A DNA stretch of 64,000 nt, from assembly GCA_013239625.1 (NCBI GenBank), contig MU053645.1, positions 1 through 64,000 of the forward strand. Direction: 5' to 3'. This document shows, piece by piece, positions 1-64,000 of the stretch; position 1 is the first letter of the stretch; every line of letters begins with the position of its first letter. This DNA is from Lama guanicoe (lineage: Eukaryota). Under the pieces are notes generated by a model. The model did not search any database. It saw only the letters and a list, made by a program, of their open reading frames with translations, and was not told the origin of the DNA. The translations under genes were made by a program, and so were the position numbers.

Positions 1-309
1 CCTACTTGGTATAGGGCTTGGCACAGAGTTTAAGTGCAAATTGATGTCTGGGATGAATCACAAAATGAACACATTCCATGCTCACTGCTGCAGCTGCATG
101 GCTCATCTTTTAATTCTTCAAATATGCCATGTTCTCTTTTTTCCAGCGGACTTTTGTCCATTTTCATTCCCCTAACTAGATCTTATCCACCACTCTGGCT
201 CCCACTGCCCTTCTAAGCCCTAATCATTCTTTATGACCCGACTTAGATATTTTTCCAAAGAAGTCTCTTCTCCCTTAAGACTGAGTTACATGTTTCTTTT
301 TCTTTTCTC

Positions 310-600
310 CTTTTTTAAACTAAAGTGAAAATAAAATAACATAAAATTTATGGTTTTAATCACTTTAAAATGTACAAATCAATGCTTTTAGTATATTCAC
401 GATGTTGTGCAATCCTCACCTCTAGCTTCAGAACATTTTCATCACCTCAGAAAGAAACCCTATACCCAATAAGCAGTCATACCCCATTCCCTCCTATCCC
501 CAAACCCTAGCAGCTGCTCATGTCCTTTCTGCCAGTACAGATTTGCCTCATCTGGATATTTCATATAAACGGAATCATGTAATATGTGTATTTTGTAATT
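310..600 (-). mobile_element. LINE-1 3' UTR fragment (L1MA/MB-like)
   Basis: Typical antisense L1 3' end text (tagtatattcacgatgttgtgcaatc...cagaacattttcatcacc...catataaacggaatcat). Confidence 0.75.
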
Positions 601-869
601 TTTGTTTGTGGTAGTTGTCTTTTTTCATTATGAATTTTCTTCTCATTCTCAAAAAGTATTCACTTCATGCATGATTTTGTATAACAATAGAAGAGAGTCT
701 TCCATACTGTATGAGTTTCTTGACTATCAGAACCTGTTTTGGACTCTCCCTGAAGGAGACCAAGATAATGCCTGACCACAGCGACGTACACAAAGATTGT
801 ACACCATGACCAAAAGAGTTTTATCTCAGAAATATAAAATTGCTTTAACATGTAAAACACAGCACAATG

Positions 870-2280
870 CTTCATATTAATAGAATAACAGACAAAACCT
901 CATGATCACCTTAAGAGATGTTTACTAAACCTTTAACATAATTTGACCCCCTTCCATGATAAAAACTCTCAACAAACAAAGATTACAAGATATCTCTTTT
1001 AACTTAATGGAGGGCAGCTTTGAAAAACCCACAGTTAACATCATACTTAAGGTGTAATATTTAATTCTTCAAAAGGCAACCCAGAATTGGAGAAAATATT
1101 TGCAAATCATATATATGATAAGGTACCATTATCAAGAATATATAAATAACTGTTACAAATAAACAATAAAAAGACAGTCCAAATTAAAATGGGCATATAA
1201 TTTGAATAGACATTTTTCCAAAGAAAACATAAAAGTAGTCTATGAGCACATGAAAAGATGCTCAAAACTGTTAATCATTTAGATAATATAAATCACAACC
1301 ACAATGAGATATCACTTCAGACACACTGGCGACTAAAAAAAAGATGTATGATAAAAAGTAGTGGTGAAGACATGGAATAATTGAAACGTTCATACATGGC
1401 ATTTAGAATGTACACTGGTGTGGTGCTTTACAGAACACTTTTGTAGTTCCTCAAAATGGTGCACACAGATCTAACATAAGACACAGCAAATCCAATCCTA
1501 GATATATGTCCAAGAAAAATAAAAACATTTGGCCACAAAAGATTTGCATATGAATGTTCCTAATAGCATCATAGGGATTCCCCACTTTTTTGTGATTTTT
1601 ACCTCCAGAAGCCTAACCAGATTCTCACAATAGATACGTCATAGTAGAAACTTTTCATCCTTCCAGCAGGAGAGGGGAAAAGGAATCATTTTGAAATATG
1701 CCAGAGCACTCTGTTCTTCTTAACAATGTTTGCCCTCAGGATAAACTATTTAACCAGAGCCCAACCTAACCATATAAAATTGTGTATAAAGTTCTGGGCT
1801 CGTGAACAAATTGCACATGCTTGGATCCAAAGCTAAAAACAATATTCAGTGATTAAGGAACTGATCGAACAAGTAAACCACTGTCCAGATCCCATATTCT
1901 TCATTGGGTGGCACATATATGGGCCAGATACAAATAGCACTGCAGAGGCTTTGAAATGTGAACTGAGACTGCAACTACAGCCAACAAAATTAGGATAAGA
2001 ATTTGTGGCCTGAACCTAAAACAAAACAAAACTAAACTAAACAAAAAACAAAATAAGTTCTCCATAGTATTTAAGCCAGATACAATGTCTAACAATGTAA
2101 TACTAAAATGTCCAGGATATACTTAAAATTAATTGATATATGAAGAACCAGGAAAATGTCAAAAAGTCCCAAGGGAAAACTCAAACAACAGAGGCAAATG
2201 CCAAGATGATGCAAGAATTGGAATCAGCAGAAAAATATAGTAAAACAGTTATTAGAAACATACCACCTGAAGTAACGGTT
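870..2280 (+). mobile_element. Old LINE-1 fragments (ORF2 pieces, then a 5' region)
   Basis: Decayed ORF2 motifs (gagaaaatatttgcaaatcatatat, acaatgagatatcacttca) followed by L1M-type 5' sequence. Confidence 0.7.
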
Positions 2281-2339
2281 GTTGGTTACAAACTAAAATA
2301 GAAATAAAATACCATTCTCTGATCTCTCAGTCTTTCTCT

Positions 2340-2532
2340 CCACACACACAAACAGAGTCATGCATATAAATAAATACAAACATGTGGATATAAATACATG
2401 TAAACACACACATACACACACACACATATATAAAGAGATAAAGTTAAACACACATATATATGTATATACACACAGATGTATATATATAGATATACACGCA
2501 CAACACACGTAACACACACACACACACACACG
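2340..2532. repeat. Compound (CA)n/(TA)n microsatellite
   Basis: Visible dinucleotide runs. Confidence 0.9.
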
Positions 2533-2924
2533 TTAGAGATGTGTCAAAACCAAAACGTGAGTATGCATTTCAGTGTGGCATTGAAATCATCAGTCAAATT
2601 CAGCCACAGTATATGTGTGCAGTCTTTCTGAGTACCCAGAAAGTTCCACCAAACTTAATAGAGACAAATAGAGAGGACATATACAAGTGTTGTCATGATT
2701 TTTAAAATCAGTTTTGCTGTGTTCCCCCCCTCCCAGAATGAGATTGTTCAATATAGGCCATTCTATAATTTGCCTTTATCATACAACTTGATATCATTTC
2801 ACACCCTTTCTCTACAAAGGGATGTAAATGAATACTTACACTCTCTTCAATCTTATTTTCTTAACATCTGCATTAGCATTCTACTGTTCAGAACCCATAG
2901 TTTGTATGAATGAAAAACTTTCAA

Positions 2925-5019
2925 GTTTTATGAAGGCTTATTTTATGGCCTAATATAAGGTCTATACTGGAGAATATTCCATGTCCATTGGAGAAGAATG
3001 TATATTCTGCTGTTGAGTAGAGTGTCCTATAGGTATCTGTTAGATCTCACTGGATTATAGGGTTGTTCAGGTCTTCTAGTTTCCAGATGATCTTCTGCCT
3101 AGCTGTTCTATTCATTTGTGGAAGTGGGTTGTTGAAATCTCCAACTATCATTGTTGAATTGTGTATTTCTCCCTTAAACTGTGTCAGTTTTTATTTCATG
3201 TATTTAGGGTACTCTTTTGTTAGGTGCACTTGTATTTATAATCGTTATATCTTTTCTATGAATTGGCCTTTTAATCATTACTAATGATTATAAATTTTTC
3301 AATCCTTTTACTTTTAACCTATTTTGAATCTAAAGGGCATCCTCTGTGTACAGCACATCATTTAATTATGGCTTTTTAAATGTACTCTACAAATATTTAA
3401 CTTTTCATTGGAAGATTTAGTCCATTTATATTAAATGTAACTAATGATAAGGTAGGACTTATTTTTACCATTTGGCTATTTCTTTTCCTTATGTTTTATG
3501 TCTTTTGTCTATTCATTTATTATTCCTTTTTTGGTAAACAGGTATTTTTATTATATAATTTAATTGCTTTATAGTCAATATTACTATATTTTTTATTTAC
3601 TTTCTTAGTGGTTGCCTTAGGGATCATAACATTTTAGCTTAAAACAATCTAAGATGGAGTAATGCCAACTTAATTTCAAGAGTAAACAAAAGCTCTGTAA
3701 CTATAGCATTTTCTCCTTTCTTAAGGCCATTATTATACAAATTATATCTTTACATGTTATAAGTTCATCAATGCAGTTTCATAATTTCATAATTATTTTT
3801 CCTATGTGTCCCTTAAATCATATGAGAAAAGAAAAGAGAAACAAACAAAAATCTTCATATGCCCTGTCTTTATATTTACCTGTCTAGTTACATTTGTTGG
3901 TGTCTTTTATCTCTTTATGTAAATTAGAGTTACTCTTTAACATGTTTTCATTTCAGCCGGAAAGCTTTCCTTTAATATTGTTTGTGGGACAGATCTGTTA
4001 GTGACAGAATTTCTAAGTTTTTGTTTATCCATGAAAGTCTTAATTCTTCTTTAATTTTGAAGGATAGTTTTTCTATATATAGAATTCTTCACTGACAGCC
4101 TTTTTCTTTCAATACATGGAATACATCATCACACTGCCTCTGGGTGTTCCTGGTTGTTGATGAGAAGTAAGTCTCTCTTACATGTGATGAGTTGCTTTTC
4201 TCTTGTTGCTTTCAAGATTTTCCCTTTGTCTTGGGCTTTGATAGTTTGATTATATGATGCCTAGCTCTGTCTTTCTATGAGCGCATCTTACTTGGATGCT
4301 ATTGGTTTATATTGATTGTTTTTTCCTACTTTCATGAGCATAATTTCTTGGTTCCTTGCATGCTTTATAGTTTTGTTGTTTTGATTTTTTTTTCCTTAAG
4401 TTAGACTTTTAAAATTATACATTGTGGCAACTTCAGAAAGCAGATTATGCCTCCTTCCCCAGATTGTTGTTGTTTGTTCCTATTCTTGCTTTTGTTTGAT
4501 TATAGAGTCACTTTGCCAAAATAATTTATTAAAGCCTGGATATTTTGTCATCTGTGGCCACTGAATTCTTTTCTCTAACAGCTTTATAATCAGTTAATGT
4601 TTGAAAAGATATTTTTGTCAAATACTTTGAACCTATAAATCTTCCAGCCTTAATGAAGGTGCTTTGTTGTGTATGTTTTGGGATGCTTTCAATGCTCAGG
4701 TAGGCAGTTTACAACTCTGCCTAAACTTTCAGTTTCTGCTTGTGCAGAGCCTCGCTGTCAGCTAGAGGTGAGAACTAGGTCTTCTCAGGTATTTTCTGAG
4801 TATGCACACAGTTTTACACATGCCCGTGGCCTTCTGGATCTCAGTTATACATTGGAACATTTCAGAGTATACTATGGACATTTCCTTTCCCAGGTTTTCA
4901 CTTAAGTTTTTGAGTAGCTTCTTGTTAGCTCTAAATAGTAGCACCACATCTGGAACCTAAAGTATTAAACAATTACTGCTGAATGTTTTTTTCAAATGCC
5001 CTTAGGATAAACCAGTCCT

Positions 5020-5059
<40 letters not shown>

Positions 5060-5074
5060 AAGAGAAAAAGAAAA

Positions 5075-5119
<45 letters not shown>

Positions 5120-5600
5120 AACAAACAAACAAACAAACAAACAAACAAAGGAAAGTAAAGAAAAACCAGATTTTAAGTGAGAACAAATGAAGTCATGTCT
5201 GAGAATGGAGGTTTTCAGGGAGCTTCCAGACAGGTCAAATATTCACAGTTCTCTGAGGATGAGGTTGTTGGGGAGCTGCAAATCTTTTCTGCCTCTCCTC
5301 TGGCTGCCAGGCTGCAGGTTTTGCAGGCAACATAATTGCAGAACTGTTGGTGTTCAATACCACCATAGATCTAGGGTAAAGCAATTCAAATTGGGCCAAA
5401 TTAAAATGCTACAAAACTTATTGTTCATAGAAGAATGCAGTCAGTTTTGGAATAAATACTCTTTGGATGATTGAAAGTCTTTCATTAATTTCCAGAGTTC
5501 TGGGAAGCTGATTTTGACACATTTTTTTCAGTGTTCTCATTGTGTTTATGAAGGAACAGAGTTTCAGAGGTCTTTACTCCACCATACCAGAACTAATTCT
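2925..5600 (-). mobile_element. Old LINE-1 (ORF2 start, ORF1 and 5' region), antisense
   Basis: Antisense L1 text (gagaagaatgtatattctgctgttg, tttgaaggatagtttttctatatatagaattct). Confidence 0.7.
5022..5150. repeat. (CA)n-(GAAA)n-(CAAA)n compound microsatellite
   Basis: Visible tandem runs. Confidence 0.95.
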
Positions 5601-6269
5601 CTAACTCACTTCTTAATTTCACTAAGTGCTTCTTTTACTTGTAGAATTTCCATTTGGATTTGCTTATTCCCAGGTAGTTCTACCCTACTTTTGTTTATAA
5701 ATTCCCAAAGTGTGTTTTCATGTGCTTAAGTGTTTATGATGACGAGTTAATTTCTTTATTTTTAATTTTTTCCATTTTTATTATGTAGAACTATTACAGT
5801 TTGACTGCACATACACATTATATTATTGCATGTAAATACATACAAACAGTATACTGCACATTTTTTTAGTTTTCATATATGTACTAATTATTGTTTCTAA
5901 GAACAGATTAGATCTTTAGCTTTTTAAACTTACATAGTTATCAAAGGAATAAAGCCAACTACAAAATAAGAAGCAACAGAATGCGGTAATCCAGTCATAA
6001 AAGACAGTCGAATGTGCTTACTCATATTCAAGAAATCAAAATAATAATTATTTCATTTGTGTCCTTGTTATTAATGTTATTATTTTTTAGGTTTCATTAG
6101 AGAAAAATATCCTTCTAAGTTCCTTTGAAAGCTATTTATCATGAATTCTACTATTTCTTGTATAGATTTTGCTATATTTGTTTTGTTGTTACTCACATGT
6201 ACTTTCTATATTTTCTTTCTCTTTAGAGGCTTTTAAAAGGCAGTATTTAGTTGCATATCTAAATCATAA

Positions 6270-8215
6270 AAATATTCTAGAAAACTAACCGGAAAATGGC
6301 AAAAGGATTCCTGTACGAACAAGGTTGTAAGAGATACAGGCATAACTGGGTAGAAAGGGAAGAGAAATGATCAGGTAAAGGGAGATTACATGGGCAGACA
6401 CCTGCCGTGGGAAGATAGTGACTTGAGCCAAAGATTGGATACCCTAGTCCTGGGTCCTACACAAAGAAGATAATCCTCCTTGACTGGTTGGAAGATTGCT
6501 GGGAAAGATACAAAGGCTGTAGGAAGCCTGGACTCTGCTGGTGAAGAGCACATGTGCATTGGCTTGCCCCCAGACCGGGTGGAGAGGTCTGCCCTAGCTC
6601 CTGCCCATTGTCCTGTGATCTCTTTACCACAAGCTCCAGCCCAAGCCAAGCAAACACTGCTCACTCCACATCACAGTGCTGCTGAAGCACAGCCTCTGTA
6701 CCCCACTTACTGAATTGAGACTTGAGGACAGAGTTTTGGATGAAGTAGAAAAGGCAGATTTATTTCTTTGCCAGGCAAAGGAGGTCACAGTGGGACTAAT
6801 GCCTCTAGGATTGTGAGCCTGCTTTTGAGAGAAGGCAGGGGGTTTTATAGTAAAAAGTTCAAGAGTTTGAGGAGTGGAGCTAATTTCCATAGAGATCGCA
6901 TACAGGGTAGCAAACTGTTGCAAAGTTGTTCTTGTTTCTATAGATGCAGCAATCCCCTTCCCTATGAAGTTCACCTCTGGTTTTGGGACTCTCTTAATAT
7001 TATTATTATTTTTTAATTTTGAGGGGGAGATAGTTCAGTTTACTTGTTTATTTAGTTTTGGAGGAGGTACTGGGGTTGAACCCAGGACCTTGTGTATGCT
7101 AAGCATGTGCTCTACCACTTGAGCTGTACCCCTCTCCCCTTAATATTCCTGTACTTAGAACAAAGGATGCATAGGAAGGGGGCCCATGGAAAAGAGCTCT
7201 AGAAAAAAACTTGTGCAGTTTAAAGTCAGGTTGACAAATGCTTTTATCCTTTTAAGCAGGCTGAGGCCTGGGACATCCTGTTCCAGGCTGAAGCCTGCAG
7301 CTCAAAAAACAAGATACATGGAAACCACAAGTGGATCAAAAACAACTGCAGACATGTGCATTTGGGGTGAGTTATGAACAACAAGGTACACAAAACACCC
7401 AACTGCTGTTTCTGAGATGTTGGGGTCAAGAGGAGGGCACTGGGGTCAAAAGCAGGGCGAGGTGGGGGGAGGCAGGAGCAGGGCACTGAGCATCATGCCT
7501 TCAAGCAGCACCACAAGGGGGTTGGGCAGACCACCCAAGCCTCCCTCCTCTCTAGCCTAATCCTGGTCAGCAAGAGAATGAGAAAAATCCTTTAAGCCAC
7601 CATAAAATTAAGCAGTTACAAACACCATTGCAGATATCAGATGGTCACCGATGATGACAATAGGGCCCTTCTTCGTTGCAACAGTATGGCACTGGGTCTG
7701 GGGTGGCCATGACTGGGGATAAGACTCAACCATGGGATGCAGAGGTGACCCAGTCCCAAGGTGGAGCCTAAGTGGGACAGTAGAGGCCACTGTTAGAGCT
7801 TACCCAAGCAGTGCCTCAGAAGCAGTGCAGATCACTGACAGCAGTCACTCTGCCACAGCTCGCCCGTTGATACATGCCGACAGCCCACACAGGCACTGCC
7901 TGCCCTGACCAGTGGTTTCACAGCGTGGGGTGAGGAGGGGACAGAGGCTGGGAGTGGTGATCGGTTGACTTGAATCCAAGGCTGTGTCAGACCAGAGTCA
8001 TGGGCACCTGCACAGGCAATGCACTAGACTTCTGTCTGCAAAGGCTGCACTTGCTTGAGCACTCCCCCGCTCTGGGGCAAGGGTTCTGGTGCAGCGAGAG
8101 GAAAAACACGTACTTAAAGAGAGCAAAATTAGTTCGACTTGACCCTCAAGGCTTCTGCTCCAGCAATTTAGGATCAGATTCCACCCACAATAGGGAAGTG
8201 ATGGCTACTGGGTAT
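6270..8215 (+). mobile_element. LINE-1 5' UTR-like region interrupted by ERV1-like LTR sequence (~6708-7565) and a SINE
   Basis: GC-richer L1 5' UTR-like text (cctcaaggcttctgctccagcaatttaggatcag). The LTR-like block lies in the middle, and internal boundaries are approximate. Confidence 0.45.
7002..7138 (-). mobile_element. tRNA-derived camelid SINE (vic-1-like)
   Basis: Antisense tRNA-like head with A/B boxes and an AT-rich tail. TSD CTTAATATT at 6993-7001 and 7139-7147. Confidence 0.9.
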
Positions 8216-9446
8216 AACTCTTAGAAGAGAACATAGGCAGAACACTCCTTGACATAAATCACAGTAGTATTTTTTGGGATCTGTCTCTTAAAGTAATGGA
8301 AATGAAAGCAAAAATAAACAAATGGGACCTAAGTAAACTTAAAACCTTTTGCACAGCAAAGGAAACCATAAACAAAATTAAAGGCAACCTACAGACTGGG
8401 AGAAAATAGTTGCAAATGATGTGACTGACAAGGGCTTGATTTAAAAAATACACAAACAGCTCAATATCAAAACAAAAACAAAAACAAAAACAAACAACCC
8501 AATCAAAAAATGGGCAGAAGACTTAAATAGACACTTCTCCAAAGAAGACATACAGATGGCCAACAGGCATGGGAAAAGAGTCTCAATATTGCTAATCATT
8601 AGAGAAATGCAAATCAAAACTGCAGTGAGGTATCACTTCACACATGTCAAAATAGCCATCATCAAAATGTCTACAAATAAATGGTGGAGAGGGTGAGGAG
8701 AAAAGGAAGCCTTTGTACATTGTTGGTGGGAATGTAAATTGGTGCAGCCACTGTGGAAAACAGTACGGAAGTTCCTTTAAAAACTAAAAATAGAAGTACC
8801 ATATGTTCTAAGAATTCCACTCCTGCGTATGTATCTGGAAAAAATGAAAACACGAATTCAAAAAGACACATGCACCCCAATGTTCATAGCAGCACTTTTT
8901 ACAACAGGCAAGACTTGGAAACAATGTAAATGTCCATCAACAGATGACTGGATAAAGAAGTTGTGGTATCTTTATACAATAGAATATTACTCAGCCATAA
9001 AAAAGAATAAAATAATGCCATTTGCAGCAACATGGGTGGATCTGGAGATCATCATTCTAAGTGGAGTAAACCAGAAAGAAAAAGAAAAATGCCATATGAT
9101 ATCACTTATGTCTAGAATTTAAAAAAAAGACACAAATGAGCTTATTTACAAAACAGAAACAGACTCACAGGCATAGAAAAAAAACTTATGGTTACCAAGG
9201 GGGAGTGGGAGTGGGAAGGGATAAATTGAGAGTTTGAGATTTGCAGATACTAACTACTATACACAAAATAGATAACAAGTTTTTACTGTACAGCACAGGG
9301 AACTATATCCATTATCTTGTAGTAACCTATAATGAAAAAGAATATGAAAAGGAATATATTTATGTATATGTATGACTGAAACATTATGCTGTACACCAGA
9401 AACTGACACAATATTGTAAATCAGCTATACTTCAATAAAAAAAAAT
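8215..9446 (+). mobile_element. LINE-1 3' part (ORF2 C-terminus, 3' UTR, poly-A)
   Basis: ORF 8829-9122 is the L1 ORF2 C-terminus ([11 protein letters not shown]...KCPSTDDWIKKLWY). AATAAA and an A-tail follow at 9434-9446. Confidence 0.95.
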
Positions 9447-9449
9447 ACA

Positions 9450-9828
9450 AAAAGAGAAGATATGGTATACACTTTAGGGGGCATCCCCTGCCCCAAGCCC
9501 ACTGTGACCAAGGCAAATGGACCAGGGGAAAATGCTGACCCTTGCTGGGCCAACCACATTCTCCTTCCCTTGGAAATACAAACAAGGGACCCTAGTCCAT
9601 CTCTAGTGAAACTAGACATGTAAACTCAGAGCTGTGGAACAGCCATTCTTCTCCACTTGTATCAAGAGAGAAGCGTAGCAGGGACTTCCGAAAGAAGCAA
9701 CATGAGGGACTACTTGTCGCCAGAAAGTAAGCTGACTTCATGATGAACGCATGGGTCGGAGCTGTACTCCTGGCACCTGGATTCCAGAAGATAATCTGTC
9801 GCCTCCTAATAAAGTCTCCATTTTTACT
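9450..9828 (+). mobile_element. MaLR (MLT1-like) LTR fragment
   Basis: MLT1-like text (gggccaaccacattctccttcccttggaa, cagccattcttctcc, aataaagtctccatttt). Confidence 0.45.
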
Positions 9829-9829
9829 A

Positions 9830-10298
9830 AACAAAGATGTGATATCACACACACACACAATGGAATATTACTCAGCCATAAATAAGAATGAAATACTGCC
9901 TTTTGCAGCAATGTTGATGGACCTAGATAATATGCTTAGTGAAATGACAAAGACAAATATTGTGTATCACTTATATGTGGAATTTAAAAAAATAATACAA
10001 ATGAATGTATATGCAAAACAGAAACAGACTCACAAATATTAAAAACAAACCTGTGGCTACCAAAGGGGAGAGGAAAGAGGGGAGTGACAAACTAGGGGTA
10101 TGGTATTAACAGAGACAAACTAGTATATATAAAATAGATAAGCAACAAGGATATACTGTATAGGACAGGGAATTATACCTATTATCTTGTAATAACCTAT
10201 AATGGAGTATAATCCAAAAAATACTGAATCACTGTGATGCTGTACACCTAAAACTAACACAATATTGTAAATCAACTATACTGCAATAAAAAATAAAG
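9830..10298 (+). mobile_element. LINE-1 3' UTR
   Basis: atggaatattactcagccataaa...tgtaaatcaactatactgcaataaaaaa. Confidence 0.9.
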
Positions 10299-10437
10299 AA
10301 AAAATAGAGTGAATCAATTATTAAATGTTTTTGCCTCTAAAAAATAAAAAATACTACAAATACTTACCTAGATCAACCAAGGGAAGAACTGAGAGTTAAA
10401 TTAAAAATATGAGGAATGTAAGAGGTGACATCACAAT

Positions 10438-10827
10438 TGTTAAAAATAAGACAATAGGCCCCACATAGAATCACTTATGCTAAGTCTCAGGTCACCAGAC
10501 TGAGATTTAACTTAATTACAGTTTCAGCTCTCCCGGAAATGTAATCTTAAACCAGTCAGTCAGGAATCACTTAATCAGAACTACTTAAGTAATCTTGCTA
10601 GACCTGTGCCATCCCCTAAAAAAAGTGACCTTGCCACAACCCTTCCACTTTTTGCTAGTACAACCTCCCTATTCCGGCTCCCTTCTGCCTATAAAAATCT
10701 TTCACTTTGTACAGCTCCTCAGAGCTCCTTTCTATCTGCTAGACTGGATGATGCCACATTCATAAAATCACTGAATAAAGCCAATAAGATCTTTAAAATT
10801 TACTCAGTTGAATATTGTTTTTTAATA
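10438..10827 (+). mobile_element. ERV1 solo LTR (MER34-like)
   Basis: TG start, TATA-like cctataaaa, AATAAA near the 3' end. It interrupts L1 ORF2. Confidence 0.75.
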
Positions 10828-11342
10828 CTACCAGTGCTACTAAATTAAAAAGAATTATAAGAGAGTACTATAAAAAAGTCTGTGCCAACAAATTAGATAA
10901 TCTATATGAAATGTGATTACCGAAAAGACACAAAACAACAGAATTGACTAAAAAAATGAATAGAAAACCTGAATAGACTTGTAACAAGGGATTGACTTAC
11001 TAATCAAAAAAAAAAAAACACTCACAAGGAAAAGCGCAGGATCAGATGAATTCACTGGTCTACTCTATATTTCAGGAAGACAATATCAATCTTTTAAAAA
11101 CTCTTCCAAAAACTAGATAAGGAAGAAACACTTCCTAACATTTACTGTGAGGCCAGGATTATCCTGACACTAAAGACAAAGCTTATCACAAGAATCAAAA
11201 TTCCCTACAAATACAGACACAAAAATTATCAACAAAATATTAGCAATATGAATCCAGCAACATATACAAATGATTATTTACTGTGACTATGGGGAATTTA
11301 TCCCAGGAGTGAAACGCAAATTTAAACTTGAAAATGAGGCAA

Positions 11343-11870
11343 TGTACTTGCTGGGAAAGGCAATTGGACACAGTCTGTTGAGGCCTGATCTGCTGCATAA
11401 GAATGGGTCTTGGGCATGGAACATTTCCTCGCTGGGAGATAAGGGGCCCTCACCGCCTGTGCTAGGCTCATCACCTCGTGAGGAAATATTTTCCCCTGTT
11501 CTGGGCTTGATATACACCCCTTTGTTCTGCTTATGCACTGTCAGTGGCCCTCAGGGCCCAGCTTTCTGTATTTCAGCCCTTACAATGGAACGTTTCCTTC
11601 CACTACAGCACAAAATGAGGTGCATACAGTCATAGTGCCCACGCTGGCTGCAGAATGGCCCCACTGGCCATGAGGACTGACATACTGCAAGGAACCAGAT
11701 CTTGTGCACAATCTCTCTCTCCTCTTGCTGTAAGTGCTATACGGCTTGAGCCTGTTCTGAGTGACCTTGAATCATGCACGGGTTTCTTTCCTAGGTGACA
11801 CTTATCTACCTTTTAACCTTGGCCACACTCATGTAATATTCTATTCTGCAACAATAGTCTGACACCCAGT
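11343..11870 (+). mobile_element. Solo LTR (MER70-like, ERVL class)
   Basis: GC-richer block interrupting L1, with gcataagaatgggtcttgggcatggaacatttcct. Confidence 0.55.
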
Positions 11871-12959
11871 GACAAATAAAATGGTAACACACCACATTCA
11901 TAGAGTAAAGGATAAAAAATGCTTGATGATCTCAACAGATACAGAAAAGATTTTTTGACAGAACATTTTTTTGTAACAAACACACTCAACAAACTAGGAA
12001 TAAAAGCGAACTTCTTCATCTGTTAAAGGCTTCAATAAAACCCCCACAGCTATTGTCATACTCAAAGGTGAAAGACGGAAAGCTTTCCCCCTAAGTTCAG
12101 GAACAGACAATGATGTCTGCTCTTAGCACTGCAACTCAGCATTGTACTGGGGAGTCTAGCTAGGACAATAAGGCACGTAACAGAAAAGAAAAGGCATTGT
12201 AAACCAGAAAAGGAGGAGTAAAATTATTTCTGTTTGCTGAAGGCACAATCTTATATATAGCATTTCCCAAAGAATCCACACAAAAAAATTATGAGCTAAT
12301 AAATCAGTTCAGTAAGGTTTCAGGATACAAGATCAACATGTAAAAATCAATTGTGTTTCTTTACATTAGCAATGAACAATACAATAATGAAATTAAGAGA
12401 TAAATTCTAAGTGCAGTAACATAATATACTTAGGAATAAGGTAACAATGCAATGTCTATCGGTTGATGGATGGATAAATAAAATATCCATATTTGTGTAG
12501 TGGAGTATTATCCAGCCATGGAAAGAAGGTAGTACTGGTAAACGAAATGCTACAATATGTATGAACTTAGAAAAGATGCTAAGTGAAAGGCACTAATCAC
12601 AAAATACCATGTATTGTGAGTTTCAGTTTACATGAAATATCCTGAAAAAGCAAATCCATGGAGACAGAAGACATATTAGTGGTTGCCTGGGTCTGGGTCT
12701 GGGGTTGGGTGAAGGAATTGCCTCGAATGGGAACAGAAGATTTTTTTGAGATATCAGAAATGTTCTAAAACTGAATAGAATGTATAGATTATGGTGGTGG
12801 TTGCATAACTGTGTAACTTTAAGACAAAAATCATTGAATTGTACATTTAAAACAAGTTAATAGTATGTTATATTAATTATACTTCAATGAATATGTTAAA
12901 ATGATTTCTTTACTAGTGGCGTTTTTATGCTGTTTTGGGTGAAGGAGTCTGTAAGAGTC

Positions 12960-14220
12960 AATTGGAGATCTTAGTGGAAGGAAAATTTCACTTTTCCATT
13001 TTACCCAGACTCTCTTTCCTTATTAGAGTCATGTCAGTGTTCACATCCTAACATATTCTGTTCTATGTCATTCATTCATTCAGTTTTAGAATTGTGAGCC
13101 AAGTGTGAGCCACTTAGCTGTGGTGCAAGACTATGATTTTGATGGTAAATTTGAGGTACTATGAAAAGAATGTGTTAATCTTGTGCACCACGTCATCTGA
13201 AGCTATTGAGCATTTGCACTGGATCTGGGGACATACGAAATTTGAGACTCATTTCAGCACAAGCACCTGTTATTTCATGTTCTAAGGTGATCCTGAACAG
13301 AGGTTGAAACAGGTCTTGTTTGTCTAATGGGAAAGCTAGAATGATTAATTATCTTTTTTGTCTACTTTAACCCACTCTACCAAAATATTTTGTTCACTCT
13401 AATGGTTATTGTTTGAGAATTGCTTTCCAGCCTCTATTATTTATTCATTCATTTTACTGATGCTGGGGATGGATTTGTATGTTTCAGTTTCCACAGAAAG
13501 TTAATGTCAAGCTGATTGTTATACTAATAGTCTTCTTTAATGACAACTGGGAAAGGTTATTTAATAACTGGATGTAGAAACAGTTTTGGGGGATAATTAC
13601 AGGCAGAAAAGGTGACATACCTACATCCATAATAGCCTTATTAGAGGTGTCTATCATCACTGTGACTGTGTATATGTATGTCTGTGTATTTGTATGTGTT
13701 TGGGAAGGTGATATATTTTATTGAAGAAGCTATGTCTGAGACTTCTGTTACTTGGGATAAATTGTTAGCTCCTCATGAGTAGAGCTGGATGTAGCTGAGT
13801 CACCAGTTATTCATTCATCTGCCTTGATTCTGTGTCCTAAAATAGCCTGACAACTGTGCAGGGTTTGATACTTTCAATGGATTCCATTGGACACAGAATA
13901 AAATTCAAAAGACCAGAAAGAAGGCTAAAGTTTTCCATTCTTTTAAGAAACCTGATGTTAATTTTATGCATTTATAAATTTAATAATATTTAAAATTTTA
14001 AGATTATATATTAAAAATTCCCCTACAAGATGGATACTACTTTCTAGAAAAAAAACCCTAAAACTTTAATGAAGTCCTAAAAGCTCTCTAAATTGTCTTA
14101 TATATTGAATATACAATTATCAAAAAAATTTTATAGCGATACAAGGAAATTCTTATAATCATATAGTGTTGATAAGGTGCCAGAGTAGCCACAATACTTT
14201 TATTACACAGGAACCTTATG
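12960..14220 (+). repeat. Inverted duplication, outer left arm (module copy A)
   Basis: Colinear reverse-complement homology to 43860-45140, for example ttcatgttctaaggtgatcctgaacaga vs tctgtttaggatcaccttagaatatgaa, and aaaatagcctgaca vs tgtcaggctatttt. Confidence 0.9.
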
Positions 14221-16599
14221 GACTTCACTTTTATTGTAATAAAGACGTTTCCTTTCTCTTTATCTTTCAGAAATTTGAATGCCTTTAAATTTTCACAGGC
14301 TACATCAGACAAGAAGCTCCCAGGTAGCAGCTTGAAATTTCAGTGGGGGCTCTGGGATAAAAGTGACAAAAAATTTTCCATGGGTCTTGGTGTTCATGAG
14401 GGTCATGTTAAGAAAAATATTCTTATTTAGAGAGAACACTATGCCTAGGATTGCTTTTTCTTTTGGTATATGTTAATGAATCACCTAGGTAGGGATAATT
14501 AGAATATAGCTTCCAAATTAGTACTTTTATAAGTCACACCCATTTATTGGATAATGGAAGACTATATTTTGTTTAATGATTTTGTGTTTGGTCTAAGAGA
14601 AATGGTGGAAAATAAATCATTATTTTTATTAAAACCATGGGAATTAAAAACTTCTCATTTGGACATTTTATTTCATGATGATCCTTAGAAAACTTTTAAT
14701 TTATTGAGCATGAATTTGGAAAGATTAATATTTGTTATTTATGTTAATTTTATTGTGGACAGGAAAGAGTTACCTCAGCAAGCCCGAGTTTTCTAAACCT
14801 TGAACATTCCAAAGAACAGCCTGTCTTCTGGACTGGCTCATGGCTTGCTTCCAGGGATAACTTCTGAGCCCTTGGGATATCCGACCTGATAAATTTGCTT
14901 TTATATGTCTGAGTCCTTGGGCCACTCTGTACATATTTGACCAGTTGAGTTTACTCTAACGATGAAATTTTTTGTGAATGCCTGTTTTTGCTCTGGAAGA
15001 TGGACCAGAAGCTGAGTAGTTGTAGTCAAATAGGCACTGAATGCCTGTGTCACTGACCTCCAGTAAAAGCTTTCAAGGCTCAAGTGAGCTTCCCTGCTTG
15101 GCACACATCGTTTCTGGTAGAATTAGGTGTGTCCACATGTGACTCTTCTGGGAAGGGACTCTTGGAAGCTTGCATCTAGTTACTTCAATTTTTCCCATGT
15201 GCCTTTCCCTTTGCTGATTTTCATCTGTTTTCTTTCATTGTATTAAACCATAACCATGGGTACAAGGGCTTTTCTGAATTACTTGAATCCTTCAAGCAAA
15301 TCATGAAGCTTAGGGGTGGTCTTGGTGATGCCCAGCAGAGTTGGCATCAGAAATGGGATTCACTACAATGACCCCGACTCACTGAAATGTGGTAATCACA
15401 TTGTTTGGGAAAAGGAAGGATGAGATGGTGATGGATGACAAATCTTAGATGCTTGAAGGGTGACTGAGTCACCCATTGTATGAGAAAGTAGCTGTGCTTC
15501 AGTCAGCCCCTGAATACATGAGGAAATACAAAATAATGAGGAAAAAAATCTAAATATACAACCCTTTAGTTATTTTTATCTCTAATAGGTGAAAAGAAAG
15601 TAATGGAGAGTGTTGAATCCTTAGAGCTGCTACCAAAGGGAAAAATTGTGCTGAAACAACAGATTGTTGTCTGACCTCTGGTCACAAAGAAGATATGGCA
15701 GGTAGCAGGGAGACACAAACACAAGAAACTACTGAAACTGGGGTTATAGTGTTAAAGAGTTTTCTCCATTTTGTGGATCAATATCACCAGTTTCCAGAAA
15801 ATGGATTGTGATAGTTACTAACCTAAGAACAGTCTACTTGGTGTTGAATGCTGGTAAATGGAGGAGTATCTTTGGATTGATGTAGGACCCATTCTTTACA
15901 ATTGAACGATGGCACTACATGATCCAAACACAGCAGTTTCTTCCTGAGAGGAAAACTAGCTTTGTGGACTGGATAAAAGCCACTGTAAAGTTTGTTTGCC
16001 CCAAGAAGAGGAATGCTTTTCGCTCTCCTTTAAAAACCAAGTGTAACCCTCAAGATGAAACAGTTGATATGCCGCATATGCAATCCATGCTGGATTGACT
16101 GTACAATGGTCAGAACGTTCATCCACTTAATATCCTCTTACCCAGGTCATGGTAAATGCTTTAATTTAGGGAGATGAGACTCTTTTGTATTGTTACCTCA
16201 TGTAACCTTGTTGCAAAATCAAGCAATGATCCAAGAAGCTCTATCAGATATGTTACTTCAACTTTCCCCTATGGGTCTCACAGATGCTAAGGAAACAAGA
16301 GTGTTTCACAAGAGAATAGAGATAGAAAAAGGGATAGACAAGGGACTCACACCGGCAAAGTGGAAATCTTTAAATTGTTGTTAAGGAATGAGATGAATAG
16401 AGTAGCACTGATGAAGCTGACACTGTTAATGGGAGGATATGAGGATACACTGGTTGATGGGATTAAGGTCAATATTTGAATCTTCTTTTTCTGCATGCAT
16501 TATTGAGAAAGATATCTGCCTACTGGAGAACACTTTATATGTCTAGTATGGGAAAACAGAAGGAATAGAAGTTCACCATTTGGCCAGTATTAACTGGAC

Positions 16600-19300
16600 A
16601 TGCTAAATGAGAATCTACAGAATTTCCTAAACCCACGCAGATTGTTAATTTGAAACAGTGTAGAATATTTGGTGGAGAAAAATAGACTACCATTTTAATT
16701 AACTACATGTTAGAATCTGGAATGCTATGACCAACACTTTCTCTGTAAATAGCCCTGTGCAGCCATTGAACAGGCAGATGGCACATGGACAGTAATATTA
16801 GAGTATCAAAGCTTGAATTTCATTTAGAATTAGCAGTCCAAAAAAGTGAAAAAAAAAACAAGTTAAAAAGGTGACTACTCAATGATTGATTTTGAAAATT
16901 TTTTTTTAAATTTTGGTACTAATCACGGAAACAAGTCAATTTGCAATTTTTCTTCATGTAAAAAGGATCTCAATTTATAATTTACTGTATTGCCACAGGA
17001 TTATTTGAATTCACCAGCTTACTGTCATAATTTGATTAGGAGGGATTTGGTCTTGATGCAGGTATTGAGTGTGATAACATATTGCATTGAGGATGTCATG
17101 GTAATATCAGAAATTGAAGAGCAAGATACAACTTACTTAAATGCAGTAGTGACAGACATGATTGACAAAGGTGAGTTGATAAATCCAGCAAAAATCCAAC
17201 AGCCTTTCCAAATGATGAAATTCATAGGAATAACATCGTAGGAGCCACTGAGACATCCCATAGGTAACTAACAATGAAATGCTCTCATTGCTTTCCTCTG
17301 GAAATAAGCAAGAAACATAGCACCTTGTGGGGTTTTTTGAATTTTGGAAGATGCATATTCCACCTTTGGAAAAACTGCTAGCTCCAATCCATAAAGCCAT
17401 CTGTAAGAAGGTCACATTTGAATGGGGAGCTGATAAACACCAGACTATGTCTGAAATGCAAAAAGCTCAAACCATGACTTTGCATCCTTATGATACACAC
17501 TCAGACATGAATTTGGAAATGTCTGCAACTTGCACTTAAGCAGACTTAAGCTCATGGCAAAGCCCATTAGCGCTGCCTGGCAGCGACCACTGAAATTTTA
17601 GACCAGGAAGTTTTCAGACCTGGCAGTACACTGTACACTGTTTGCGAGATAGTTATTCATTTGCTATTGGGCACTTATTGAAATTGCCATTATGACTGGA
17701 GGACATAAAATAATGTTGAAACCACTACTCATAACCTCTAATAAGGAAGGTTACTGGGAGAATACAAGGATACAGTCATTGTACTCATGACTAGGGAGCT
17801 TCTTTTCCCTTCGGCCAACTTTGGAATCACCTGAGGAACTGCCACATCTTATTACCACATGGGTAGTTCTCTATGCATAGCTCTCAATTGATCAACAAAT
17901 GGCTGCCTCGGTTTATGGATGTCAATGAAAGGGTAGATGGGAAGCACCTTTTTTGGAAGCCTGCTGCTGTGTAATGTACTGATAGAAAAACTCTGAAGAA
18001 GATAAGAATGAATTAGCTCAATATGCTGAACTCCATGCTCTTTTCTTTTCAATGATAGAAGAACTGAACAGCAATAAAATTTTAACAATCTAAGTTTATT
18101 CTGACACAGCATGGGGCAGATGGAATAGAGACGTGGCTAATGGCCTGACCATAGGGTCAGGCAGATGAGGGATGAAAAATTGGACTGTAAAGCACTCCTG
18201 CATGTGTCAGAGCCCCATAGTAATCATTATGGGAATTTAAGAGGCACATTGAAGAAATTCCTTCCAAACTCAGAAGGTGATTGGAATCAGCAAGTGGACA
18301 TCCTGATGCACATGCTTGAAGTGACTACCTGGGTCCATAAAAATGAATGGACATGAGGTAGCTGCAGCAATGCAGAGATGGCTGATCATTAATATATCCC
18401 ACGTGCACATTCTGAGGCACAAAATGCCAGTGAGAACTATCCTGTCTTCTAGGGAGACAGACAAAAACTACAAATGAATATGGGGTAGACTCCCTGGGGG
18501 GAAAGGCCCCGCGTATTGCTGGCATCTAAACTACATCACACTCCTACCAGTAGCCTTAGAACACTGTAAATAGGTCCTGACAGAGATAGATATTTACTGC
18601 AGACTAGGCTTTGCTTATCCCGTGGTAGATGCAAATGCTCAGAACTCTACAAAAAATTGGAATAGGAGATATTGTACCAGTTTAGACTGTCAAGTTGTAT
18701 TTCCTCAACCAAGGATCATATTTTATAATCCATAGGGTTCAACAGTGGTCAAAGATATCATATCAAGCAGACATACCATATTGCATATGATTCTTAGAGT
18801 AGCGCTTTGATAGAAAATTGGAACAGTCAAAATGAGTGGAGATAAAGAAGTGAAAGTTTAGTTTACACACCTTCATGAATGTGAGCTCACATTTAATGTT
18901 AGAAGGGACAAGAGATGATCCCCATTTGGTAAATTCTTGTTTTTCTGGGGGAACTAGGGGAAAAGATGATAAAGGAGGATGCTGGAACAACTATACAATG
19001 TTTCCTTAACTGCAACTTTTGCTTTTCCTGCCTGATTCAGTGATCCTGGGACCAGGACTGCAGGTGTCAGATGCAGAGATGATCCTTAAGCAAGAAACCG
19101 TAACTATACCTTTAAACCTTTATGCCAGTATTCCTAACTGTCTGATGGATGGACTGTACCTTCCTCCTGGCAAAATTGGAGTTGACAGTGAATGCAGCTG
19201 TATAGCCTAATGGTCAAGAAAGTCCACTAGCTCTGTACTTATGTAATCCTGCCCTATATGGATGAAAATGTACTGAGTTTCTACTTACACAGAAACTGTT
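16600..19300 (+). pseudogene. pol: ERV-L pol remnant (RT, RNase H, integrase, dUTPase), multiply disrupted
   Basis: LPQDYLNSPAYCHNLIRRDL and a degenerate YxDD (YCIEDV) at 16990-17241, GFFEFWKMHIP at 17327, and dUTPase-like TVTIPLNL after integrase, the order found in ERV-L. Confidence 0.85.
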
Positions 19301-19570
19301 GAAAACTGTCGAGAATAGGCATTGGCTAGACTGGTATTTGTGCTGATGATCCAGATCAACACAATGGCTAAACCTGACAATCCTTCCAAAGATGGAAAAG
19401 TTTGGGTAAAAATCAAAAAATGGAGAGAAGGAGCTATAGTCGTTGAGGTTATGGAATGGGCTATGGAATAATGGAAATCAATGATATTGTCTCTTCACAC
19501 AAGTATACCTTAATGCTCAAAAAGGTGAAGCCACATATTTTCATATTTTCTAAGACCATCCTTGCTTTTT

Positions 19571-19753
19571 TTTTTTTCAGACTTGGTATTCCTCAGTCGG
19601 ATTTGATTCTATTGTATTTTTTTAAACATTTTTTTGTGGGGAGGTAATTAGGTTTATTTATTTATTTATTTATTTTTAATGGTGGTACTGGGGATTGAAC
19701 CTAGGACCTTGTGCATTCTAAGTACACATTCTACCACTGAGCTATATGCCCTT
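19571..19753 (-). mobile_element. Camelid vic-1-like SINE with an extra 3' tail
   Basis: tRNA-like head at ~19683-19753. TSD ATCCTTGCTTTTT at 19558-19570 and 19754-19766. Confidence 0.9.
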
Positions 19754-21409
19754 ATCCTTGCTTTTTGAATTTGACAAGGTCAAACGGAAAACTGGAAACC
19801 TGAGTGGCATTGGTCCTGGAGACATTTTGGTCATACAATATGATAAAGATAGTCCTATAGTTAATGACTGAGTGGAACCCTAGTAATGTGCCAGTATCTT
19901 TTGACTCTTATTTTTCAGCTTTTATCTACTACAAAGGGTATTATTTTGGAAGGAATCTCCAGGAACTACTCCCTACTGGGGTATTGGTTCATGGAGTATA
20001 CAGCCCCTGGCAGACTAATTGCTGTGTAACCATGGCACTTTAACTTGCCATGATCCCATTCCAAACCATAAACTTTGATGATAACTAATTAGAAAGGTCC
20101 CTGGTTATAATGGATGAAAGGCCGCAGTAGCATTCCCGGCATGCCACAGTGTATTATGCACTGAAATAAATTACTCTTGTTTTTGTGATTGGAAAGCCAT
20201 TGAACAGAATAGAAAACAGTTTCTAATGGGAATTAAGCAGTGGACAAATCACAGATAAGTTCTAATTCTCCTAGGGAATGACCTCAACTTGAGCAATTGC
20301 CTTAGGTAAAAAAGTCATATGACAGTACTGATACGAATGATCTGATGTACTGAGTGAAAGCTTTCTCAGGATACGACACTGATAGAAAACAACTGGCCTA
20401 GGAAAAGCTGAATTTAGCTAACCATCAGCTATATTACTATGTTAAATAGTTCTTCACAAATTTATCACAAGGCACAAATAATAGTAGATTAAGAGGGGAC
20501 ATATGTAATCAAACTTGTATAAAAATATGAAAATGTTAACTTTATAGAATGGATTAATCATTTCATTAAATATATCCTTTCCCTACACTGGCTTCTCCAA
20601 CTGTTAGGCATATTTATGCTGATATTATTGTTGTATCTGTCATATAAATACTATACTGAATGTAGATGCACACAAAATATGATAATTTTTCTGTAAGAGG
20701 GCTTACAGAAGGATCCGGGCTGCTGATTGGGCAGGAAAGGATGAACTAAACTGGCCTGGATTCCTCAAACACTGCATATTCTAAAGAAAAGACTGTCTTC
20801 AGAGCCAGCCTTTGACTAACTCCTGGGAAATAATCTATGTACACTGGAATATTCTACCTAATAAGTTTGTTTTTGCATGCAGGTAAGTTTATCATTTATG
20901 CTGAAGGCCCGTTTTAGCTCAGGAATGGTAGGAGGGGCCTATATGACTGACTGCCTCCGTATCTCTGGCCACAAAGGCGCAGATGAAATTCCTTGGTTGG
21001 CAACTTCACATGAGTTGTCACACATTGTTGCGGGGGGAATTTAAGCATATCCTTGTGCAAATCCACTGGTAGGGGACATCTGGAAGCTTGAGACTGGTTT
21101 CTCCTGGACTTCATCCAATGTACATTTTCCCTTGCATATTTTGATCTATTTGACCTGAAATTTCATTGTTATAAACTGTAAATGTGAAAAAAAAACCCTG
21201 TAAATGTGGGCATAACAGCCTTTTAAAAATTTCTGTTTGAGTCCTTAGAGAAAATGATTAAGCATGAGGGTGAAACAGCTTGTGTATTGAAACATGGACC
21301 ATGTGGTAGAAAATTTAAGTGAAGACAAATAAACCAAGTTTAGTATGTTCCTTAATGTGATTTTGTTCATTAACCAATGAACCAGTTGGAGTGGTATAGG
21401 TTGGAGTGG

Positions 21410-22563
21410 CATAGGTTAGAGTGGCTGACCTCCCAACTATGAATCTGACCCTGAGAGTGATTGTATATATCCTCGTTTTCATACAATGCCACACTAATGC
21501 AAGAAATATGTAACATGTTGGTTTTGTGGCAACTGACCATGCTATCAGTTTCCGATAGATTGATCATATAGAATTACAGGCAGAAAAGGGGGGAAATCGG
21601 CATCATTTACAGGCCTATACAAAGTCTATCATCATAGGGTGTTTGTATGTGTCTGTGTCTGTGGGTTGAGGTATATGCTGGGGGTTGATGGTGCTAGACC
21701 CCTCCTATTTTGTGGGAGACAATTGCAGCTCATGTGAAGAGGATCCTGAGGGGGCTGAGTCCCCAGCCAGTTTTCCCTTCCTTGATTCTGTCAATGAAGA
21801 TGGTAGCACTGTGTGCTAGGTGGGCCAATTTGATATCTAATTTAATAAAACAAAGGCCTCTGTATTTTTCTAAGCAAGCATCCTTGTTTAAGAACGCTTT
21901 TTTTCTAGTACTTTAAAGATGTGTCATAGGTCATGATAATAGCTACATAGAGTAATAATCTTTTCACAATTTAAGAAGCACACGTAAAACGGGAAGTTAT
22001 AAAACAGGAGTTGGCAAATTTTTCATTGAAATGACAGATATTAGATACCCTATACTTTGGGGGCCATACAAGTCTCTATCCCAATTACTCAGCTCTGCCA
22101 TTGTAACAGCAAATCAGCCATAGACATCAAGATAAAAAATGAGGGCAACTATGTTCCAATAAAATTGATTTTAAAAAAAGGCAGCAGGCCAGATAGTTTG
22201 GGACCGCTGGTATAAAGGATTAGATTTTAAATGTTTGGAAAAATCTAGTGTTATCTCTCTGGGCTCCAATTCATCATCATCTTGCTTACAGCCACTCACA
22301 TAGTTGAGTATCATTTTGGAAACCAGTTCTCTAAAGCAATATTTATCTGGTTTTTTTTTCACCAGCAATTTCCATCTCAATGTGACTGCCCTTTACCTGT
22401 AGCATAAAGCACAGGTCCCTGAACAAAGACAGTTTCATGTCAGCTTAAGTGCCTGCGAGAGCAGATGGCAGGTAAGGGAAATCTGAATCTCTCAGTCAAC
22501 ACGCATTAGAGTGTGTACAGGTGCTGTGGCCAGGACTCTGATAACGCTGTTTTTCCTTTACCA
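21410..22563 (+). repeat. Inverted repeat, near-identical left core (module copy B)
   Basis: Reverse complement of 36235-37502. Mirrored ORFs 22171-22380 and 36532-36741 are identical, and 21710-21916 and 36996-37202 differ by one residue. Confidence 0.98.
22005..22212 (+). mobile_element. hAT-Charlie MER58A-like DNA transposon (mirror copy at ~36700-36907)
   Basis: caggagttggcaaa...actcagctctgccattgta...cagccatagac...gttccaataaaa. Confidence 0.85.
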
Positions 22564-23262
22564 CCTGTCTCCCATTTGGATCGGATATTTGAGAACGCTA
22601 CAGGGAGACAGGAAATTGAGGAGAGAGAGAAACAGGTTGCATTTCCTTTCTGCACCCTTATTCCTACCAGTGTTATCCCAACAAAGGCCCTTCAGCCAGC
22701 AGGGCCATGTGGTTTCAGTAGGGCCAGGAAGGACAGGTTTGCATATTTCTTCTAGTTGCAGGGATTTTGAACCTCACACCCTCTCAGAAAATTCAGCAGC
22801 ATCAGCTGCTCTTTCCCCTTTGCATCTAAGTTCTTTCCCCTTTACTCAAGAAGCCTCCTCTGTGATCATAAGGCTCAGCACCAGCCAAGCAACTCTCCCT
22901 CCTCAGAGATGAGTTCACAGGCTTGTAGGGTGACCTCTCAGAGCCCCTTTCAGAACCACCATTAACTGAGCATCCCCCTTTCCTCACAAGTTTGAGTCCC
23001 AACAAATAGGGACCCATCTTCCTCCTTTTTGGATTCTCAGACACCTTATATTCTCTTAGTTTGCCCTGCTCCAGGACTGGGAATTCCTTCCTATTCCTGC
23101 TATCTCTGTATAACATTAGTCCTCCTGTTTGTCTGTTTAGACATCACCAGCCTGTATAAGCAAGTCCCTCTATTAAATTCACATTCTTAGCAGCGTGTGG
23201 TTTCTAAACAGAAACCCGACCTCAACCTGCTTGATATACGTGTTTCTGACTGGATCCTGCCT
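22520..23262 (+). mobile_element. Ancient ERVL solo LTR (LTR41/LTR78/LTR33-like)
   Basis: 5' ccaggactctg and 3' ccctctattaaatt...gtgtggtttct...ctgactggatcctg. Related copies lie at 30410, 36010 and 48620. Confidence 0.65.
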
Positions 23263-24559
23263 TTGCTTTTTATGACTACTTCTTGGATCTGCTGATTGAG
23301 TGTCTCCTATAATTTGGGGGAAAATTCTCTGTTATTTTTCTCTTCAAATATTGCTTCTTTCCTAATCTGCCTCCCTGTCCTTCGAGGAATCCAGTAACAT
23401 ATCTCTTTGAAATCACATTTTATCTCCTAAATCTTTTACATAGTTTTTTGCATTTTCTCTCTTTTTCATTTGTACTTTTAAATCTTAACTAGCATATATT
23501 TCATTATTTCTTCCTTTGTTATGTCTAATCTGTTATACAGTAGATTCTTGATTTCAGCAATTTTCAGGAGGGGGACTGAGCTTCCAGATTTTTCCGTTTG
23601 ATTTGTTAAAATCTCTGCAGTTCTTTCAGATAAATTTTCATGAGGAATATACATTTGGATTCTAGTGAAATATCTCTACAAATGCTTTTCCAAAGCTTTC
23701 CCTTGATTTTTAATTTATCTGCTATTATTATACTCCACTTGTATTGGTTTGCATTCATTTAGGCTTAATATTTCTTCTTATATCTCCTTATGTTTTTAGA
23801 AAGTTATGTTAAGGTGCAAAACTGCACACACTTCTTATGAAATAGTGTAATGTACTGGAATAGTAAATTTGAAAGTCATCAATCTCTATGAGCTATGATC
23901 CTCTTTCCTCTTGCTTTCACATCAAATCCCCTTCATCAGTTTTGGAAATAGCATTCATAATGTTTTATTTTTGTTTGTATGTTTTCACTAAGGGTTCGTG
24001 TGGCTTTTTGTTCCAAGAGGAAACTATGTAGAATGATTTTCCAAACATATGAGAGTTTTATATGAATTATACAATATTGGCTATATTTTTATACCTAATA
24101 TTTTCTATGTTAATATTTTAAAAATTCCCCTATTTAAATGGTTGCACAACTTTCTAATTTCTCCTTATACAACAAGTGACTTTGTCAATTCTATATAATA
24201 ACACCTTGCTCTTTTTATCAGTTTTTTATGACAAAAGAAAATGCAATAAATAATCCTTTGAACATGGGCACTATTTACCTGTTAGTGCAGCCCAGGGCTG
24301 AAGAACTGCTGAAGTACGCAAGTAGTAATCTTTCCTGAGAGTTAGCAAATTTGGAATTCTCGTCTCCAAAAAAGAAGTTACTATCAGCTTTGTAACCCAA
24401 ACCCAATAAATAATTTAATTACAATAGTAATGAAATTCTCACCTTGATATCACAAGGCATGAAGGGCAAAATGGCAACTTTAAAATGATACTGGCTTGCA
24501 AAACCAAAAGCAGAATATGAATTTTTCTGAGGGAATGGATAAGCAAAGAAGGCAAAATT

Positions 24560-24860
24560 CAAGGTGGAATTAAAAAACAAAATGGAAGGACATGCTGTCA
24601 ATGAAAAAGGTGGAGTAGAGAGCTCCAAAATCTCATACTTCCAAAAAAGCAGCAAGTCAATTGGAAAAAAAGTAAAAATTTACTTTATGAGAATTCTGGA
24701 AACAGAAAAAAAGTTTTCAGAAACCAGGTAAATGTTTAATAAAGAAAAAACAATAGAATCTCAGTAAGAGAGCTCTGTGGCACTTTAACTTGCCATGATC
24801 CCATTCCAAACTTCCCGAGGAAGCCCAGACATTTGACTTAATAGACAAAATCTTAAATAA
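24560..24860 (+). mobile_element. Old LINE-1 5' region fragments
   Basis: Similar to the L1 5' region at 60700-60830 (gtaagagag...gtg.cact/attttaactt). Confidence 0.55.
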
Positions 24861-25713
24861 CAAAGACACTAGCCAATGCTCAGCATTCCACTCAGTGAGC
24901 CTCCAGTAACCTCATGCTCATTACCAAGTCTTTGACATTCTTTCTAAGCATGCTCATATTAAGAAACATGACATTATTTAGGTCCCCTTACCCCACATAA
25001 ACCTCCAAAACAAACACTTAAGAAAGGGGTTATCAGACTCTAACTTCCAAACTAATATATTGATAAGGCATGAATGTTTCTTATATGACTGCAGGCTTCA
25101 TTTCTTGTATAGAAATTTAATCATCAACGAAAGAGCAAATGTGCAAAATTCAGTGTCATAAAATATATTAGAAAATGTAAAGTACTTATTTGGGAATATT
25201 ATTGCTTGATCATCCTCAACATACTGTGAAGTTAATGTGTGGAGGATTCCTTGTAGTAATATTTGCCCTTTATGTTGATTTAATTGTGAATTCTCACCTT
25301 GCAGCCTTATTTTATTTAAGGATAAATTGAAGTACTGGATACTTGTGTATGCCCAAGGTCCTCTGAGAAATTGGGGGTAGATAAAAACTTGTTGGGTGAT
25401 GTTCTGTATCCTAAAATGATCACATTGTTCTAAAGGTGTATACGAATCTAGCAATAGAGGGTATATTGGGACAGAGACAAAGAATAAGATGACAGGGCAG
25501 TTTAATGGTTTTACTGAAGAGATTTCCATATCAATTGTTTAAGAATATATTCTCTTTTGGTAGAAAAACATAACTCAAATTATTATTTCTGAGGTTTGTG
25601 GAATGTGCCCCATCAAAGTGATTCACATCAAGATGCAGATGTGAAAATATGCTATGGTATTGTTTTAAAAGGCTATTCATAGAGTTTATTTTAAAAAAAA
25701 GTATGGATGAAGA

Positions 25714-26170
25714 ATTTGTCTTTCTCTGTCTGACTTCACTAAACATAACACCCTCCAGATTTTTCCATGTTGTTGCAATGGCAAAATTAAAATTCTTTTA
25801 TATGGCTGAGTGATATTTCATTGGAGATATATACCACAGCTTCTTTATCAAATACTCTATGTTTTCACTTACATGTGGAATCTAAAAAATAAAGCAAATA
25901 AATGAATATAACAAAACAGAAACAGACTCACAGATAAAGAGAACAAACGAGTGATTACATTTGGGGAGAGGGGTGGGGGAGGGCAAGATGAGGGAAGGGG
26001 ACTAAGAAGTACAAACTATGAGGTGTAAAATAAATAAGCTATAGGGAATATAATCAATTTTTTATAATAACTTTCAGTGGAGTACAACCTATAAAAATAT
26101 CGAATTGCTATGTTGTGCACCTGAAACTAATATTGTAAATCAACTATACTTCAATAAAAAATAATAAAAA
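25714..26170 (+). mobile_element. 5'-inverted, truncated LINE-1 3' end
   Basis: 25714-25850 is antisense and 25851-26170 is sense with a poly-A. The two pieces are adjacent in L1 order. Confidence 0.8.
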
Positions 26171-26488
26171 TACATGTATGGGTAGAATAAAAAAGCCTGG
26201 GGGGATAGACACTCATGTTTACACTGAAACTCTCAACCAATTCTTAGAATTTTCAGTGAGCGTTCCTACGATGAGGGGGAACAAAGAGATGTAAACAATA
26301 TATACCCTTGTGTTAAACAAAACACTGTTTTGAGAGGGAGACACTTAGACATACAGGCTAGCCTTGTTGTTGGGTGATGGTGGAATATTCCACGGGCTGG
26401 AGAGTCTTGCCTGTGAAACTTGTCTCTAGTTGCCCTAGTGTCCTTGGGTGTGTTTCCCTTTTAGTCTCGCTGTGCAGATTATCAGCTC

Positions 26489-26507
26489 TGGTCAGCAGGT
26501 GGCACTT
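26489..26507 (+). promoter_or_regulatory. CTCF-binding motif candidate
   Basis: TGGTCAGCAGGTGGCACTT compared with the core consensus TGGCCACCAGGGGGCGCTA. Confidence 0.6.
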
Positions 26508-26982
26508 ACCTATATTCCTGTGACTCCTCAGAACACAGAGGTATTACATTTATTTTTTTTGAAAAAGATGCTTATAACACAACATGGGGCAAAATACGAA
26601 CATGCATGCAAAAAACCATGCCTGCAATGGAATAACAATGTTGCTTACACAAAGTGAGGTAGAACGCTACGTAGTGATGTGGAATGATAAGTTGCATGAA
26701 AAATGAAAAATGCCACTGAAATAGGGGATACTGACTCTCGCGTTTCCTCTCATTAACTGAGGAGAACGGATCCTCTGAACATTCATGTAGGGTGCGCACC
26801 AACATGAGGGATATAGTAGACCTAATCTCACCATTTTGCAATGCAGTTGGCATTTTGCATTCTGATCCATTACTGTGTTGTGTTTTTTGGAAACAAACGG
26901 TGAGAGAGAGTTGATGTTTTGAAAGTCAGCTTACGAGACTATATGAAGCAGATTGATGGCCACCTTCCTGAATTCTATAAGA

Positions 26983-27185
26983 ACAATTGTTCTCAAACTT
27001 TTTGTTCTGAAGACCCCCAAAAGATTTGTTTAGGTGGCTTATGCCTGCCAGTATTTGAAAATTAGAAAATAATGCTAAACATTTAAAATGTATTTATTTA
27101 TTCATTAAAAATAACAATGTTAAACATTTCATGCTTAAATTAAAAGCATATGCTTTTTGAAAAATAACTATATTTTTGAAAACTA
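26983..27185 (+). mobile_element. hAT Charlie1-like fragment
   Basis: gttctcaaactttttg...gacccc...gaaaaataactatatttt. Confidence 0.65.
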
Positions 27186-27214
27186 AAAGGTTTTATTTTT
27201 TATCAGCCTTTTAA

Positions 27215-27345
27215 AGGTAAGAGACATTATTACCTTATTTCACCAAAATGGAGACAAAGGAACAAAGTGGTTAAGCAGCAATCGGAAAGTCACATGGTTG
27301 ATGAGTGGCAGAGTTGAGACACAAACCCTCATCTGTCTTTCAGAA
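27215..27345 (-). mobile_element. MIR fragment
   Basis: ggttaag...aagtcacatgg...gagtggcagagttgaga...aaaccc. Confidence 0.6.
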
Positions 27346-27580
27346 GGCTCTGATTTAAAATGAGTGACCATGAAAACATCCCACTATTCACCCTTCTGGA
27401 GAAACTAGCTAGGCTAGATCATGGGTCTTGACAACTACCTCCATTTCCTGTGCCCTAAGAACCTGTTGAAATCCTTTACGTAGTTTGTGCACTGGTGTAT
27501 CTCTAATTCAGCATGGCCCTTCTTTTGTGGATTCCCAAGTAGACAGGGGTGATTTTGTTTTGCTCTAGAGTGCACAGATC

Positions 27581-27785
27581 CAGTGATGTGCTGGAGCTGG
27601 CTCAGACCAGTGCACGAGAGCTGAGTCTCTGCGTCACTTGCCGATGCAGCTTTCAGTGACATCATCTTGGTGGCTAAAAATAGTTGGGCACAGTAGGGGG
27701 ATTTTAAACCAAGGAAAGTGGAAATCCTGGAAACCAGAACGGCACACCTCCTCCCCTGGGTACCCGTTTCATGCGCATTACTGCC
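27581..27785 (+). mobile_element. hAT-Blackjack MER63-like element
   Basis: cagtgatgtgctggagctggctc...ttcagtgacatcatcttggtggct. Confidence 0.7.
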
Positions 27786-28269
27786 CAGCCCCGGCCACGC
27801 AGGCATTGTCTCTAGGCTTATTATAGGAGAAAGTGCTGCGTCATAGTGCAGAACTGTCTAATATGAATGACTGCGTGGCAGAACTTGCGTGTGCTTGTGG
27901 ACCCTGATAACTTTGTGCAGTCCTTATCAACCTTGCTAAAATTAAAAAAAAAATCTTCACATGGTTTTAAGAAACCTACCTCTAAGCGTATTATTCACTG
28001 CCAGTGTGGTTTTAGCATTACCTGGGCATAGCAGATTCCCAAACGTGAGATAATTAGCTTTATCTCCCTGCCGTCCTAGGACACGGGATGCTTTGTGGGA
28101 GCTGTTGTGCTTTTTGGAAAGTGTTTTCTCCTTGCAGCCCCAATAACATACATTTGTCCAACTGTAGGCACAGTTTCCTTTGGCCCTGGCAAAACCTGAT
28201 TTTCTAGTTTGCCTTCCTCTGACATCCAGACACTTGCTGCTCGGCAGGTCATTTTAAAGTGACCAACAA

Positions 28270-29460
28270 TCCACTGGCTTCCACCTGCACAAATGCACCT
28301 GGACTCTTGGGTACAGCAGGCTGAAAGGTGGTTTGTAACAGAAACTGGAACATGAATCTGTGTCTCTAACAGGGGAACCATACTTCTTAACCCCTCTTTA
28401 CTTCCTTGATAATCCCTTCTGCTAAAAGCTTCCTTTCTCTAAATGCCTGTTCCATGGAGAACTTCAAGTATTATCTCTAATATTCATTCATTCGTTAGAT
28501 TGGGAATGGTATAAGCGACTAAGATCAAGAGCAACATGCAGCTTCTGAGGATGTACGTGCATTTCCCGGTTTCCTCAGAAAGCTAACATCAACAAGAACA
28601 TTTTGATGACATTCTGGTTTCTATGACAACTTGCATATGCCATTTTATCCTAGAGGCAGAAACATTTAACAATGATGTTTACAGGCTGGATGGATTAGCA
28701 GCAAAAATATGCAGCCTAGTAGGTGACTACTATCACTGTGAGATAGTTTGTGTGTGCATGTTTGTGTATGTGTGTTTTGGAAAGGTGAGGTGTTTAGTTG
28801 GAGATTAGGTGCTATAAAGCCTCCTGTTTTATTGAAGAAGCTGGAAATTCCTATTAAAGAGATCCTGAGGTAATGAGTCAACTTTCTGTGTTCTGTGTCC
28901 TAAGATGACACTTGTTGTGTGAGGGCATTGTGATCTGAGATCTTTAAAGCAGAGGTCTCCAATTATTTCTGATCTTACATTTCTGTTTTAAAAAGAAATT
29001 TGCTTATACCCTAAGGATGTACTTTGCTCATTTTATATCTACTTCTACTAAAAAAAGATGATGTCTATGTTACGGGAGAGAAAATTTGAAGTCAAAATAT
29101 GATGAGCTAAAACGGGTAGGATTGGAAGCTCTAATGTGACTTTGTGGAACTGCAGGGTTAATATGGTGCTCACCTTGAGCAGCTGACACATAGATTAAGA
29201 AAGATCTTCTTTTTAAAAGACAAATTTGCTGTCATCACACCACTAATTAAAATCTGTAAATGGCTCCCCGTTTAAGCATAAGTTACAAGCTCCTTAACAA
29301 AGTTTCTGATTTTTGTGTGTGTGTGGTTTAGGAAGTAGCTGTTGCTGGTGTTATAGTTATTTCTGTATTTATTATGTTTCAAAAGGAAGTCATAGCATCT
29401 AAAGGAATTACTGTTGCATTTATTGTCAGGATATGTGCTTTAGAAAGAAGTGAGTACTAT
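28270..29460 (+). repeat. Module copy C
   Basis: Shares blocks with copy A (atgacaact, ctatcactgtga, ttttattgaagaagct, ttctgtgtcctaa). Confidence 0.8.
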
Positions 29461-30007
29461 GCCTCTCTCTCTCGGCACCAAATCTTACACACTGCTCTTT
29501 GATGCTGAGACTCTAATGCTATTGTTAAATGAACTCTTGTCCAAGTTATTATTTATCTCAATAATTAATAAGGGAACCTATAAACTATTAAACAGTTTTC
29601 AAATAAGAATTTGAGATACCGAGCTTGTTTTTCTATAGGACAAATTGTATGTGCTTTGCTAAGAATAGGAATCATTTACATTGCTATGAACAAGAAATAA
29701 CAGCAATACTGTCTGTTTTCTACATGAATGTTTATGTCTCTTATAGATTGGTAAAGTTGTCTAATCAATCAAATACAATGAAAAGGCCATCTGTCTACAG
29801 AATGAACTAGCCAATCCCTGGAGGGCCCATTAGCCAATGCCTGACGTTCCACTGTAGGGCCCCGGTAATCTCTTGTGCCTATTTTCAAGTCTTTGACATG
29901 TTTTCCAGGCAGAGTGGTATTAAGAGCTCAAATTTTAAGAGAATTCCTCACTAGTAGAATTTTTTTTTTCTCTTCATTCCCTGCATAAGTGCTCAAAGTT
30001 ACCACTC

Positions 30008-30026
30008 TGGCCAGTAGGTGGCACTT
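30008..30026 (+). promoter_or_regulatory. CTCF-binding motif candidate
   Basis: TGGCCAGTAGGTGGCACTT, in a context paralogous to 26489. Confidence 0.7.
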
Positions 30027-30039
30027 GTGATATCGTGCT

Positions 30040-30370
30040 CATTGTGTGCAGCTGACACACTAATGAATAAATATTGTCAATAAACATTCTCTTTATTTAT
30101 TCTCAGTAAAGGAAATAAACAAGTTTCCTGCCATCACACCACTAACTGAAGCCTGTAAATGGCTCTCTGTCTATTATATAAACATAAGATAAGAGTTCCT
30201 TAACAAATGATCTGGATTTTTGGTTTTGCATTTTAGAAAATGGATGTTGCTAATGTTAGAATTACCTCTGTATTTATTGTGTTTCAGAAGAAATGCATAA
30301 TATCTGCAAGACTTGCTGTTGCATTCTTTGTCAGCTATATGCTTTAGGAAGAAGTAGGTCCTGGTTAAAG
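30040..30370 (+). repeat. Direct duplicate of 29170-29460
   Basis: Both copies contain catcacaccactaa...ctgtaaatggctc...tccttaacaaa...ctgtatttatt.tgtttca...ctgttgcatt. Confidence 0.9.
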
Positions 30371-30409
30371 GATAGCAAAGTCTTTTGGCTCCATATCCTG
30401 TACACTGTT

Positions 30410-30900
30410 CATGATACTGAGACCAGGAGTCTGCCAAGTCCATTACCAACCTGCTCCCTGTTGGACTCTGCCAGTCAGGTTTACCAAAGGGAGACAGGAA
30501 AGAGAAGCAGAATGGACCTTCCTCTCTGGTCCTAGGTCTCCCAATGTCACTTGAATAAAGGCCCTAAGCAAAAATAAGGCGATATGATTTCAGTAGGGGC
30601 AGAATATCTAAAATACATTTTTTTCATCCAAATTTCAAGGACTTGATTTATCAGGTCCCCTCAGAAAGATCAGTGCTAGCACACTGGTGAACTAACTCTC
30701 TCTCTCTCTCTCCAGGGTTCTGGGTCTCAACTTTGAGGGTGGCCTCCTCTGAGATTCCGATGCTCTGGCATGAGCAGAGGAAGGACCCCTCATCTAAACT
30801 CATGAGTTCTCAGAACTGCTATATTTTCGCTTGTTTTCTCCAGACCTAAGAGTTCTAGCCCATTCTTACCTCTGCTATCTCCACATTACTTCATAGTTTC
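30410..30900 (+). mobile_element. ERVL solo LTR (LTR41-like), related to 22520-23262
   Basis: ccaggagtctg...agggagacaggaaa...aaaggccct...tttcagtaggg. Confidence 0.55.
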
Positions 30901-31085
30901 CCTTATGCCTTTTTCAGCCTCAAAACAATTCTAAGTTAACTCTGACTGAAAAAAAAGAAAGAAAAGAAAGAAGAAAAAAGAGGGCTCTTGCTTGTTAATC
31001 ATGACTGTTTTTGGTTTTGTTTCTTCTCTTTTCTGTTTTTCTCCTTGGCTTTGTTTTCTGTTTACTACAACTGGCCTAGGGGTGG

Positions 31086-31087
31086 GG

Positions 31088-31126
<39 letters not shown>
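31086..31126. repeat. (TG)n microsatellite
   Basis: Visible run. Confidence 0.95.
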
Positions 31127-32819
31127 AAGGTTATGTTTGTTTTTCAAACACATCTTAAATATTCTACTTGATTTTTGTTCATTATTTTGGAAAATTCTCC
31201 GCTGTTGTCCCTTCCAATATTTTTACTTTCCCAGAATCTCTCCTGGAACTCCTTACATACCTCTTAGGTGTTTCAGTATATACATTTGAAAAAGAAATAT
31301 TTCCTTTGATCAATATAAAATATCAGCCTAAGAACTTTTCAAAGATCTTTTCCTTATGTTTTCTTTGTATGGGACCATTTTGCTACCATTGATTACTTTC
31401 TTTTTGTTCACTTATATCTGATAGCTCATTTCATGCCTCCTTAAATTCTCTATAAAGTTATATTTAAGTGTATATGTACATATAAAAACACCCTCTGTGT
31501 AATATTTTACAATATGATGGGGAAAAATCAAGTTTCCCTTTACTATTCGTTTCCATTTTTGTTACTCTCTTGTTTCATGTGTAACTATGTTATCAGATTT
31601 CCGTTTACCATTCAAGACTCATTTGTACCCCATTTTATCCTGAGATAAACATACATAGCATTGCTCTCTACGTGTAGTATAGTGTTTTACATGACCTGTA
31701 TCATTTGCACTTCGTTGATCTCTAAGCTTATTATATTAACTGGAATTTTTCTTCTGTGTCAATGCATTTAGCTCTGCATCAGTCTTTGTAATGGATAAAT
31801 AACACATCCTTCTTGGCTTAGACTATCAATTTTTAAGCCTGTCCCGTGGATAACACATTGCTATATCCAATTATGTCATTGTGGTTATAATGAACTATGA
31901 TGCAATGACTTATCTTGTGTACATGAGCAATTTCTTATCCTTGTGCACGACACAGGGGAATTGATAGGGTCTGAAAGACACATCTTGTTCCCTCACTTGA
32001 ATGTTAATAATTACAAAGGTCTCACCTTTAGGAAAAGAAACTACTCTTCACTTTTTAACCGAAAACACTATGCTTGATATTATTACAATTACAGGGCACA
32101 CTAGATACCTTTCCTATGGCAGGGTAATAGGGACTGAAGGGTTAAAGAGCACCTTGGAAAGAAAGTTGTCCTGCTGGACTGGAGAAACAATCTGAGTTTT
32201 GTAAAGGAATGGGCTTTGAAAGGGAGGGTATTCACTCTAGTCTTAAAATAATGTCTTAAAGATAAACCATGAGTGTTGCAAAGTTCTTTTTCTGAAGTGC
32301 TCATGTTTTCACTTTGCTAAGTAGGAGACGGTCTGGTCTTCTAAGGCATCTACCTGAAGAATAGGTTTTGTGACTGGTTATTTGTTTAGAGAACAATCAG
32401 GAGTCAGAGATTCAGTACTGAAAGTTTGGTAACGTGAATATGTGTATGCATATTTACAGTCATACGATATAATTCAGAAAATGAGGAATAAGTCTAACCT
32501 AATTTATTCCGAATTAGCAAACTGAGGGCAATTTTGTGCATCCTCAGATTGCAATAGTTGCCATTTAAATGCTATGGACAAAAGACAACCTTCCTAAAAT
32601 GAGGCACGACCCCTCTGAAGAAATATATGAATTGGTGAACAACGTAAAAGGACAATTTTAAAGACAGAAATTCTTATGTAATTGTTCTGAAAATTCACTG
32701 CTAACCTAATGGTATCTTATAAACTTTTTAAAAATGTACATGGGAAAATATATGCTAAAATTAATCCGGAGAGGAAAAGGTGCAATAATAGGCAATAATG
32801 TGTTTTCCTTATAAATACA

Positions 32820-33830
32820 ATTTTATAGACTGTGCCTTTATTATGGTAAGGGGAAATTCTTACTCATATTTTATGAAACTACTTTTCTGGGCAGCCTTTA
32901 AAATTATAAATCCTAAAGATTACAAGAGCTTTGCTAAATAGTAATTGTAGTCAGGAGTCCAAGGGGTAAAGATGAAAAGAAATGAATTACTTCCTCCTGG
33001 TAATGGTGTGGTGGCTTTTTTTTTTTAATTAAGAAAATTATCCTGATTTTGAGAGAATTCCTTGCCGAAGATTATCTTTTTTCCCCAGTAGTTATTAAAG
33101 CCCTCACTTAAGAAAGGAGTTAACAAAATAGAGCTTCCAAAATAATTCCTCCAAAAACCATGGCTGTTGATTGGAGAAATAAAGTTAATTTGCAGCTAAT
33201 TCTTCCATTCTTTAACTAAAGAGTGAATGTCATACATAGAACAAAAATTAAACAGGGACTTTGAAAAATTAAAATACTCAATTGAAGAATTTATTTCTTA
33301 ATGATCTAAAATTGACCATGATATTGTACATTTCAGAACTTTCAATTATAGTATTTCCTTATTGTTATAATTTCATTGTGTACTCAGTCTTTTTAGACAG
33401 TGTTTGGCTGAACTCTAAAGTGCAATATCAGATATACTTTTATACCCATGGACCTTTGAGAAATTGAATTTATTTGAAAAAATTAGTATGGTATTTTTCA
33501 ACATTCTATGGCATTGGTACTGGTGTGCAAAAGGGGATCAATATTTATATATCTTCATTTTTCTCTCTGTCTCTTGTGAATGTGGAGTGTGTGTGTATGT
33601 GTGTGTGTGTGCTGGAGTGTGGGGAGGTTTTTGTTTGGAGGCTAATCAATCTGATTTTATGGAAAAAGTTTATAAGTCCTGCTGAGGGGAAACTGGAGTG
33701 ACTGAATCACTATTTTTCCCTCTCTTTTTTTTCCCTGTGTCCTCAGATGACACCTGTAGTTTGAGAGCTGATTTGTCTCTGAGTTCTCTAAAACAGAGGC
33801 CTCCAAAGCTGTACGATCACATACGCCGTC
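32820..33830 (+). repeat. Module copy D (uninterrupted paralog of 14220-14750 plus 21273-21870)
   Basis: aatagagcttccaaa vs aatatagcttccaaa; tagtatttcctta vs tagtatgttcctta; ctgtgtcctcagatgacac vs ctgtgtcctaagatgacac; aaaacagaggcctc. Confidence 0.7.
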
Positions 33831-35109
33831 CAAGAAAAATGCTTGTGCAGATTATCACCAAAATATGTATATTTAAATATCATAACGTATTTCATATCAT
33901 ACACACAAGTATGTGAAAAGAAACATACACATATATGATTTATCATGGGAATAATTTTTACATTATGAAACATAAACTTTGAAGTCAATAATACATGAGC
34001 TAAAATATACAAGTGAATTATAATACATGTTTCTACAATGAATACAGAAAATTGGAAAAATATATCGCAATCCATTAACACAGTATATCTGAGTGGGAAG
34101 GTGGCAAGTCACACTGAGAAAACAATTTCATCTTTCACATTATTCACTTCTGTATTGCTCAAAATTTTTAAAAATACATTTTGGAAACACTGAAGACATT
34201 TAAAAAAAAAGATATCCCGGTAAAATGATGTTGAAAATATTTATTTACGTGAGAAGGTGGTCAAATGTGCTGTTGAATGAAGAAATATAGTTTTATATAA
34301 TATGTGCATGTATGTGTGTACAGATGCATAGGAAATGTGTTGGAAGCACATGCACCATAATATTAACAGTGAATGTCTTCTCTGTATTTCTTTCTACATA
34401 TATTTTAGTTCCTCTAAGCTCCTTAAAGTTGTTTTAGAACAAAAATATATCAACATCAGGGACCCTAGTTTGGTTGCATACACACGAGAACATTCTCTCT
34501 CTCTGTCACACACACACACACGGTACTATTAAATCTTTGTGTCCAAAAAGGATGCTATCATGAAAGCAGTAGTTCTGAAATAGGAATGGATTAGCATAAC
34601 CTAAGTAACATAATTTGGAAATATTTTGATATGCAGCAGAAGGAGGAAATAAATATATCATCTACAATATAGCTGATATTAAGTTATCACACCTCTTTCA
34701 GAATAACATATGTTCTAGAATCGGTGTGGGGAATATTGTTAATTAAGTTTGTTCAATTGGTTTGATTTCCTTCCTGCTTTGTACTTTATGGATTGACATT
34801 AGAAATGCACAGTACCCGGATTACCACATTTGATGCCATTTGAGCCCTGGAAAAGCAGTGTACCTCAGAAGCGCTGAACAGGGCAAAGGCTCTGGTGGAC
34901 AGGAGTTGGAGTGAGAATCAAGAGATCCAGCCAGCAGAACCAGATCTACCATGGTCCGTATAATATTGGATAAGACTGTTCCCATTTTCCTAAACATGTT
35001 TTTGAGATCGTTTTATGTTGAGATTTTATGGCACAATTGATTTTCTCCTTGCTCTACAGCTACTATATGCAGGTTGCAGCTGAAGGCCTGTACCTCAAGT
35101 AATCTTATA

Positions 35110-36010
35110 TTTTTAATTGCTATAAATATATATATATATTATGCAATTTTCCATCTAACCATTCTAAGTGTACAGATTCATATTGTTATGCAATCATCGC
35201 CACCATCCATCTCCAGAATTTTTTCATCTTTCAAAATTGAAACTCTGTACCTATTAAATATCTCCCCATTCCATTCTCCACTCAGTGCATGAGAAACACC
35301 ATTCTACTTTCTATCTCTATGAATTCGACTACTCTGAGTTTGAGGTACTTTTTAATACTCACATAAGTGGAATCATATGTTATCGGTCCTTTTGTGATTT
35401 GTTTTTTTCACTTAGCATAATGTCTACAAGATTCAGTATTGTTGTAGCATGTGTCAGAATCTCCTTCTTTTTGAAGGCTGGATAATTTTCCATTGTATGA
35501 CTATAACACATTCTGTTTATTCATCTCAAAATCAGCATGGCTTACTTCCACATTTTGGCTATTATGAATAATGCTGCTGTGAACATGGGTGTACAAATAT
35601 CTGTTTGAGTCTCCAACTTCAATTCTTTTGGGTGTATAGCTAGGGGTAGAATTGGTAGATCATAATTCTATTTTCATTTATAAAATTACATTTAACTTTA
35701 TAAAAGTAAAATATTTAAATTTTAATTTTATACATAATTCTATTTAAAAAATTTGTGATGGTCCACCATAATGATTTCCATAATGCTGCCCCAGACTACC
35801 TTCCCACCAGCAATGTACAAGGCTTCTAATTTCTCCACATTCTTGCCAAGGTTTGATACTTTCTGTTTTGTTTCGTTGTTTTGTTTCGTTGTTTTGTTTG
35901 TTTGTTGTTGTTGTTGTTGCTTGGATAATAGCCATCCTAATAGGTGTGAAGTAGTGTGGCACTGAGGCTTTAAATTGAATTCCTCTAATGATTAATGACA
36001 TTGAACATAT
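35110..36010 (-). mobile_element. LINE-1 3' part (L1MB-like)
   Basis: Antisense 3' UTR and ORF2 C-terminus. ORF 35744-36034 contains SLIIRGIQFK...YFTPIRMAII. Confidence 0.85.
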
Positions 36011-36234
36011 TTTCTGAGGGGGTGCAATATCCAATGTCCCTGAAATTAGAAGAAAATTTACAAACTGGTCTTTCTTGCCCCTACAGGAACTACATAGCCC
36101 TGCTGGCTGAAGGCCTTTGTTGGGATGACACTGACAGAGAGCAAGAAGAATCAGAAAGGAAATGTAAGCTGCTTCTCTTTCCTCTTGATTTCCTGTCTCC
36201 CTGTGGCATTCTGAATGATCAGACCCAAATGGTT
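36010..36234 (-). repeat. Diverged inner flank of the right arm (LTR part), mirror of 22564-22790
   Basis: ccctgctggctgaaggcctttgttgggatgacactg vs cagtgttatcccaacaaaggcccttcagccagcaggg, with many substitutions and indels around it. Confidence 0.85.
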
Positions 36235-37502
36235 GGTAAAGGAAAAACAGTTATCAGAGTCCTGGCCACAGCACCTGTACACACTCTAATGCGTGTTGAC
36301 TGAGAGATTCAGATTTCCCTTACCTGCCATCTGCTTCCTCTTAAAGTGCATTTCATACAAGGAAGTCAGCAATAAGTACTGAGAAGACTATGCTTCTCTC
36401 TGAAAACATAATTAATAGAATGAATTACTAACTGCATCATCAACAATATCTCCTCGCAGGCACTTAAGCTGACATGAAACTGTCTTTGTTCAGGGACCTG
36501 TGCTTTATGCTACAGGTAAAGGGCAGTCACATTGAGATGGAAATTGCTGGTGAAAAAAAAACCAGATAAATATTGCTTTAGAGAACTGGTTTCCAAAATG
36601 ATACTCAACTATGTGAGTGGCTGTAAGCAAGATGATGATGAATTGGAGCCCAGAGAGATAACACTAGATTTTTCCAAACATTTAAAATCTAATCCTTTAT
36701 ACCAGCGGTCCCAAACTATCTGGCCTGCTGCCTTTTTTTAAAATCAATTTTATTGGAACATAGTTGCCCTCATTTTTTATCTTGATGTCTATGGCTGATT
36801 TGCTGTTACAATGGCAGAGCTGAGTAATTGGGATAGAGACTTGTATGGCCCCCAAAGTATAGGGTATCTAATATCTGTCATTTCAATGAAAAATTTGCCA
36901 ACTCCTGTTTTATAACTTCCCGTTTTACGTGTGCTTCTTAAATTGTGAAAAGATTATTACTCTATGTAGCTATTATCATGACCTATGACACATCTTTAAA
37001 GTACTAGAAAAAAAGCGTTCTTAAACAAGGATGCTTGCTTAGAAAAATACAGAGGCCTTTGTTTTATTAAATTAGATATCAAATTGGCCCACCTAGCACA
37101 CAGTGCTACCATCTTCGTTGACAGAATCAAGGAAGGGAAAACTGGCTGGGGACTCAGCCCCCTCAGGATCCTCTTCACATGAGCTGCAATTGTCTCCCAC
37201 AAAATAGGAGGGATCTAGCACCATCAACCCCCAGCATATACCTCAACCCACAGACACAGACACATACAAACACCCTATGATGATAGACTTTGTATAGGCC
37301 TGTAAATGATGCCGATTTCCCCCCTTTTCTGCCTGTAATTCTATATGATCAATCTATCGGAAACTGATAGCATGGTCAGTTGCCACAAAACCAACATGTT
37401 ACATATTTCTTGCATTAGTGTGGCATTGTATGAAAACGAGGATATATACAATCACTCTCAGGGTCAGATTCATAGTTGGGAGGTCAGCCACTCTACCCTA
37501 TG
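36235..37502 (-). repeat. Inverted repeat, near-identical right core (module copy B')
   Basis: Reverse complement of 21410-22563, plus a 117-bp segment (36336-36452) missing from the left core. Confidence 0.98.
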
Positions 37503-39489
37503 CCACTCCGACTAACCAATGAACAAAAACTTATTAAGGAATATACTAGCAGCCTTTAAATAGTAGGTATTTCATGAGCCAAACTTTCCAAACAATGGTA
37601 ACAAAGAAATTTTTGGCTTGTTTATAGGCTCAGATTTCTCATAGACTCACTGTCAGGATTAACTTGGAACCAACAATACCACATGCTTGGTCCTGAAGGG
37701 ATGCCAAAATCTGCAGACCTTTAAAGTTGTCTCCAATACTCAATTGCCACAGTTGAGCCCTGAACTCAGGAACAGGGAAGAGGCATTGGAAACATCTCAG
37801 ATGCCCTTAACTTAGTGCCTCAGGACAGACTTCCACGTCAAGGAGGCTCTGACTGCCACCATTGACCAACAGAAATACACACTCAATTCTACTAAAGTTG
37901 TGTCACAGGAATTCCCGATAGCAGACTGTGGTGCACAGAATATTCAGTCAGTTCCTCACACTGATCTATTACCTCAGCCTTCAGGCATAAGTCACTGCAA
38001 CCCCAGTTGCCAAGAAATTCCCTTGGCACTTGAATCACAAGATGGATATATACTTTCTGTGACTCATTAAATTTATCATTAGAGCATCAGCATCATACCA
38101 GATGACAATGTCTAAACATGTGACTCACATTGCTATGACTGAGTAAATGAAGTAGAAGAGAAGATGTCAGAACCTGACATTGTGATGACTCTGTGCAGAA
38201 CATTGGGCTAAAGCAATATACAGGAAAGTTTTTTTTTGTTTTTTTGAATACAGAAGTTATCATCAGAGATTCTTTTGTTATAACGGGCTGTCACGATGGT
38301 AAGTTGGTTGGTGTGGGTGGAATGCCCACAAGCTCTCAGGATACTTTGTATAAATATCATGATAGGAGAAGGTAGAGATATCAAAGCCTTCAGGTACAGA
38401 GGCAGGCAAGCCTCACATGGATTTACTGTCTAGGCCAAAACAGGCAGTCAATATATGGAAAATATATATGAAGATAATAGGAAGAAGGAAAAGAGTTCTG
38501 ACAAGAGGTTGAACTCCCACAGACTGCCCTCTGTTTGACAAACACTGAGAAATGAATTTCAACAAGTGACATTTAGGAATTTACTTCCCTTAGGAAATGC
38601 TGGAATTTACACACTGCCAATGGTAATGATGTTCAGTTGTATGACTCTTACAGATATGATAGATTAAGAATTTTGAAAAGAAACTGAATGAGGGTTGACA
38701 AGGAACTCCCTGATTTATTAAGGTTCACAAATATATATATAGTTTCTGTCACACATAGCTATTCAGCTTAAGAGAGACACAACTGTTACAGTGAATCTCA
38801 GAATTAAAAACAAAGAGAAAATCCCCTTTGTCATCAGTCCTGGGCTGTCTTATTCAAGAAGCCACCACATTCTTCCTGGGATACACAGAAATAAGGCCAG
38901 GTGGGACAGTCATTGCATGTGTATAAGTGAAGGAAAGTTTTCAGTAGTTTCTCTATGAGGGAAAAACCAAGACAGATATCATGACCCACATTACAGCTCT
39001 TATAATTTTTTCATGGATGTAAAATAGTAGGGTGGGTCCATGGGTAGCTTTCCCACCAGAGAATCATTCAGTAAGTTAGTTGAGGTTTGAGTGTGGTTCT
39101 GCTACTCAAGCCATGCATGGCTATAAGCATTTTTCTTAGCTGCTCTGTTTCCAAGTCTCCCTTTCTAACAAAGAGACAAAATATCAACATCTCTTCAATG
39201 CAAGGATTGATTAGAGGTCACAAACATGCACTGTATTTTATGTGGAATATCAAGGATGAATAAAAGTGTTAAAAAAAGTCCAAGGTTATTTCTGGTAGTA
39301 TGGAGGGGACCACAGTTCATGGGAATATAAGACTTCAGTCTAGAAATGCTGGGCTCCAATTGTTGGCATTTAAATTGCCAGCCGATAAATATTTAGATAT
39401 TTTTCTAAACTTTCTCAGCATGCTGCGTGGGGAAGGAAAATGAGATTTATTACACACCCTCAAGTTCACAGTAAGGAAACATTAAAAAA

Positions 39490-39790
39490 AAAAGACAATA
39501 GACATAGGAAACAAAGTATGGTTACCAAAAGGGAAAGAGTGGGGAAGTGTTAAATAAGGAGTTCGAGATTAACATATAAATACATTACTATATATAAAAT
39601 AGATAAACAAGAAGGACCTACTGTATAGCACAGGGAACTATATTCAATTTCTTGTAATAACATATAATGGAAAAGAATCTGAAAAAAATGTGTCTATATA
39701 TATATATATAACCAAATCGCTTTGCTGTACATCTGAAACTAACACAGTAAATCGACTACACTTATATAAAAAAATGAAATTAAAAAAGAC
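39490..39790 (+). mobile_element. LINE-1 3' UTR
   Basis: atggttaccaaaaggg...ctactgtatagcacagggaactatattcaa. Confidence 0.9.
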
Positions 39791-40483
39791 AATAGCCAGT
39801 GAATAGTAAAAGTTACCTTCTTCAAAAACAAAGAATTTCAAATGCAAAAGCATCCCAATATTTTCACCTCATAAGACTGGTAAAACAAACAAAAAATAAT
39901 GGCAAAATCAGATTATCCGAAGTTTGAAGAAACAGGTACCGGGGGCTTGGAGGAGGGTTTGTTTCCCAAGGTCACACAGGAGGGATGTGGAACATGCAAA
40001 TCAGAACTCAGATTAACCAACCACCAAAGTAGGCAGGTATCTCTCCCTAGTATTCATCGCCATAGAAATGCTTATTAAAAATCTTTTTTAAAACTGGTAA
40101 AAATATTATTGTCAATATTTGAGTCTCTCTTTTTCTTTTTGTCTTTATATTTCTAAAACTAAAAAGTCTATTTTTCTGGTTCTGCACCAGATTTCAACAT
40201 ACTTTATAGTTCATATTATTATATCACTTAGAAAGTGTGAATTACGTTCATAGTGTATTTCCTACATACCCTCAAAATATAAATATCATTTTTTCCTGAT
40301 AAAAATGATGCATGCTTATATGTAAACAAATAATAAGAAAATCCCTTTCATAAAAAAGGTCTAAATGAACTGGCACAGCACTCAGAGTTCCCTTCTCATT
40401 ATATCCTTTACTACCAAGTTTATATATAAACTTCCAGTAATTTCATTTCATTTTCTTTACCCATAGAGATCTCATTCTCTCAT

Positions 40484-40592
40484 TTCTCTCTCTCTCTCTT
40501 CCTTTCCTTTCTTTCTTTCCTTCTTTCCTTCTTTCTTTCTCTCTCTCTCTCTCTCTTTCCTTCCTTCCTTCCTTCTTTCTTCCTTTCTCCCT
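40484..40592. repeat. (TC)n/(TTCC)n/(TTTC)n polypyrimidine repeat
   Basis: Visible runs. Confidence 0.9.
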
Positions 40593-40829
40593 TTGGTCAT
40601 TAGTACATACATTGAACAATACCTAGCCCATTAAAGTATCCCTCAAAATCTCAGAAATTTTCAGCTTTTACAAATATTCAAATATTTGTACTGACCCAGA
40701 TCTTCTAGAACCTGGTTTAATATTTAAATACAAACTCAAATTAATATAAATAACAGATATTTATCTCACCCAATCTATGACCGATTAATTCATAGTTTTT
40801 TAATGATCATCAAGAAATAAAATATCTAA

Positions 40830-42648
40830 GAGTTACATCAGCAAGGTGGTGGTATAGGAAGTCTTGGACCCTCTTCCTCCTCAAAAACATATCAATTCAG
40901 CAACAATTCATGGGCAAATTTCCTTTGTGATAAATCCAGAAACTAAATGAAATGTTCCTGCACCCTGGGCAAATATGAAACTAGACTCAATGAAGCCAGC
41001 AAGAAGACCCAGGACACCTTCTCATCTCATTCTCTGCCTCAGGCACAGGGCCATTTGATCAGGAAGAAACCTCCTAGCTCTCAGCTTCTCCAAGGGGAGA
41101 GAAGAGTTTGGTCAGGCACCCTAACTTTTCCTCAGAGGTTCCCCAGAAGACTGGCTTTTGTCTTTCCAGTCTTGGAGCTCTGATATGTCTAGAACAGTCC
41201 AGCCACCTGGGGGACTTGTAGAGACCATAAACCCTCCTCTGCTCAACATCAAGTGAGCAGACACAAATACAGCAGCTTGCCTCTCTTTGAGGAGGGAAAG
41301 AGTTGCTGGAGAGCCTCCAAATCTCTAGCCTAGGTGATGAGTAGGGGTCTTCTCCTGTGTGAGGCCAGGCCATGAAGACTGACTGGGCGAGATGTCTACT
41401 TTGTCTAGGGTACAGACATCAACACAGGGAGTCAAGGAAAATGAAGAATCAGGCAAAGATGTTCCAAACTAAAGGAACACGATGAATCTCCAGAATCTAA
41501 ACTTAATAAAATCAAGATACACGACTTAACAGAAATTGACAGAGAATTCAAATTACATGTCATAACATTGCTCACCAAGATCAAGAGAACAATGCACGAA
41601 CAAAGTGAGAATTTCAATAAAAGATGGACAATGTTAAAAGTTACCAAAAAGAATTCATGGAGCTGAAGAACACAATAATTGAACTGAAAAATTCACTAAA
41701 GGAGTCAACAGGAGACTAGAGCAAGCAGAAGAAAGGATTGGCAAATACAAAAATAATCAATTGAAAATAATTTAGTCAGAGGAACAAAAAATAAAAAATG
41801 AAAAGAATGGGAAACTTTATGGGATTCTATCACACAAATTATGCATAGTGGGAATTCCAGATGGAGAAGAGACAGATAGGACCAGAAAGATTACTCACAA
41901 ATAATAGCTGAAAAATTCCTGAATTTGGAGAAAGAAGTGGACATACATAACCAAGAAGCCCAATGGATCCCAAATAAGATGTAACCAAAGAGATCCACAA
42001 TGAGAAACATTACAATCAATTATCAAAAGTCAAAGAGAATTCTGAAAGCAGGAAGAGAAGGAAAGCCTCACAAGACTGAGTGAATATTTGAAGGGAAAAC
42101 TTGCAAGCCATAAGGGAGTGGAATGATATATTCTGAGTGTTAAAAGAAAAAAATGCCAACCAAAAATTTTTCACCTAGCAACACTGTTCTTTAAAGATTA
42201 AGGGGAGAAAGAGACTCCCTATCCAAAAAAAAAAAAAAAAGCAAAAAACAAAAAACAAAAATCTGAGAGAGTCCATTACTACTTTCCTGCTTCACAAGAA
42301 ATGTTAAAGAGAATTTCTCAAGTTGAAGCAAAAGGACCCTAAACATGAACACAATTGCAAAAGAAAGTATGAAACTCATCAGGAAAGTTAAATATATAGA
42401 CAAATAGAGAATACTGAATTACTGTAATGGTGTTGGGGAAAAAAGCACTTTTAATTGTAGTATTAAAGGTAGAGGACAAAAGTATTGAAGTAACTATAAT
42501 TTTAAAACATTTTAAAAATATGCAATATAAATAGATGTAAACTGTAATGACACTAACATAAAGTATGTGTGTGTGTGTGGTTAAAATGTAGAGTTTTTGT
42601 ATGTGATTGAAGTGAAATTGTTATCAGCTTAAAATAAACTGTGAAAAA
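40830..42648 (+). mobile_element. LINE-1 5' UTR and decayed ORF1
   Basis: Starts catcagcaaggtggtgg and continues into ORF1-like text (gaactgaaaaattcacta, caagaagcccaa, caagaaatgttaaag). Confidence 0.85.
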
Positions 42649-43840
42649 AATGGCAGCCACAACAATCAGGCAAGAAAAAAAAATAAAAGGGATCCAAATT
42701 GGAAGAGAAGAGGTAAAACTGTCACTATATGCAGGTGACATGGTACTATATATAGAAAACCTTAAAAGCTCCACACAAAAACTACTAGAGCTGATAAAAG
42801 AATTTGGCAAGGTAGAAGATACAAGATTAACATACAAAAATCAGTTGCATCATTTGTAAATATTTTCTCCCATTCCATAGATTGTCTTGTTTTGCTTACG
42901 GTTTCCTTTGCTATGCAAAAGCTTGTAAGTTTAATTAGGTCCCATTTGTTTATTTTTGCTCTTACTTCTATTGTCCCTTATCTTTTTTTTCAATAATGCT
43001 TTGGCAGTTCCGAGTCTCTTGTGATTCCATATAAATTTTAGGATTGTTTGTTCTAGTTCTGTAAAAAATGTCCTGGTTAATTTGATAGGGATCACATTAA
43101 ATCTGTAGATTGCCTTGGGCAGTATGGCCATTTTAATGATATTGATTCTTCCAATCCAAGAGCATGGGATATCTTTCCATTTCTTTAAGTCATCTTTAAT
43201 TTCCTTAATCAATATTTTGTAGTTCTCTATGTATGTCTTTTACCTCCTTGGTCAGATTTATTCCTAAGTATTTTATTGTTTTGGATGTGATTTTAAAAGG
43301 GATTGTTTCTTTACTTTCTTTTCCTGCTAATTCATTGTTAGTGTAAAGAAATGCAACTGATTATATTCTTTTTCGTAGTTTTTTGTTTTAGGCTTATTAG
43401 AAGATATTGAATATATTTCCCTGTGCTATATAGTAGGACCTTGTTGTTTATCTATTTTATATATAGTAGTTTGTATCTGCTAATCCCAAACTCCAATTTA
43501 TCCCTCCCCTCCTTATCCTTTTGGTTTGTTTTCTATGTCTGTGATAATATAATATATTCACTATCTTGTAATAAATATATAATAAAAAATATGAAAAAGA
43601 ATATATACCTGTATATATAACTGAGTCACTATGCTGAATATAGTTCCCTGTGCTATTGATGTTTACCTATTTTATATATAGTAGTTAGTACCTACAAATC
43701 CTAAACTCCTAATTTATCCCTTCCCACCCCCTTTGCCCCCTGGGAACCATAAATTTGTTCTCTATGTCCATGAGTTTGTTTCTGTTTTGTAGATAAGTTC
43801 ATTTGTGTCAATTTTTTTTTTAGATTCCACATATAAGGAA
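42649..43840. mobile_element. Rearranged younger LINE-1 (sense ORF2 piece, then antisense ORF2 and 3' UTR pieces)
   Basis: ORF 42641-42859 (+) [20 protein letters not shown] and ORF 42931-43212 (-) [28 protein letters not shown]. Confidence 0.9.
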
Positions 43841-43859
43841 ACTTTTACACTAAAAGAGT

Positions 43860-45140
43860 AGTTTGTCATGGTCCCATGTAATAAAAAATTTTATTCTGGC
43901 ACTTTACTGACACTAGATAAATTTTATAATTGCCTTGTGTTAAAAGGAACTTTTGATAACTATTTTGGTATTGAATATATAGGACAATTTAATGAAAATT
44001 TAGATAATTACTAAAATTTGTTTTTTTTTCCTGATAAGTTGTACCCATGTTTTCACGGGAAATTTTAATACATAATGTTAAAATTTTAGAATATTATATA
44101 CACTGTAAAGTCATAAAATTAATTTAACCCTGTTTAGGATCATCAACATTTTATTTTACATTCAAAAACAGAATCCATTTTAAAGAATCAAAGAGGGACT
44201 AAATAGGCTCTCTCCACGCAGGTGTCAGGCTATTTTAGAGCATAGAGACAAGGAAATTGAATAAATAACTGGTGATTCAGTTATTTACCACCCTCTTCAT
44301 GAGGACCTGACAGTCTCTCCCAAGTTACAGGGGGGATCAGACCCATGTTCTCCAATAAAATAACTCACTTCCTCAAACACGCACACATAAAAAGACACAT
44401 AATCACAGTCATAGTGATGGTAGACTCCGCAATCGGCCAGTTATACATGCATGTATGCCATTCTTCTTCCCCATGAATATCCTTGCTAACCGTTTCTACC
44501 TCTGACCATTAGATAGCATATTCCAGTTGTCACGGAAACCAGAATATCAGCTCAACAATCAGTTTTACATTAGCTTTCCAAGGCAATTGGAGTATAAATT
44601 CATCCTCAGAATCAATGCAATGCATGAATAAGTGAATAAAATGTTAGGAGAAACTATTTCAGCAATTCTCCCAAAATTTACCAGTAGAGTAAAATAAAAG
44701 GATTTTAAAACGATGAGTTAAACTGGAAGAAAAGGCTAGTTGATCATTCTGGGTTTCCTGTCAGACACACAAATACTGAGTTCAATGTCTGTTTAGGATC
44801 ACCTTAGAATATGAAATACCAGATGCTCGTGCTGAAAGGGATTTCAAAATCCATATAGCCCCACACCCAGTGCAAACATTCAATAGCTCCAGACGTCCTG
44901 GTTCCCAAGATTATCACATTCTTTCTATTGTACCTTAAATTTATCATCTAAATCATACATAGCCTTGTACCACAGGTCAGTGGTCCACTTATTACTCATG
45001 ACGCTAACTAAAACTAAATGAATGAATGAGTGAATGAGGTAGAAAAGAAAATGTTACAATCTGGACATCGAGATGACTCTCATGAGAAAGCAGAACCTGA
45101 GTAACATGTGAAAATGAGATTTTTCCCTCTACCAAGATCT
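43860..45140 (-). repeat. Inverted duplication, outer right arm (module copy A')
   Basis: Colinear diverged reverse complement of 12960-14220. Confidence 0.9.
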
Positions 45141-46052
45141 TTGTTGATAATGGAGATACTTGATTACAATAGTCCCTGGGAATGTATTGAGGCCATGTCC
45201 AAGGATTTTTGATACTTTTGTAATAAACTGGGAAGGAGAAAATTTAGTGACTACTAACCTTCCAGGTATAGTATTAGGGAAACCAGCCACTGAGGAGTTG
45301 CCTGGACTAAGGACACTGGTAAATTTTTTGAGAAATGCTTATGGACATGGTAGTCTGAAGAAAACGATTCCAGAAAAGGGAAACTTGCTGACTGCCTGTT
45401 GAAATGGAATATTTACATAACATCAAGAATCTCCCAATAGAATAGTCAAAATATCCAGAATTTGTTAAAAAAATTACTCATCCTACCAAGGACCATGAAA
45501 AACAACTTGAATGAGAATAGATAAACTGCTCCATATTGCTCAGGAACACAGGGCAAAGGATGAATACGAGGTTGCTACTTTAGAGATTATGCTGGTCCCT
45601 AGGCCAAGAGGAAACCTATAGACTATTGTGGGTAATATGCTCATATGTAAGTGTTTTACATATATGCTATGTTAAGATTAATTTTAAAATTGAAATGTAG
45701 GTACATCTGATGATGTCCACACAAACTGATCTACAGAATAGGTAAGCACGTACACAGTTTCTGTAATACACGCTTATTCAGGTTAGAGAGACTGAGCTGA
45801 CTGCAGCTTTGCTTCCTATTAGCAAGCATAGCATAGAAGGGACCCCTCTGTGGTCAGTCAAGGGACTCAAAAGCAAGAAGAACCATCTCAAACCTTCTAG
45901 GACTCATAGGGTATGTCCCAGACAAGTCCAGAAATATACCTTTGTATAAACTGAATGAAGATTTTCAGGATGTTTTTGTGTATGTGAGGAGAAAATGGAA
46001 AAGGAAACCAAGACACACAGCCTTTGTAGTTAAACATAGAAGATAAATATTG

Positions 46053-46206
46053 GTAGGATAGTCAGATTTAGCAAATAAAAGTACAGAAAGCCCAATTAAA
46101 TCTGAATTTCAGGTACACAAAAATATTTCATGGCTCGTGCTTACACTAAAAAACATTCTTTATATGAAATTGAAATGGAGTGTTCCGTATTTGATTTGGC
46201 AACTCT
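46053..46206. mobile_element. MER53-like palindromic DNA transposon
   Basis: tagg...cagatttagcaaataaaa...tgaatttcag ... gtatttgatttggcaactct. Confidence 0.8.
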
Positions 46207-47199
46207 CATACTGGGGTCATTCACAGCCGTGCTTCCTAATCAGCAAGCTACCCAGAAAGACACCTGCAGACTTGAGTTCCGGCTCTGCCACTCACTAGCT
46301 CTGTTACTTTCAGTATAACCTTTCTGTTTCCTAGTCTCCTCTTCTTAGTTTTATTTGCAGGGAGTATTTTTTGACACCACAGAGAATCCTCTCAATTTAA
46401 CAGTTTTCTGCATGAAACTCACAATTAGTCCATGTTTCAATAGGCCAACTTTCTTTAAGTATTACATTTAATTCCTTCCCTTCCCTGTAACCTCAAAGAC
46501 TCGATATTTCCTAAAGCCCCTATAACTGTAAATGACTCAGACATCAGTTATGGGGTTTAAAAAGCAATGTTACTTCCTTTTTCTGGAAGTGAGAGGTATG
46601 TGACTTGGATGTGTGATTCTTTCAGCATCTATTTAATGTCTCTCTGCTGTGCTCCAGGAGAGAACAGACTGTTGTTATGATTATTCATTGCACTGTTTTC
46701 ATAGTAAAAAAAACAACTGGAAGCAAAGTGCCATTATAGGGGATAGAATAAGTTATACAAGGTCAAGGCCAAAATGAAATATTATGCATCAAAGAAAAGA
46801 ATGAGATGAATCTTAAATATATTAATACAGAAAGAAATATAATCAAATGTAAAAATCATATTACACACCAAAGAGATAAAATATCATTAATGTAAAAATC
46901 CCAGATGGAAAACAATACTCTCTATTATTTTCTTAGTACATACAGACATATCCATATCTATGGAAAAAGATTTTGAATGGTACATACAAAACTGATAAAA
47001 TAGATTTGATCTGAAAGAAGTGGAGGAAGAAGAGGATGCTCAGCTGATGAGAGCTGACTCTAATATTAGAGTCATACTGTAAGGTTTAACCAGGAGAATG
47101 TATTTCTATTTTATCTATACATCAAAATATTACTTCCTGAAAAATGATGAAAAAATATTAAAAAAATGTTAGGAATATATTTAAAGAATTGAAAAAACT

Positions 47200-47323
47200 G
47201 GGGGGAGGGTAGAGCTCAGTGGTAGAGTGCATGCTTAGCGTGCATGAAGTCCTGGGTTCAAGCCTCAGTACCTCCAATAAAAAAATAAATGAATAAATGA
47301 AATCTAATTACCCCTCCTTAAAA
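47200..47323 (+). mobile_element. Camelid vic-1-like SINE
   Basis: tagagctcagtggtagagtgcatgcttagc...gtcctgggttcaa. TSD AAAGAATTGAAAAA at 47183 and 47324. Confidence 0.92.
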
Positions 47324-47357
47324 AAAGAATTGAAAAATGGGACAGTAGTTTTTTAAA

Positions 47358-48078
47358 ACATTTTTTATTGAGTTATAGTCATTTTACAATGTTGCGTCAA
47401 ATTCCAGTGCAGAGCACAATTTTTCAGTTATACATGAACATATATATATTCATTATCACTTTTTTTTTCACTGTGAGCTACCATAAGATCTTGTATATAT
47501 TTCCCTGTGCTATACAGTATAATCTTGTTTATCTATTCTACATTTTGAAATCCTAGTCTATCCCTTCCCACCCCCCCGCCCCCTTTGCAACCACAAGTTT
47601 GTATTCTATGTCTATGAGTCTGTTTCTGTTTTGTATTTATGTTTTGTTTGTTTGTTTTTTCTTAGGTTCCACATATGAGGGATCTCATATGGTATTTTTC
47701 TTTCTCTTTCTGGCTTACTTCAGTTAGAGTGACATTCTCCAGGGCCATCCATGTTGCTGCAAGTGGTGTTATGTTGTCATTTTTATGGCTGAATAGTATT
47801 CCATTGTATAAATATACCAAATCTTCTTTATTCAGTCATCTGTTTATGGACATTTAGGCTGTTTCCATGTCTTGGCTATTGTAAACAGTGCTGCTATGAA
47901 CATTGGGGTGATTGGGGTGCAGTGTCATCCTGAAGTAGGGTTCCTTCTGGATATCTGCCCAGGAGCGGGATTCCTGGGTCATATGGTAAGTCTATTCCTA
48001 GTCTTTTGAGGAATCTCCATACTGTTTTCCACAGTGGCTGCACCAAACTGCATTCCCATCAGCAGTGTTAGAGGGTTC
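47358..48078 (-). mobile_element. LINE-1 3' end
   Basis: Antisense 3' UTR and ORF2 end, closely similar to 55240-55960. Confidence 0.9.
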
Positions 48079-48618
48079 AAAAATGGGACAATATTAATAT
48101 AACATAAAAGGGAATTGAAGGGGAATAGCTTTGAAAAACAGATTATCTGGCAACTATTCATTATCAAAGAAACTATTCAATTAAGAAATTGTATAGAGCT
48201 AAGAACATAGGTTAAACAAAAACATTAGAAAAACTGATAGAACTAGAGATAGTGACAAATTCAACAATAAATAAAATTTACTGAAATGTATAGATCAATA
48301 ATTTTAAATCAGATTAGTTAGAGTGAACAGAGAAAAAAGTAGCTGGATGAAAGGTAAAAAATTCTACTGATAAAATGGAGAGGCAACAGAATGAAAATGT
48401 AGAAAATGATATAAGAAATTTATAAGACACGGTGCAAGGAGAGTGACAGTGATTGAGGAAGAAGACAAGATGGATCAGCATTTCTCCAAAAAATGTTGAG
48501 GAAAATCAAGTTGCAGATTCACAGGGTGATCCTGAAAAGCACAGGCTAAGAGGAAACCTGAAAAGCCACTACAGGAAAAAAAGACACAATATTAGTCAGG
48601 GTCCTATCACAGACAGAT

Positions 48619-49150
48619 GTGTATCAGTCAGTGCAGTCAGGGAAACAGAAACCACATGGGTTAGTAAGAGTGGGCATTTAATAGAGAGAATTGGCTCAAC
48701 AGGCTTGTGATGTCTAAATAGACATAAATTGAAGATTAAAGTCATACAGAGAGATAGCAGGCAGACCACGGGAAGATCTGGGTGTTCTGAAAACCTGTAA
48801 GAGGGGAGGATGGTTCCCTCAGTGCTAGGACACAGACTTCTGAGGAAAAGAGACTGCTTAACTTGTGTTGGATGCTAAAAGGGCTCAGCAAAGGGAAACC
48901 CACAAACCAGGGAACCTGTCTCTGCATAAGTGAGCTGCCTGGATGGTACTGAGCCATACAATCTCAGAGAAGGACCCCAGTCCACACAGACCTCTAAGGA
49001 AAGGGAGATCCCAGAAGACTGCTGCTGTAGGGCTTTCTGTTGGTGCACTCATGGGTGCCTTGGAGTTGGCAGATAAACAGAAAAATGGACATTTCTGAAG
49101 GTCCTTTGTTGGGATGACACTATGAGGAATGGGAAACAGAGAGGGAAGTC
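48619..49150 (-). mobile_element. ERVL solo LTR related to 22520-23262
   Basis: tgtatcagtcag...gaaaccaca...tttaatagag...gtgatgtctaaa...agagatagcagg, and cctttgttgggatgacact. Confidence 0.7.
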
Positions 49151-49199
49151 TCTCTCTCTCTCTCTCTGTCATTCTCTCCTTCTCTCTCTCCTTCCTGTT

Positions 49200-49655
49200 T
49201 TAACTATTTTATCTTGAGTGAATTACGGTGAGGTCAGATGCAGATCAAGAGAGAGAAGTCAGAAAGAATGCTACAGTGTTTAATACTCACAGTTCCCTGG
49301 TGAGAACAGCATGACACGCAGGGTCACTCAGGAGAAGCATCGGGTCAGTTTCAAGGCAGAGGGAGAAGGGGAGACCGTGGGCAAGAGCCTTCATCACAGA
49401 TTCTGGGGGAAGAAACAGCAGAGGCAAGGTAAGCAGGTTTAGGATTGACCAGTTTGAATAATTTCATCAGGCTCTAGGGCGTGAGGGCTGTCCCTGTTGT
49501 CTGGTACCTGGTCCTGGAATGATAGTGCAGGAATATAATAGTCTAGAGTGTGAGAGTCCAATAAGGGAGGTGGTTGGGGGTGTGGCCTGAATAGGCTGCT
49601 TGAGAAAGGGAACTGATAGGACTCTAGTCAGGCCCTCAAAACTGAGTCAAGACAG
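49200..49655 (-). mobile_element. ERVL solo LTR (MER54/MER74 group)
   Basis: gtgggcaagagcct...ggtaagcaggtttaggattg...tttgaataatttca...gttgtctggtacctgg. Confidence 0.75.
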
Positions 49656-49679
49656 AATTTTTAAAAAGATTTGTTTGTT

Positions 49680-51700
49680 TATTTATTTATTTAGTGGTAA
49701 AAGGCGCATAACATAAAATTTTCCATCTTAAATTTTTAAAAATTTACAGTTCATTGTTATTAAATACACTCATATTGTTGTGCAACCATCACCACCATCC
49801 ATCCCCATAAGTCTTTTCATCTTGTAAAACTGAAACTCAATACCCATTAAAAAATAACTCCCCATTCTCCCTTCCCCCTCAGGTGCTGGAAACCACCATT
49901 CGACTTTCTGTCTCTATGATTTTGACTACTCTAAGTACTTCATATAAGTGGAATCACATAGTATTTTTCTTTTTCTGACTGGCTTCTTGTCACTTAGCAT
50001 TATGTCTTCAAGGTTCATCCATGGTGTAGCATATGTCAGAATTTCCTTTTTTTGGTAAGGTTTTTAAAGGCTGAATATGGTATGGATATACTACATTTTG
50101 CTTATCCATTCATTCATTGACGGACACTTGGGCTGCTTCCACATTTTAGCTGTTGTGAATAATGCTGCTATGAACATGGGTTTACAAAAGTCTCCTTGAG
50201 ATGCTGCCTTCAATTCTTTTGGATCTCCATCCAGAAAAATCGCTCAATTCTATGGTAATTCAATTTTTATTTTTTTGAGGAGCCATCATACTGTTTTCCA
50301 CAGCAGCAGCTGTACCATTTTACATTCCCACCAGCAGTGTACAAGGGTTCCAACTTCTCCACATCCTTGCCAGCACTTGTTCAGCATCTTTATTTTAGTT
50401 CTTTTGAATTCTCTTTCAGTTAATCATATATCTACATTTCATTTAGGGTTAGTTTCTGGAACTTTTTTTGTTTGGAACATATTTCCCTGCTTCTTCATTT
50501 CCCTTGATTCTTTGTGTTGGTATCTGTGCATTAGACAAAAAAGCCATCTCTCTTATTCTTCACAGACTGGCCTCATACAGGAGAAGACCAGCACCGATTA
50601 CCTTGGCCAAACGTTCTGGAGGCCTCTCAAAGCTTTGTGCTAGTCCAAACAACCGTCTTTGTTCTTAGCCATCCAGAGGTATCTGATCACTCCCCAGGGA
50701 GAAGCTGGAAGCTGTTATTTATCACCTGCTTGCACTGTGCTGAACTGGTGGGTGGAGCTAGAGTGAGTTTCAGCTTGCTAGTTCAAACTGCAGACTTTTT
50801 TCTTAGTGTCTACAGTATTCTGGGTCCTATCAACACTCTGAGACAGGCAAGGCAGAAACCAGTACCTCAGGAATCCTCCAGCAAAGTAGAACATTGGACA
50901 TTTGGCCCAGTTCTTGCTTTCCCTTCCCAGGTACAAGCTTGGAGCTGAGAGTGCCTTATGATCATATGGCCTTGTGACAGATGTAATGCTTGAAAGAGGG
51001 TGTCTTGAATTTTCCTACTGGCTTACATGTGGCTGGTTTCACTCTCACTCTGGATCCTGGAGCCTCTCAGCTAGTTTCTGGATTTCTTTCAAAGAGAGTT
51101 GATCAGTGTATTGTTCAATTAGTGTGTCATTGCTTTATTGATATACTGCTTTCAAGTTCATGGATTTCTACTCTTATTTTTATTATTTCATTCTTCCTGC
51201 TTGTTGTGGGTATAATATGCTTTTCTTCTTCTAATTCCTTAATGTGGTAATTCAGATCATTGATTAGGGATCTTTCCTTCTTTCCTATTCATGATATAGA
51301 TTTCTAAGTATTGTTTTAGAAGCATCACAAAAATTTGGATATGTTGTGTTTCATTTTTATTCCATTCAAAAGAGTGTCTAATTTTCCTTATGGCTTCCCC
51401 TTTGACATAGTGAGTTACTTATGAATGATGTTTGATTTTAAAACAATGGGGATTAAAAAATTTTTTTAATAATTTATTTCTAGTTTAATTCCATTATGGT
51501 CAGAGAAGATATTTTGTATAATTTTAGTATTTTCATCTTACTGAGGATTTTTCATGGTCTAAAATATATGTATATAGATAGGTACACAGACGTGGATGTA
51601 GGTGTAGATGTTGGTATAGATATAGGTATATATATCCACGCATTCTATTCAAATTTTATTGTATTCAGTGGCAGAGATGGGTGGCATGTGCTTATTTTGT
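49680..51700 (-). mobile_element. Several antisense LINE-1 fragments (3' UTR, 5' region, ORF2)
   Basis: Antisense L1MB-type 3' UTR at 49690-50380, followed by other L1 pieces. Confidence 0.75.
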
Positions 51701-52010
51701 ATTACCTGGAACCAGAACCAGCATTCCCATTTCCATATGTTTCTCCCACTATTTTCATCTCACAAACACACACAAAGCCTACAAACCAACTCCCTTTTCT
51801 TCAGAAGACTAAATATAAATCTTTATACCCAGAAGCCAATAGTCAAGGCTTACTTTAAATGCCAGAGCACTAGAAAGTAAAGATGTATAAAATATACTCC
51901 ACTGTTCGATGAATACACCCTGCGTATATAAATATCCTAGTAATGCAGTGGAAAAATTATGTTTGTCACAAATGTGAGCACAAAACTCTCCTTTGCTTTA
52001 AAAAAAACCT

Positions 52011-52160
52011 GGGGGGAGGTTATAGCTCGGTGGTAGAGCACATGCTTCGCATGCACGAAGTCCTGGGTTCAATCCCCAGTATTGTCATTAAAATAAATAA
52101 ATAAATAAACCTAATTACCTTCCCCTTCATCCTCCCCGCCCCAAAAAACAATAAATACAT
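52011..52160 (+). mobile_element. Camelid vic-1-like SINE
   Basis: tatagctcggtggtagagcacatgc...gtcctgggttcaatccccagta with a (TAAA)n tail. Confidence 0.92.
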
Positions 52161-53909
52161 TGAAAAACCCTACATTTTACTATGCTGAGTAGTTCAATCA
52201 CATATCAGCTGGACTCTGAATCTGGATAAACGAAATGTATTCTCATTGTGTTTCACTTGGGCCAATAACTTATCCCAAACTTCCCAATTTTAAGGGAAAA
52301 TCTTTTTCAACTTCTCATTTAGTTTAATACTCTCTTTTATCCTAAAACTCCAAATATAATTGAATGTTTCTTTTAATACAAAGGTGAGTTTATATAAAGA
52401 TGACATATAAATACATCTGAAGATAATTGCTTTTAAAATACACTCAGAGATTAGAATTCTTTCAGAGTGTAGCCTGTGCTCTGTATTGTTGGCCAAAGAA
52501 CAGAAATGACAAAAGCCTTTCAAGAGAAATCTCACAGAAAAAGCAGTTTATTCTCAATGTCTAGTACAGTGATTTTTAAATTTGAAACTTTGGATTATCT
52601 CCCAAAGTTCCTGAAATGGAAGAATCCACAAAAATATTTCCCACATTTCTCTTCCTGCTAATTATTTATATTTATATTAAGTCATCCTGGAAAACTAATG
52701 ATTTGAACAGCTTTATTTTTCTTTTTGATATTAATACAGCAGATGTGTTAAGTACTCCTTTATGGTCCCTAGATTAGAATCAATTGAAAAATAAGATGGG
52801 TGACAGAGAGGTGGACATCAAAATGTTTACTTTATTCCTGATATTTAACCAAAATGTTTGCAAATAATTCCCCTTTGAGCTAGACAAATTTACTTATTCA
52901 ATCTCTGATACTGCTAGAAAATCACTGCCTTCACCATCTCCTAGCACCACAGAACAGGTCCATTTTAACTTATGGCATAAAGAAAGCCAGAATGAACTCT
53001 TATTGTAGACAGATTCAGAGACAAAAGAAGGGACTGATCCAGGCATACTCAGTGTCTTCTCCCAAGTTCACCATTCATCCTCCCCAAGGGAGAGAATGTT
53101 AGGGAGAGAGAGCAGGAGTGTTACTGTGAAGTCCTGCAACAAGGAAATAAGTAGCGAGGGAAATAGAGGAGCTTTGAGCCACTGTCATTCCAAAGTCTCT
53201 TAAGATCTTTGTTCTTTTAACTCACATGTTTTAATCATTAGTTAAACTTATAATAAGCCAAGTGGGTAGCTGGGTATCCTGTCACCAGATTTTACTAGAA
53301 GTGTCTTTTCTTTTTCTCCAGCATATTGAAACTTTCTTACTTGCTTACTGAGCCCTGTGCTACTGGCACTGCAGTCAGTATTATCATCAATTCATTGTGG
53401 CCTTTGTCCAGCCACCTTGCCACCCATGCTCTCACTAGCAAGATTTCCCACACCCATAACAGCAAATTTTTCATTTACAAACATAACCCTGCTGTCCCTG
53501 TAGCCCTGGTCACCTACTGTAAGTTCACTCCCTCTCCTATTTCCCATCCTCGCTTACATTCATCTGTGTTGTTCAATATATTTCATCAGAAGTTCTAATA
53601 TAAGATCACGTTTAGATAGACCAACAATAAAATGACCAGAATGTAGAGATGCTCCAAATGTGAAAACAAAAGAAAAAGCTCTCGTTTCCCTTTGTGAATT
53701 TCCCATAAATAAACAAACTCCAAAGACTTTAATAAAAATTGTTTTGCTCCTATGTCAAATTAAATTAAAGCCCAGAGGTTTTAAACTCCTCCATCATGTT
53801 TTTTTTTTTCTGTTTAATTTTGGCCAAAGGTGTTCCTGACACCCGGGTAAGGCTGAACGTATGTCAACAGCTCCATCCTCCAATGTATTACATTGGAATG
53901 AGCATAGCG

Positions 53910-54245
53910 TTTTTTTAAAAAAATCACTTTGTTGAGGTATGATTGACATAAAAAGCTGTACATTTTAAATGCATACAATTTTGAGTTTGCAGGTAAATAT
54001 ACAACCATGAAAACGTTATCACAGTCTATGTCATAAACATATCCATCACCTCCAAAAGTTTTCTTCTGTTTTCTTGATTACTATTATTTTTTGTGATAAA
54101 AGCACTTCATAAGATCTACCCTCTCAACAAATTTTTAAGTATTCAGTGCATTATTAACTATAGGCATGGTGCTGTATAGTAGATCTCTAGGGCTTATTTA
54201 TTTTGCATAACTGTTTGTACCCTTTGATTAATGCCTCTCTGTTGG
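53910..54245 (-). mobile_element. LINE-1 3' end (L1MA-like)
   Basis: ttgttgaggtatgattgacataaaaagctgtaca...taagatctaccctctc. Confidence 0.8.
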
Positions 54246-54361
54246 TAAAGTGTTTTTAAGCCTCAGAAATCACAGGAATTGAATGACAGGTTTCTCATGA
54301 GCTTCACTTAAAAAATACAGAGAAAGAACAGGTCTCAAAAGATTTGATTTCCATAATACTC

Positions 54362-54490
54362 CTTCATTTAATTCATTTAAAAATATTTTTGGGATACCTC
54401 AAGTTCTAGGCACTGCTCAAGGCACTGGATATGAAGCAGAAATAAGAGGGGCAAAAATCCCTGTGGTCCTGAAGCTGGCATCCTAGAAAG
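54362..54490 (-). mobile_element. L2 3' fragment
   Basis: ttcatttaattcattt...ctaggcactgctcaaggcactggata. Confidence 0.65.
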
Positions 54491-55094
54491 CTCATAAATG
54501 TAAGTAGAACAGAAGCAACTTCCAGAATTTTAAAGCAATTATGCCATGGAAAATTACGTTCCCAGAACACAGTACATGGTGTTACCAAAGACCGTAGCAA
54601 CAACTGAATGGTATTTGATGAAAAGAGGGTGCATGGACACAATCTTAGCTTCACAGTAATGCCAATAATTTATGCAACATGTTTAAATGACAAAACCTAA
54701 TCATAAATTCAATGGGAGAAATCTCCTTTTAAGAGGGCAATTATGGAACTATATTATTTAAACATCTATGGATGAGTGGGAGAGACCCACTCATGAATAC
54801 TGACTCCTCTATCAGAGGGTGTCATTTGAGACATTGCTACCTTCTAAGTTTAGAAATTTGCAATGATTGGCAACCCCAGTCACTAGTTCCTACCTGAAGT
54901 GCCTACCTTTACCATTTAGTATATTTAAGTCCTCTTAATTTCCATTTCTAGTCAATGATTCTGCTATGATGATACTTAATACATATGGGTTTTGTTTAGT
55001 GACACAGCTTCCAGACTACATCATGAGTGTACATTTTTATCCTATGCCATACATAATAACTGCTACCACATATTCATACAAAGGAATTGTATAG

Positions 55095-58000
55095 ACCTGT
55101 GAAATCTGCTTAGGACCAATGTTAGTTCAGTAAGGTTACAGGATAAAGCATCAACACACAAAAATCAATTGTATTTCGATATGTTGACAATTGACATGCA
55201 GAAATGAAAATTAAAAAAAAATACTTTTTTTTTTACTTTTTTAACTGACATATAGTCAGTTTACAATGTTGTGTTAATTTCTGGTGTATAGTACAATGCT
55301 TCACTTATACGTGAATATACATATATTCGTTTTCATATTCTTTTTCACCATAAGCTGTTACAAGATATCAAATATAGTTCCCTGTGCTATATAGTATAAA
55401 CTTGTTTATCTATTTTGTATATATCAGTCAGTATCTGCAAATCTCGAACTCCCAATTTATCCCTTCCAACTGACTTCCCCCTTGGTAATCATAAGTTTGT
55501 TTTCTAAGTTTGTGAGTCTGTTTCTATTTTATAAATAAGTTCATTTCTCTTTTTTTTTATATTCTACATATGAATGATATCATATGCTATGTTTCTTTCT
55601 CTGTCTGGCTTACTGCACTTAGAATGACATTCTCCAGGGCCATCCATGTTGCTGCAAAGGGCATTATTTTCTTATTTTTTATGGCTGAGCAGTATTCCAC
55701 TGTATAAATATACCACTTCTTCTATATCCAGTCATCTGTCGATGGACCTCTAGGTTGTTTCCATGTCTTGGCTATTGTAAATAGTGCTGCTGTGAACATT
55801 GGGGTGCAGGTACTTTTTGAATTAAGGTTCCCTCTGGATTTATGCCCAGGAGTGGGATTGCTGGATCATGTGGTAAGTCTGTTTTTAGTCTTTTGAGGAA
55901 TCTCCATACTGTTTTCCACAATGGCTGCACCGAACTGCATTCCCACCAGTGTAGGAGGGTTCCCATTTCTCTACACCCTCTCCAGCATTTATCGTTTTTG
56001 GACTTTGAAATGATGGCCATTCTGACTGGTGTTAGGTGGTACTTCATTGTAGTTTTGATTTGCATTACTCTGATAATTAGCGATATTGAGCATTTTTTCA
56101 TGTTCCTATTGGCCATTTGTATGTATTCATTGGAGAATTGCTTGTTTAGTTCTTCTGTCCATTTTTGGATTCGGTTGTTTGCTTTTTTCTTATTAACTTG
56201 TATGAGCTGTTTATATATTCTGGAGATTAAGCCCTTGTCAGTCTCATCTTTTGCAAAAATTTTCTCCCATTCCATAGGTTGTCATTTTGTTTTGCCTATG
56301 GTTTCCTTTGCTGTACAAAAGCTTGTAAGTTTAATTTGCTTATTTTTTATTTTATTTCTATTGTTTGGGTAGACTGCCCTAGGAGAACATTGCTGAGATG
56401 CATGTCAGATAATGTTTTGCCTATGTTTTCTTCCAAGAGGTTTATAATGTCTTGTCTTATGTTTAAGTCTTTAAGCCATTTTGAGTTTATTTTTGTGTAT
56501 GGTGTGAGGGAGTGTTCTAACTTCATTGATTTACATGCAGCTGTCCAGTTTTCCCAACACCATTTGCTGAAGAGACTGTCTTTATTCCATTGTGTGTTCT
56601 TGTTTCCAATATCAAAGATTAATTGACCAAAAGTTTGTGGGTTCATTTCTGGGCTCTCTGTTCTGTTCCATTGGTCCATATGTCTGTTTTTATGCCAATA
56701 TCATACTGTTTTAATTACTGTAGCTCTGTAGTATTGTCTGAGGTCCAGGAGATTTATTCCTCCAGCTTAATTCTTTTTCTTCAGTAATGCTTTGGCAATT
56801 CTGGGTCTTTTGTGATTCCATAAATATTTTAGGATGATTTGTTCTAGTTCTGTGAAAAATGTTCTGGGTAATTTGATAGAGATTGCGTTAAATATGTAGA
56901 TTGTCTTGGGCAGTATGGTCATTTTAACAATATTGATTCTTCCAATCCAAAGGCATGGGATACCTTTCCATTACTTTAAGTTTTCTTTAATTTCCTTAAT
57001 CAATGAAAAAACATGTACTTTATAACTCCAAATAAATGAAAATACTTAGGCATACACTTGTCAAAACATGTACAGGATCTTTATGCTGGTAATTACAAAC
57101 AATGAAAGAAATAAAAGAAGATCTACATGAATGGAGAGGCATACTATGTTCTTGGATTCGATGACTCAACTTAGTAAAGTCTTTAGTAAAAGTAGGAAAG
57201 ATATAAATTTCCCTGTAGATTTATTGCAGTTCCTATGAAAATCTCAGTAAGTCTTTTGTAGGCATAGATAGCCTTATTCAAAATTGTATATATAAAGGCA
57301 TAGGATTTATCATAATCAAAACAATTTTGTAAAGGAAGAATGATACCATTTTACACAATGTTGTGTGTATCTATAACTATTTCATAATGAAGATAATTTC
57401 ATATTGGTGGAGAAATAGATACATAGTTCAAGGGAACAGAATAGACAACCCAGAAATAGACTCATACAACTATGCTCAACTGATTTTTGACAGAGGTGTA
57501 GAAACAATCCAGTAGAAGAAGGATAGGCTTTTCAACAAATGGTGTGGAGCAATTGGCCATTGATAAGCAAAAAATAAACTTTGACTCAATGTAACACTTA
57601 GTTTAGGAACTTAACTCAAAATGGAGCACAGTCTTAAATGTAAAACAAAACTATAAATTTCTGGGAAAAAAAAGTATAAGAGAAAATCTTTGGGAGATAA
57701 GATTCAGCAGAGTTCTTACACCAAAAGGATAATGGGAAAAAAAGGGAAAAATAATCAATTAGACTTCATCAAAATTGAAAGCTTTTGTGCTTGAAAGTCT
57801 ATGTGAAGAAGATGAAAAGAAAAGCTACAAAGTGGACAAACATTTGCACATACATATCCAACAAAGGACTAACATTTAGATATATTAGAGAACTCTCAAA
57901 ACTCAACTATAAATAGAAACTAGAAAGTGAGTGAAAGACATGAACAGACATTTCACCAAACAGAATATAGAGATGGAAAACAAGCACATGAAGAGGTATT

Positions 58001-58950
58001 CAATATATTTAGCCACTGGAGAAATGCAAATTAAAACCACAATGTGATATCACTACATACTTATTAGAGGAGCTAAAATAAAAGATAGTAGCAGTGCCAA
58101 CTATTGGTGAAGCTGCAGAGAAATAGGATCACTCATATATTGCTAGTGGCAAGGTGAAATGGTAGACACATTCTGGAAAATTGTTCGGCATGTTCTTATA
58201 AAGCTGAACATGCAATTATTACAGGACCCAGCATTTGCACTTTTGGACATTTTTCTCAGAGAAATGAAGATTTATTTTCACAAACAAAATAGTCACACAA
58301 ATGTTCACAGCAGCTTTATTTGTAATAGTCTAGAATGAAAACAACTCAGTTATCCTTCACAGGGTAAAGGGTTAAAGAAACTATAGTACAGCCATTTCAG
58401 TCATAGTGTGGAATACTACTCAGTAATAAACTAAACATGTTATATACACAGCAACTTGAATAAATCTCCAGGAAATTATGATGACTGAAAAAAGACAGAC
58501 ACAAAAGGATGTAAATCTTATTATTTCATTTATAACATTTTTGAAATAATATTTGAGAAATGGAGGAGAGATTAGTGTTTGCCACTGATTAGGGATGGGC
58601 AAAGGAAGAGAGGGAGGTGAGTATGTTTGTAAAAGAGCAATAAAAGAGATCTTTGTGGTGTTGAAACTGTTCAGTGTCTTGACTGCAGTGGTGAATACAC
58701 AAAACCGCTCAGGGAAAAAGATGTATATGATTAAATACACACACACAAACTCAAATAAAACTGAGGAAATCTGAGTCAGACTAGTGGACTGTGTCAATAT
58801 AAATATCTTTGTTGTGATATTATGCTATACTTTTGCAAAGTGTTACCAGTGAGGCAAATTGGACAACAAAATGTACAAAGAATCTCATTTATAATTTATT
58901 ATAACTGCTTGTGAATGTACAGTTATTTCACAAAAATTTAATTAAAGAAA
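55095..58950 (+). mobile_element. Old LINE-1 (L1MC-like ORF2 and 3' UTR) hosting a younger antisense L1
   Basis: ORF2 text at 55095-55220 resumes at ~57005. Confidence 0.85.
55222..57004 (-). mobile_element. Younger 5'-truncated LINE-1
   Basis: ORFs 56347-56679 and 55772-56275 (-) are L1 ORF2 ([27 protein letters not shown]). Confidence 0.95.
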
Positions 58951-59059
58951 GTTTTAAAAAACATAATGTAGCAAGAAAAATGGCAGAGTAGGTAATGACA
59001 AAAAACTTGTCCTCCACAAAAGTAATTAATAAACAGGGAAAAACCTGTCAGAATCAACT

Positions 59060-60692
59060 TTTTTTTTTGCCTTTTTAAAAAATTGAAGTATAGTCAGTTT
59101 ACAATGTTGTGTCAATTTTTGGTGTACAGCATAATTTTTCAGTCAATTATAAACATACATATATTTCTTTTTATATTCATTTCTATTATAGGTTACTATA
59201 AGATATTAAATATAGTTCCCTGTGCTATACAAATATAAATTTGTTGCTTGTCTACTTTATACATAGTGTTAGTGTCTACAAATATCAAACTCCCCATTTA
59301 TCCTTTCCCACCCCCTGTCCCCTCTGGTAACCATAAGTTTGTTTTCTATGTCTGTGACTCCGTGTTTTGTAAATAAGTTCATTTATTTCATTTTTTAGAT
59401 TCACATATGAGTGATATCATAGTGTATTTTTCTTTCTCTTTCTGGCTTGCTTCACTTAGAATGACGATCTCCAAGTCCATCCATGTTGCTGCCAATGGCG
59501 TAATTTTATTCTTTTTTATGGCTGAGTAGTATTACATTGTATAAATAAACCACAACTTTTTTATCCAGTCATCTGTTGGTAGACATTTAGGTTGCTTCCA
59601 TGTTTGGCTATTGTATATAGTGCTGCTATGAATATTGGGGTGCACATATCTTTTTAAATTAGAGTTTCTTCCAGATATGTGCTCAGGAGTGGGATTGCTG
59701 GATCATATGATAACTCTAGTTTTTTAAGGAATCTCCACACTGCTTTCCATAAAAGTTGTACCAAACTACCTTCTGACCAACAGTGTAGGAGGGTTCCCTT
59801 TTCTGCATACCTTCTCGAGCATTTATTGTTTGTGGACTTTTTAAAAAAATTGTTTTTAATGAAGTGTAGTTGATTTACAATGTTAGTTTCAGGTGTACAG
59901 TAAAGTGATTCAGTTATACCTACACATACACATGTATTTTTTTCTTTTCAGATTCTTTTCCATTATATGTTATTATAAGAAATTGAGTATAGTTCCCTGG
60001 TGCTATACAGTAGGTCCTTGTTGTTTATCTATTTTTTATATAGTAGCTTGTATCTGCTAATCCCAAGCTCCTAATTTATCCCTCCCTGCCCTTTCCCTTT
60101 GGTAACCAGAGTTTGTTTTCTACGCCTGTGAGTCTTTTTTGGGGTTATAAATAGAATCTGTATTTTTTTAGATCACATATAAGTGATATCATATATTTGT
60201 CTTTCTCTGTCTGACTTACTTCACTTAATATGATAATCTTTAGGTCCACCATGTTGCTGCAAATGGCATCATTTCATTCTTTTTATGGCTGAGCAATATT
60301 CTATTGTATGTATGTGTGTATATATATGTATACACACACATGTACCACATCTTCTTATATTTAGGTTGTTTTCATGTCTTGACTACTGTAAATAGTGCTG
60401 CTATGAACATTGGGGTTTGTGGACTTTTGAATGATGGCCAATTTGACTGGTGTGAGTTTGTACCTCATTGTAGTTTTGATTTACATTTCTCTGATAATCA
60501 ACAATATTAAGCATTTGTTCATGTGCCTATTGACCATTTGTATATTTTCACTGGAGAATTGTTTGTTTAAGTCTTCTGCCCATTTTTGGATTGAGTTATT
60601 TGTTGTTTTGTTATTAAGTTGTATGCTCTGTTTGTGTATTCTGGATATTAAGCTCTTGTCAGTCACACCATTTGCAAATATTTTCTCCCATC
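59060..60692 (-). mobile_element. Two nested antisense LINE-1 3' ends
   Basis: The inner copy 59842-60414 is flanked by TSD GTTTGTGGACTTTT (59828-59841, 60415-60428). Confidence 0.9.
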
Positions 60693-62755
60693 AGTTCTTT
60701 TGTAAGAACTATGGGCACTAAATGAAAGCTTGTAGTGACCAGGACAAGAATCAAGGAAAAACAGCTGAATCTTGGTAAGAGAGTTTTGTGACATTTTAAC
60801 TTACCTTGGCTGCAACTTCCATTCCTCAATTTGGTGGTGGCATTGAAGACAACAAGCTGTATTCTTGTGTAGGTAGCTGTGCTAGAAGGATAATAGAAAC
60901 CTTATTCTAAAAGAAAGGTGGTTGATTGTTTTGATCTCTTTGGTGGATCCCTGGAGTACTGGGTTAATGTCTTGCTCTTACCACACCTAACTTACCCAGT
61001 CTTGAGGCAGTTACAGGGTACATTTTTGAAAACATTTAAATGCAAATATATTAGTTGCTGTTGCCCAGGGTAATGGATTACAGTTGGGACAATTAATAGA
61101 CTAACTAAAATGCCTAGGAGTAAAGGCTGGGGATGATATATTTGGGAAATAAGGGCCAGCAAAACGATGACTTATTCCTGGGAATACAGAAAGCCTCCTA
61201 CAAGCCCAGGGTACAGTGCATACTTAGAAAAGATCTGAGAAGGCTATAAATGGTCATCTCTGACTTCTATGCTCTGTGCAAGCGAAAAAAGGAGGAAAGG
61301 CAGAGTTACAAACTTACAGGCTCAGTGCTGAAAGCATGCTCCAACATACACAAAGGCCCCATCTGCAAACACTGGGATTTAAAAAATTTCAGACCTTTAA
61401 GGAAATCTCTGTCAAATCACTAGCTGACTACTAAGCAAGCAGAAGAAAAAGGAGACTTAAATGTTTACAACATGACAAGGAATTCAGACTTTACAAAATT
61501 AGTCCAGAAGTCACTAAACAAACAACAACAACTACTACTACTACAAAGAACAAAAAAACCTACAACAATAAAGCTGGAAGAGGGAGAAGAAAATTATTTA
61601 CTGAGTGGCCCAGTTGTCATATTCAAAATGCCCAGTTTACAACAAAAAATTAAGAGATAAACAAAAAGACAAGAAAGCATCATCCATACACAGGAAAAAG
61701 ACAGCAGAAACTGCTCCTGAAGAAGCCCAGCATTTCCTTCACACCAAAACCAGACAAAGATATTACAAAAAAGGAAAACTATAGAACAATACCTTTCATG
61801 AACATGGGTACAAAAATCTGCAACAAAATCCTAGCAAGTTGAATCCAACAATGTATAAAAAAAATACATCATGACCAAGAGAGAGTTATTACAGGTATAT
61901 AAAAGGGCTGGTTTATCATTCAAAAATTAGTCAATGTAATTCATCACATCAACAGGCTAAATAAGAAAAACTGCAGGATTATATCGACAGACGCAGAAAA
62001 AGCTTTTGATAAAAGCTGACACAGATTCATGATGAAAACTCAGAACAAGGTAGGAATGGAGGGGAACTTCCTAAGCTTGATAAACAATATCTACAGAAAA
62101 CCAACGACTAACATAACACTTAATGATAAGAAAGTAGATGCTTTCCTCCTTAAGTTGAGGAACAAAGCAAGACGGCCACTTTCACTATGCCTTTTCAACA
62201 TTGTACTGAGAATCCTAGTTAATGCAATTAGATAACAAAAGAGAATAAAGGAATACAGATTGGAAAGGAAGAAATAAAACTCTCTTTGTTCATAGATGAC
62301 ATCATTATCAATGAAGAAAATCCCAAAAGAATCAACAAAGATGTCCGGGAATTGGTAGACATTTATGCAAAGTTGTAGGATAGAAGGGTAATATACAGAA
62401 GTCGATTGCTTTCCTATACGTCAGCAATGAACAACTGGAAATTAAAATTAAAAACACATCACCATTTATATTAGTACAAAAATGAAATACTTAAGCATGC
62501 ATTTTATAAAATATGTATAAGATCTTTATGAGGAAAATTATAAAATTTTCACAAAAGAAATAAAAAATTTAAATAGGTATTTCATGTGCATGAGTAGAAG
62601 ACTCATATTGTTAAGATATCAGGTCTTCCCTACTTGATCTATAGACTCAACACAATCCCAATCAAAATTCCAGCAAATTATTTTATGGATAAAGAAAACA
62701 CTGATTCTGAAAGTAATAGGGACAGGCAAAAGGCCCAGAATAGCCAACAGAATGT
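60693..62755 (+). mobile_element. Old LINE-1 5' region and ORF2 fragment (5' tip at ~58970-59060)
   Basis: ORF 62029-62235 is L1 RT-like (GNFLSLINNIYRKPTTNITLN). Confidence 0.85.
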
Positions 62756-64000
62756 CCCATTATTTTCCTTTTTCTTGACTAATTGCTCTGGTTAGAACTT
62801 CCAGAATAAAATTTCAAAGAAATGGTGAAAGCAGTCATTCTTGTCTGGTTTCTGATCTCAGAGGGAAAGATTTCAGTCTTTCATCAGTATATGTGATACT
62901 AGGTGTGGATTTTTCTTAGAAGCCATTTATCAGGTTGAGGGAGTTCCTTACTATTCTGAGATTGTTGAGTGTTTTTTTCTGTATCAGCAGAAATGATCAT
63001 GTGGGGTTTTCCTTTATTCTATTAACATGGTGTGTTACATTGTTTGATTTTTGTATGATAAATAACCCTTGAATTCCTGGGACAAATTCCACTTGGTCAT
63101 AGCATCTAATCTTTTAAATTTACTGTTGTATTCAGCTTGCTGGTATTTTGTTGAGGATTTTTGCATCTATATTCATGGGGATATTAATCTGTAGTTTTCA
63201 TGTGTGGTTTTTGTCTGCCATTAAGAACAGGGTAATGCTGGCCTCAAAATGAGTAAGGAAGAATTCCCTCCTCCTCTATGTTTTTCAAAGTTTCTTAGAA
63301 GGATAAATGTCCATTATTCTTTAAAAGTTTGGTAGGATTCACCAGTGAAGACTTACTTGAGAGACTTTTCTTACTTGAGTGGTTTTTGATTACTGATTTA
63401 ACCTCTTTATTTATCACAGAACTATTCACATTTTCCATTTTTCCTGAATCAGTTTTGATAGTTTGTATATTTCTAGGAATTTGTCCATTTCATAAACCAT
63501 AATTTGTTGACATCCAATCATCATAGTATTCTTATTACCCTTCTGATTTCTGTAAGTTCAGTAGTAATATACTCACTTTTATTTCTGGTTTCAGTGATTA
63601 TTATCCTCTCTCTATTTTTCTTACTCAGTCTACATAAAATTTTTTCAATTTTGTTGATCTTTTTGAAGAACCAATTTTCATTTTGTTCATTCTTTCTATT
63701 GTTCTTCTATTCTCTATTTTATGTTTCTTCTGTAAGCTTTATTTTGTTTCTTTTGCTAGCCTTGCATTTAGTTTGCTCTTCTATTTATGTTCTTTAAGGC
63801 ATGAAGTTAGATTATTGATTTCATACCTTTCTTTTTATTATAGGCAATTGTGACCATAATTTTCTCTCTGAGCCCTGCATGAGTTGCATTCCATAATTTT
63901 GATATATTGTGTTTTTATTTTCAGTCATCTCAAGTTATTTTTTAAATTTCTCTTGTGTTTTCTTCTTTGATCCACTGGGTGTTTAAGTATGTGTTGTATA
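62756..64000 (-). mobile_element. Old LINE-1 ORF2 fragment, antisense
   Basis: cttgtctggtttctgatctcagagggaaag...ttgttgaggatttttgcatctatattcat. Confidence 0.85.

What the first reader, a model, noticed from the sequence alone, without database searches (positions are those of the whole stretch)
12960..45140. Array of at least six diverged copies of an unidentified non-coding module
Seen: one ~400-bp block recurs at ~13490-13870 (+), 21480-21870 (+), 28570-28960 (+), 33450-33810 (+), 37040-37430 (-) and 44220-44590 (-). Its order is (g)acaact, tacaggc, ctatcatcactgtg, a TG-rich tract, TGA(G/A)TCA, a pyrimidine tract and ctgtgtcct(a/c)a. Copy D at 33450-33810 keeps mainly the 3' half. I do not recognise the block as a TE, and it keeps no shared reading frame. 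Inference: this is a tandemly amplified regulatory or ncRNA unit (alternative promoters or 5' exons, an enhancer array, or a lncRNA or small-RNA host) serving a gene outside the window or an unannotated transcript.
Basis: partly seen in the sequence, partly recalled or inferred. Interest (0 to 1): 0.7.

Follow-up and report, generated by a model that had tools for sequence, protein, structure and literature searches.

The report
Ancient tandem duplication, partly inverted
The six look-alike blocks are real, but they are the shared core of a very old, partly inverted tandem duplication of ordinary non-coding DNA that now drifts at close to the same rate as its neighbours, with only faint signs that the block was once a promoter and first exon.

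Summary
All six copies are real: each is recovered by a profile built without it at E 1e-25 to 1e-54, against under 9 bits in shuffles. They amount to five sequences, since B and E differ at 4 of 1060 bases. The block is not a free-standing module. It is part of a 5-7 kb unit whose flanks, old repeat relics included, are also duplicated. A-B and F-E are collinear arms of an old inverted duplication, and B/E were recently homogenised, probably by gene conversion. The block is not significantly better conserved than its flanks in 7 of 7 pairs, shows no rate heterogeneity and has no Rfam match, coding signal or shared fold. Faint hints of constraint remain: rate 0.84 of the upstream flank (95% 0.67-1.00), 8 of 8 motif codons intact in probable orthologues of copy C, and X-box-like and splice-like sites. 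Best reading: decaying relic of an amplified promoter/first-exon unit. The locus could not be named, and transcript structure was not obtained.

The parts
13490..13870 (+). Block copy A
21480..21870 (+). Block copy B, inside the tract shared with E
28570..28960 (+). Block copy C; probable orthologues exist in another species (P0004, P0005); donor-like GT at 28785, acceptor-like AG at 28903
33578..33820 (+). Block copy D, 3' half only; strong acceptor-like site, AG at 33745
37040..37430 (-). Block copy E
44197..44590 (-). Block copy F; a weak 24-pair hairpin lies at about 44502-44562
12966..14239 (+). Outer left arm segment, 68% identical to 45140-43845 (includes A)
43845..45140 (-). Outer right arm segment (includes F); cut on the low side by L1-type sequence (label recalled)
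21400..22459 (+). Homogenised tract, left copy: 4 differences in 1060 bases; begins at a 15-bp tandem duplication (21385-21425)
36453..37512 (-). Homogenised tract, right copy; ends at a 117-bp indel (36336-36452)
22460..22792 (+). Older stratum of the B/E duplication, 82% identical to 36335-36009
27200..28500 (+). Upstream segment U of unit C; homologous to 37500-39211 (-), 44600-46030 (-) and 12965-13460 (+)
37500..39211 (-). Upstream segment U of unit E
44600..46030 (-). Upstream segment U of unit F
23872..25373 (+). Spacer segment X between B and C; homologous to 31833-33466, 14216-14759, 46356-47061 (-) and 40731-40829 (-)
31833..33466 (+). Spacer segment X between C and D
14216..14759 (+). 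Spacer segment X after A, cut by the provirus; its end is 78% identical to 40829-40731
46356..47061 (-). Spacer segment X upstream of unit F
22438..23192 (.). Old interspersed element downstream of B (LTR-like by recall); also after C (30245-30891) and E (36011-36511), with a fourth copy outside the array (48662-49175)
14756..21272 (+). Decayed endogenous retrovirus between A and B; its two LTRs (14756-15318, 20728-21272) are 71% identical
27581..27783 (.). Short element with terminal inverted repeats, present only in unit C; shared, with its flank, by another species (P0001-P0003)

Best explanation
The block is the core of a 5-7 kb unit (spacer X, upstream U, block, old LTR-like element) that was tandemly amplified at least four times early in placental or therian evolution. 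The segment holding two units was later copied in inverted orientation, giving arms A-B and F-E around C and D. Ectopic gene conversion between the arms has since rewritten about 1 kb around B and E. Shown: unit-wide homology, collinear arms, identity strata of 82% and 99.6%, absence of coding or RNA-family signal, and near-uniform divergence. Inferred: the unit was amplified because it held a small polymerase II transcription unit. The block would be its promoter and first exon (X-box/MYB-like site, TG-rich exon, donor, 120-140 base intron, acceptor). Most copies have since lost parts of that anatomy and drift, with at most weak constraint left, most likely on copy C.
For: Flanks are duplicated with the block in a constant order. 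Arm model: A/F 68% over 1.3 kb; the X piece after A is 78% identical to the piece before E against 60-72% for the 5 other pairings; B/E 82% then 99.6%. Age: ML distances 0.54-0.82 substitutions per site, A/F 0.36; a provirus with 71% identical LTRs interrupts the array; unnamed proteins called on other assemblies match unit C best, at 67-78% identity. Drift.
Against: The promoter/exon step is inference only. No copy has both a strong donor and a strong acceptor, and the scoring matrix was crude and recalled. There is no CpG island: CpG observed/expected is 0-0.33 in the blocks. The X-box-like pattern has 25 hits and YAACKG 68 hits in the window. No coding exon that the unit could have served was found. 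None of the constraint tests reaches p 0.05, and A/F is less alike in the block (0.71) than in its flanks (0.74). The B/E tract could be an assembly error; reads were not seen.
Confidence: 0.45

Rival explanations
1. Passive duplication. The unit is ordinary intergenic or intronic DNA, the block possibly an unrecognised old repeat relic, and no copy ever had a role. The block stands out only because it survived random deletions and carries a memorable TG tract.
For: Block equals flank in 7 of 7 pairs. Uniform rates fit best, and invariant columns match simulation: 47 vs 41 +/- 6 for five copies, 106 vs 112 +/- 9 for four. Longest invariant run is 6 bases in three copies. Orthologue identity in the block equals that in a transposon relic. 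Spacer X survives at 5 places too.
Against: The block is slightly more alike than its flanks in 5 of 7 pairs. Rate ratio 0.84 has an upper bound of 1.00. Motif codons are intact in probable orthologues. Repeated fixation of a multi-kb unit usually goes with a gene family (general knowledge).
Confidence: 0.3
2. One reading: a currently active array of promoters, first exons or enhancers, for instance germ-cell promoters read by RFX and A-MYB, driving a long non-coding RNA or a gene outside the window. Conversion keeps B and E alike.
For: V1R promoter regions run at about 0.8-0.9 of the flanking rate and are shared by all family members (PMC1955453, section 6); the block's 0.84 and 6-of-6 retention fit that range. 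Two RNA-Seq runs of one study, labelled reproductive system, hold 0.30 of the sampled words of 26200-35100.
Against: Motifs are patchy across copies. No target gene lies in the window, and E/F face the other way.
Confidence: 0.14
3. Array of microRNA-like or other structured RNA genes, with a hairpin in the block's 5' half that survives best in copy F.
For: F folds into a 24-pair hairpin, -19 kcal/mol, z -2.3. Across A, B, C and F, 71% of cells pair and 5 pairs change on both sides; 12-40 of 500 shuffles reach the observed values.
Against: The structure was taken from F after many windows had been folded. A, B and C do not fold this way alone (z -0.2 to -1.2). Consensus energies are -0.5 to -4.5 kcal/mol. 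There is no Rfam match. D lacks this half.
Confidence: 0.07
4. Six independent insertions of one transposable element.
For: Pairwise identities of 50-70% are what old repeat copies show. Dfam could not be searched.
Against: The flanks are homologous on both sides. All copies lie within 32 kb, with none in the rest of the window. Arm symmetry in the 5' half is no higher than in random pieces.
Confidence: 0.04

Closest known systems
Inverted repeats and palindromes kept alike by arm-to-arm gene conversion (PMC8327919, PMC3308322, PMC3961182; passages seen)
   Same: Collinear inverted arms around a spacer, and a tract of over 99% identity about 1 kb long, which is in the range given for mammalian conversion tracts.
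   Different: The near-identical part is 1.06 kb, far below the 8 kb used to define X palindromes. The rest of the arms is 68-82% identical, no gene lies in the arms, and X linkage is untested.
V1R promoter homology peaks (PMC1955453; abstract and section 6 part 1 seen)
   Same: A 0.4-1 kb non-coding region shared by all members of a tandem family, at about 0.8-0.9 of the flanking rate, with gene conversion in some pairs.
   Different: No receptor or other coding exon lies in any unit, no mapped transcript start is known, and the rate difference here is not significant. Sequence likeness to V1R promoters was not tested.
BGW motif of the BEX/TCEAL/ARMCX cluster (PMC1274310, PMC7586669; passages seen)
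   Same: A eutherian non-coding element repeated in a cluster and subject to gene conversion.
   Different: BGW is a strongly conserved motif of about 60 bp in first exons of coding genes. Here there is no conserved core and no coding gene.
X-linked MIR-506 family arrays (PMC11031087; passages seen)
   Same: An old, fast-diverging multi-copy non-coding array.
   Different: No Rfam microRNA match and no hairpin shared by the copies.

Membership tests
Tandem segmental duplication | Homology extends beyond the element into flanks, in constant order | tested here: met
Tandem segmental duplication | Old insertions shared at homologous places | tested here: inconclusive
   An element follows B, C and E in the same place and orientation, but B/C and C/E copies (0.65-0.69) are no closer than to a copy outside the array (0.67-0.70)
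Inverted duplication with gene conversion | Collinear arms and a sharply bounded tract of higher identity inside older homology | tested here: met
   99.6% over 1060 bp beside 82% and about 80%
Inverted duplication with gene conversion | Both copies confirmed by reads; paralogues closer than orthologues across species | not testable with these tools
   No read alignment and no orthologous DNA was obtained
Large X palindromes (PMC8327919) | Arms over 8 kb at over 99% identity | tested here: not met
   1.06 kb at 99.6%; definition
Large X palindromes (PMC8327919) | On the X chromosome, mostly with testis-expressed coding genes | not testable with these tools
   No genome held; no coding gene found
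Conserved promoter/enhancer array (V1R-type peak) | Present in all family members | tested here: met
   3' half in 6 of 6 units, 5' half in 5 of 6
Conserved promoter/enhancer array (V1R-type peak) | Lower substitution rate than flanks | tested here: inconclusive
   Ratio 0.84, 95% 0.67-1.00; p 0.09-1.0 in 7 pairs; no rate heterogeneity
Conserved promoter/enhancer array (V1R-type peak) | Mapped transcript starts or open chromatin | not testable with these tools
   Runs were found, but no depth, strand or joints were obtained
BGW motif | About 60-bp strongly conserved motif in the first exon of BEX/TCEAL/ARMCX genes | tested here: not met
   No such coding gene among 267 frames sent to Pfam; longest invariant run 6 bases; the motif's letters were not compared
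microRNA or snoRNA array | Match to a known family | tested here: not met
   Rfam 15: only four tRNA-like SINE heads at gathering score; nothing relevant at E up to 5 in 11000-47000 or up to 10 around F
microRNA or snoRNA array | Shared hairpin with covariation | tested here: inconclusive
   No consensus fold; weak support for F's hairpin
Interspersed transposable element | Unrelated flanks at each copy | tested here: not met
Interspersed transposable element | Match to a Dfam/Repbase consensus | not testable with these tools
   No repeat library available
Protein-coding gene family | Shared open frame or domain | tested here: not met
   No Pfam hit in 150 of 150 frames; 2 of 117 frames with weak hits, both outside the array; translated self-matches full of stops

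The most novel reading that the evidence does not exclude
The block is a still-working family of germ-cell or reproductive-tract promoters and first exons, older than the placental radiation, with an X-box/MYB site and a TG-rich exon. It drives unannotated non-coding transcripts from both arms of an ancient inverted repeat, and gene conversion is selected to keep copies B and E alike.
Probability: 0.12. Interest if true: 0.55.

Novelty: new member of a known kind. Interest (0 to 1): 0.22.

Why it matters
As it stands this is a clear example of an ordinary thing: an old duplicated region whose copies have drifted apart, with one short stretch still being copied between inverted arms. Its modest value is as a dated series (distances 0.8, 0.55, 0.36, about 0.2 and 0.004 within 35 kb) showing that conversion can recur between 1-kb inverted copies tens of millions of years after duplication, with no coding gene in view. 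It would matter more if the block proved to be transcribed: it would then be a non-coding counterpart of the multi-copy gene families in mammalian palindromes.

Tried and rejected
Own genome: none held, so genome-wide copy number, chromosome and neighbouring genes are unknown. Rfam: nothing but SINE heads. Pfam: 267 stop-free frames sent. These were 262 of the 309 frames of 50 aa or more outside the masked repeats, plus 5 repeat-derived frames; nothing relevant was found. Those 5 gave no clear hit, so they are no positive control. Translated self-comparison: no coding signal. A two-part motif scan gave 4 metagenome loci, 0 of 4 homologous, and 0 viral loci. Protein searches with frames from D and from the minus strand of C found no candidate; P0006 is a long low-complexity match and was dropped. 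Earlier notes: none near, by sequence or in relatives; the word search gave unrelated microbial cases. A seventh copy near 25400 was considered and rejected: it is spacer X only. A CpG-richer 'promoter' at 27600-27800 is a transposon relic. A hairpin at 13248-13331 is not shared. An apparent palindrome in the 5' half is at chance level. The first identity profile was too gap-tolerant: unrelated controls reached 0.58-0.65. It was replaced, whose controls give 0.54-0.60, so power is low for distant pairs. Recombination-signal, snoRNA-box, olfactory-receptor, defensin and SNRPN upstream-exon ideas were considered from recall and found no support; only the last was searched in papers (listing only).
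Full report
Setting. The window is mammalian-type DNA: 36% G+C, CpG observed/expected 0.16, four tRNA-derived SINE heads, and flanks full of mutually similar repeats that I read as L1 (label recalled). Earlier AI notes on other pieces of this genome call it alpaca-type (not checked here). No whole genome is held, so the locus could not be named.

Observation. Profiles built without a given copy recover it at E 1e-25 to 1e-54, while 20 shuffled windows and the reversed window never exceed 8.5 bits. D is homologous only over 33578-33820. There is no seventh copy. Pairwise identity is 50-71% except B/E, which differ at 4 of 1060 bases. The named motifs are in the stated order but none is exact in all copies.

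The unit is larger than the block. Tiling the repeat-masked window against itself shows a recurring order: spacer X, upstream segment U, block, then an old interspersed element that I take from recall for an LTR. X occurs at five places, U before A, C, E and F, and the element after B, C and E. B to C is 7.1 kb and C to D 4.9 kb, D having no U. The 3' half of the block is the only part found in all six units. A caveat: the element's copies after B, C and E are no closer to each other (0.65-0.69, B/E apart) than to a fourth copy outside the array (0.67-0.70), so its co-duplication rests on position and orientation.

Inverted arms. A/F are 68% identical over 1.3 kb. The X piece after A is 78% identical to the piece before E, against 60-72% for the 5 other pairings. 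B/E are 99.6% over 1060 bases, then 82% over 337 on one side and about 80% over 49 aligned bases on the other. So A-B and F-E are collinear arms around C and D, with a sharply bounded, recently homogenised tract. It starts at a 15-bp tandem duplication and ends at a 117-bp indel. Gene conversion is the simplest cause; mammalian tracts are described as rarely longer than 1 kb (PMC3961182, passages). A local assembly error is not excluded without reads. It is not a palindrome in the sense of PMC8327919 (arms over 8 kb at over 99%; passages).

Age. ML distances are 0.54-0.82 substitutions per site, 0.36 for A/F. At a recalled neutral rate of 2-2.5 per billion years per lineage this means roughly 110-200 and 70-90 million years. 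A decayed provirus with 71% identical LTRs interrupts spacer X. Unnamed short proteins called on other assemblies match unit C best. P0001 matches a transposon relic at 39 of 53 residues and runs on into its flank. P0004 and P0005 match the block at 35 of 45 and 26 of 39. I read these as chance frames on orthologous DNA of other mammals; their species are unknown and may differ. The array is therefore probably not camelid-specific.

Is the block constrained? Mostly not detectably. Block and flank identity do not differ significantly in 7 of 7 pairs (p 0.09-1.0); the block is higher in 5, equal in 1, lower in 1. Unrelated controls give 0.54-0.60, so power is low for distant pairs. A uniform-rate model beats gamma and invariant-site models, and invariant columns match 200 simulations (47 vs 41 +/- 6; 106 vs 112 +/- 9). 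Orthologue identity in the block equals that in the transposon relic (60 of 83 vs 39 of 53). V1R promoter regions run at 0.8-0.9 of their flanks (PMC1955453, abstract and section 6 part 1), so weak promoter-like constraint remains possible.

What it is not. No Rfam family matches. No Pfam domain lies in the array: 0 of 150 frames, and the 2 of 117 frames with weak hits lie outside it. Translated self-matches are full of stops. Consensus folds are negligible. One lead remains: F folds into a 24-pair hairpin of -19 kcal/mol with weak cross-copy support (12-40 of 500 shuffles), found after many windows were folded. There is no CpG island. It is not the BGW motif, which sits in first exons of coding genes (PMC1274310, PMC7586669, passages), nor a MIR-506-type array (PMC11031087, passages). 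Dfam was not available.

Anatomy, inferred. Read on the strand of A-D, the block has an X-box-like pattern (recalled consensus) in B, C, E and F and a YAACKG word (PMC2797782, passages) in A, B, E and F. Both patterns are common in the window (25 and 68 hits). After the TG tract comes a donor-like GT (percentile 99.9 in C, 98.7 in F, 89-96 in the rest), and 120-140 bases on, after the pyrimidine tract, an acceptor-like AG (99.7 in D, 92 in C, 80-89 for the best sites in the rest; crude recalled matrices). This reads as promoter, short first exon, short intron, but no copy keeps both sites strong.

Expression. Of 24 runs listed, 14 hold the stretch 26200-35100 or part of it and 3 are on record as RNA, all from one study; two of these hold 0.30 of the words. 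Depth, strand, starts and joints were not obtained, so this is weak: it could be intron, background or DNA.

Verdict. A real, old tandem duplication with a later inverted copy and a recent conversion tract. Best reading (0.45): a decaying family of promoter/first-exon units. Rivals: purely passive DNA (0.30), an active regulatory array (0.14), structured RNA (0.07), independent repeat insertions (0.04). Eight paper searches were by concept, since the locus has no name here; I cannot say whether it is described, and it may well be annotated in human or cattle. No supplements were read. New member of a known kind; interest 0.22.

Noticed in passing
window 14756-21272: Decayed endogenous retrovirus; LTRs 71% identical, internal region broken into short frames (longest listed 109 aa).
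   Followed up: partly
window 27581-27783: Short element with terminal inverted repeats, folding at about -35 kcal/mol, only in unit C; shared with its flank by another species (P0001-P0003).
   Followed up: partly
window 29140-29515 and 30014-30427: Internal direct duplication within unit C, about 75% identical in its core.
   Followed up: no
window 26493 and 30012: The only two CTCF-core-like words in the window (pattern recalled); the surrounding 31 bases are 84% alike.
   Followed up: no
window 44502-44562 (-): 24-pair hairpin in copy F with two adjacent two-sided changes in B/E; weak and found post hoc.
   Followed up: partly
window 21340-21425: The left edge of the homogenised tract carries a short inverted and a 15-bp tandem duplication absent from E, as template switching would leave.
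   Followed up: no
window 7062-7133, 19680-19751, 47205-47276, 52016-52087: Four tRNA-derived SINE heads; one lies inside the provirus.
   Followed up: no
window 13015-13100, 28415-28500, 38110-38200, 45020-45100: A second block shared by units A, C, E and F, ending in (ATTC)n; gives the best 60-bp window for E/F (0.83) and for C/E (0.75). Possibly an old LINE tail (recalled).
   Followed up: no
window 27790-28560: Upstream segment of C keeps more CpG (13, observed/expected 0.35) than its homologues in E (0.09) and F (0.18).
   Followed up: no

Follow-up and report, generated by a model that had tools for sequence, protein, structure and literature searches.

Large palindromes of the X and Y chromosomes have been defined as having arms longer than 8 kb that are more than 99% identical (Jackson et al. 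2021, PMC8327919, PMC8981503), and protein-coding genes are present in 21 of the 26 palindromes on the human X (Jackson et al. 2021). Smaller inverted duplicates are known from the study of RNA editing, where 197 human pairs longer than 300 bp and more than 96% identical have been described (Barak et al. 2020, PMC7006430); the term 'gene conversion' is absent from the main text of that article. Here, we describe a locus in Lama guanicoe that is a further case of a known process, the concerted evolution of inverted repeats. Judged from its sequence, it is a gene-free, much older inverted duplication around near-identical cores. We consider it most likely, with a probability of roughly 0.8, that repeated gene conversion between the arms is what keeps these cores identical. 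Our literature search found no paper tied to the locus, which has no name and may therefore have been described before.

The window (the whole 64,000-nucleotide stretch of DNA that was analysed) has a GC content of 36% and dense L1, which is no more than suggestive of a location on X or Y. The original prediction had described a gapless mirror between 21410-22459 and 36453-37502. Self-BLAST and ungapped comparison (coordinate sum 58912) extend it to 21400-22459 against 37512-36453, with 1056 of 1060 positions identical and no gaps. Two substitutions had been placed near 21700 and 21795, and both are real (21699 and 21795), but a third at 21416, inside the same range, had been overlooked; the remaining mismatch is at 21402, and the perfect runs between the arms measure 282, 95 and 664 bp. 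Identity had also been said to resume after a 117-bp indel and to reach about 22563. Beyond the 117 extra bases of the right arm (36336-36452), 22460-22545 and 36335-36250 are indeed identical at 86 of 86 positions, followed by a 2-base indel and 17 further identical bases. This amounts to 4 mismatches over 1146 aligned core bases, an arm-to-arm divergence of 0.35%. The core arms are non-coding, about 1.2 kb long, 99.6% identical and in opposite orientation across a 13.7-kb spacer, and they form the sole inverted pair of at least 90% identity that megablast finds in the window (Table 1).

Since matches to the 117-bp segment are present in older copies, at 29280-29450 and 30230-30400, the indel is a deletion and the segment is ancestral; the gap is absent from all three DNA runs used for comparison (X1, X12 and X14). 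The core also contains a 205-bp transposon relic, which we take to be MER58-like. It has no further copy in the window and is missing from the older copy u28. The transposon had been described as homogenised along with its surroundings, and the two copies are identical at 205 of 205 positions, which we count as support for conversion.

Table 1. Features of the inverted duplication and its surroundings, in window coordinates
Feature	Position	Strand	Basis or remark
Left homogenised core	21400..22545	+	1056/1060 + 86/86 vs right core; 117 bp absent between 22459 and 22460
Right homogenised core	36250..37512	-	merged contigs of relatives span 36250-37495
117-bp segment absent from left arm of assembly; ancestral	36336..36452	-	matches older copies 29280-29450 and 30230-30400 (0/300 shuffles each)
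DNA-transposon relic, terminal inverted repeats, 8-bp target-site duplication (6/8 matching)	22005..22209	+	205 bp
Mirror copy of transposon relic	36703..36907	-	205/205 identical to left copy
Middle patch, arm-identical in window, unmerged in X12 (36820-36983) and X14 (36792-37014)	36792..37014		deduced from contig ends
Readable part of RNA record 17, run X15; candidate A-to-I hyper-editing	36984..37052	+	8 A>G + 1 C>T among the 9 readable of 10 changes
Left inner flank, diverged	22546..22791	+	81% of aligned columns, K2P 0.22
Right inner flank, diverged	36009..36249	-	interrupted by L1 fragment below ~35990
Left outer edge, diverged	21340..21399	+	matches 37513-37552; 15-bp tandem repeat (21385-21425) on boundary
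Right outer edge, diverged	37513..37552	-	matches 21340-21399
Module B, old left arm	14659..14757	+	resumes beyond ERV-like insertion at ~21280-21340 (continuation: 2/300 shuffles)
Module B, old right arm	40670..40829	-	sequence match to left module B
u13, outer part of old left arm	12966..14254	+	75% of aligned columns vs 45140-43835, K2P 0.31
u44, outer part of old right arm	43835..45140	-	partner of u13
Old decayed ERV-like insertion, left arm only	14754..21294 (ends approximate)	+	two LTRs differ by K2P 0.36
u28, older copy of modules in spacer, with two copies of module E	28290..30781	+	60-74% to core
u33, older partial copy in spacer	33029..33850	+	sequence match
Partial module E copy of older date, beyond right arm	48931..49187	-	sequence match

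Past both edges the similarity drops abruptly, as had been claimed. The inner flanks (22545-22791 and 36250-36009) agree in 192 of 236 aligned columns (81%) with 6 gaps and a K2P of 0.22, the outer edges (21340-21399 and 37513-37552) match at 32 of 37 positions, a score reached by none of 300 shuffles, and module B (14659-14757 against 40829-40731) shows 78% identity over 99 ungapped bases. These are parts of an old collinear inverted duplication, 12966-22791 against 45140-36009, with a K2P of 0.22-0.31; the collinearity holds when an ERV-like insertion on the left, L1 insertions on the right and a 3-kb block absent from the left are allowed for. The duplication belongs in turn to a roughly six-copy non-coding array of older copies. 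In the module tree, u13 pairs with u44 (99/98) and u21 with u37 (100/100), which bears out the old inverted duplication that had been proposed. Flank divergence in register with the core (K2P 0.22 and 0.31) gives the arms a mosaic of divergence, and the duplication is older than core identity implies. The larger array, the nature of the 117-bp indel as a deletion and the hint of RNA editing discussed below had all been overlooked.

Searches for genes and RNA families at the locus gave little. None of the 131 open reading frames of at least 50 amino acids in 21200-41000 reached the Pfam cut-off, in a scan that shorter exons may escape; 7 of these 131, from the window's 420 frames, gave weak matches, 8 in total, and each scored far under the cut-off. 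Rfam returned nothing at gathering score except four tRNA-derived SINE heads, and nothing near cut-off in the array units, microRNA and snoRNA families included. A microRNA-cluster reading was rejected, as hairpins from a 90-nt scan of 11000-51000 did not align in one module across four copies, and there were no compensatory changes among five predicted pairs (one module, four copies). Motifs for V(D)J signals and defensin cysteines had no match, and a CTCF-like pattern had one. In metagenome contigs, a two-part pattern matched nowhere and an 18-mer matched at 101 loci, where the likeness to the array never went beyond a short stretch attributable to chance.

For comparison with relatives, we used contigs from the public runs X1, X12 and X14 (DNA) and X15 (RNA). 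In such contigs the two arms are fused and variants are lost, and the differences of a relative come without phase to either arm; merged-contig sites such as 37395 could conceal an arm-specific allele. The listing of differences that we used is complete for X12 (21 places) and X14 (16) and short of 66 further rows overall. Stretches without coverage in these filtered records (36000-36250 in X12 and X14, 36000-36726 in X15) were given no weight. Both outer junctions are present in all four runs: in each, one record exits the core at 37509 into the reverse complement of 21371-21400, the left outer flank, and another runs into the right flank. Core depth is about twice flank depth in all three DNA runs (35.5 and 31.9 against 20.6 and 21.8 in X12; 37.4 and 39.5 against 20.8 and 21.3 in X14), contig depth being not equal to copy number. 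In X1, core and left-type inner flank are joined in a 2927-nt record, and no record in the four runs covers a whole arm plus both flanks. The two inverted copies in cis are real.

The distant run X15 has records anchored to both arms. Of its 1634 flank letters, 39 (2.4%) depart from the window, as do 21 of 1029 in the two records wholly outside the core, a distance of 2.0-2.4%. Had the arms evolved independently after this split, 23-27 differences between them would be expected, and at most 4 are observed (Poisson p 2e-6 to 3e-8). The arms of one genome are thus closer (0.35%) than genomes carrying both arms are to each other (2.0-2.4%), the left arm of X15 being represented by 112 core bases only (37398-37509), where about 2.7 differences are expected and 1 is seen, too short a stretch to be informative alone. 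For the nearer relatives, independent evolution predicts 2.6-4.0 arm differences against the 4 in the window, a comparison that is uninformative alone. Site 37395 is A in X12, X14 and X15 and C in X1 and both window arms, a pattern that implies that one state reached both arms after the nearer split.

Within the core lies a middle patch of 160-220 bp that is unmerged in two relatives. It has a depth of 14-15 in X12 and X14, its ends differ between the two runs, and it is not broken in X1. X12 has six changes within 36792-36805, and the X14 branch opens at 36792. The second branch of the patch is not among the contigs, perhaps through filtering and not through divergence. The unmerged patch is what the overwriting of an old paralogous version from both sides would be expected to leave. 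Because two nearer relatives keep it unmerged with different ends, conversion looks recent, patchy and repeated. The proposal that the core had been overwritten by arm-to-arm conversion therefore draws support from X15 with its two arms, from site 37395 and from this patch.

We regard it as unlikely that the core arose in one step, by one long conversion or a duplicative overwrite in an ancestor shared by the nearer species, with no exchange continuing since. X12 and X14 have both tract ends, 36250 and 37495, in common, and X1 has the outer one too, the window's four mismatches are consistent with independent drift since the nearer split, and kilobase tracts have been reported for the Y palindrome P6 (PMC3723533). 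Against this stand the middle patch, which X12 and X14 keep unmerged but which is the same in both window arms and unbroken in X1, the unlike ends of that patch in the two relatives, the distribution of states at site 37395, the left arm in distant X15, whose outer end already resembles the core at about 94%, and the two divergence steps shown by the flanks.

Under repeated conversion, the repair of a break in one arm would use the other, at a distance of 13.7 kb, as its template and involve no crossover, and the resulting high identity would keep the core serviceable as a template. DNA past the small edge indels would have left the exchange in stages, the outer arms first (K2P 0.31) and the inner flank later (0.22). 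Conversion tracts probably range in length from a few hundred bases up to about 1 kb, with differences between lineages. A transcript through both arms would probably, as a side effect, fold into a long duplex and be edited by ADAR, as one RNA record suggests.

Between relatives, the core diverges more than the single-copy flank: 20/1245 against 6/1738 in X12 (p=0.0004, or p=0.007 with the cluster counted as one event) and 10/1245 against 4/1738 in X14 (p=0.03), with no excess in X1 (2 vs 2). This argues against purifying selection, which on its own had already been thought insufficient and which we reject as the sole explanation. In module C, the u21/u37 branch measures 0.42 against 0.17-0.19 for u13, u28 and u44, and its GC content is 44.5% against 37-41% in the other copies. 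This long, GC-richer branch is in line with GC-biased conversion (PMC8981503). The u33 branch is also long (0.56) and has no twin copy. GC content is 39.4% for the whole core and 39.1% for the right flank, and sites with a strong base in the window and a weak one in the relative stand to the reverse as 9:2 in X12 (cluster excluded) and 4:5 in X14.

One X15 contig, record 17 (depth 4), carries a cluster of A>G changes within 70 letters. The share of 8 in 9 compares with 9/55 for the run as a whole (p about 4e-6, post hoc), and none of the 8 candidate edited adenosines, few as they are, has a 5' G, the base whose depletion is the motif described in PMC5625713. An overlapping record of the same run, with a depth of 7.5, aligns over this region as ordinary sequence. 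Within the window, 36900-37060 has its sole complementary partner in the opposite arm. We take this one record as a hint of ADAR editing of an arm-to-arm duplex. At site 37433, two X15 records have G, which may be editing rather than a genomic change.

It is distinctly improbable that selection for a long RNA duplex is the main force behind the identity, as an editing substrate, small-RNA precursor or aid to back-splicing, with conversion merely the tool. The changes in record 17, the single complementary partner and a very long-lived duplication with sharp ends would suit it, but there is one such record, with a depth of 4 and no matched DNA, and its library may contain DNA; the core evolves faster than the flank between relatives; and the searches found no exon, Pfam match above cut-off, Rfam family (SINE-derived tRNA aside) or conserved hairpin. 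Near-perfect long duplexes are, moreover, reported to be selected against and often heavily edited if they persist (PMC7006430), and editing is for that reason an expected by-product. We give only a little more room to a doubtful fuller version, in which a gene-free duplication, perhaps early placental in age, keeps its 1.2-kb core complementary by conversion because the core works as RNA, in the form of a reproductive-tissue transcript, a hyper-edited duplex and maybe small RNAs or back-splicing. If that were true, conversion would continually renew self dsRNA of a kind usually purged from genomes.

A collapsed or falsely duplicated core, the danger to which the original prediction had pointed, is highly improbable: no DNA run of the three shows the 117-bp deletion, which could be a feature of the assembly or a private allele, and complete arms with their two flanks are not contained in any one record, but the outer junctions recur in every run, core depth is doubled in every DNA run, and the long X1 record has core and left-type inner flank in one piece.

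Repeated arm-to-arm conversion is a textbook mechanism, and the value of the locus lies in offering a small, clean natural experiment in a 1.2-kb gene-free tract. Staged flank divergence, an internal neutral marker and a patch unmerged in relatives all fall within the size of a single long read. The locus would allow direct measurement of how long the tracts are, how strong GC bias is and how far paralogues must diverge to escape conversion. If the editing hint holds true, conversion would be linked to the supply of long self dsRNA.

Like the large X and Y palindromes (PMC8327919, PMC8981503; Hallast et al. 2013, PMC3723533), the locus has inverted arms more than 99% identical within a genome and less so between species, with signs of GC bias, here tentative and in one module. 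The uniform arms are about 1.2 kb rather than more than 8 kb, no protein-coding genes were found where they are usual in palindrome arms, and the uniform part is an island in a larger decayed duplication. In palindrome P6 the arms diverge less than the spacer between species (PMC3723533), whereas here the core diverges more than the flank. The FLNA-EMD inverted repeats (HsInv0389, P24) are likewise old; they are homogenised in separate mammalian lineages and raised in GC (PMC8327919, PMC8981503, PMC3961182), but their arms are much longer and the spacer here is without genes; the likeness drawn here is one of probable mechanism. HsInv0114, a human NAHR inversion with 2.7-kb repeats and a 14.7-kb inversion without genes (PMC3961182), resembles the locus in its kilobase arms, spacer of about 14 kb and gene-free content; an inversion is known there, whereas here inverted repeats are what is seen. 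The dense A>G cluster, with no 5' G at its few candidate sites, recalls hyper-editing (Porath et al. 2017, PMC5625713), here in one contig. In length and identity the arms also resemble the ADAR-edited long inverted duplicates of Barak et al. 2020 (PMC7006430), with the difference that the duplex here would be old and renewed by conversion.

Self-BLAST of the window identifies two inverted cores that share 99.62% identity over 1060 ungapped bases, the only inverted pair of at least 90% identity in the window. They differ there at four positions (21402, 21416, 21699 and 21795). The right arm then carries 117 additional bases, beyond which a further 86 are identical, followed inward by small indels and a flank in which 81% of aligned columns match as far as 22791/36009. 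On the outer side, similarity persists for about 60 bases. The outer edge of the core carries a 15-bp tandem repeat and the inner edge 2- and 7-base indels. Identity along the pair forms a mosaic. The original prediction had described the pair as the self-comparison finds it, apart from one overlooked mismatch and an 'LTR start' in the core that is a putative feature.

Positions of the duplicated cores and of neighboring features in the window
Feature	Position	Strand or arm	Remarks
Left core	21400-22545	+	
Right core	36250-37512	-	
Ungapped alignment	21400-22459 vs 37512-36453		
Additional 117 bases	36336-36452	right arm	
Identical 86 bases	22460-22545 vs 36335-36250		
Outer similarity	21340-21399 vs 37513-37552		
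Putative converted tract	36251-37495		about 1245 bp; contains the 117-bp indel
Module array	12966-49187	+ at 13 to 34 kb, - at 36 to 49 kb	about six non-coding copies; strand switch near 35-36 kb
Collinear sides	12966-22791 vs 45140-36009	left, right	read outward
ERV-like element	14754-21294	left arm only	old, decayed; two LTRs 71.5% alike, K2P 0.36
tRNA-derived SINE heads (4)	7062-7133, 19680-19751, 47205-47276, 52016-52087		scored as tRNA by Rfam; presumably camelid type
34-pair hairpin	13245-13334		-29.4 kcal/mol; one copy, without counterpart in the other copies; no Rfam match
Direct duplicate	29220-29451, 30119-30355	spacer copy	75%
CTCF-like motifs	30011-30024, ~26492	spacer	by pattern script and by eye, respectively

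The cores belong to an ancient non-coding module array, whose copies sensitive self-comparison detects at 60-75% identity, within a CpG-poor window (36% GC, CpG observed/expected 0.16) that contains many L1 pieces. The two sides are collinear apart from three interruptions: the left contains an ERV-like insertion of 6.5 kb and lacks a block of 3 kb, and the right contains about 3 kb of L1. Arm similarity picks up again directly past the ERV-like element (2/300 shuffles). K2P is 0.31 for the outer arms and 0.22 for the inner flank, and in a tree of the shared module the copies near 13 and 44 kb pair with each other, as do those near 21 and 37 kb. Collinearity, distances and pairing therefore suggest a very old duplication, probably of many tens of millions of years at least, as estimated from uncalibrated distances. 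One module carries a TGA(G/A)TCA-like site, which we take to be AP-1-like, in five of six copies, aligned about 110-130 bp past a TG-rich stretch.

We explain the identity of the cores by recurrent arm-to-arm gene conversion, with a probability of about 0.8. The original prediction, gene conversion in an old inverted duplication, is supported on three grounds: the number of arm differences, site 37395 and patchy merging. An RNA-seq run of a more distant relative (X15), 2.0-2.4% away from the window in single-copy flank, has records anchored to each arm, those of the left covering only 112 core bases; 23-27 arm differences would be expected had the arms evolved independently since that split, and four are observed. 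For the nearer relatives taken alone, the window's four mismatches are evidence neither for nor against conversion. Site 37395 is A in X15 and in the DNA runs X12 and X14, and C in a third DNA run, X1, and both window arms. Merging is incomplete in X12 and X14, where a patch in the middle of the core stays separate and depth drops to 14-15. Judged from the 30-base overlaps of records, the outermost differences of this patch lie at 36820 and 36983 in X12, and at 36792 and 37014 in X14. Six X12 changes fall within 36792-36805, precisely where the X14 branch opens and inside a 205-bp transposon relic that is identical between the arms and absent from the older spacer copy. On the simplest reading, the patch is an old paralogous version present on some copies and overwritten to a differing extent in each lineage, completely in the window's; the other branch in X12 and X14 may be diverged or filtered out. 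Within the X12 cluster, TG of the window lies opposite CA, as if a single old CpG had been lost through decay of one strand in one copy and of the other strand in another copy. GC evidence on the converted tract is mixed.

Under recurrent conversion, a break would repeatedly be repaired from the opposite arm without crossover; high arm identity would sustain further exchange, and the small indels at both edges would bound it. A single overwrite could likewise have produced identical cores, and we consider it improbable: the merged contigs differ between lineages.

Selection for an RNA duplex is a still less probable reason for the identity. Differences from the window number 20/1245 in the core and 6/1738 in the flank for X12 (p=0.0004), 10/1245 and 4/1738 for X14 (p=0.03), and two in each for X1. 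Purifying selection would hardly leave the core more divergent than the flank, but the count may be inflated where merged contigs pick up arm-specific variants. X12 and X14 are in line with the earlier claim that such selection alone does not explain the identity; X1 shows no excess in the core. Searches of the locus found no conserved hairpin, protein gene or RNA family. 

A duplex as such, which would be a probable side effect of conversion, is hinted at by one contig of X15, a run labelled 'reproductive system metagenome' whose even coverage could partly come from DNA. This contig has 151 letters at depth 4, and only 32 bases fit the window. Among its loose letters, compared with the window, A>G changes fall at 37003, 37045-37047 and four positions of the A run 37008-37014, with one C>T and one further change that is not legible; its A run has length eight, consistent with the extra A of X15 in our contig comparison. 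A>G makes up 8/9 readable changes versus 9/55 in the run's own spectrum (p about 4e-6, post hoc). G directly precedes none of the putatively edited A, which number only eight; depletion of a preceding G is reported for ADAR (PMC5625713). The sole complementary partner of this region within the window is the other arm. This single record hints at a transcript across both arms or at sense-antisense pairing.

Mis-assembly, which the original prediction had named as its own undoing, is very unlikely, since contigs of all four runs, compared with the right arm and outer flank (36000-39250), branch at the outer core end, one record following the right flank and the other stopping at 37509 with letters of the left outer flank, and since core depth is raised (32-40 versus 21-22 in both flank records of X12 and X14; 8.5 versus 5.1-5.7 in X1, where the 8.5 record is half single-copy). 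Both arms are present in the relatives. The 117-bp gap occurs in none of the three DNA runs and the segment resembles older copies of the array, so the difference is a left-arm deletion in the assembled haplotype (private allele or polymorphism) or a local assembly error.

The core pair is real and the probable process is of a known type; patchiness across species and the hint of editing place it slightly above routine. Near-perfect long inverted pairs in pre-mRNA are described as rare and often edited (PMC7006430). In its probable mechanism the pair is akin to X and Y palindromes (PMC8327919, PMC8981503, PMC3723533) and to the FLNA-EMD repeats (PMC8327919, PMC8981503, PMC3961182), whose arms convert each other. 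With arms below 8 kb and no gene found, it falls outside the class of large palindromes. In arm size it resembles the short repeats behind human inversions (PMC3961182).

Follow-up and report, generated by a model that had tools for sequence, protein, structure and literature searches.

An old inverted duplication in Lama guanicoe with a short near-identical core, probably kept uniform by gene conversion between its arms

The window analysed here comprises 64,000 nucleotides of Lama guanicoe (assembly GCA_013239625.1, contig MU053645.1, positions 1 to 64,000) and contains an inverted duplication that became a palindrome, the arms of which now span at least 10 kb. On balance, the inner 1.2 kb of this old palindrome has probably been kept uniform by long-running arm-to-arm gene conversion, with occasional inversion of the spacer and with two CTCF-like motifs as passengers. 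Structures of this type, palindromes whose inner arms undergo gene conversion, are already known.

The near-identical core consists of 21400..22459 (+) and 36453..37512 (-), which are 99.6% complementary over 1,060 bp (1,056/1,060 identical) and share exact blocks of 282, 95 and 664 bp. The 664-bp block is the longest exact inverted match in the window; the longest such match was just 16-23 bp in 20/20 order-3 Markov controls and fell to 31 bp when the right arm was masked. The near-identical inverted cores of the original prediction are present. Two substitutions were counted in 1,117 bp of the near-identical core, and the arm copies differ by four substitutions, one of which is a CpG transition, as well as by small indels and by a 117-bp deletion that shows microhomology. 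Past the deletion in the left arm, alignment to the right arm continues the identical tract inward through 22460..22563 (+), with 74/74 positions identical at 22460..22533 and 102/102 ungapped columns identical up to 22563, plus two small indels. The inner edge of the tract lies at about 22563 and 36236, in agreement with the spacer limits proposed earlier (22564..36234), and the homogenised tract totals approximately 1.1-1.3 kb. Each arm measures about 1.3 kb between unique flanks, and the arm midpoints are 15 kb apart. Highly identical inverted repeats are located on either side of a unique segment, a layout that, judged from its sequence, can be inverted by NAHR. The arm comparison rests on one sequence; the 64-kb window contains no N.

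The left inner residual tail (22564..22795, +), which we take to be an old LTR-like piece, is 77-80% identical to 36235-36009 (-). On the right, the inner tail and the inner identical piece occupy 36009..36335 (-) in the arm alignment. The outer residual tail (21340..21376, +) has its partner at about 37549-37513, with 26/31 columns identical. A lesion is present at the outer boundary of the left arm only (21371..21425) and consists of a 12-bp fold-back micro-inversion, which looks template-switch-like, and an extra 15-bp tandem unit. The 117-bp ancestral segment deleted from the left arm is present in the right arm (36336..36452, -) and can be aligned to the module copies at 29.3 kb and 30.2 kb; the deletion junction shows short direct microhomology. 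Heterologies sit at the ends of the homogenised tract on both sides. Because identity runs 74 bp past the deletion (P ~7e-8 at an 80% background), the homogenised tract included the deleted segment, and on this alignment the deletion is placed within the tract.

This core forms the innermost part of an inverted duplication that is far larger and older, with the near-identical tract embedded in diverged homology of greater age. Across the tails and outer arms, identity is just 72-84%; the strata are 72-77% for the outer arms, 77-84% for the tails and approximately 99.8% for the core. The left outer arm (12966..14757, +; module pieces R, X, flank and Y) is 72-77% identical to 45140-43836 (-) over aligned stretches of 493, 392 and 345 bp, and its Y piece pairs with 40877-40735 (-). 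Inside the left arm follows a decayed provirus relic (approximately 14756..21260, +), presumably of the ERVL class, with direct LTR-like repeats at 14756-15253 and 20728-21181 that are 65-67% identical; module Y seems to continue after this relic in a weak alignment. The right outer arm (37513..45140, -) contains, by paralog alignments, R, Q, P, T, Y, L1 insertions, X and R. Further module pieces extend over 45140..49200 (-), with no counterpart found in 1-13000. X pieces across the array copies are 45-61% alike. The outer arms are decayed, and a deletion and insertions of ERVL and L1 elements have fragmented them. The larger duplication around the core was absent from the original prediction.

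The 13.7-kb spacer (22564..36235) holds decayed module copies on the plus strand and two L1 fragments, and no gene was found in it. The copy at 27216..29514 (+; P-Q-R-X-Z0), probably copy C of the original prediction, is paralogous to 39198-36290 (-) and 46341-44206 (-), and its X piece shows 53-61% identity to the other copies. The copy at 29827..33825 (+; V-CTCF2-Z0-Z-U-W-Y-X, by paralog alignments) is probably copy D. The polarity of the array switches at 34005..36014, where the paralog search left sequence without a paralog in the window, together with an L1 fragment (35160-36014) by which the right arm is cut short. The modules continue crosswise, in the outward direction at the right arm and in the inward direction at the left.

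None of the 196 stop-free frames of at least 45 aa in the 64-kb window reached the Pfam cut-off, in a scan with little power to detect exons that are degraded or very short; its sensitivity to decayed genes is low, because four L1/ERVL control frames gave no true match. An IGFL match at 28058-28204 (E 0.0078), below the cut-off, was rejected as chance because it is missing from both paralogous copies. Rfam yielded just four tRNA-like SINE matches over the window and nothing else significant in 10-52 kb. A cluster of non-coding RNAs (miRNA or snoRNA) was rejected, with no Rfam support and no hairpin common to the module copies by eye, as were relics of antigen-receptor, defensin, zinc-finger, olfactory, V1R or KRTAP genes, with 0 matches to RSS and protein motifs. 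No usable indication of earlier orientations came from strand skews. With no gene found, the host array of ancient modules appears to be decayed and gene-free.

Two CTCF-like motifs had been predicted on the plus strand of the spacer, and each 19-mer occurs once in the window, at 26489..26507 (+; 19.5 bits) and at 30008..30026 (+; 23.5 bits). Scored with an approximate matrix close to JASPAR MA0139.1, both are strong core motifs, as expected of CTCF loop anchors, and they are the two best in 64 kb; the next best site has 13.5 bits, and no further site above this value was found in the window as a convergent partner. The expectation is approximately 0.014 sites of at least 19 bits per 13.7 kb. 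The motifs have 17/19 bases in common (P ~8e-4 from 77,625 simulated pairs of independent strong sites), and their descent from a common source is therefore likely as far as sequence can tell. They are more alike than their flanks, as the original prediction held. Its placement of both in paralogous contexts is borne out for the motifs and some 37 bp around them and fails further out: none of eight flank comparisons (30-250 bp, both sides) was significant (p 0.08-0.74), the sole match between the two regions is 37 bp long (E 0.89), and the other copies are without the motif. At the position homologous to the 30008 motif, neither the two arms nor the 29.1-kb module copy has a motif. No paralog of the 26489 context was found in profile searches or at the matching place of the right arm. 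The zone around 26489 is locally CpG-retaining, its CpG O/E over 300-500 bp being 0.38-0.41, which ranks in the top 0.3-2% of window tiles; this retention is not seen within 150 bp, and the 30008 motif shows no CpG excess.

The proposed course of events begins with an ancient non-coding module array, in which the palindrome would have arisen by inverted duplication, some tens of millions of years ago. The innermost 1.2 kb, edged by small indels and the micro-inversion, would have gone on exchanging between the arms, probably by germline non-crossover gene conversion; the latest conversion may date, under assumed mutation rates, to roughly the last 0.05-2 million years. In a minority of exchanges, resolution by crossover could turn the spacer around, which has plausibly happened over evolutionary time; such flips are plausible also because the identity strata imply long-running exchange. 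The CTCF motifs would probably represent an unexceptional tandem pair, with one or both bound, that is carried passively in the spacer. Substitutions in the arms show a weak and marginal GC-ward drift (W>S 84, S>W 63) relative to the paralogous copies (148 and 166), with a pooled Fisher p of 0.046 and significance against only 1/4 paralogs taken singly. Palindrome conversion has been reported with the same GC-ward direction (PMC8981503). By analogy, conversion should usually be commoner than inversion: 146 conversions versus 3 inversions, with a mean tract of 2 kb, are given for Y palindrome P6 (PMC3723533). Spacers of X palindromes were inverted in approximately 50% of species comparisons (PMC8327919). 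All 12 conserved primate X palindromes have a protein-coding gene in an arm or spacer (PMC8327919); unlike them, the present one has no gene that was found, and therefore nothing explains why its arms were kept.

There is no clear intermediate stratum between approximately 82% and 99.8% identity, which also fits a single recent overwrite, in which one long conversion or template-switch repair would have copied about 1.25 kb from arm to arm, followed by the 117-bp deletion and by no long-term exchange. Identity indeed steps abruptly from about 82% to about 100%, and the fold-back micro-inversion and the tandem 15-mer are located exactly at the outer edge; fold-back micro-inversions and tandem duplicates are typical of template switching. 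The weak GC drift, however, suggests repeated conversion, and the overwrite would need homology-directed copying between the arms, which is inefficient between sequences 20% diverged; a single event is considered unlikely. An assembly artefact, with the sequence of one arm placed twice or both arms made uniform by polishing, could account for 99.8% identity, a value within the range of allelic differences. It is very unlikely, given that each arm has its own diverged outer and inner tails and that the copies differ by the four substitutions, the deletion and small indels in a window without N.

Compatible with long-running conversion, but itself doubtful, is the reading that both spacer orientations segregate in camelids today as a recurrent and probably neutral NAHR inversion. 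The 664 bp of exact identity and the 15 kb between arm midpoints come near the layouts of HsInv0114 (2.7-kb repeats, 14.7 kb) and HsInv0209, where the likely breakpoint is a 782-bp block of 99.9% identity within 94% repeats (PMC3961182), and 155/612 human candidate regions with inverted repeats are polymorphic (PMC13629690). Only 6/319 unselected human inverted duplication pairs are polymorphic, however, a figure biased low because already known inversions were left out of the set (PMC13629690). Recurrence is predicted mainly by repeat length, and 23/32 recurrent autosomal and X inversions have repeats of at least 10 kb (Porubsky preprint). Crosswise module continuity would be expected if the spacer had already flipped relative to the ancestral array, but lost or displaced left relics explain it equally well; positions 1-12.9 kb appear by eye to be mostly mobile elements, and the missing left relics could therefore lie outside the window. 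None of the papers listed in a literature search deals with camelid inversions. Of the invertible cassette originally predicted, the NAHR-capable layout stands, and an in silico flip does put both motifs on the minus strand. A functional chromatin-loop switch is unsupported, with no gene found in the window, and appears highly improbable. It would have both orientations segregate, redirect CTCF/cohesin loops and change the expression of neighbour genes, with the arms kept for that purpose, a scenario given hardly any credence. In its favour are two strong same-strand motifs inside the spacer, probably of common descent and more alike than their flanks, the CpG retention around 26489, which hints at a germline-unmethylated element, and the dependence of loop direction on motif orientation (PMC7087399). 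Against it, no gene was found in 64 kb, and the motif is lost in the arm copies and in the 29.1-kb copy. Inversion in engineered loci alters looping direction and leaves insulation unchanged, and the insulation of a tandem pair outlasted inversion in mice (PMC7087399). For IgH hs1.2, the closest natural case, orientation is deemed irrelevant by its authors (PMC3068965). It is similarly far-fetched that a gene-free mini-palindrome, recombinogenic for tens of Myr, might toggle tandem CTCF anchors through orientations that segregate in living camelids and redirect loops to left or right neighbour genes, as a natural and heritable loop switch.

The locus is a clean small example of an old palindrome shrinking to a short converted core edged by indels. 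As a candidate for a hidden inversion in camelids it is, moreover, inexpensive to examine, since arms of about 1.3 kb are within reach of standard long reads or of a four-primer PCR. Should both orientations exist and CTCF bind, the locus would offer a natural experiment on the orientation of CTCF sites, a subject studied mostly with engineered alleles; a search largely outside the subscription journals found no natural inversion mediated by repeats that had been examined for CTCF direction.

Among known systems, the tandem CTCF insulators such as Pcdh HS5-1 (PMC7087399) likewise have two same-orientation motifs a few kb apart; there, binding and targets are known and inversions were engineered, whereas the present motifs are predicted from sequence. 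In the IgH 3' regulatory region the hs1.2 enhancer lies between inverted repeats of about 3 kb, as candidate CTCF motifs lie between the arms here, and its orientation differs between species and paralogs (PMC3068965). The hs1.2 element is a tested enhancer beside a known gene, in contrast to the predicted CTCF motifs here, whose surroundings are rich in AT and L1 and show no immunoglobulin features. The palindromes of the primate X and Y (PMC8327919, PMC3723533, PMC8981503) share the arm identity above 99%, the spacer, the insertions and deletions near the centre and, at marginal significance here, the weak GC-ward drift. Large sex-chromosome palindromes have arms of more than 8 kb at >99% (PMC8327919), whereas only about 1.2 kb exceeds 99% here and the outer arms are at 72-77%; conserved primate palindromes carry genes (PMC8327919), and none was found here among 196 ORFs by Pfam. 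Human NAHR inversions were shown in both orientations, unlike the one orientation in one sequence available here, and the identical core of 1.1-1.3 kb is below their smallest validated repeat of 1.6 kb (Table 1, PMC3961182). The locus resembles human NAHR inversions such as HsInv0114, HsInv0347 and HsInv0209 in its kb-scale inverted repeats about 7-15 kb apart and in its short near-perfect block within more diverged repeats, often with no gene nearby (PMC3961182).

The two arms bracketing the 13.7-kb spacer (22564-36235), at 21400-22459 on the plus strand and 36453-37512 on the minus strand, are identical at 1,056 of 1,060 bases, and two of the four differences fall within the outermost 17 bases. 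The longest exact block measures 664 bp, far above chance: in each of 20 controls it was only 16-23 bp. A 117-bp segment of the right arm (36336-36452) is absent from the left arm; the gap is attributed to a deletion from the left arm because two other module copies share the segment. Inward of this deletion 74/74 bases are identical, followed by 102/102 ungapped columns with two small indels; farther inward, identity drops to 77-80% across approximately 230 bp. The outer edge is marked, in the left arm, by a fold-back micro-inversion and an additional 15-bp unit, outside of which the tail matches at 26/31. The micro-inversion (12 bp) and the tandem 15-bp unit lie at 21371-21425, precisely where the converted tract ends on its outer side, and this lesion resembles a brief template-switch event.

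The strata of identity were observed to be nested, the ends of the tract to coincide with heterologies, and the homogenised tract to include a deletion. The arms would have undergone repeated strand exchange in the germline, resolved mostly as conversion, and the weak GC-ward drift of the arm sequence (84:63 vs 148:166, p 0.046; significant in one of four single comparisons) agrees with such a history. Exchanges of this type are known to yield crossovers now and then, which invert the spacer of a palindrome. At assumed rates of 1.5-3e-9 changes per site per year, the latest homogenisation dates to approximately 0.3-0.6 My ago (95% range 0.04-2.2; 2 changes in 1,117 bp), and the diverged tails of the arms to approximately 40-90 My. 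For the Y palindrome P6, 3 inversions are reported alongside 146 conversions (PMC3723533), and the spacer orientation of X palindromes differs in about half of the species comparisons (PMC8327919).

Sensitive self-searches identified a decayed array of ancient, non-coding modules at 12.9-49.2 kb, with plus polarity left of approximately 34 kb and minus polarity right of 36 kb. Most copies of the module piece X are 45-61% alike in pairs. The block starting at 12966 on the left and the block from 45140 on the right are sisters (72-77%), and the module piece Y is found on each side; the near-identical core therefore forms the innermost part of an old palindrome. The left arm of this palindrome contains an ERVL-like insertion and lacks the module pieces T-P-Q-R; the right arm contains L1 insertions and terminates at an L1 (36009). 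The ERVL-like element is a decayed provirus relic (14756-21260) inserted in module Y, broken throughout, with two LTR-like ends of 65-67% identity. A 34-bp exact direct match links this relic (20033-20066) to the spacer (24778-24811), 4.7 kb apart and in unrelated surroundings; it is possibly a small templated insertion. Six X copies, including both arms, occur in the array (12900-49200), whose modules have old mobile-element fragments in common at corresponding positions. The X copies have also retained short motifs in common, a CAACTG core and TGA[G/A]TCA, the latter AP-1-like.

The window is AT-rich (GC 36%, CpG O/E 0.16) and mobile elements are abundant. The repeat-class labels L1, ERVL, LTR33-like, MER58-like, L2 and MIR are our assignments by eye, and the four tRNA-like matches are taken to be camelid-type SINEs. 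An L1 3' fragment in the spacer (25714-26170) switches strand internally near 25850, as in twin-primed insertion. The window scans, which decayed or tiny exons can escape, revealed neither a gene nor an RNA family.

The observations behind the original prediction were largely confirmed: the arms are real, and CTCF-like motifs are located on the plus strand at 26489-26507 and 30008-30026. With a matrix close to JASPAR MA0139.1, these are the two top CTCF sites in the window, at 19.5 bits for the motif at 26489 and 23.5 bits for that at 30008, against approximately 0.014 sites expected by chance per 13.7 kb at 19 bits or more; the next best scores 13.5 bits, and no partner motif above that value is present in the window. 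The motifs agree at 17/19 bases, which is unlikely for independent sites (P ~8e-4) and makes descent from one ancestral site probable; selection may have maintained them. The paralogous contexts also described for them were recovered only in part: the flanks do not align (0/8 tests significant; best match 37 bp, E 0.89). The site homologous to the 30008 motif is non-motif in both arms and in the module copy near 29.1 kb. A younger tandem duplication within the spacer (29146-29514 vs 30020-30426, 71% identity) has the CTCF motif in the second copy only. CpG retention near 26489 is elevated at 300 bp (top 2% of tiles) and 500 bp (top 0.3%), but not at the 150-bp scale, nor near 30008. A CpG-retaining zone at 26200-28300 (O/E 0.4-0.45 vs 0.16 overall) covers the first motif, contains a hairpin-forming DNA-transposon-like fragment at approximately 27580-27730, and may be a regulatory element.

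In silico, a crossover within the core would put the motifs on the minus strand, at 32405-32423 and 28886-28904, reversing both as had been proposed. The ancestral module order continues beyond the right arm in the outward direction but beyond the left arm in the inward direction; the right arm is interrupted at its inner end, and past 12966 the left block leaves no relic. Such a crosswise order is what would be seen if the spacer had been turned round with respect to the ancestral array, whether when the palindrome arose or afterwards. The stretch 1-12.9 kb, however, looks by eye to be mostly mobile elements, and displaced or deleted left relics would account for the order equally well. Base rates for present-day polymorphism of such inversions, judged from human data, are modest: 155/612 candidate regions with inverted repeats are polymorphic, as are only 6/319 unselected inverted duplication pairs (PMC13629690); any short-repeat cases in the inversion tables of its supplements would shift these rates. 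Recurrence is driven by repeat length, with repeats of at least 10 kb in 23/32 recurrent inversions (bioRxiv 10.1101/2021.12.20.472354). In Table 1 of PMC3961182, validated repeats go down to 1.6 kb in length, although HsInv0209 probably has its breakpoint in a 782-bp perfect block within longer repeats (same source).

The proposed interpretation is partly supported: the spacer is invertible in its architecture, as predicted. The chromatin-loop switch predicted with it is considered highly improbable; no target gene for it was found in the window. CTCF orientation sets loop direction, but insulation was independent of orientation in engineered Pcdh alleles, tandem-pair inversion included (PMC7087399). 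No natural case of such a switch was found described in the literature, of which coverage was incomplete. The structure belongs to a kind already known: an inverted repeat, probably homogenised by conversion, that encloses an invertible spacer. IgH inversions in birds are the subject of bioRxiv 10.64898/2026.09.05.749481, from which no support is drawn. The nearest natural counterpart of the proposed switch is IgH hs1.2, an element flanked by inverted repeats of approximately 3 kb, which is flipped between species and paralogs and whose orientation is considered irrelevant by its authors (PMC3068965).
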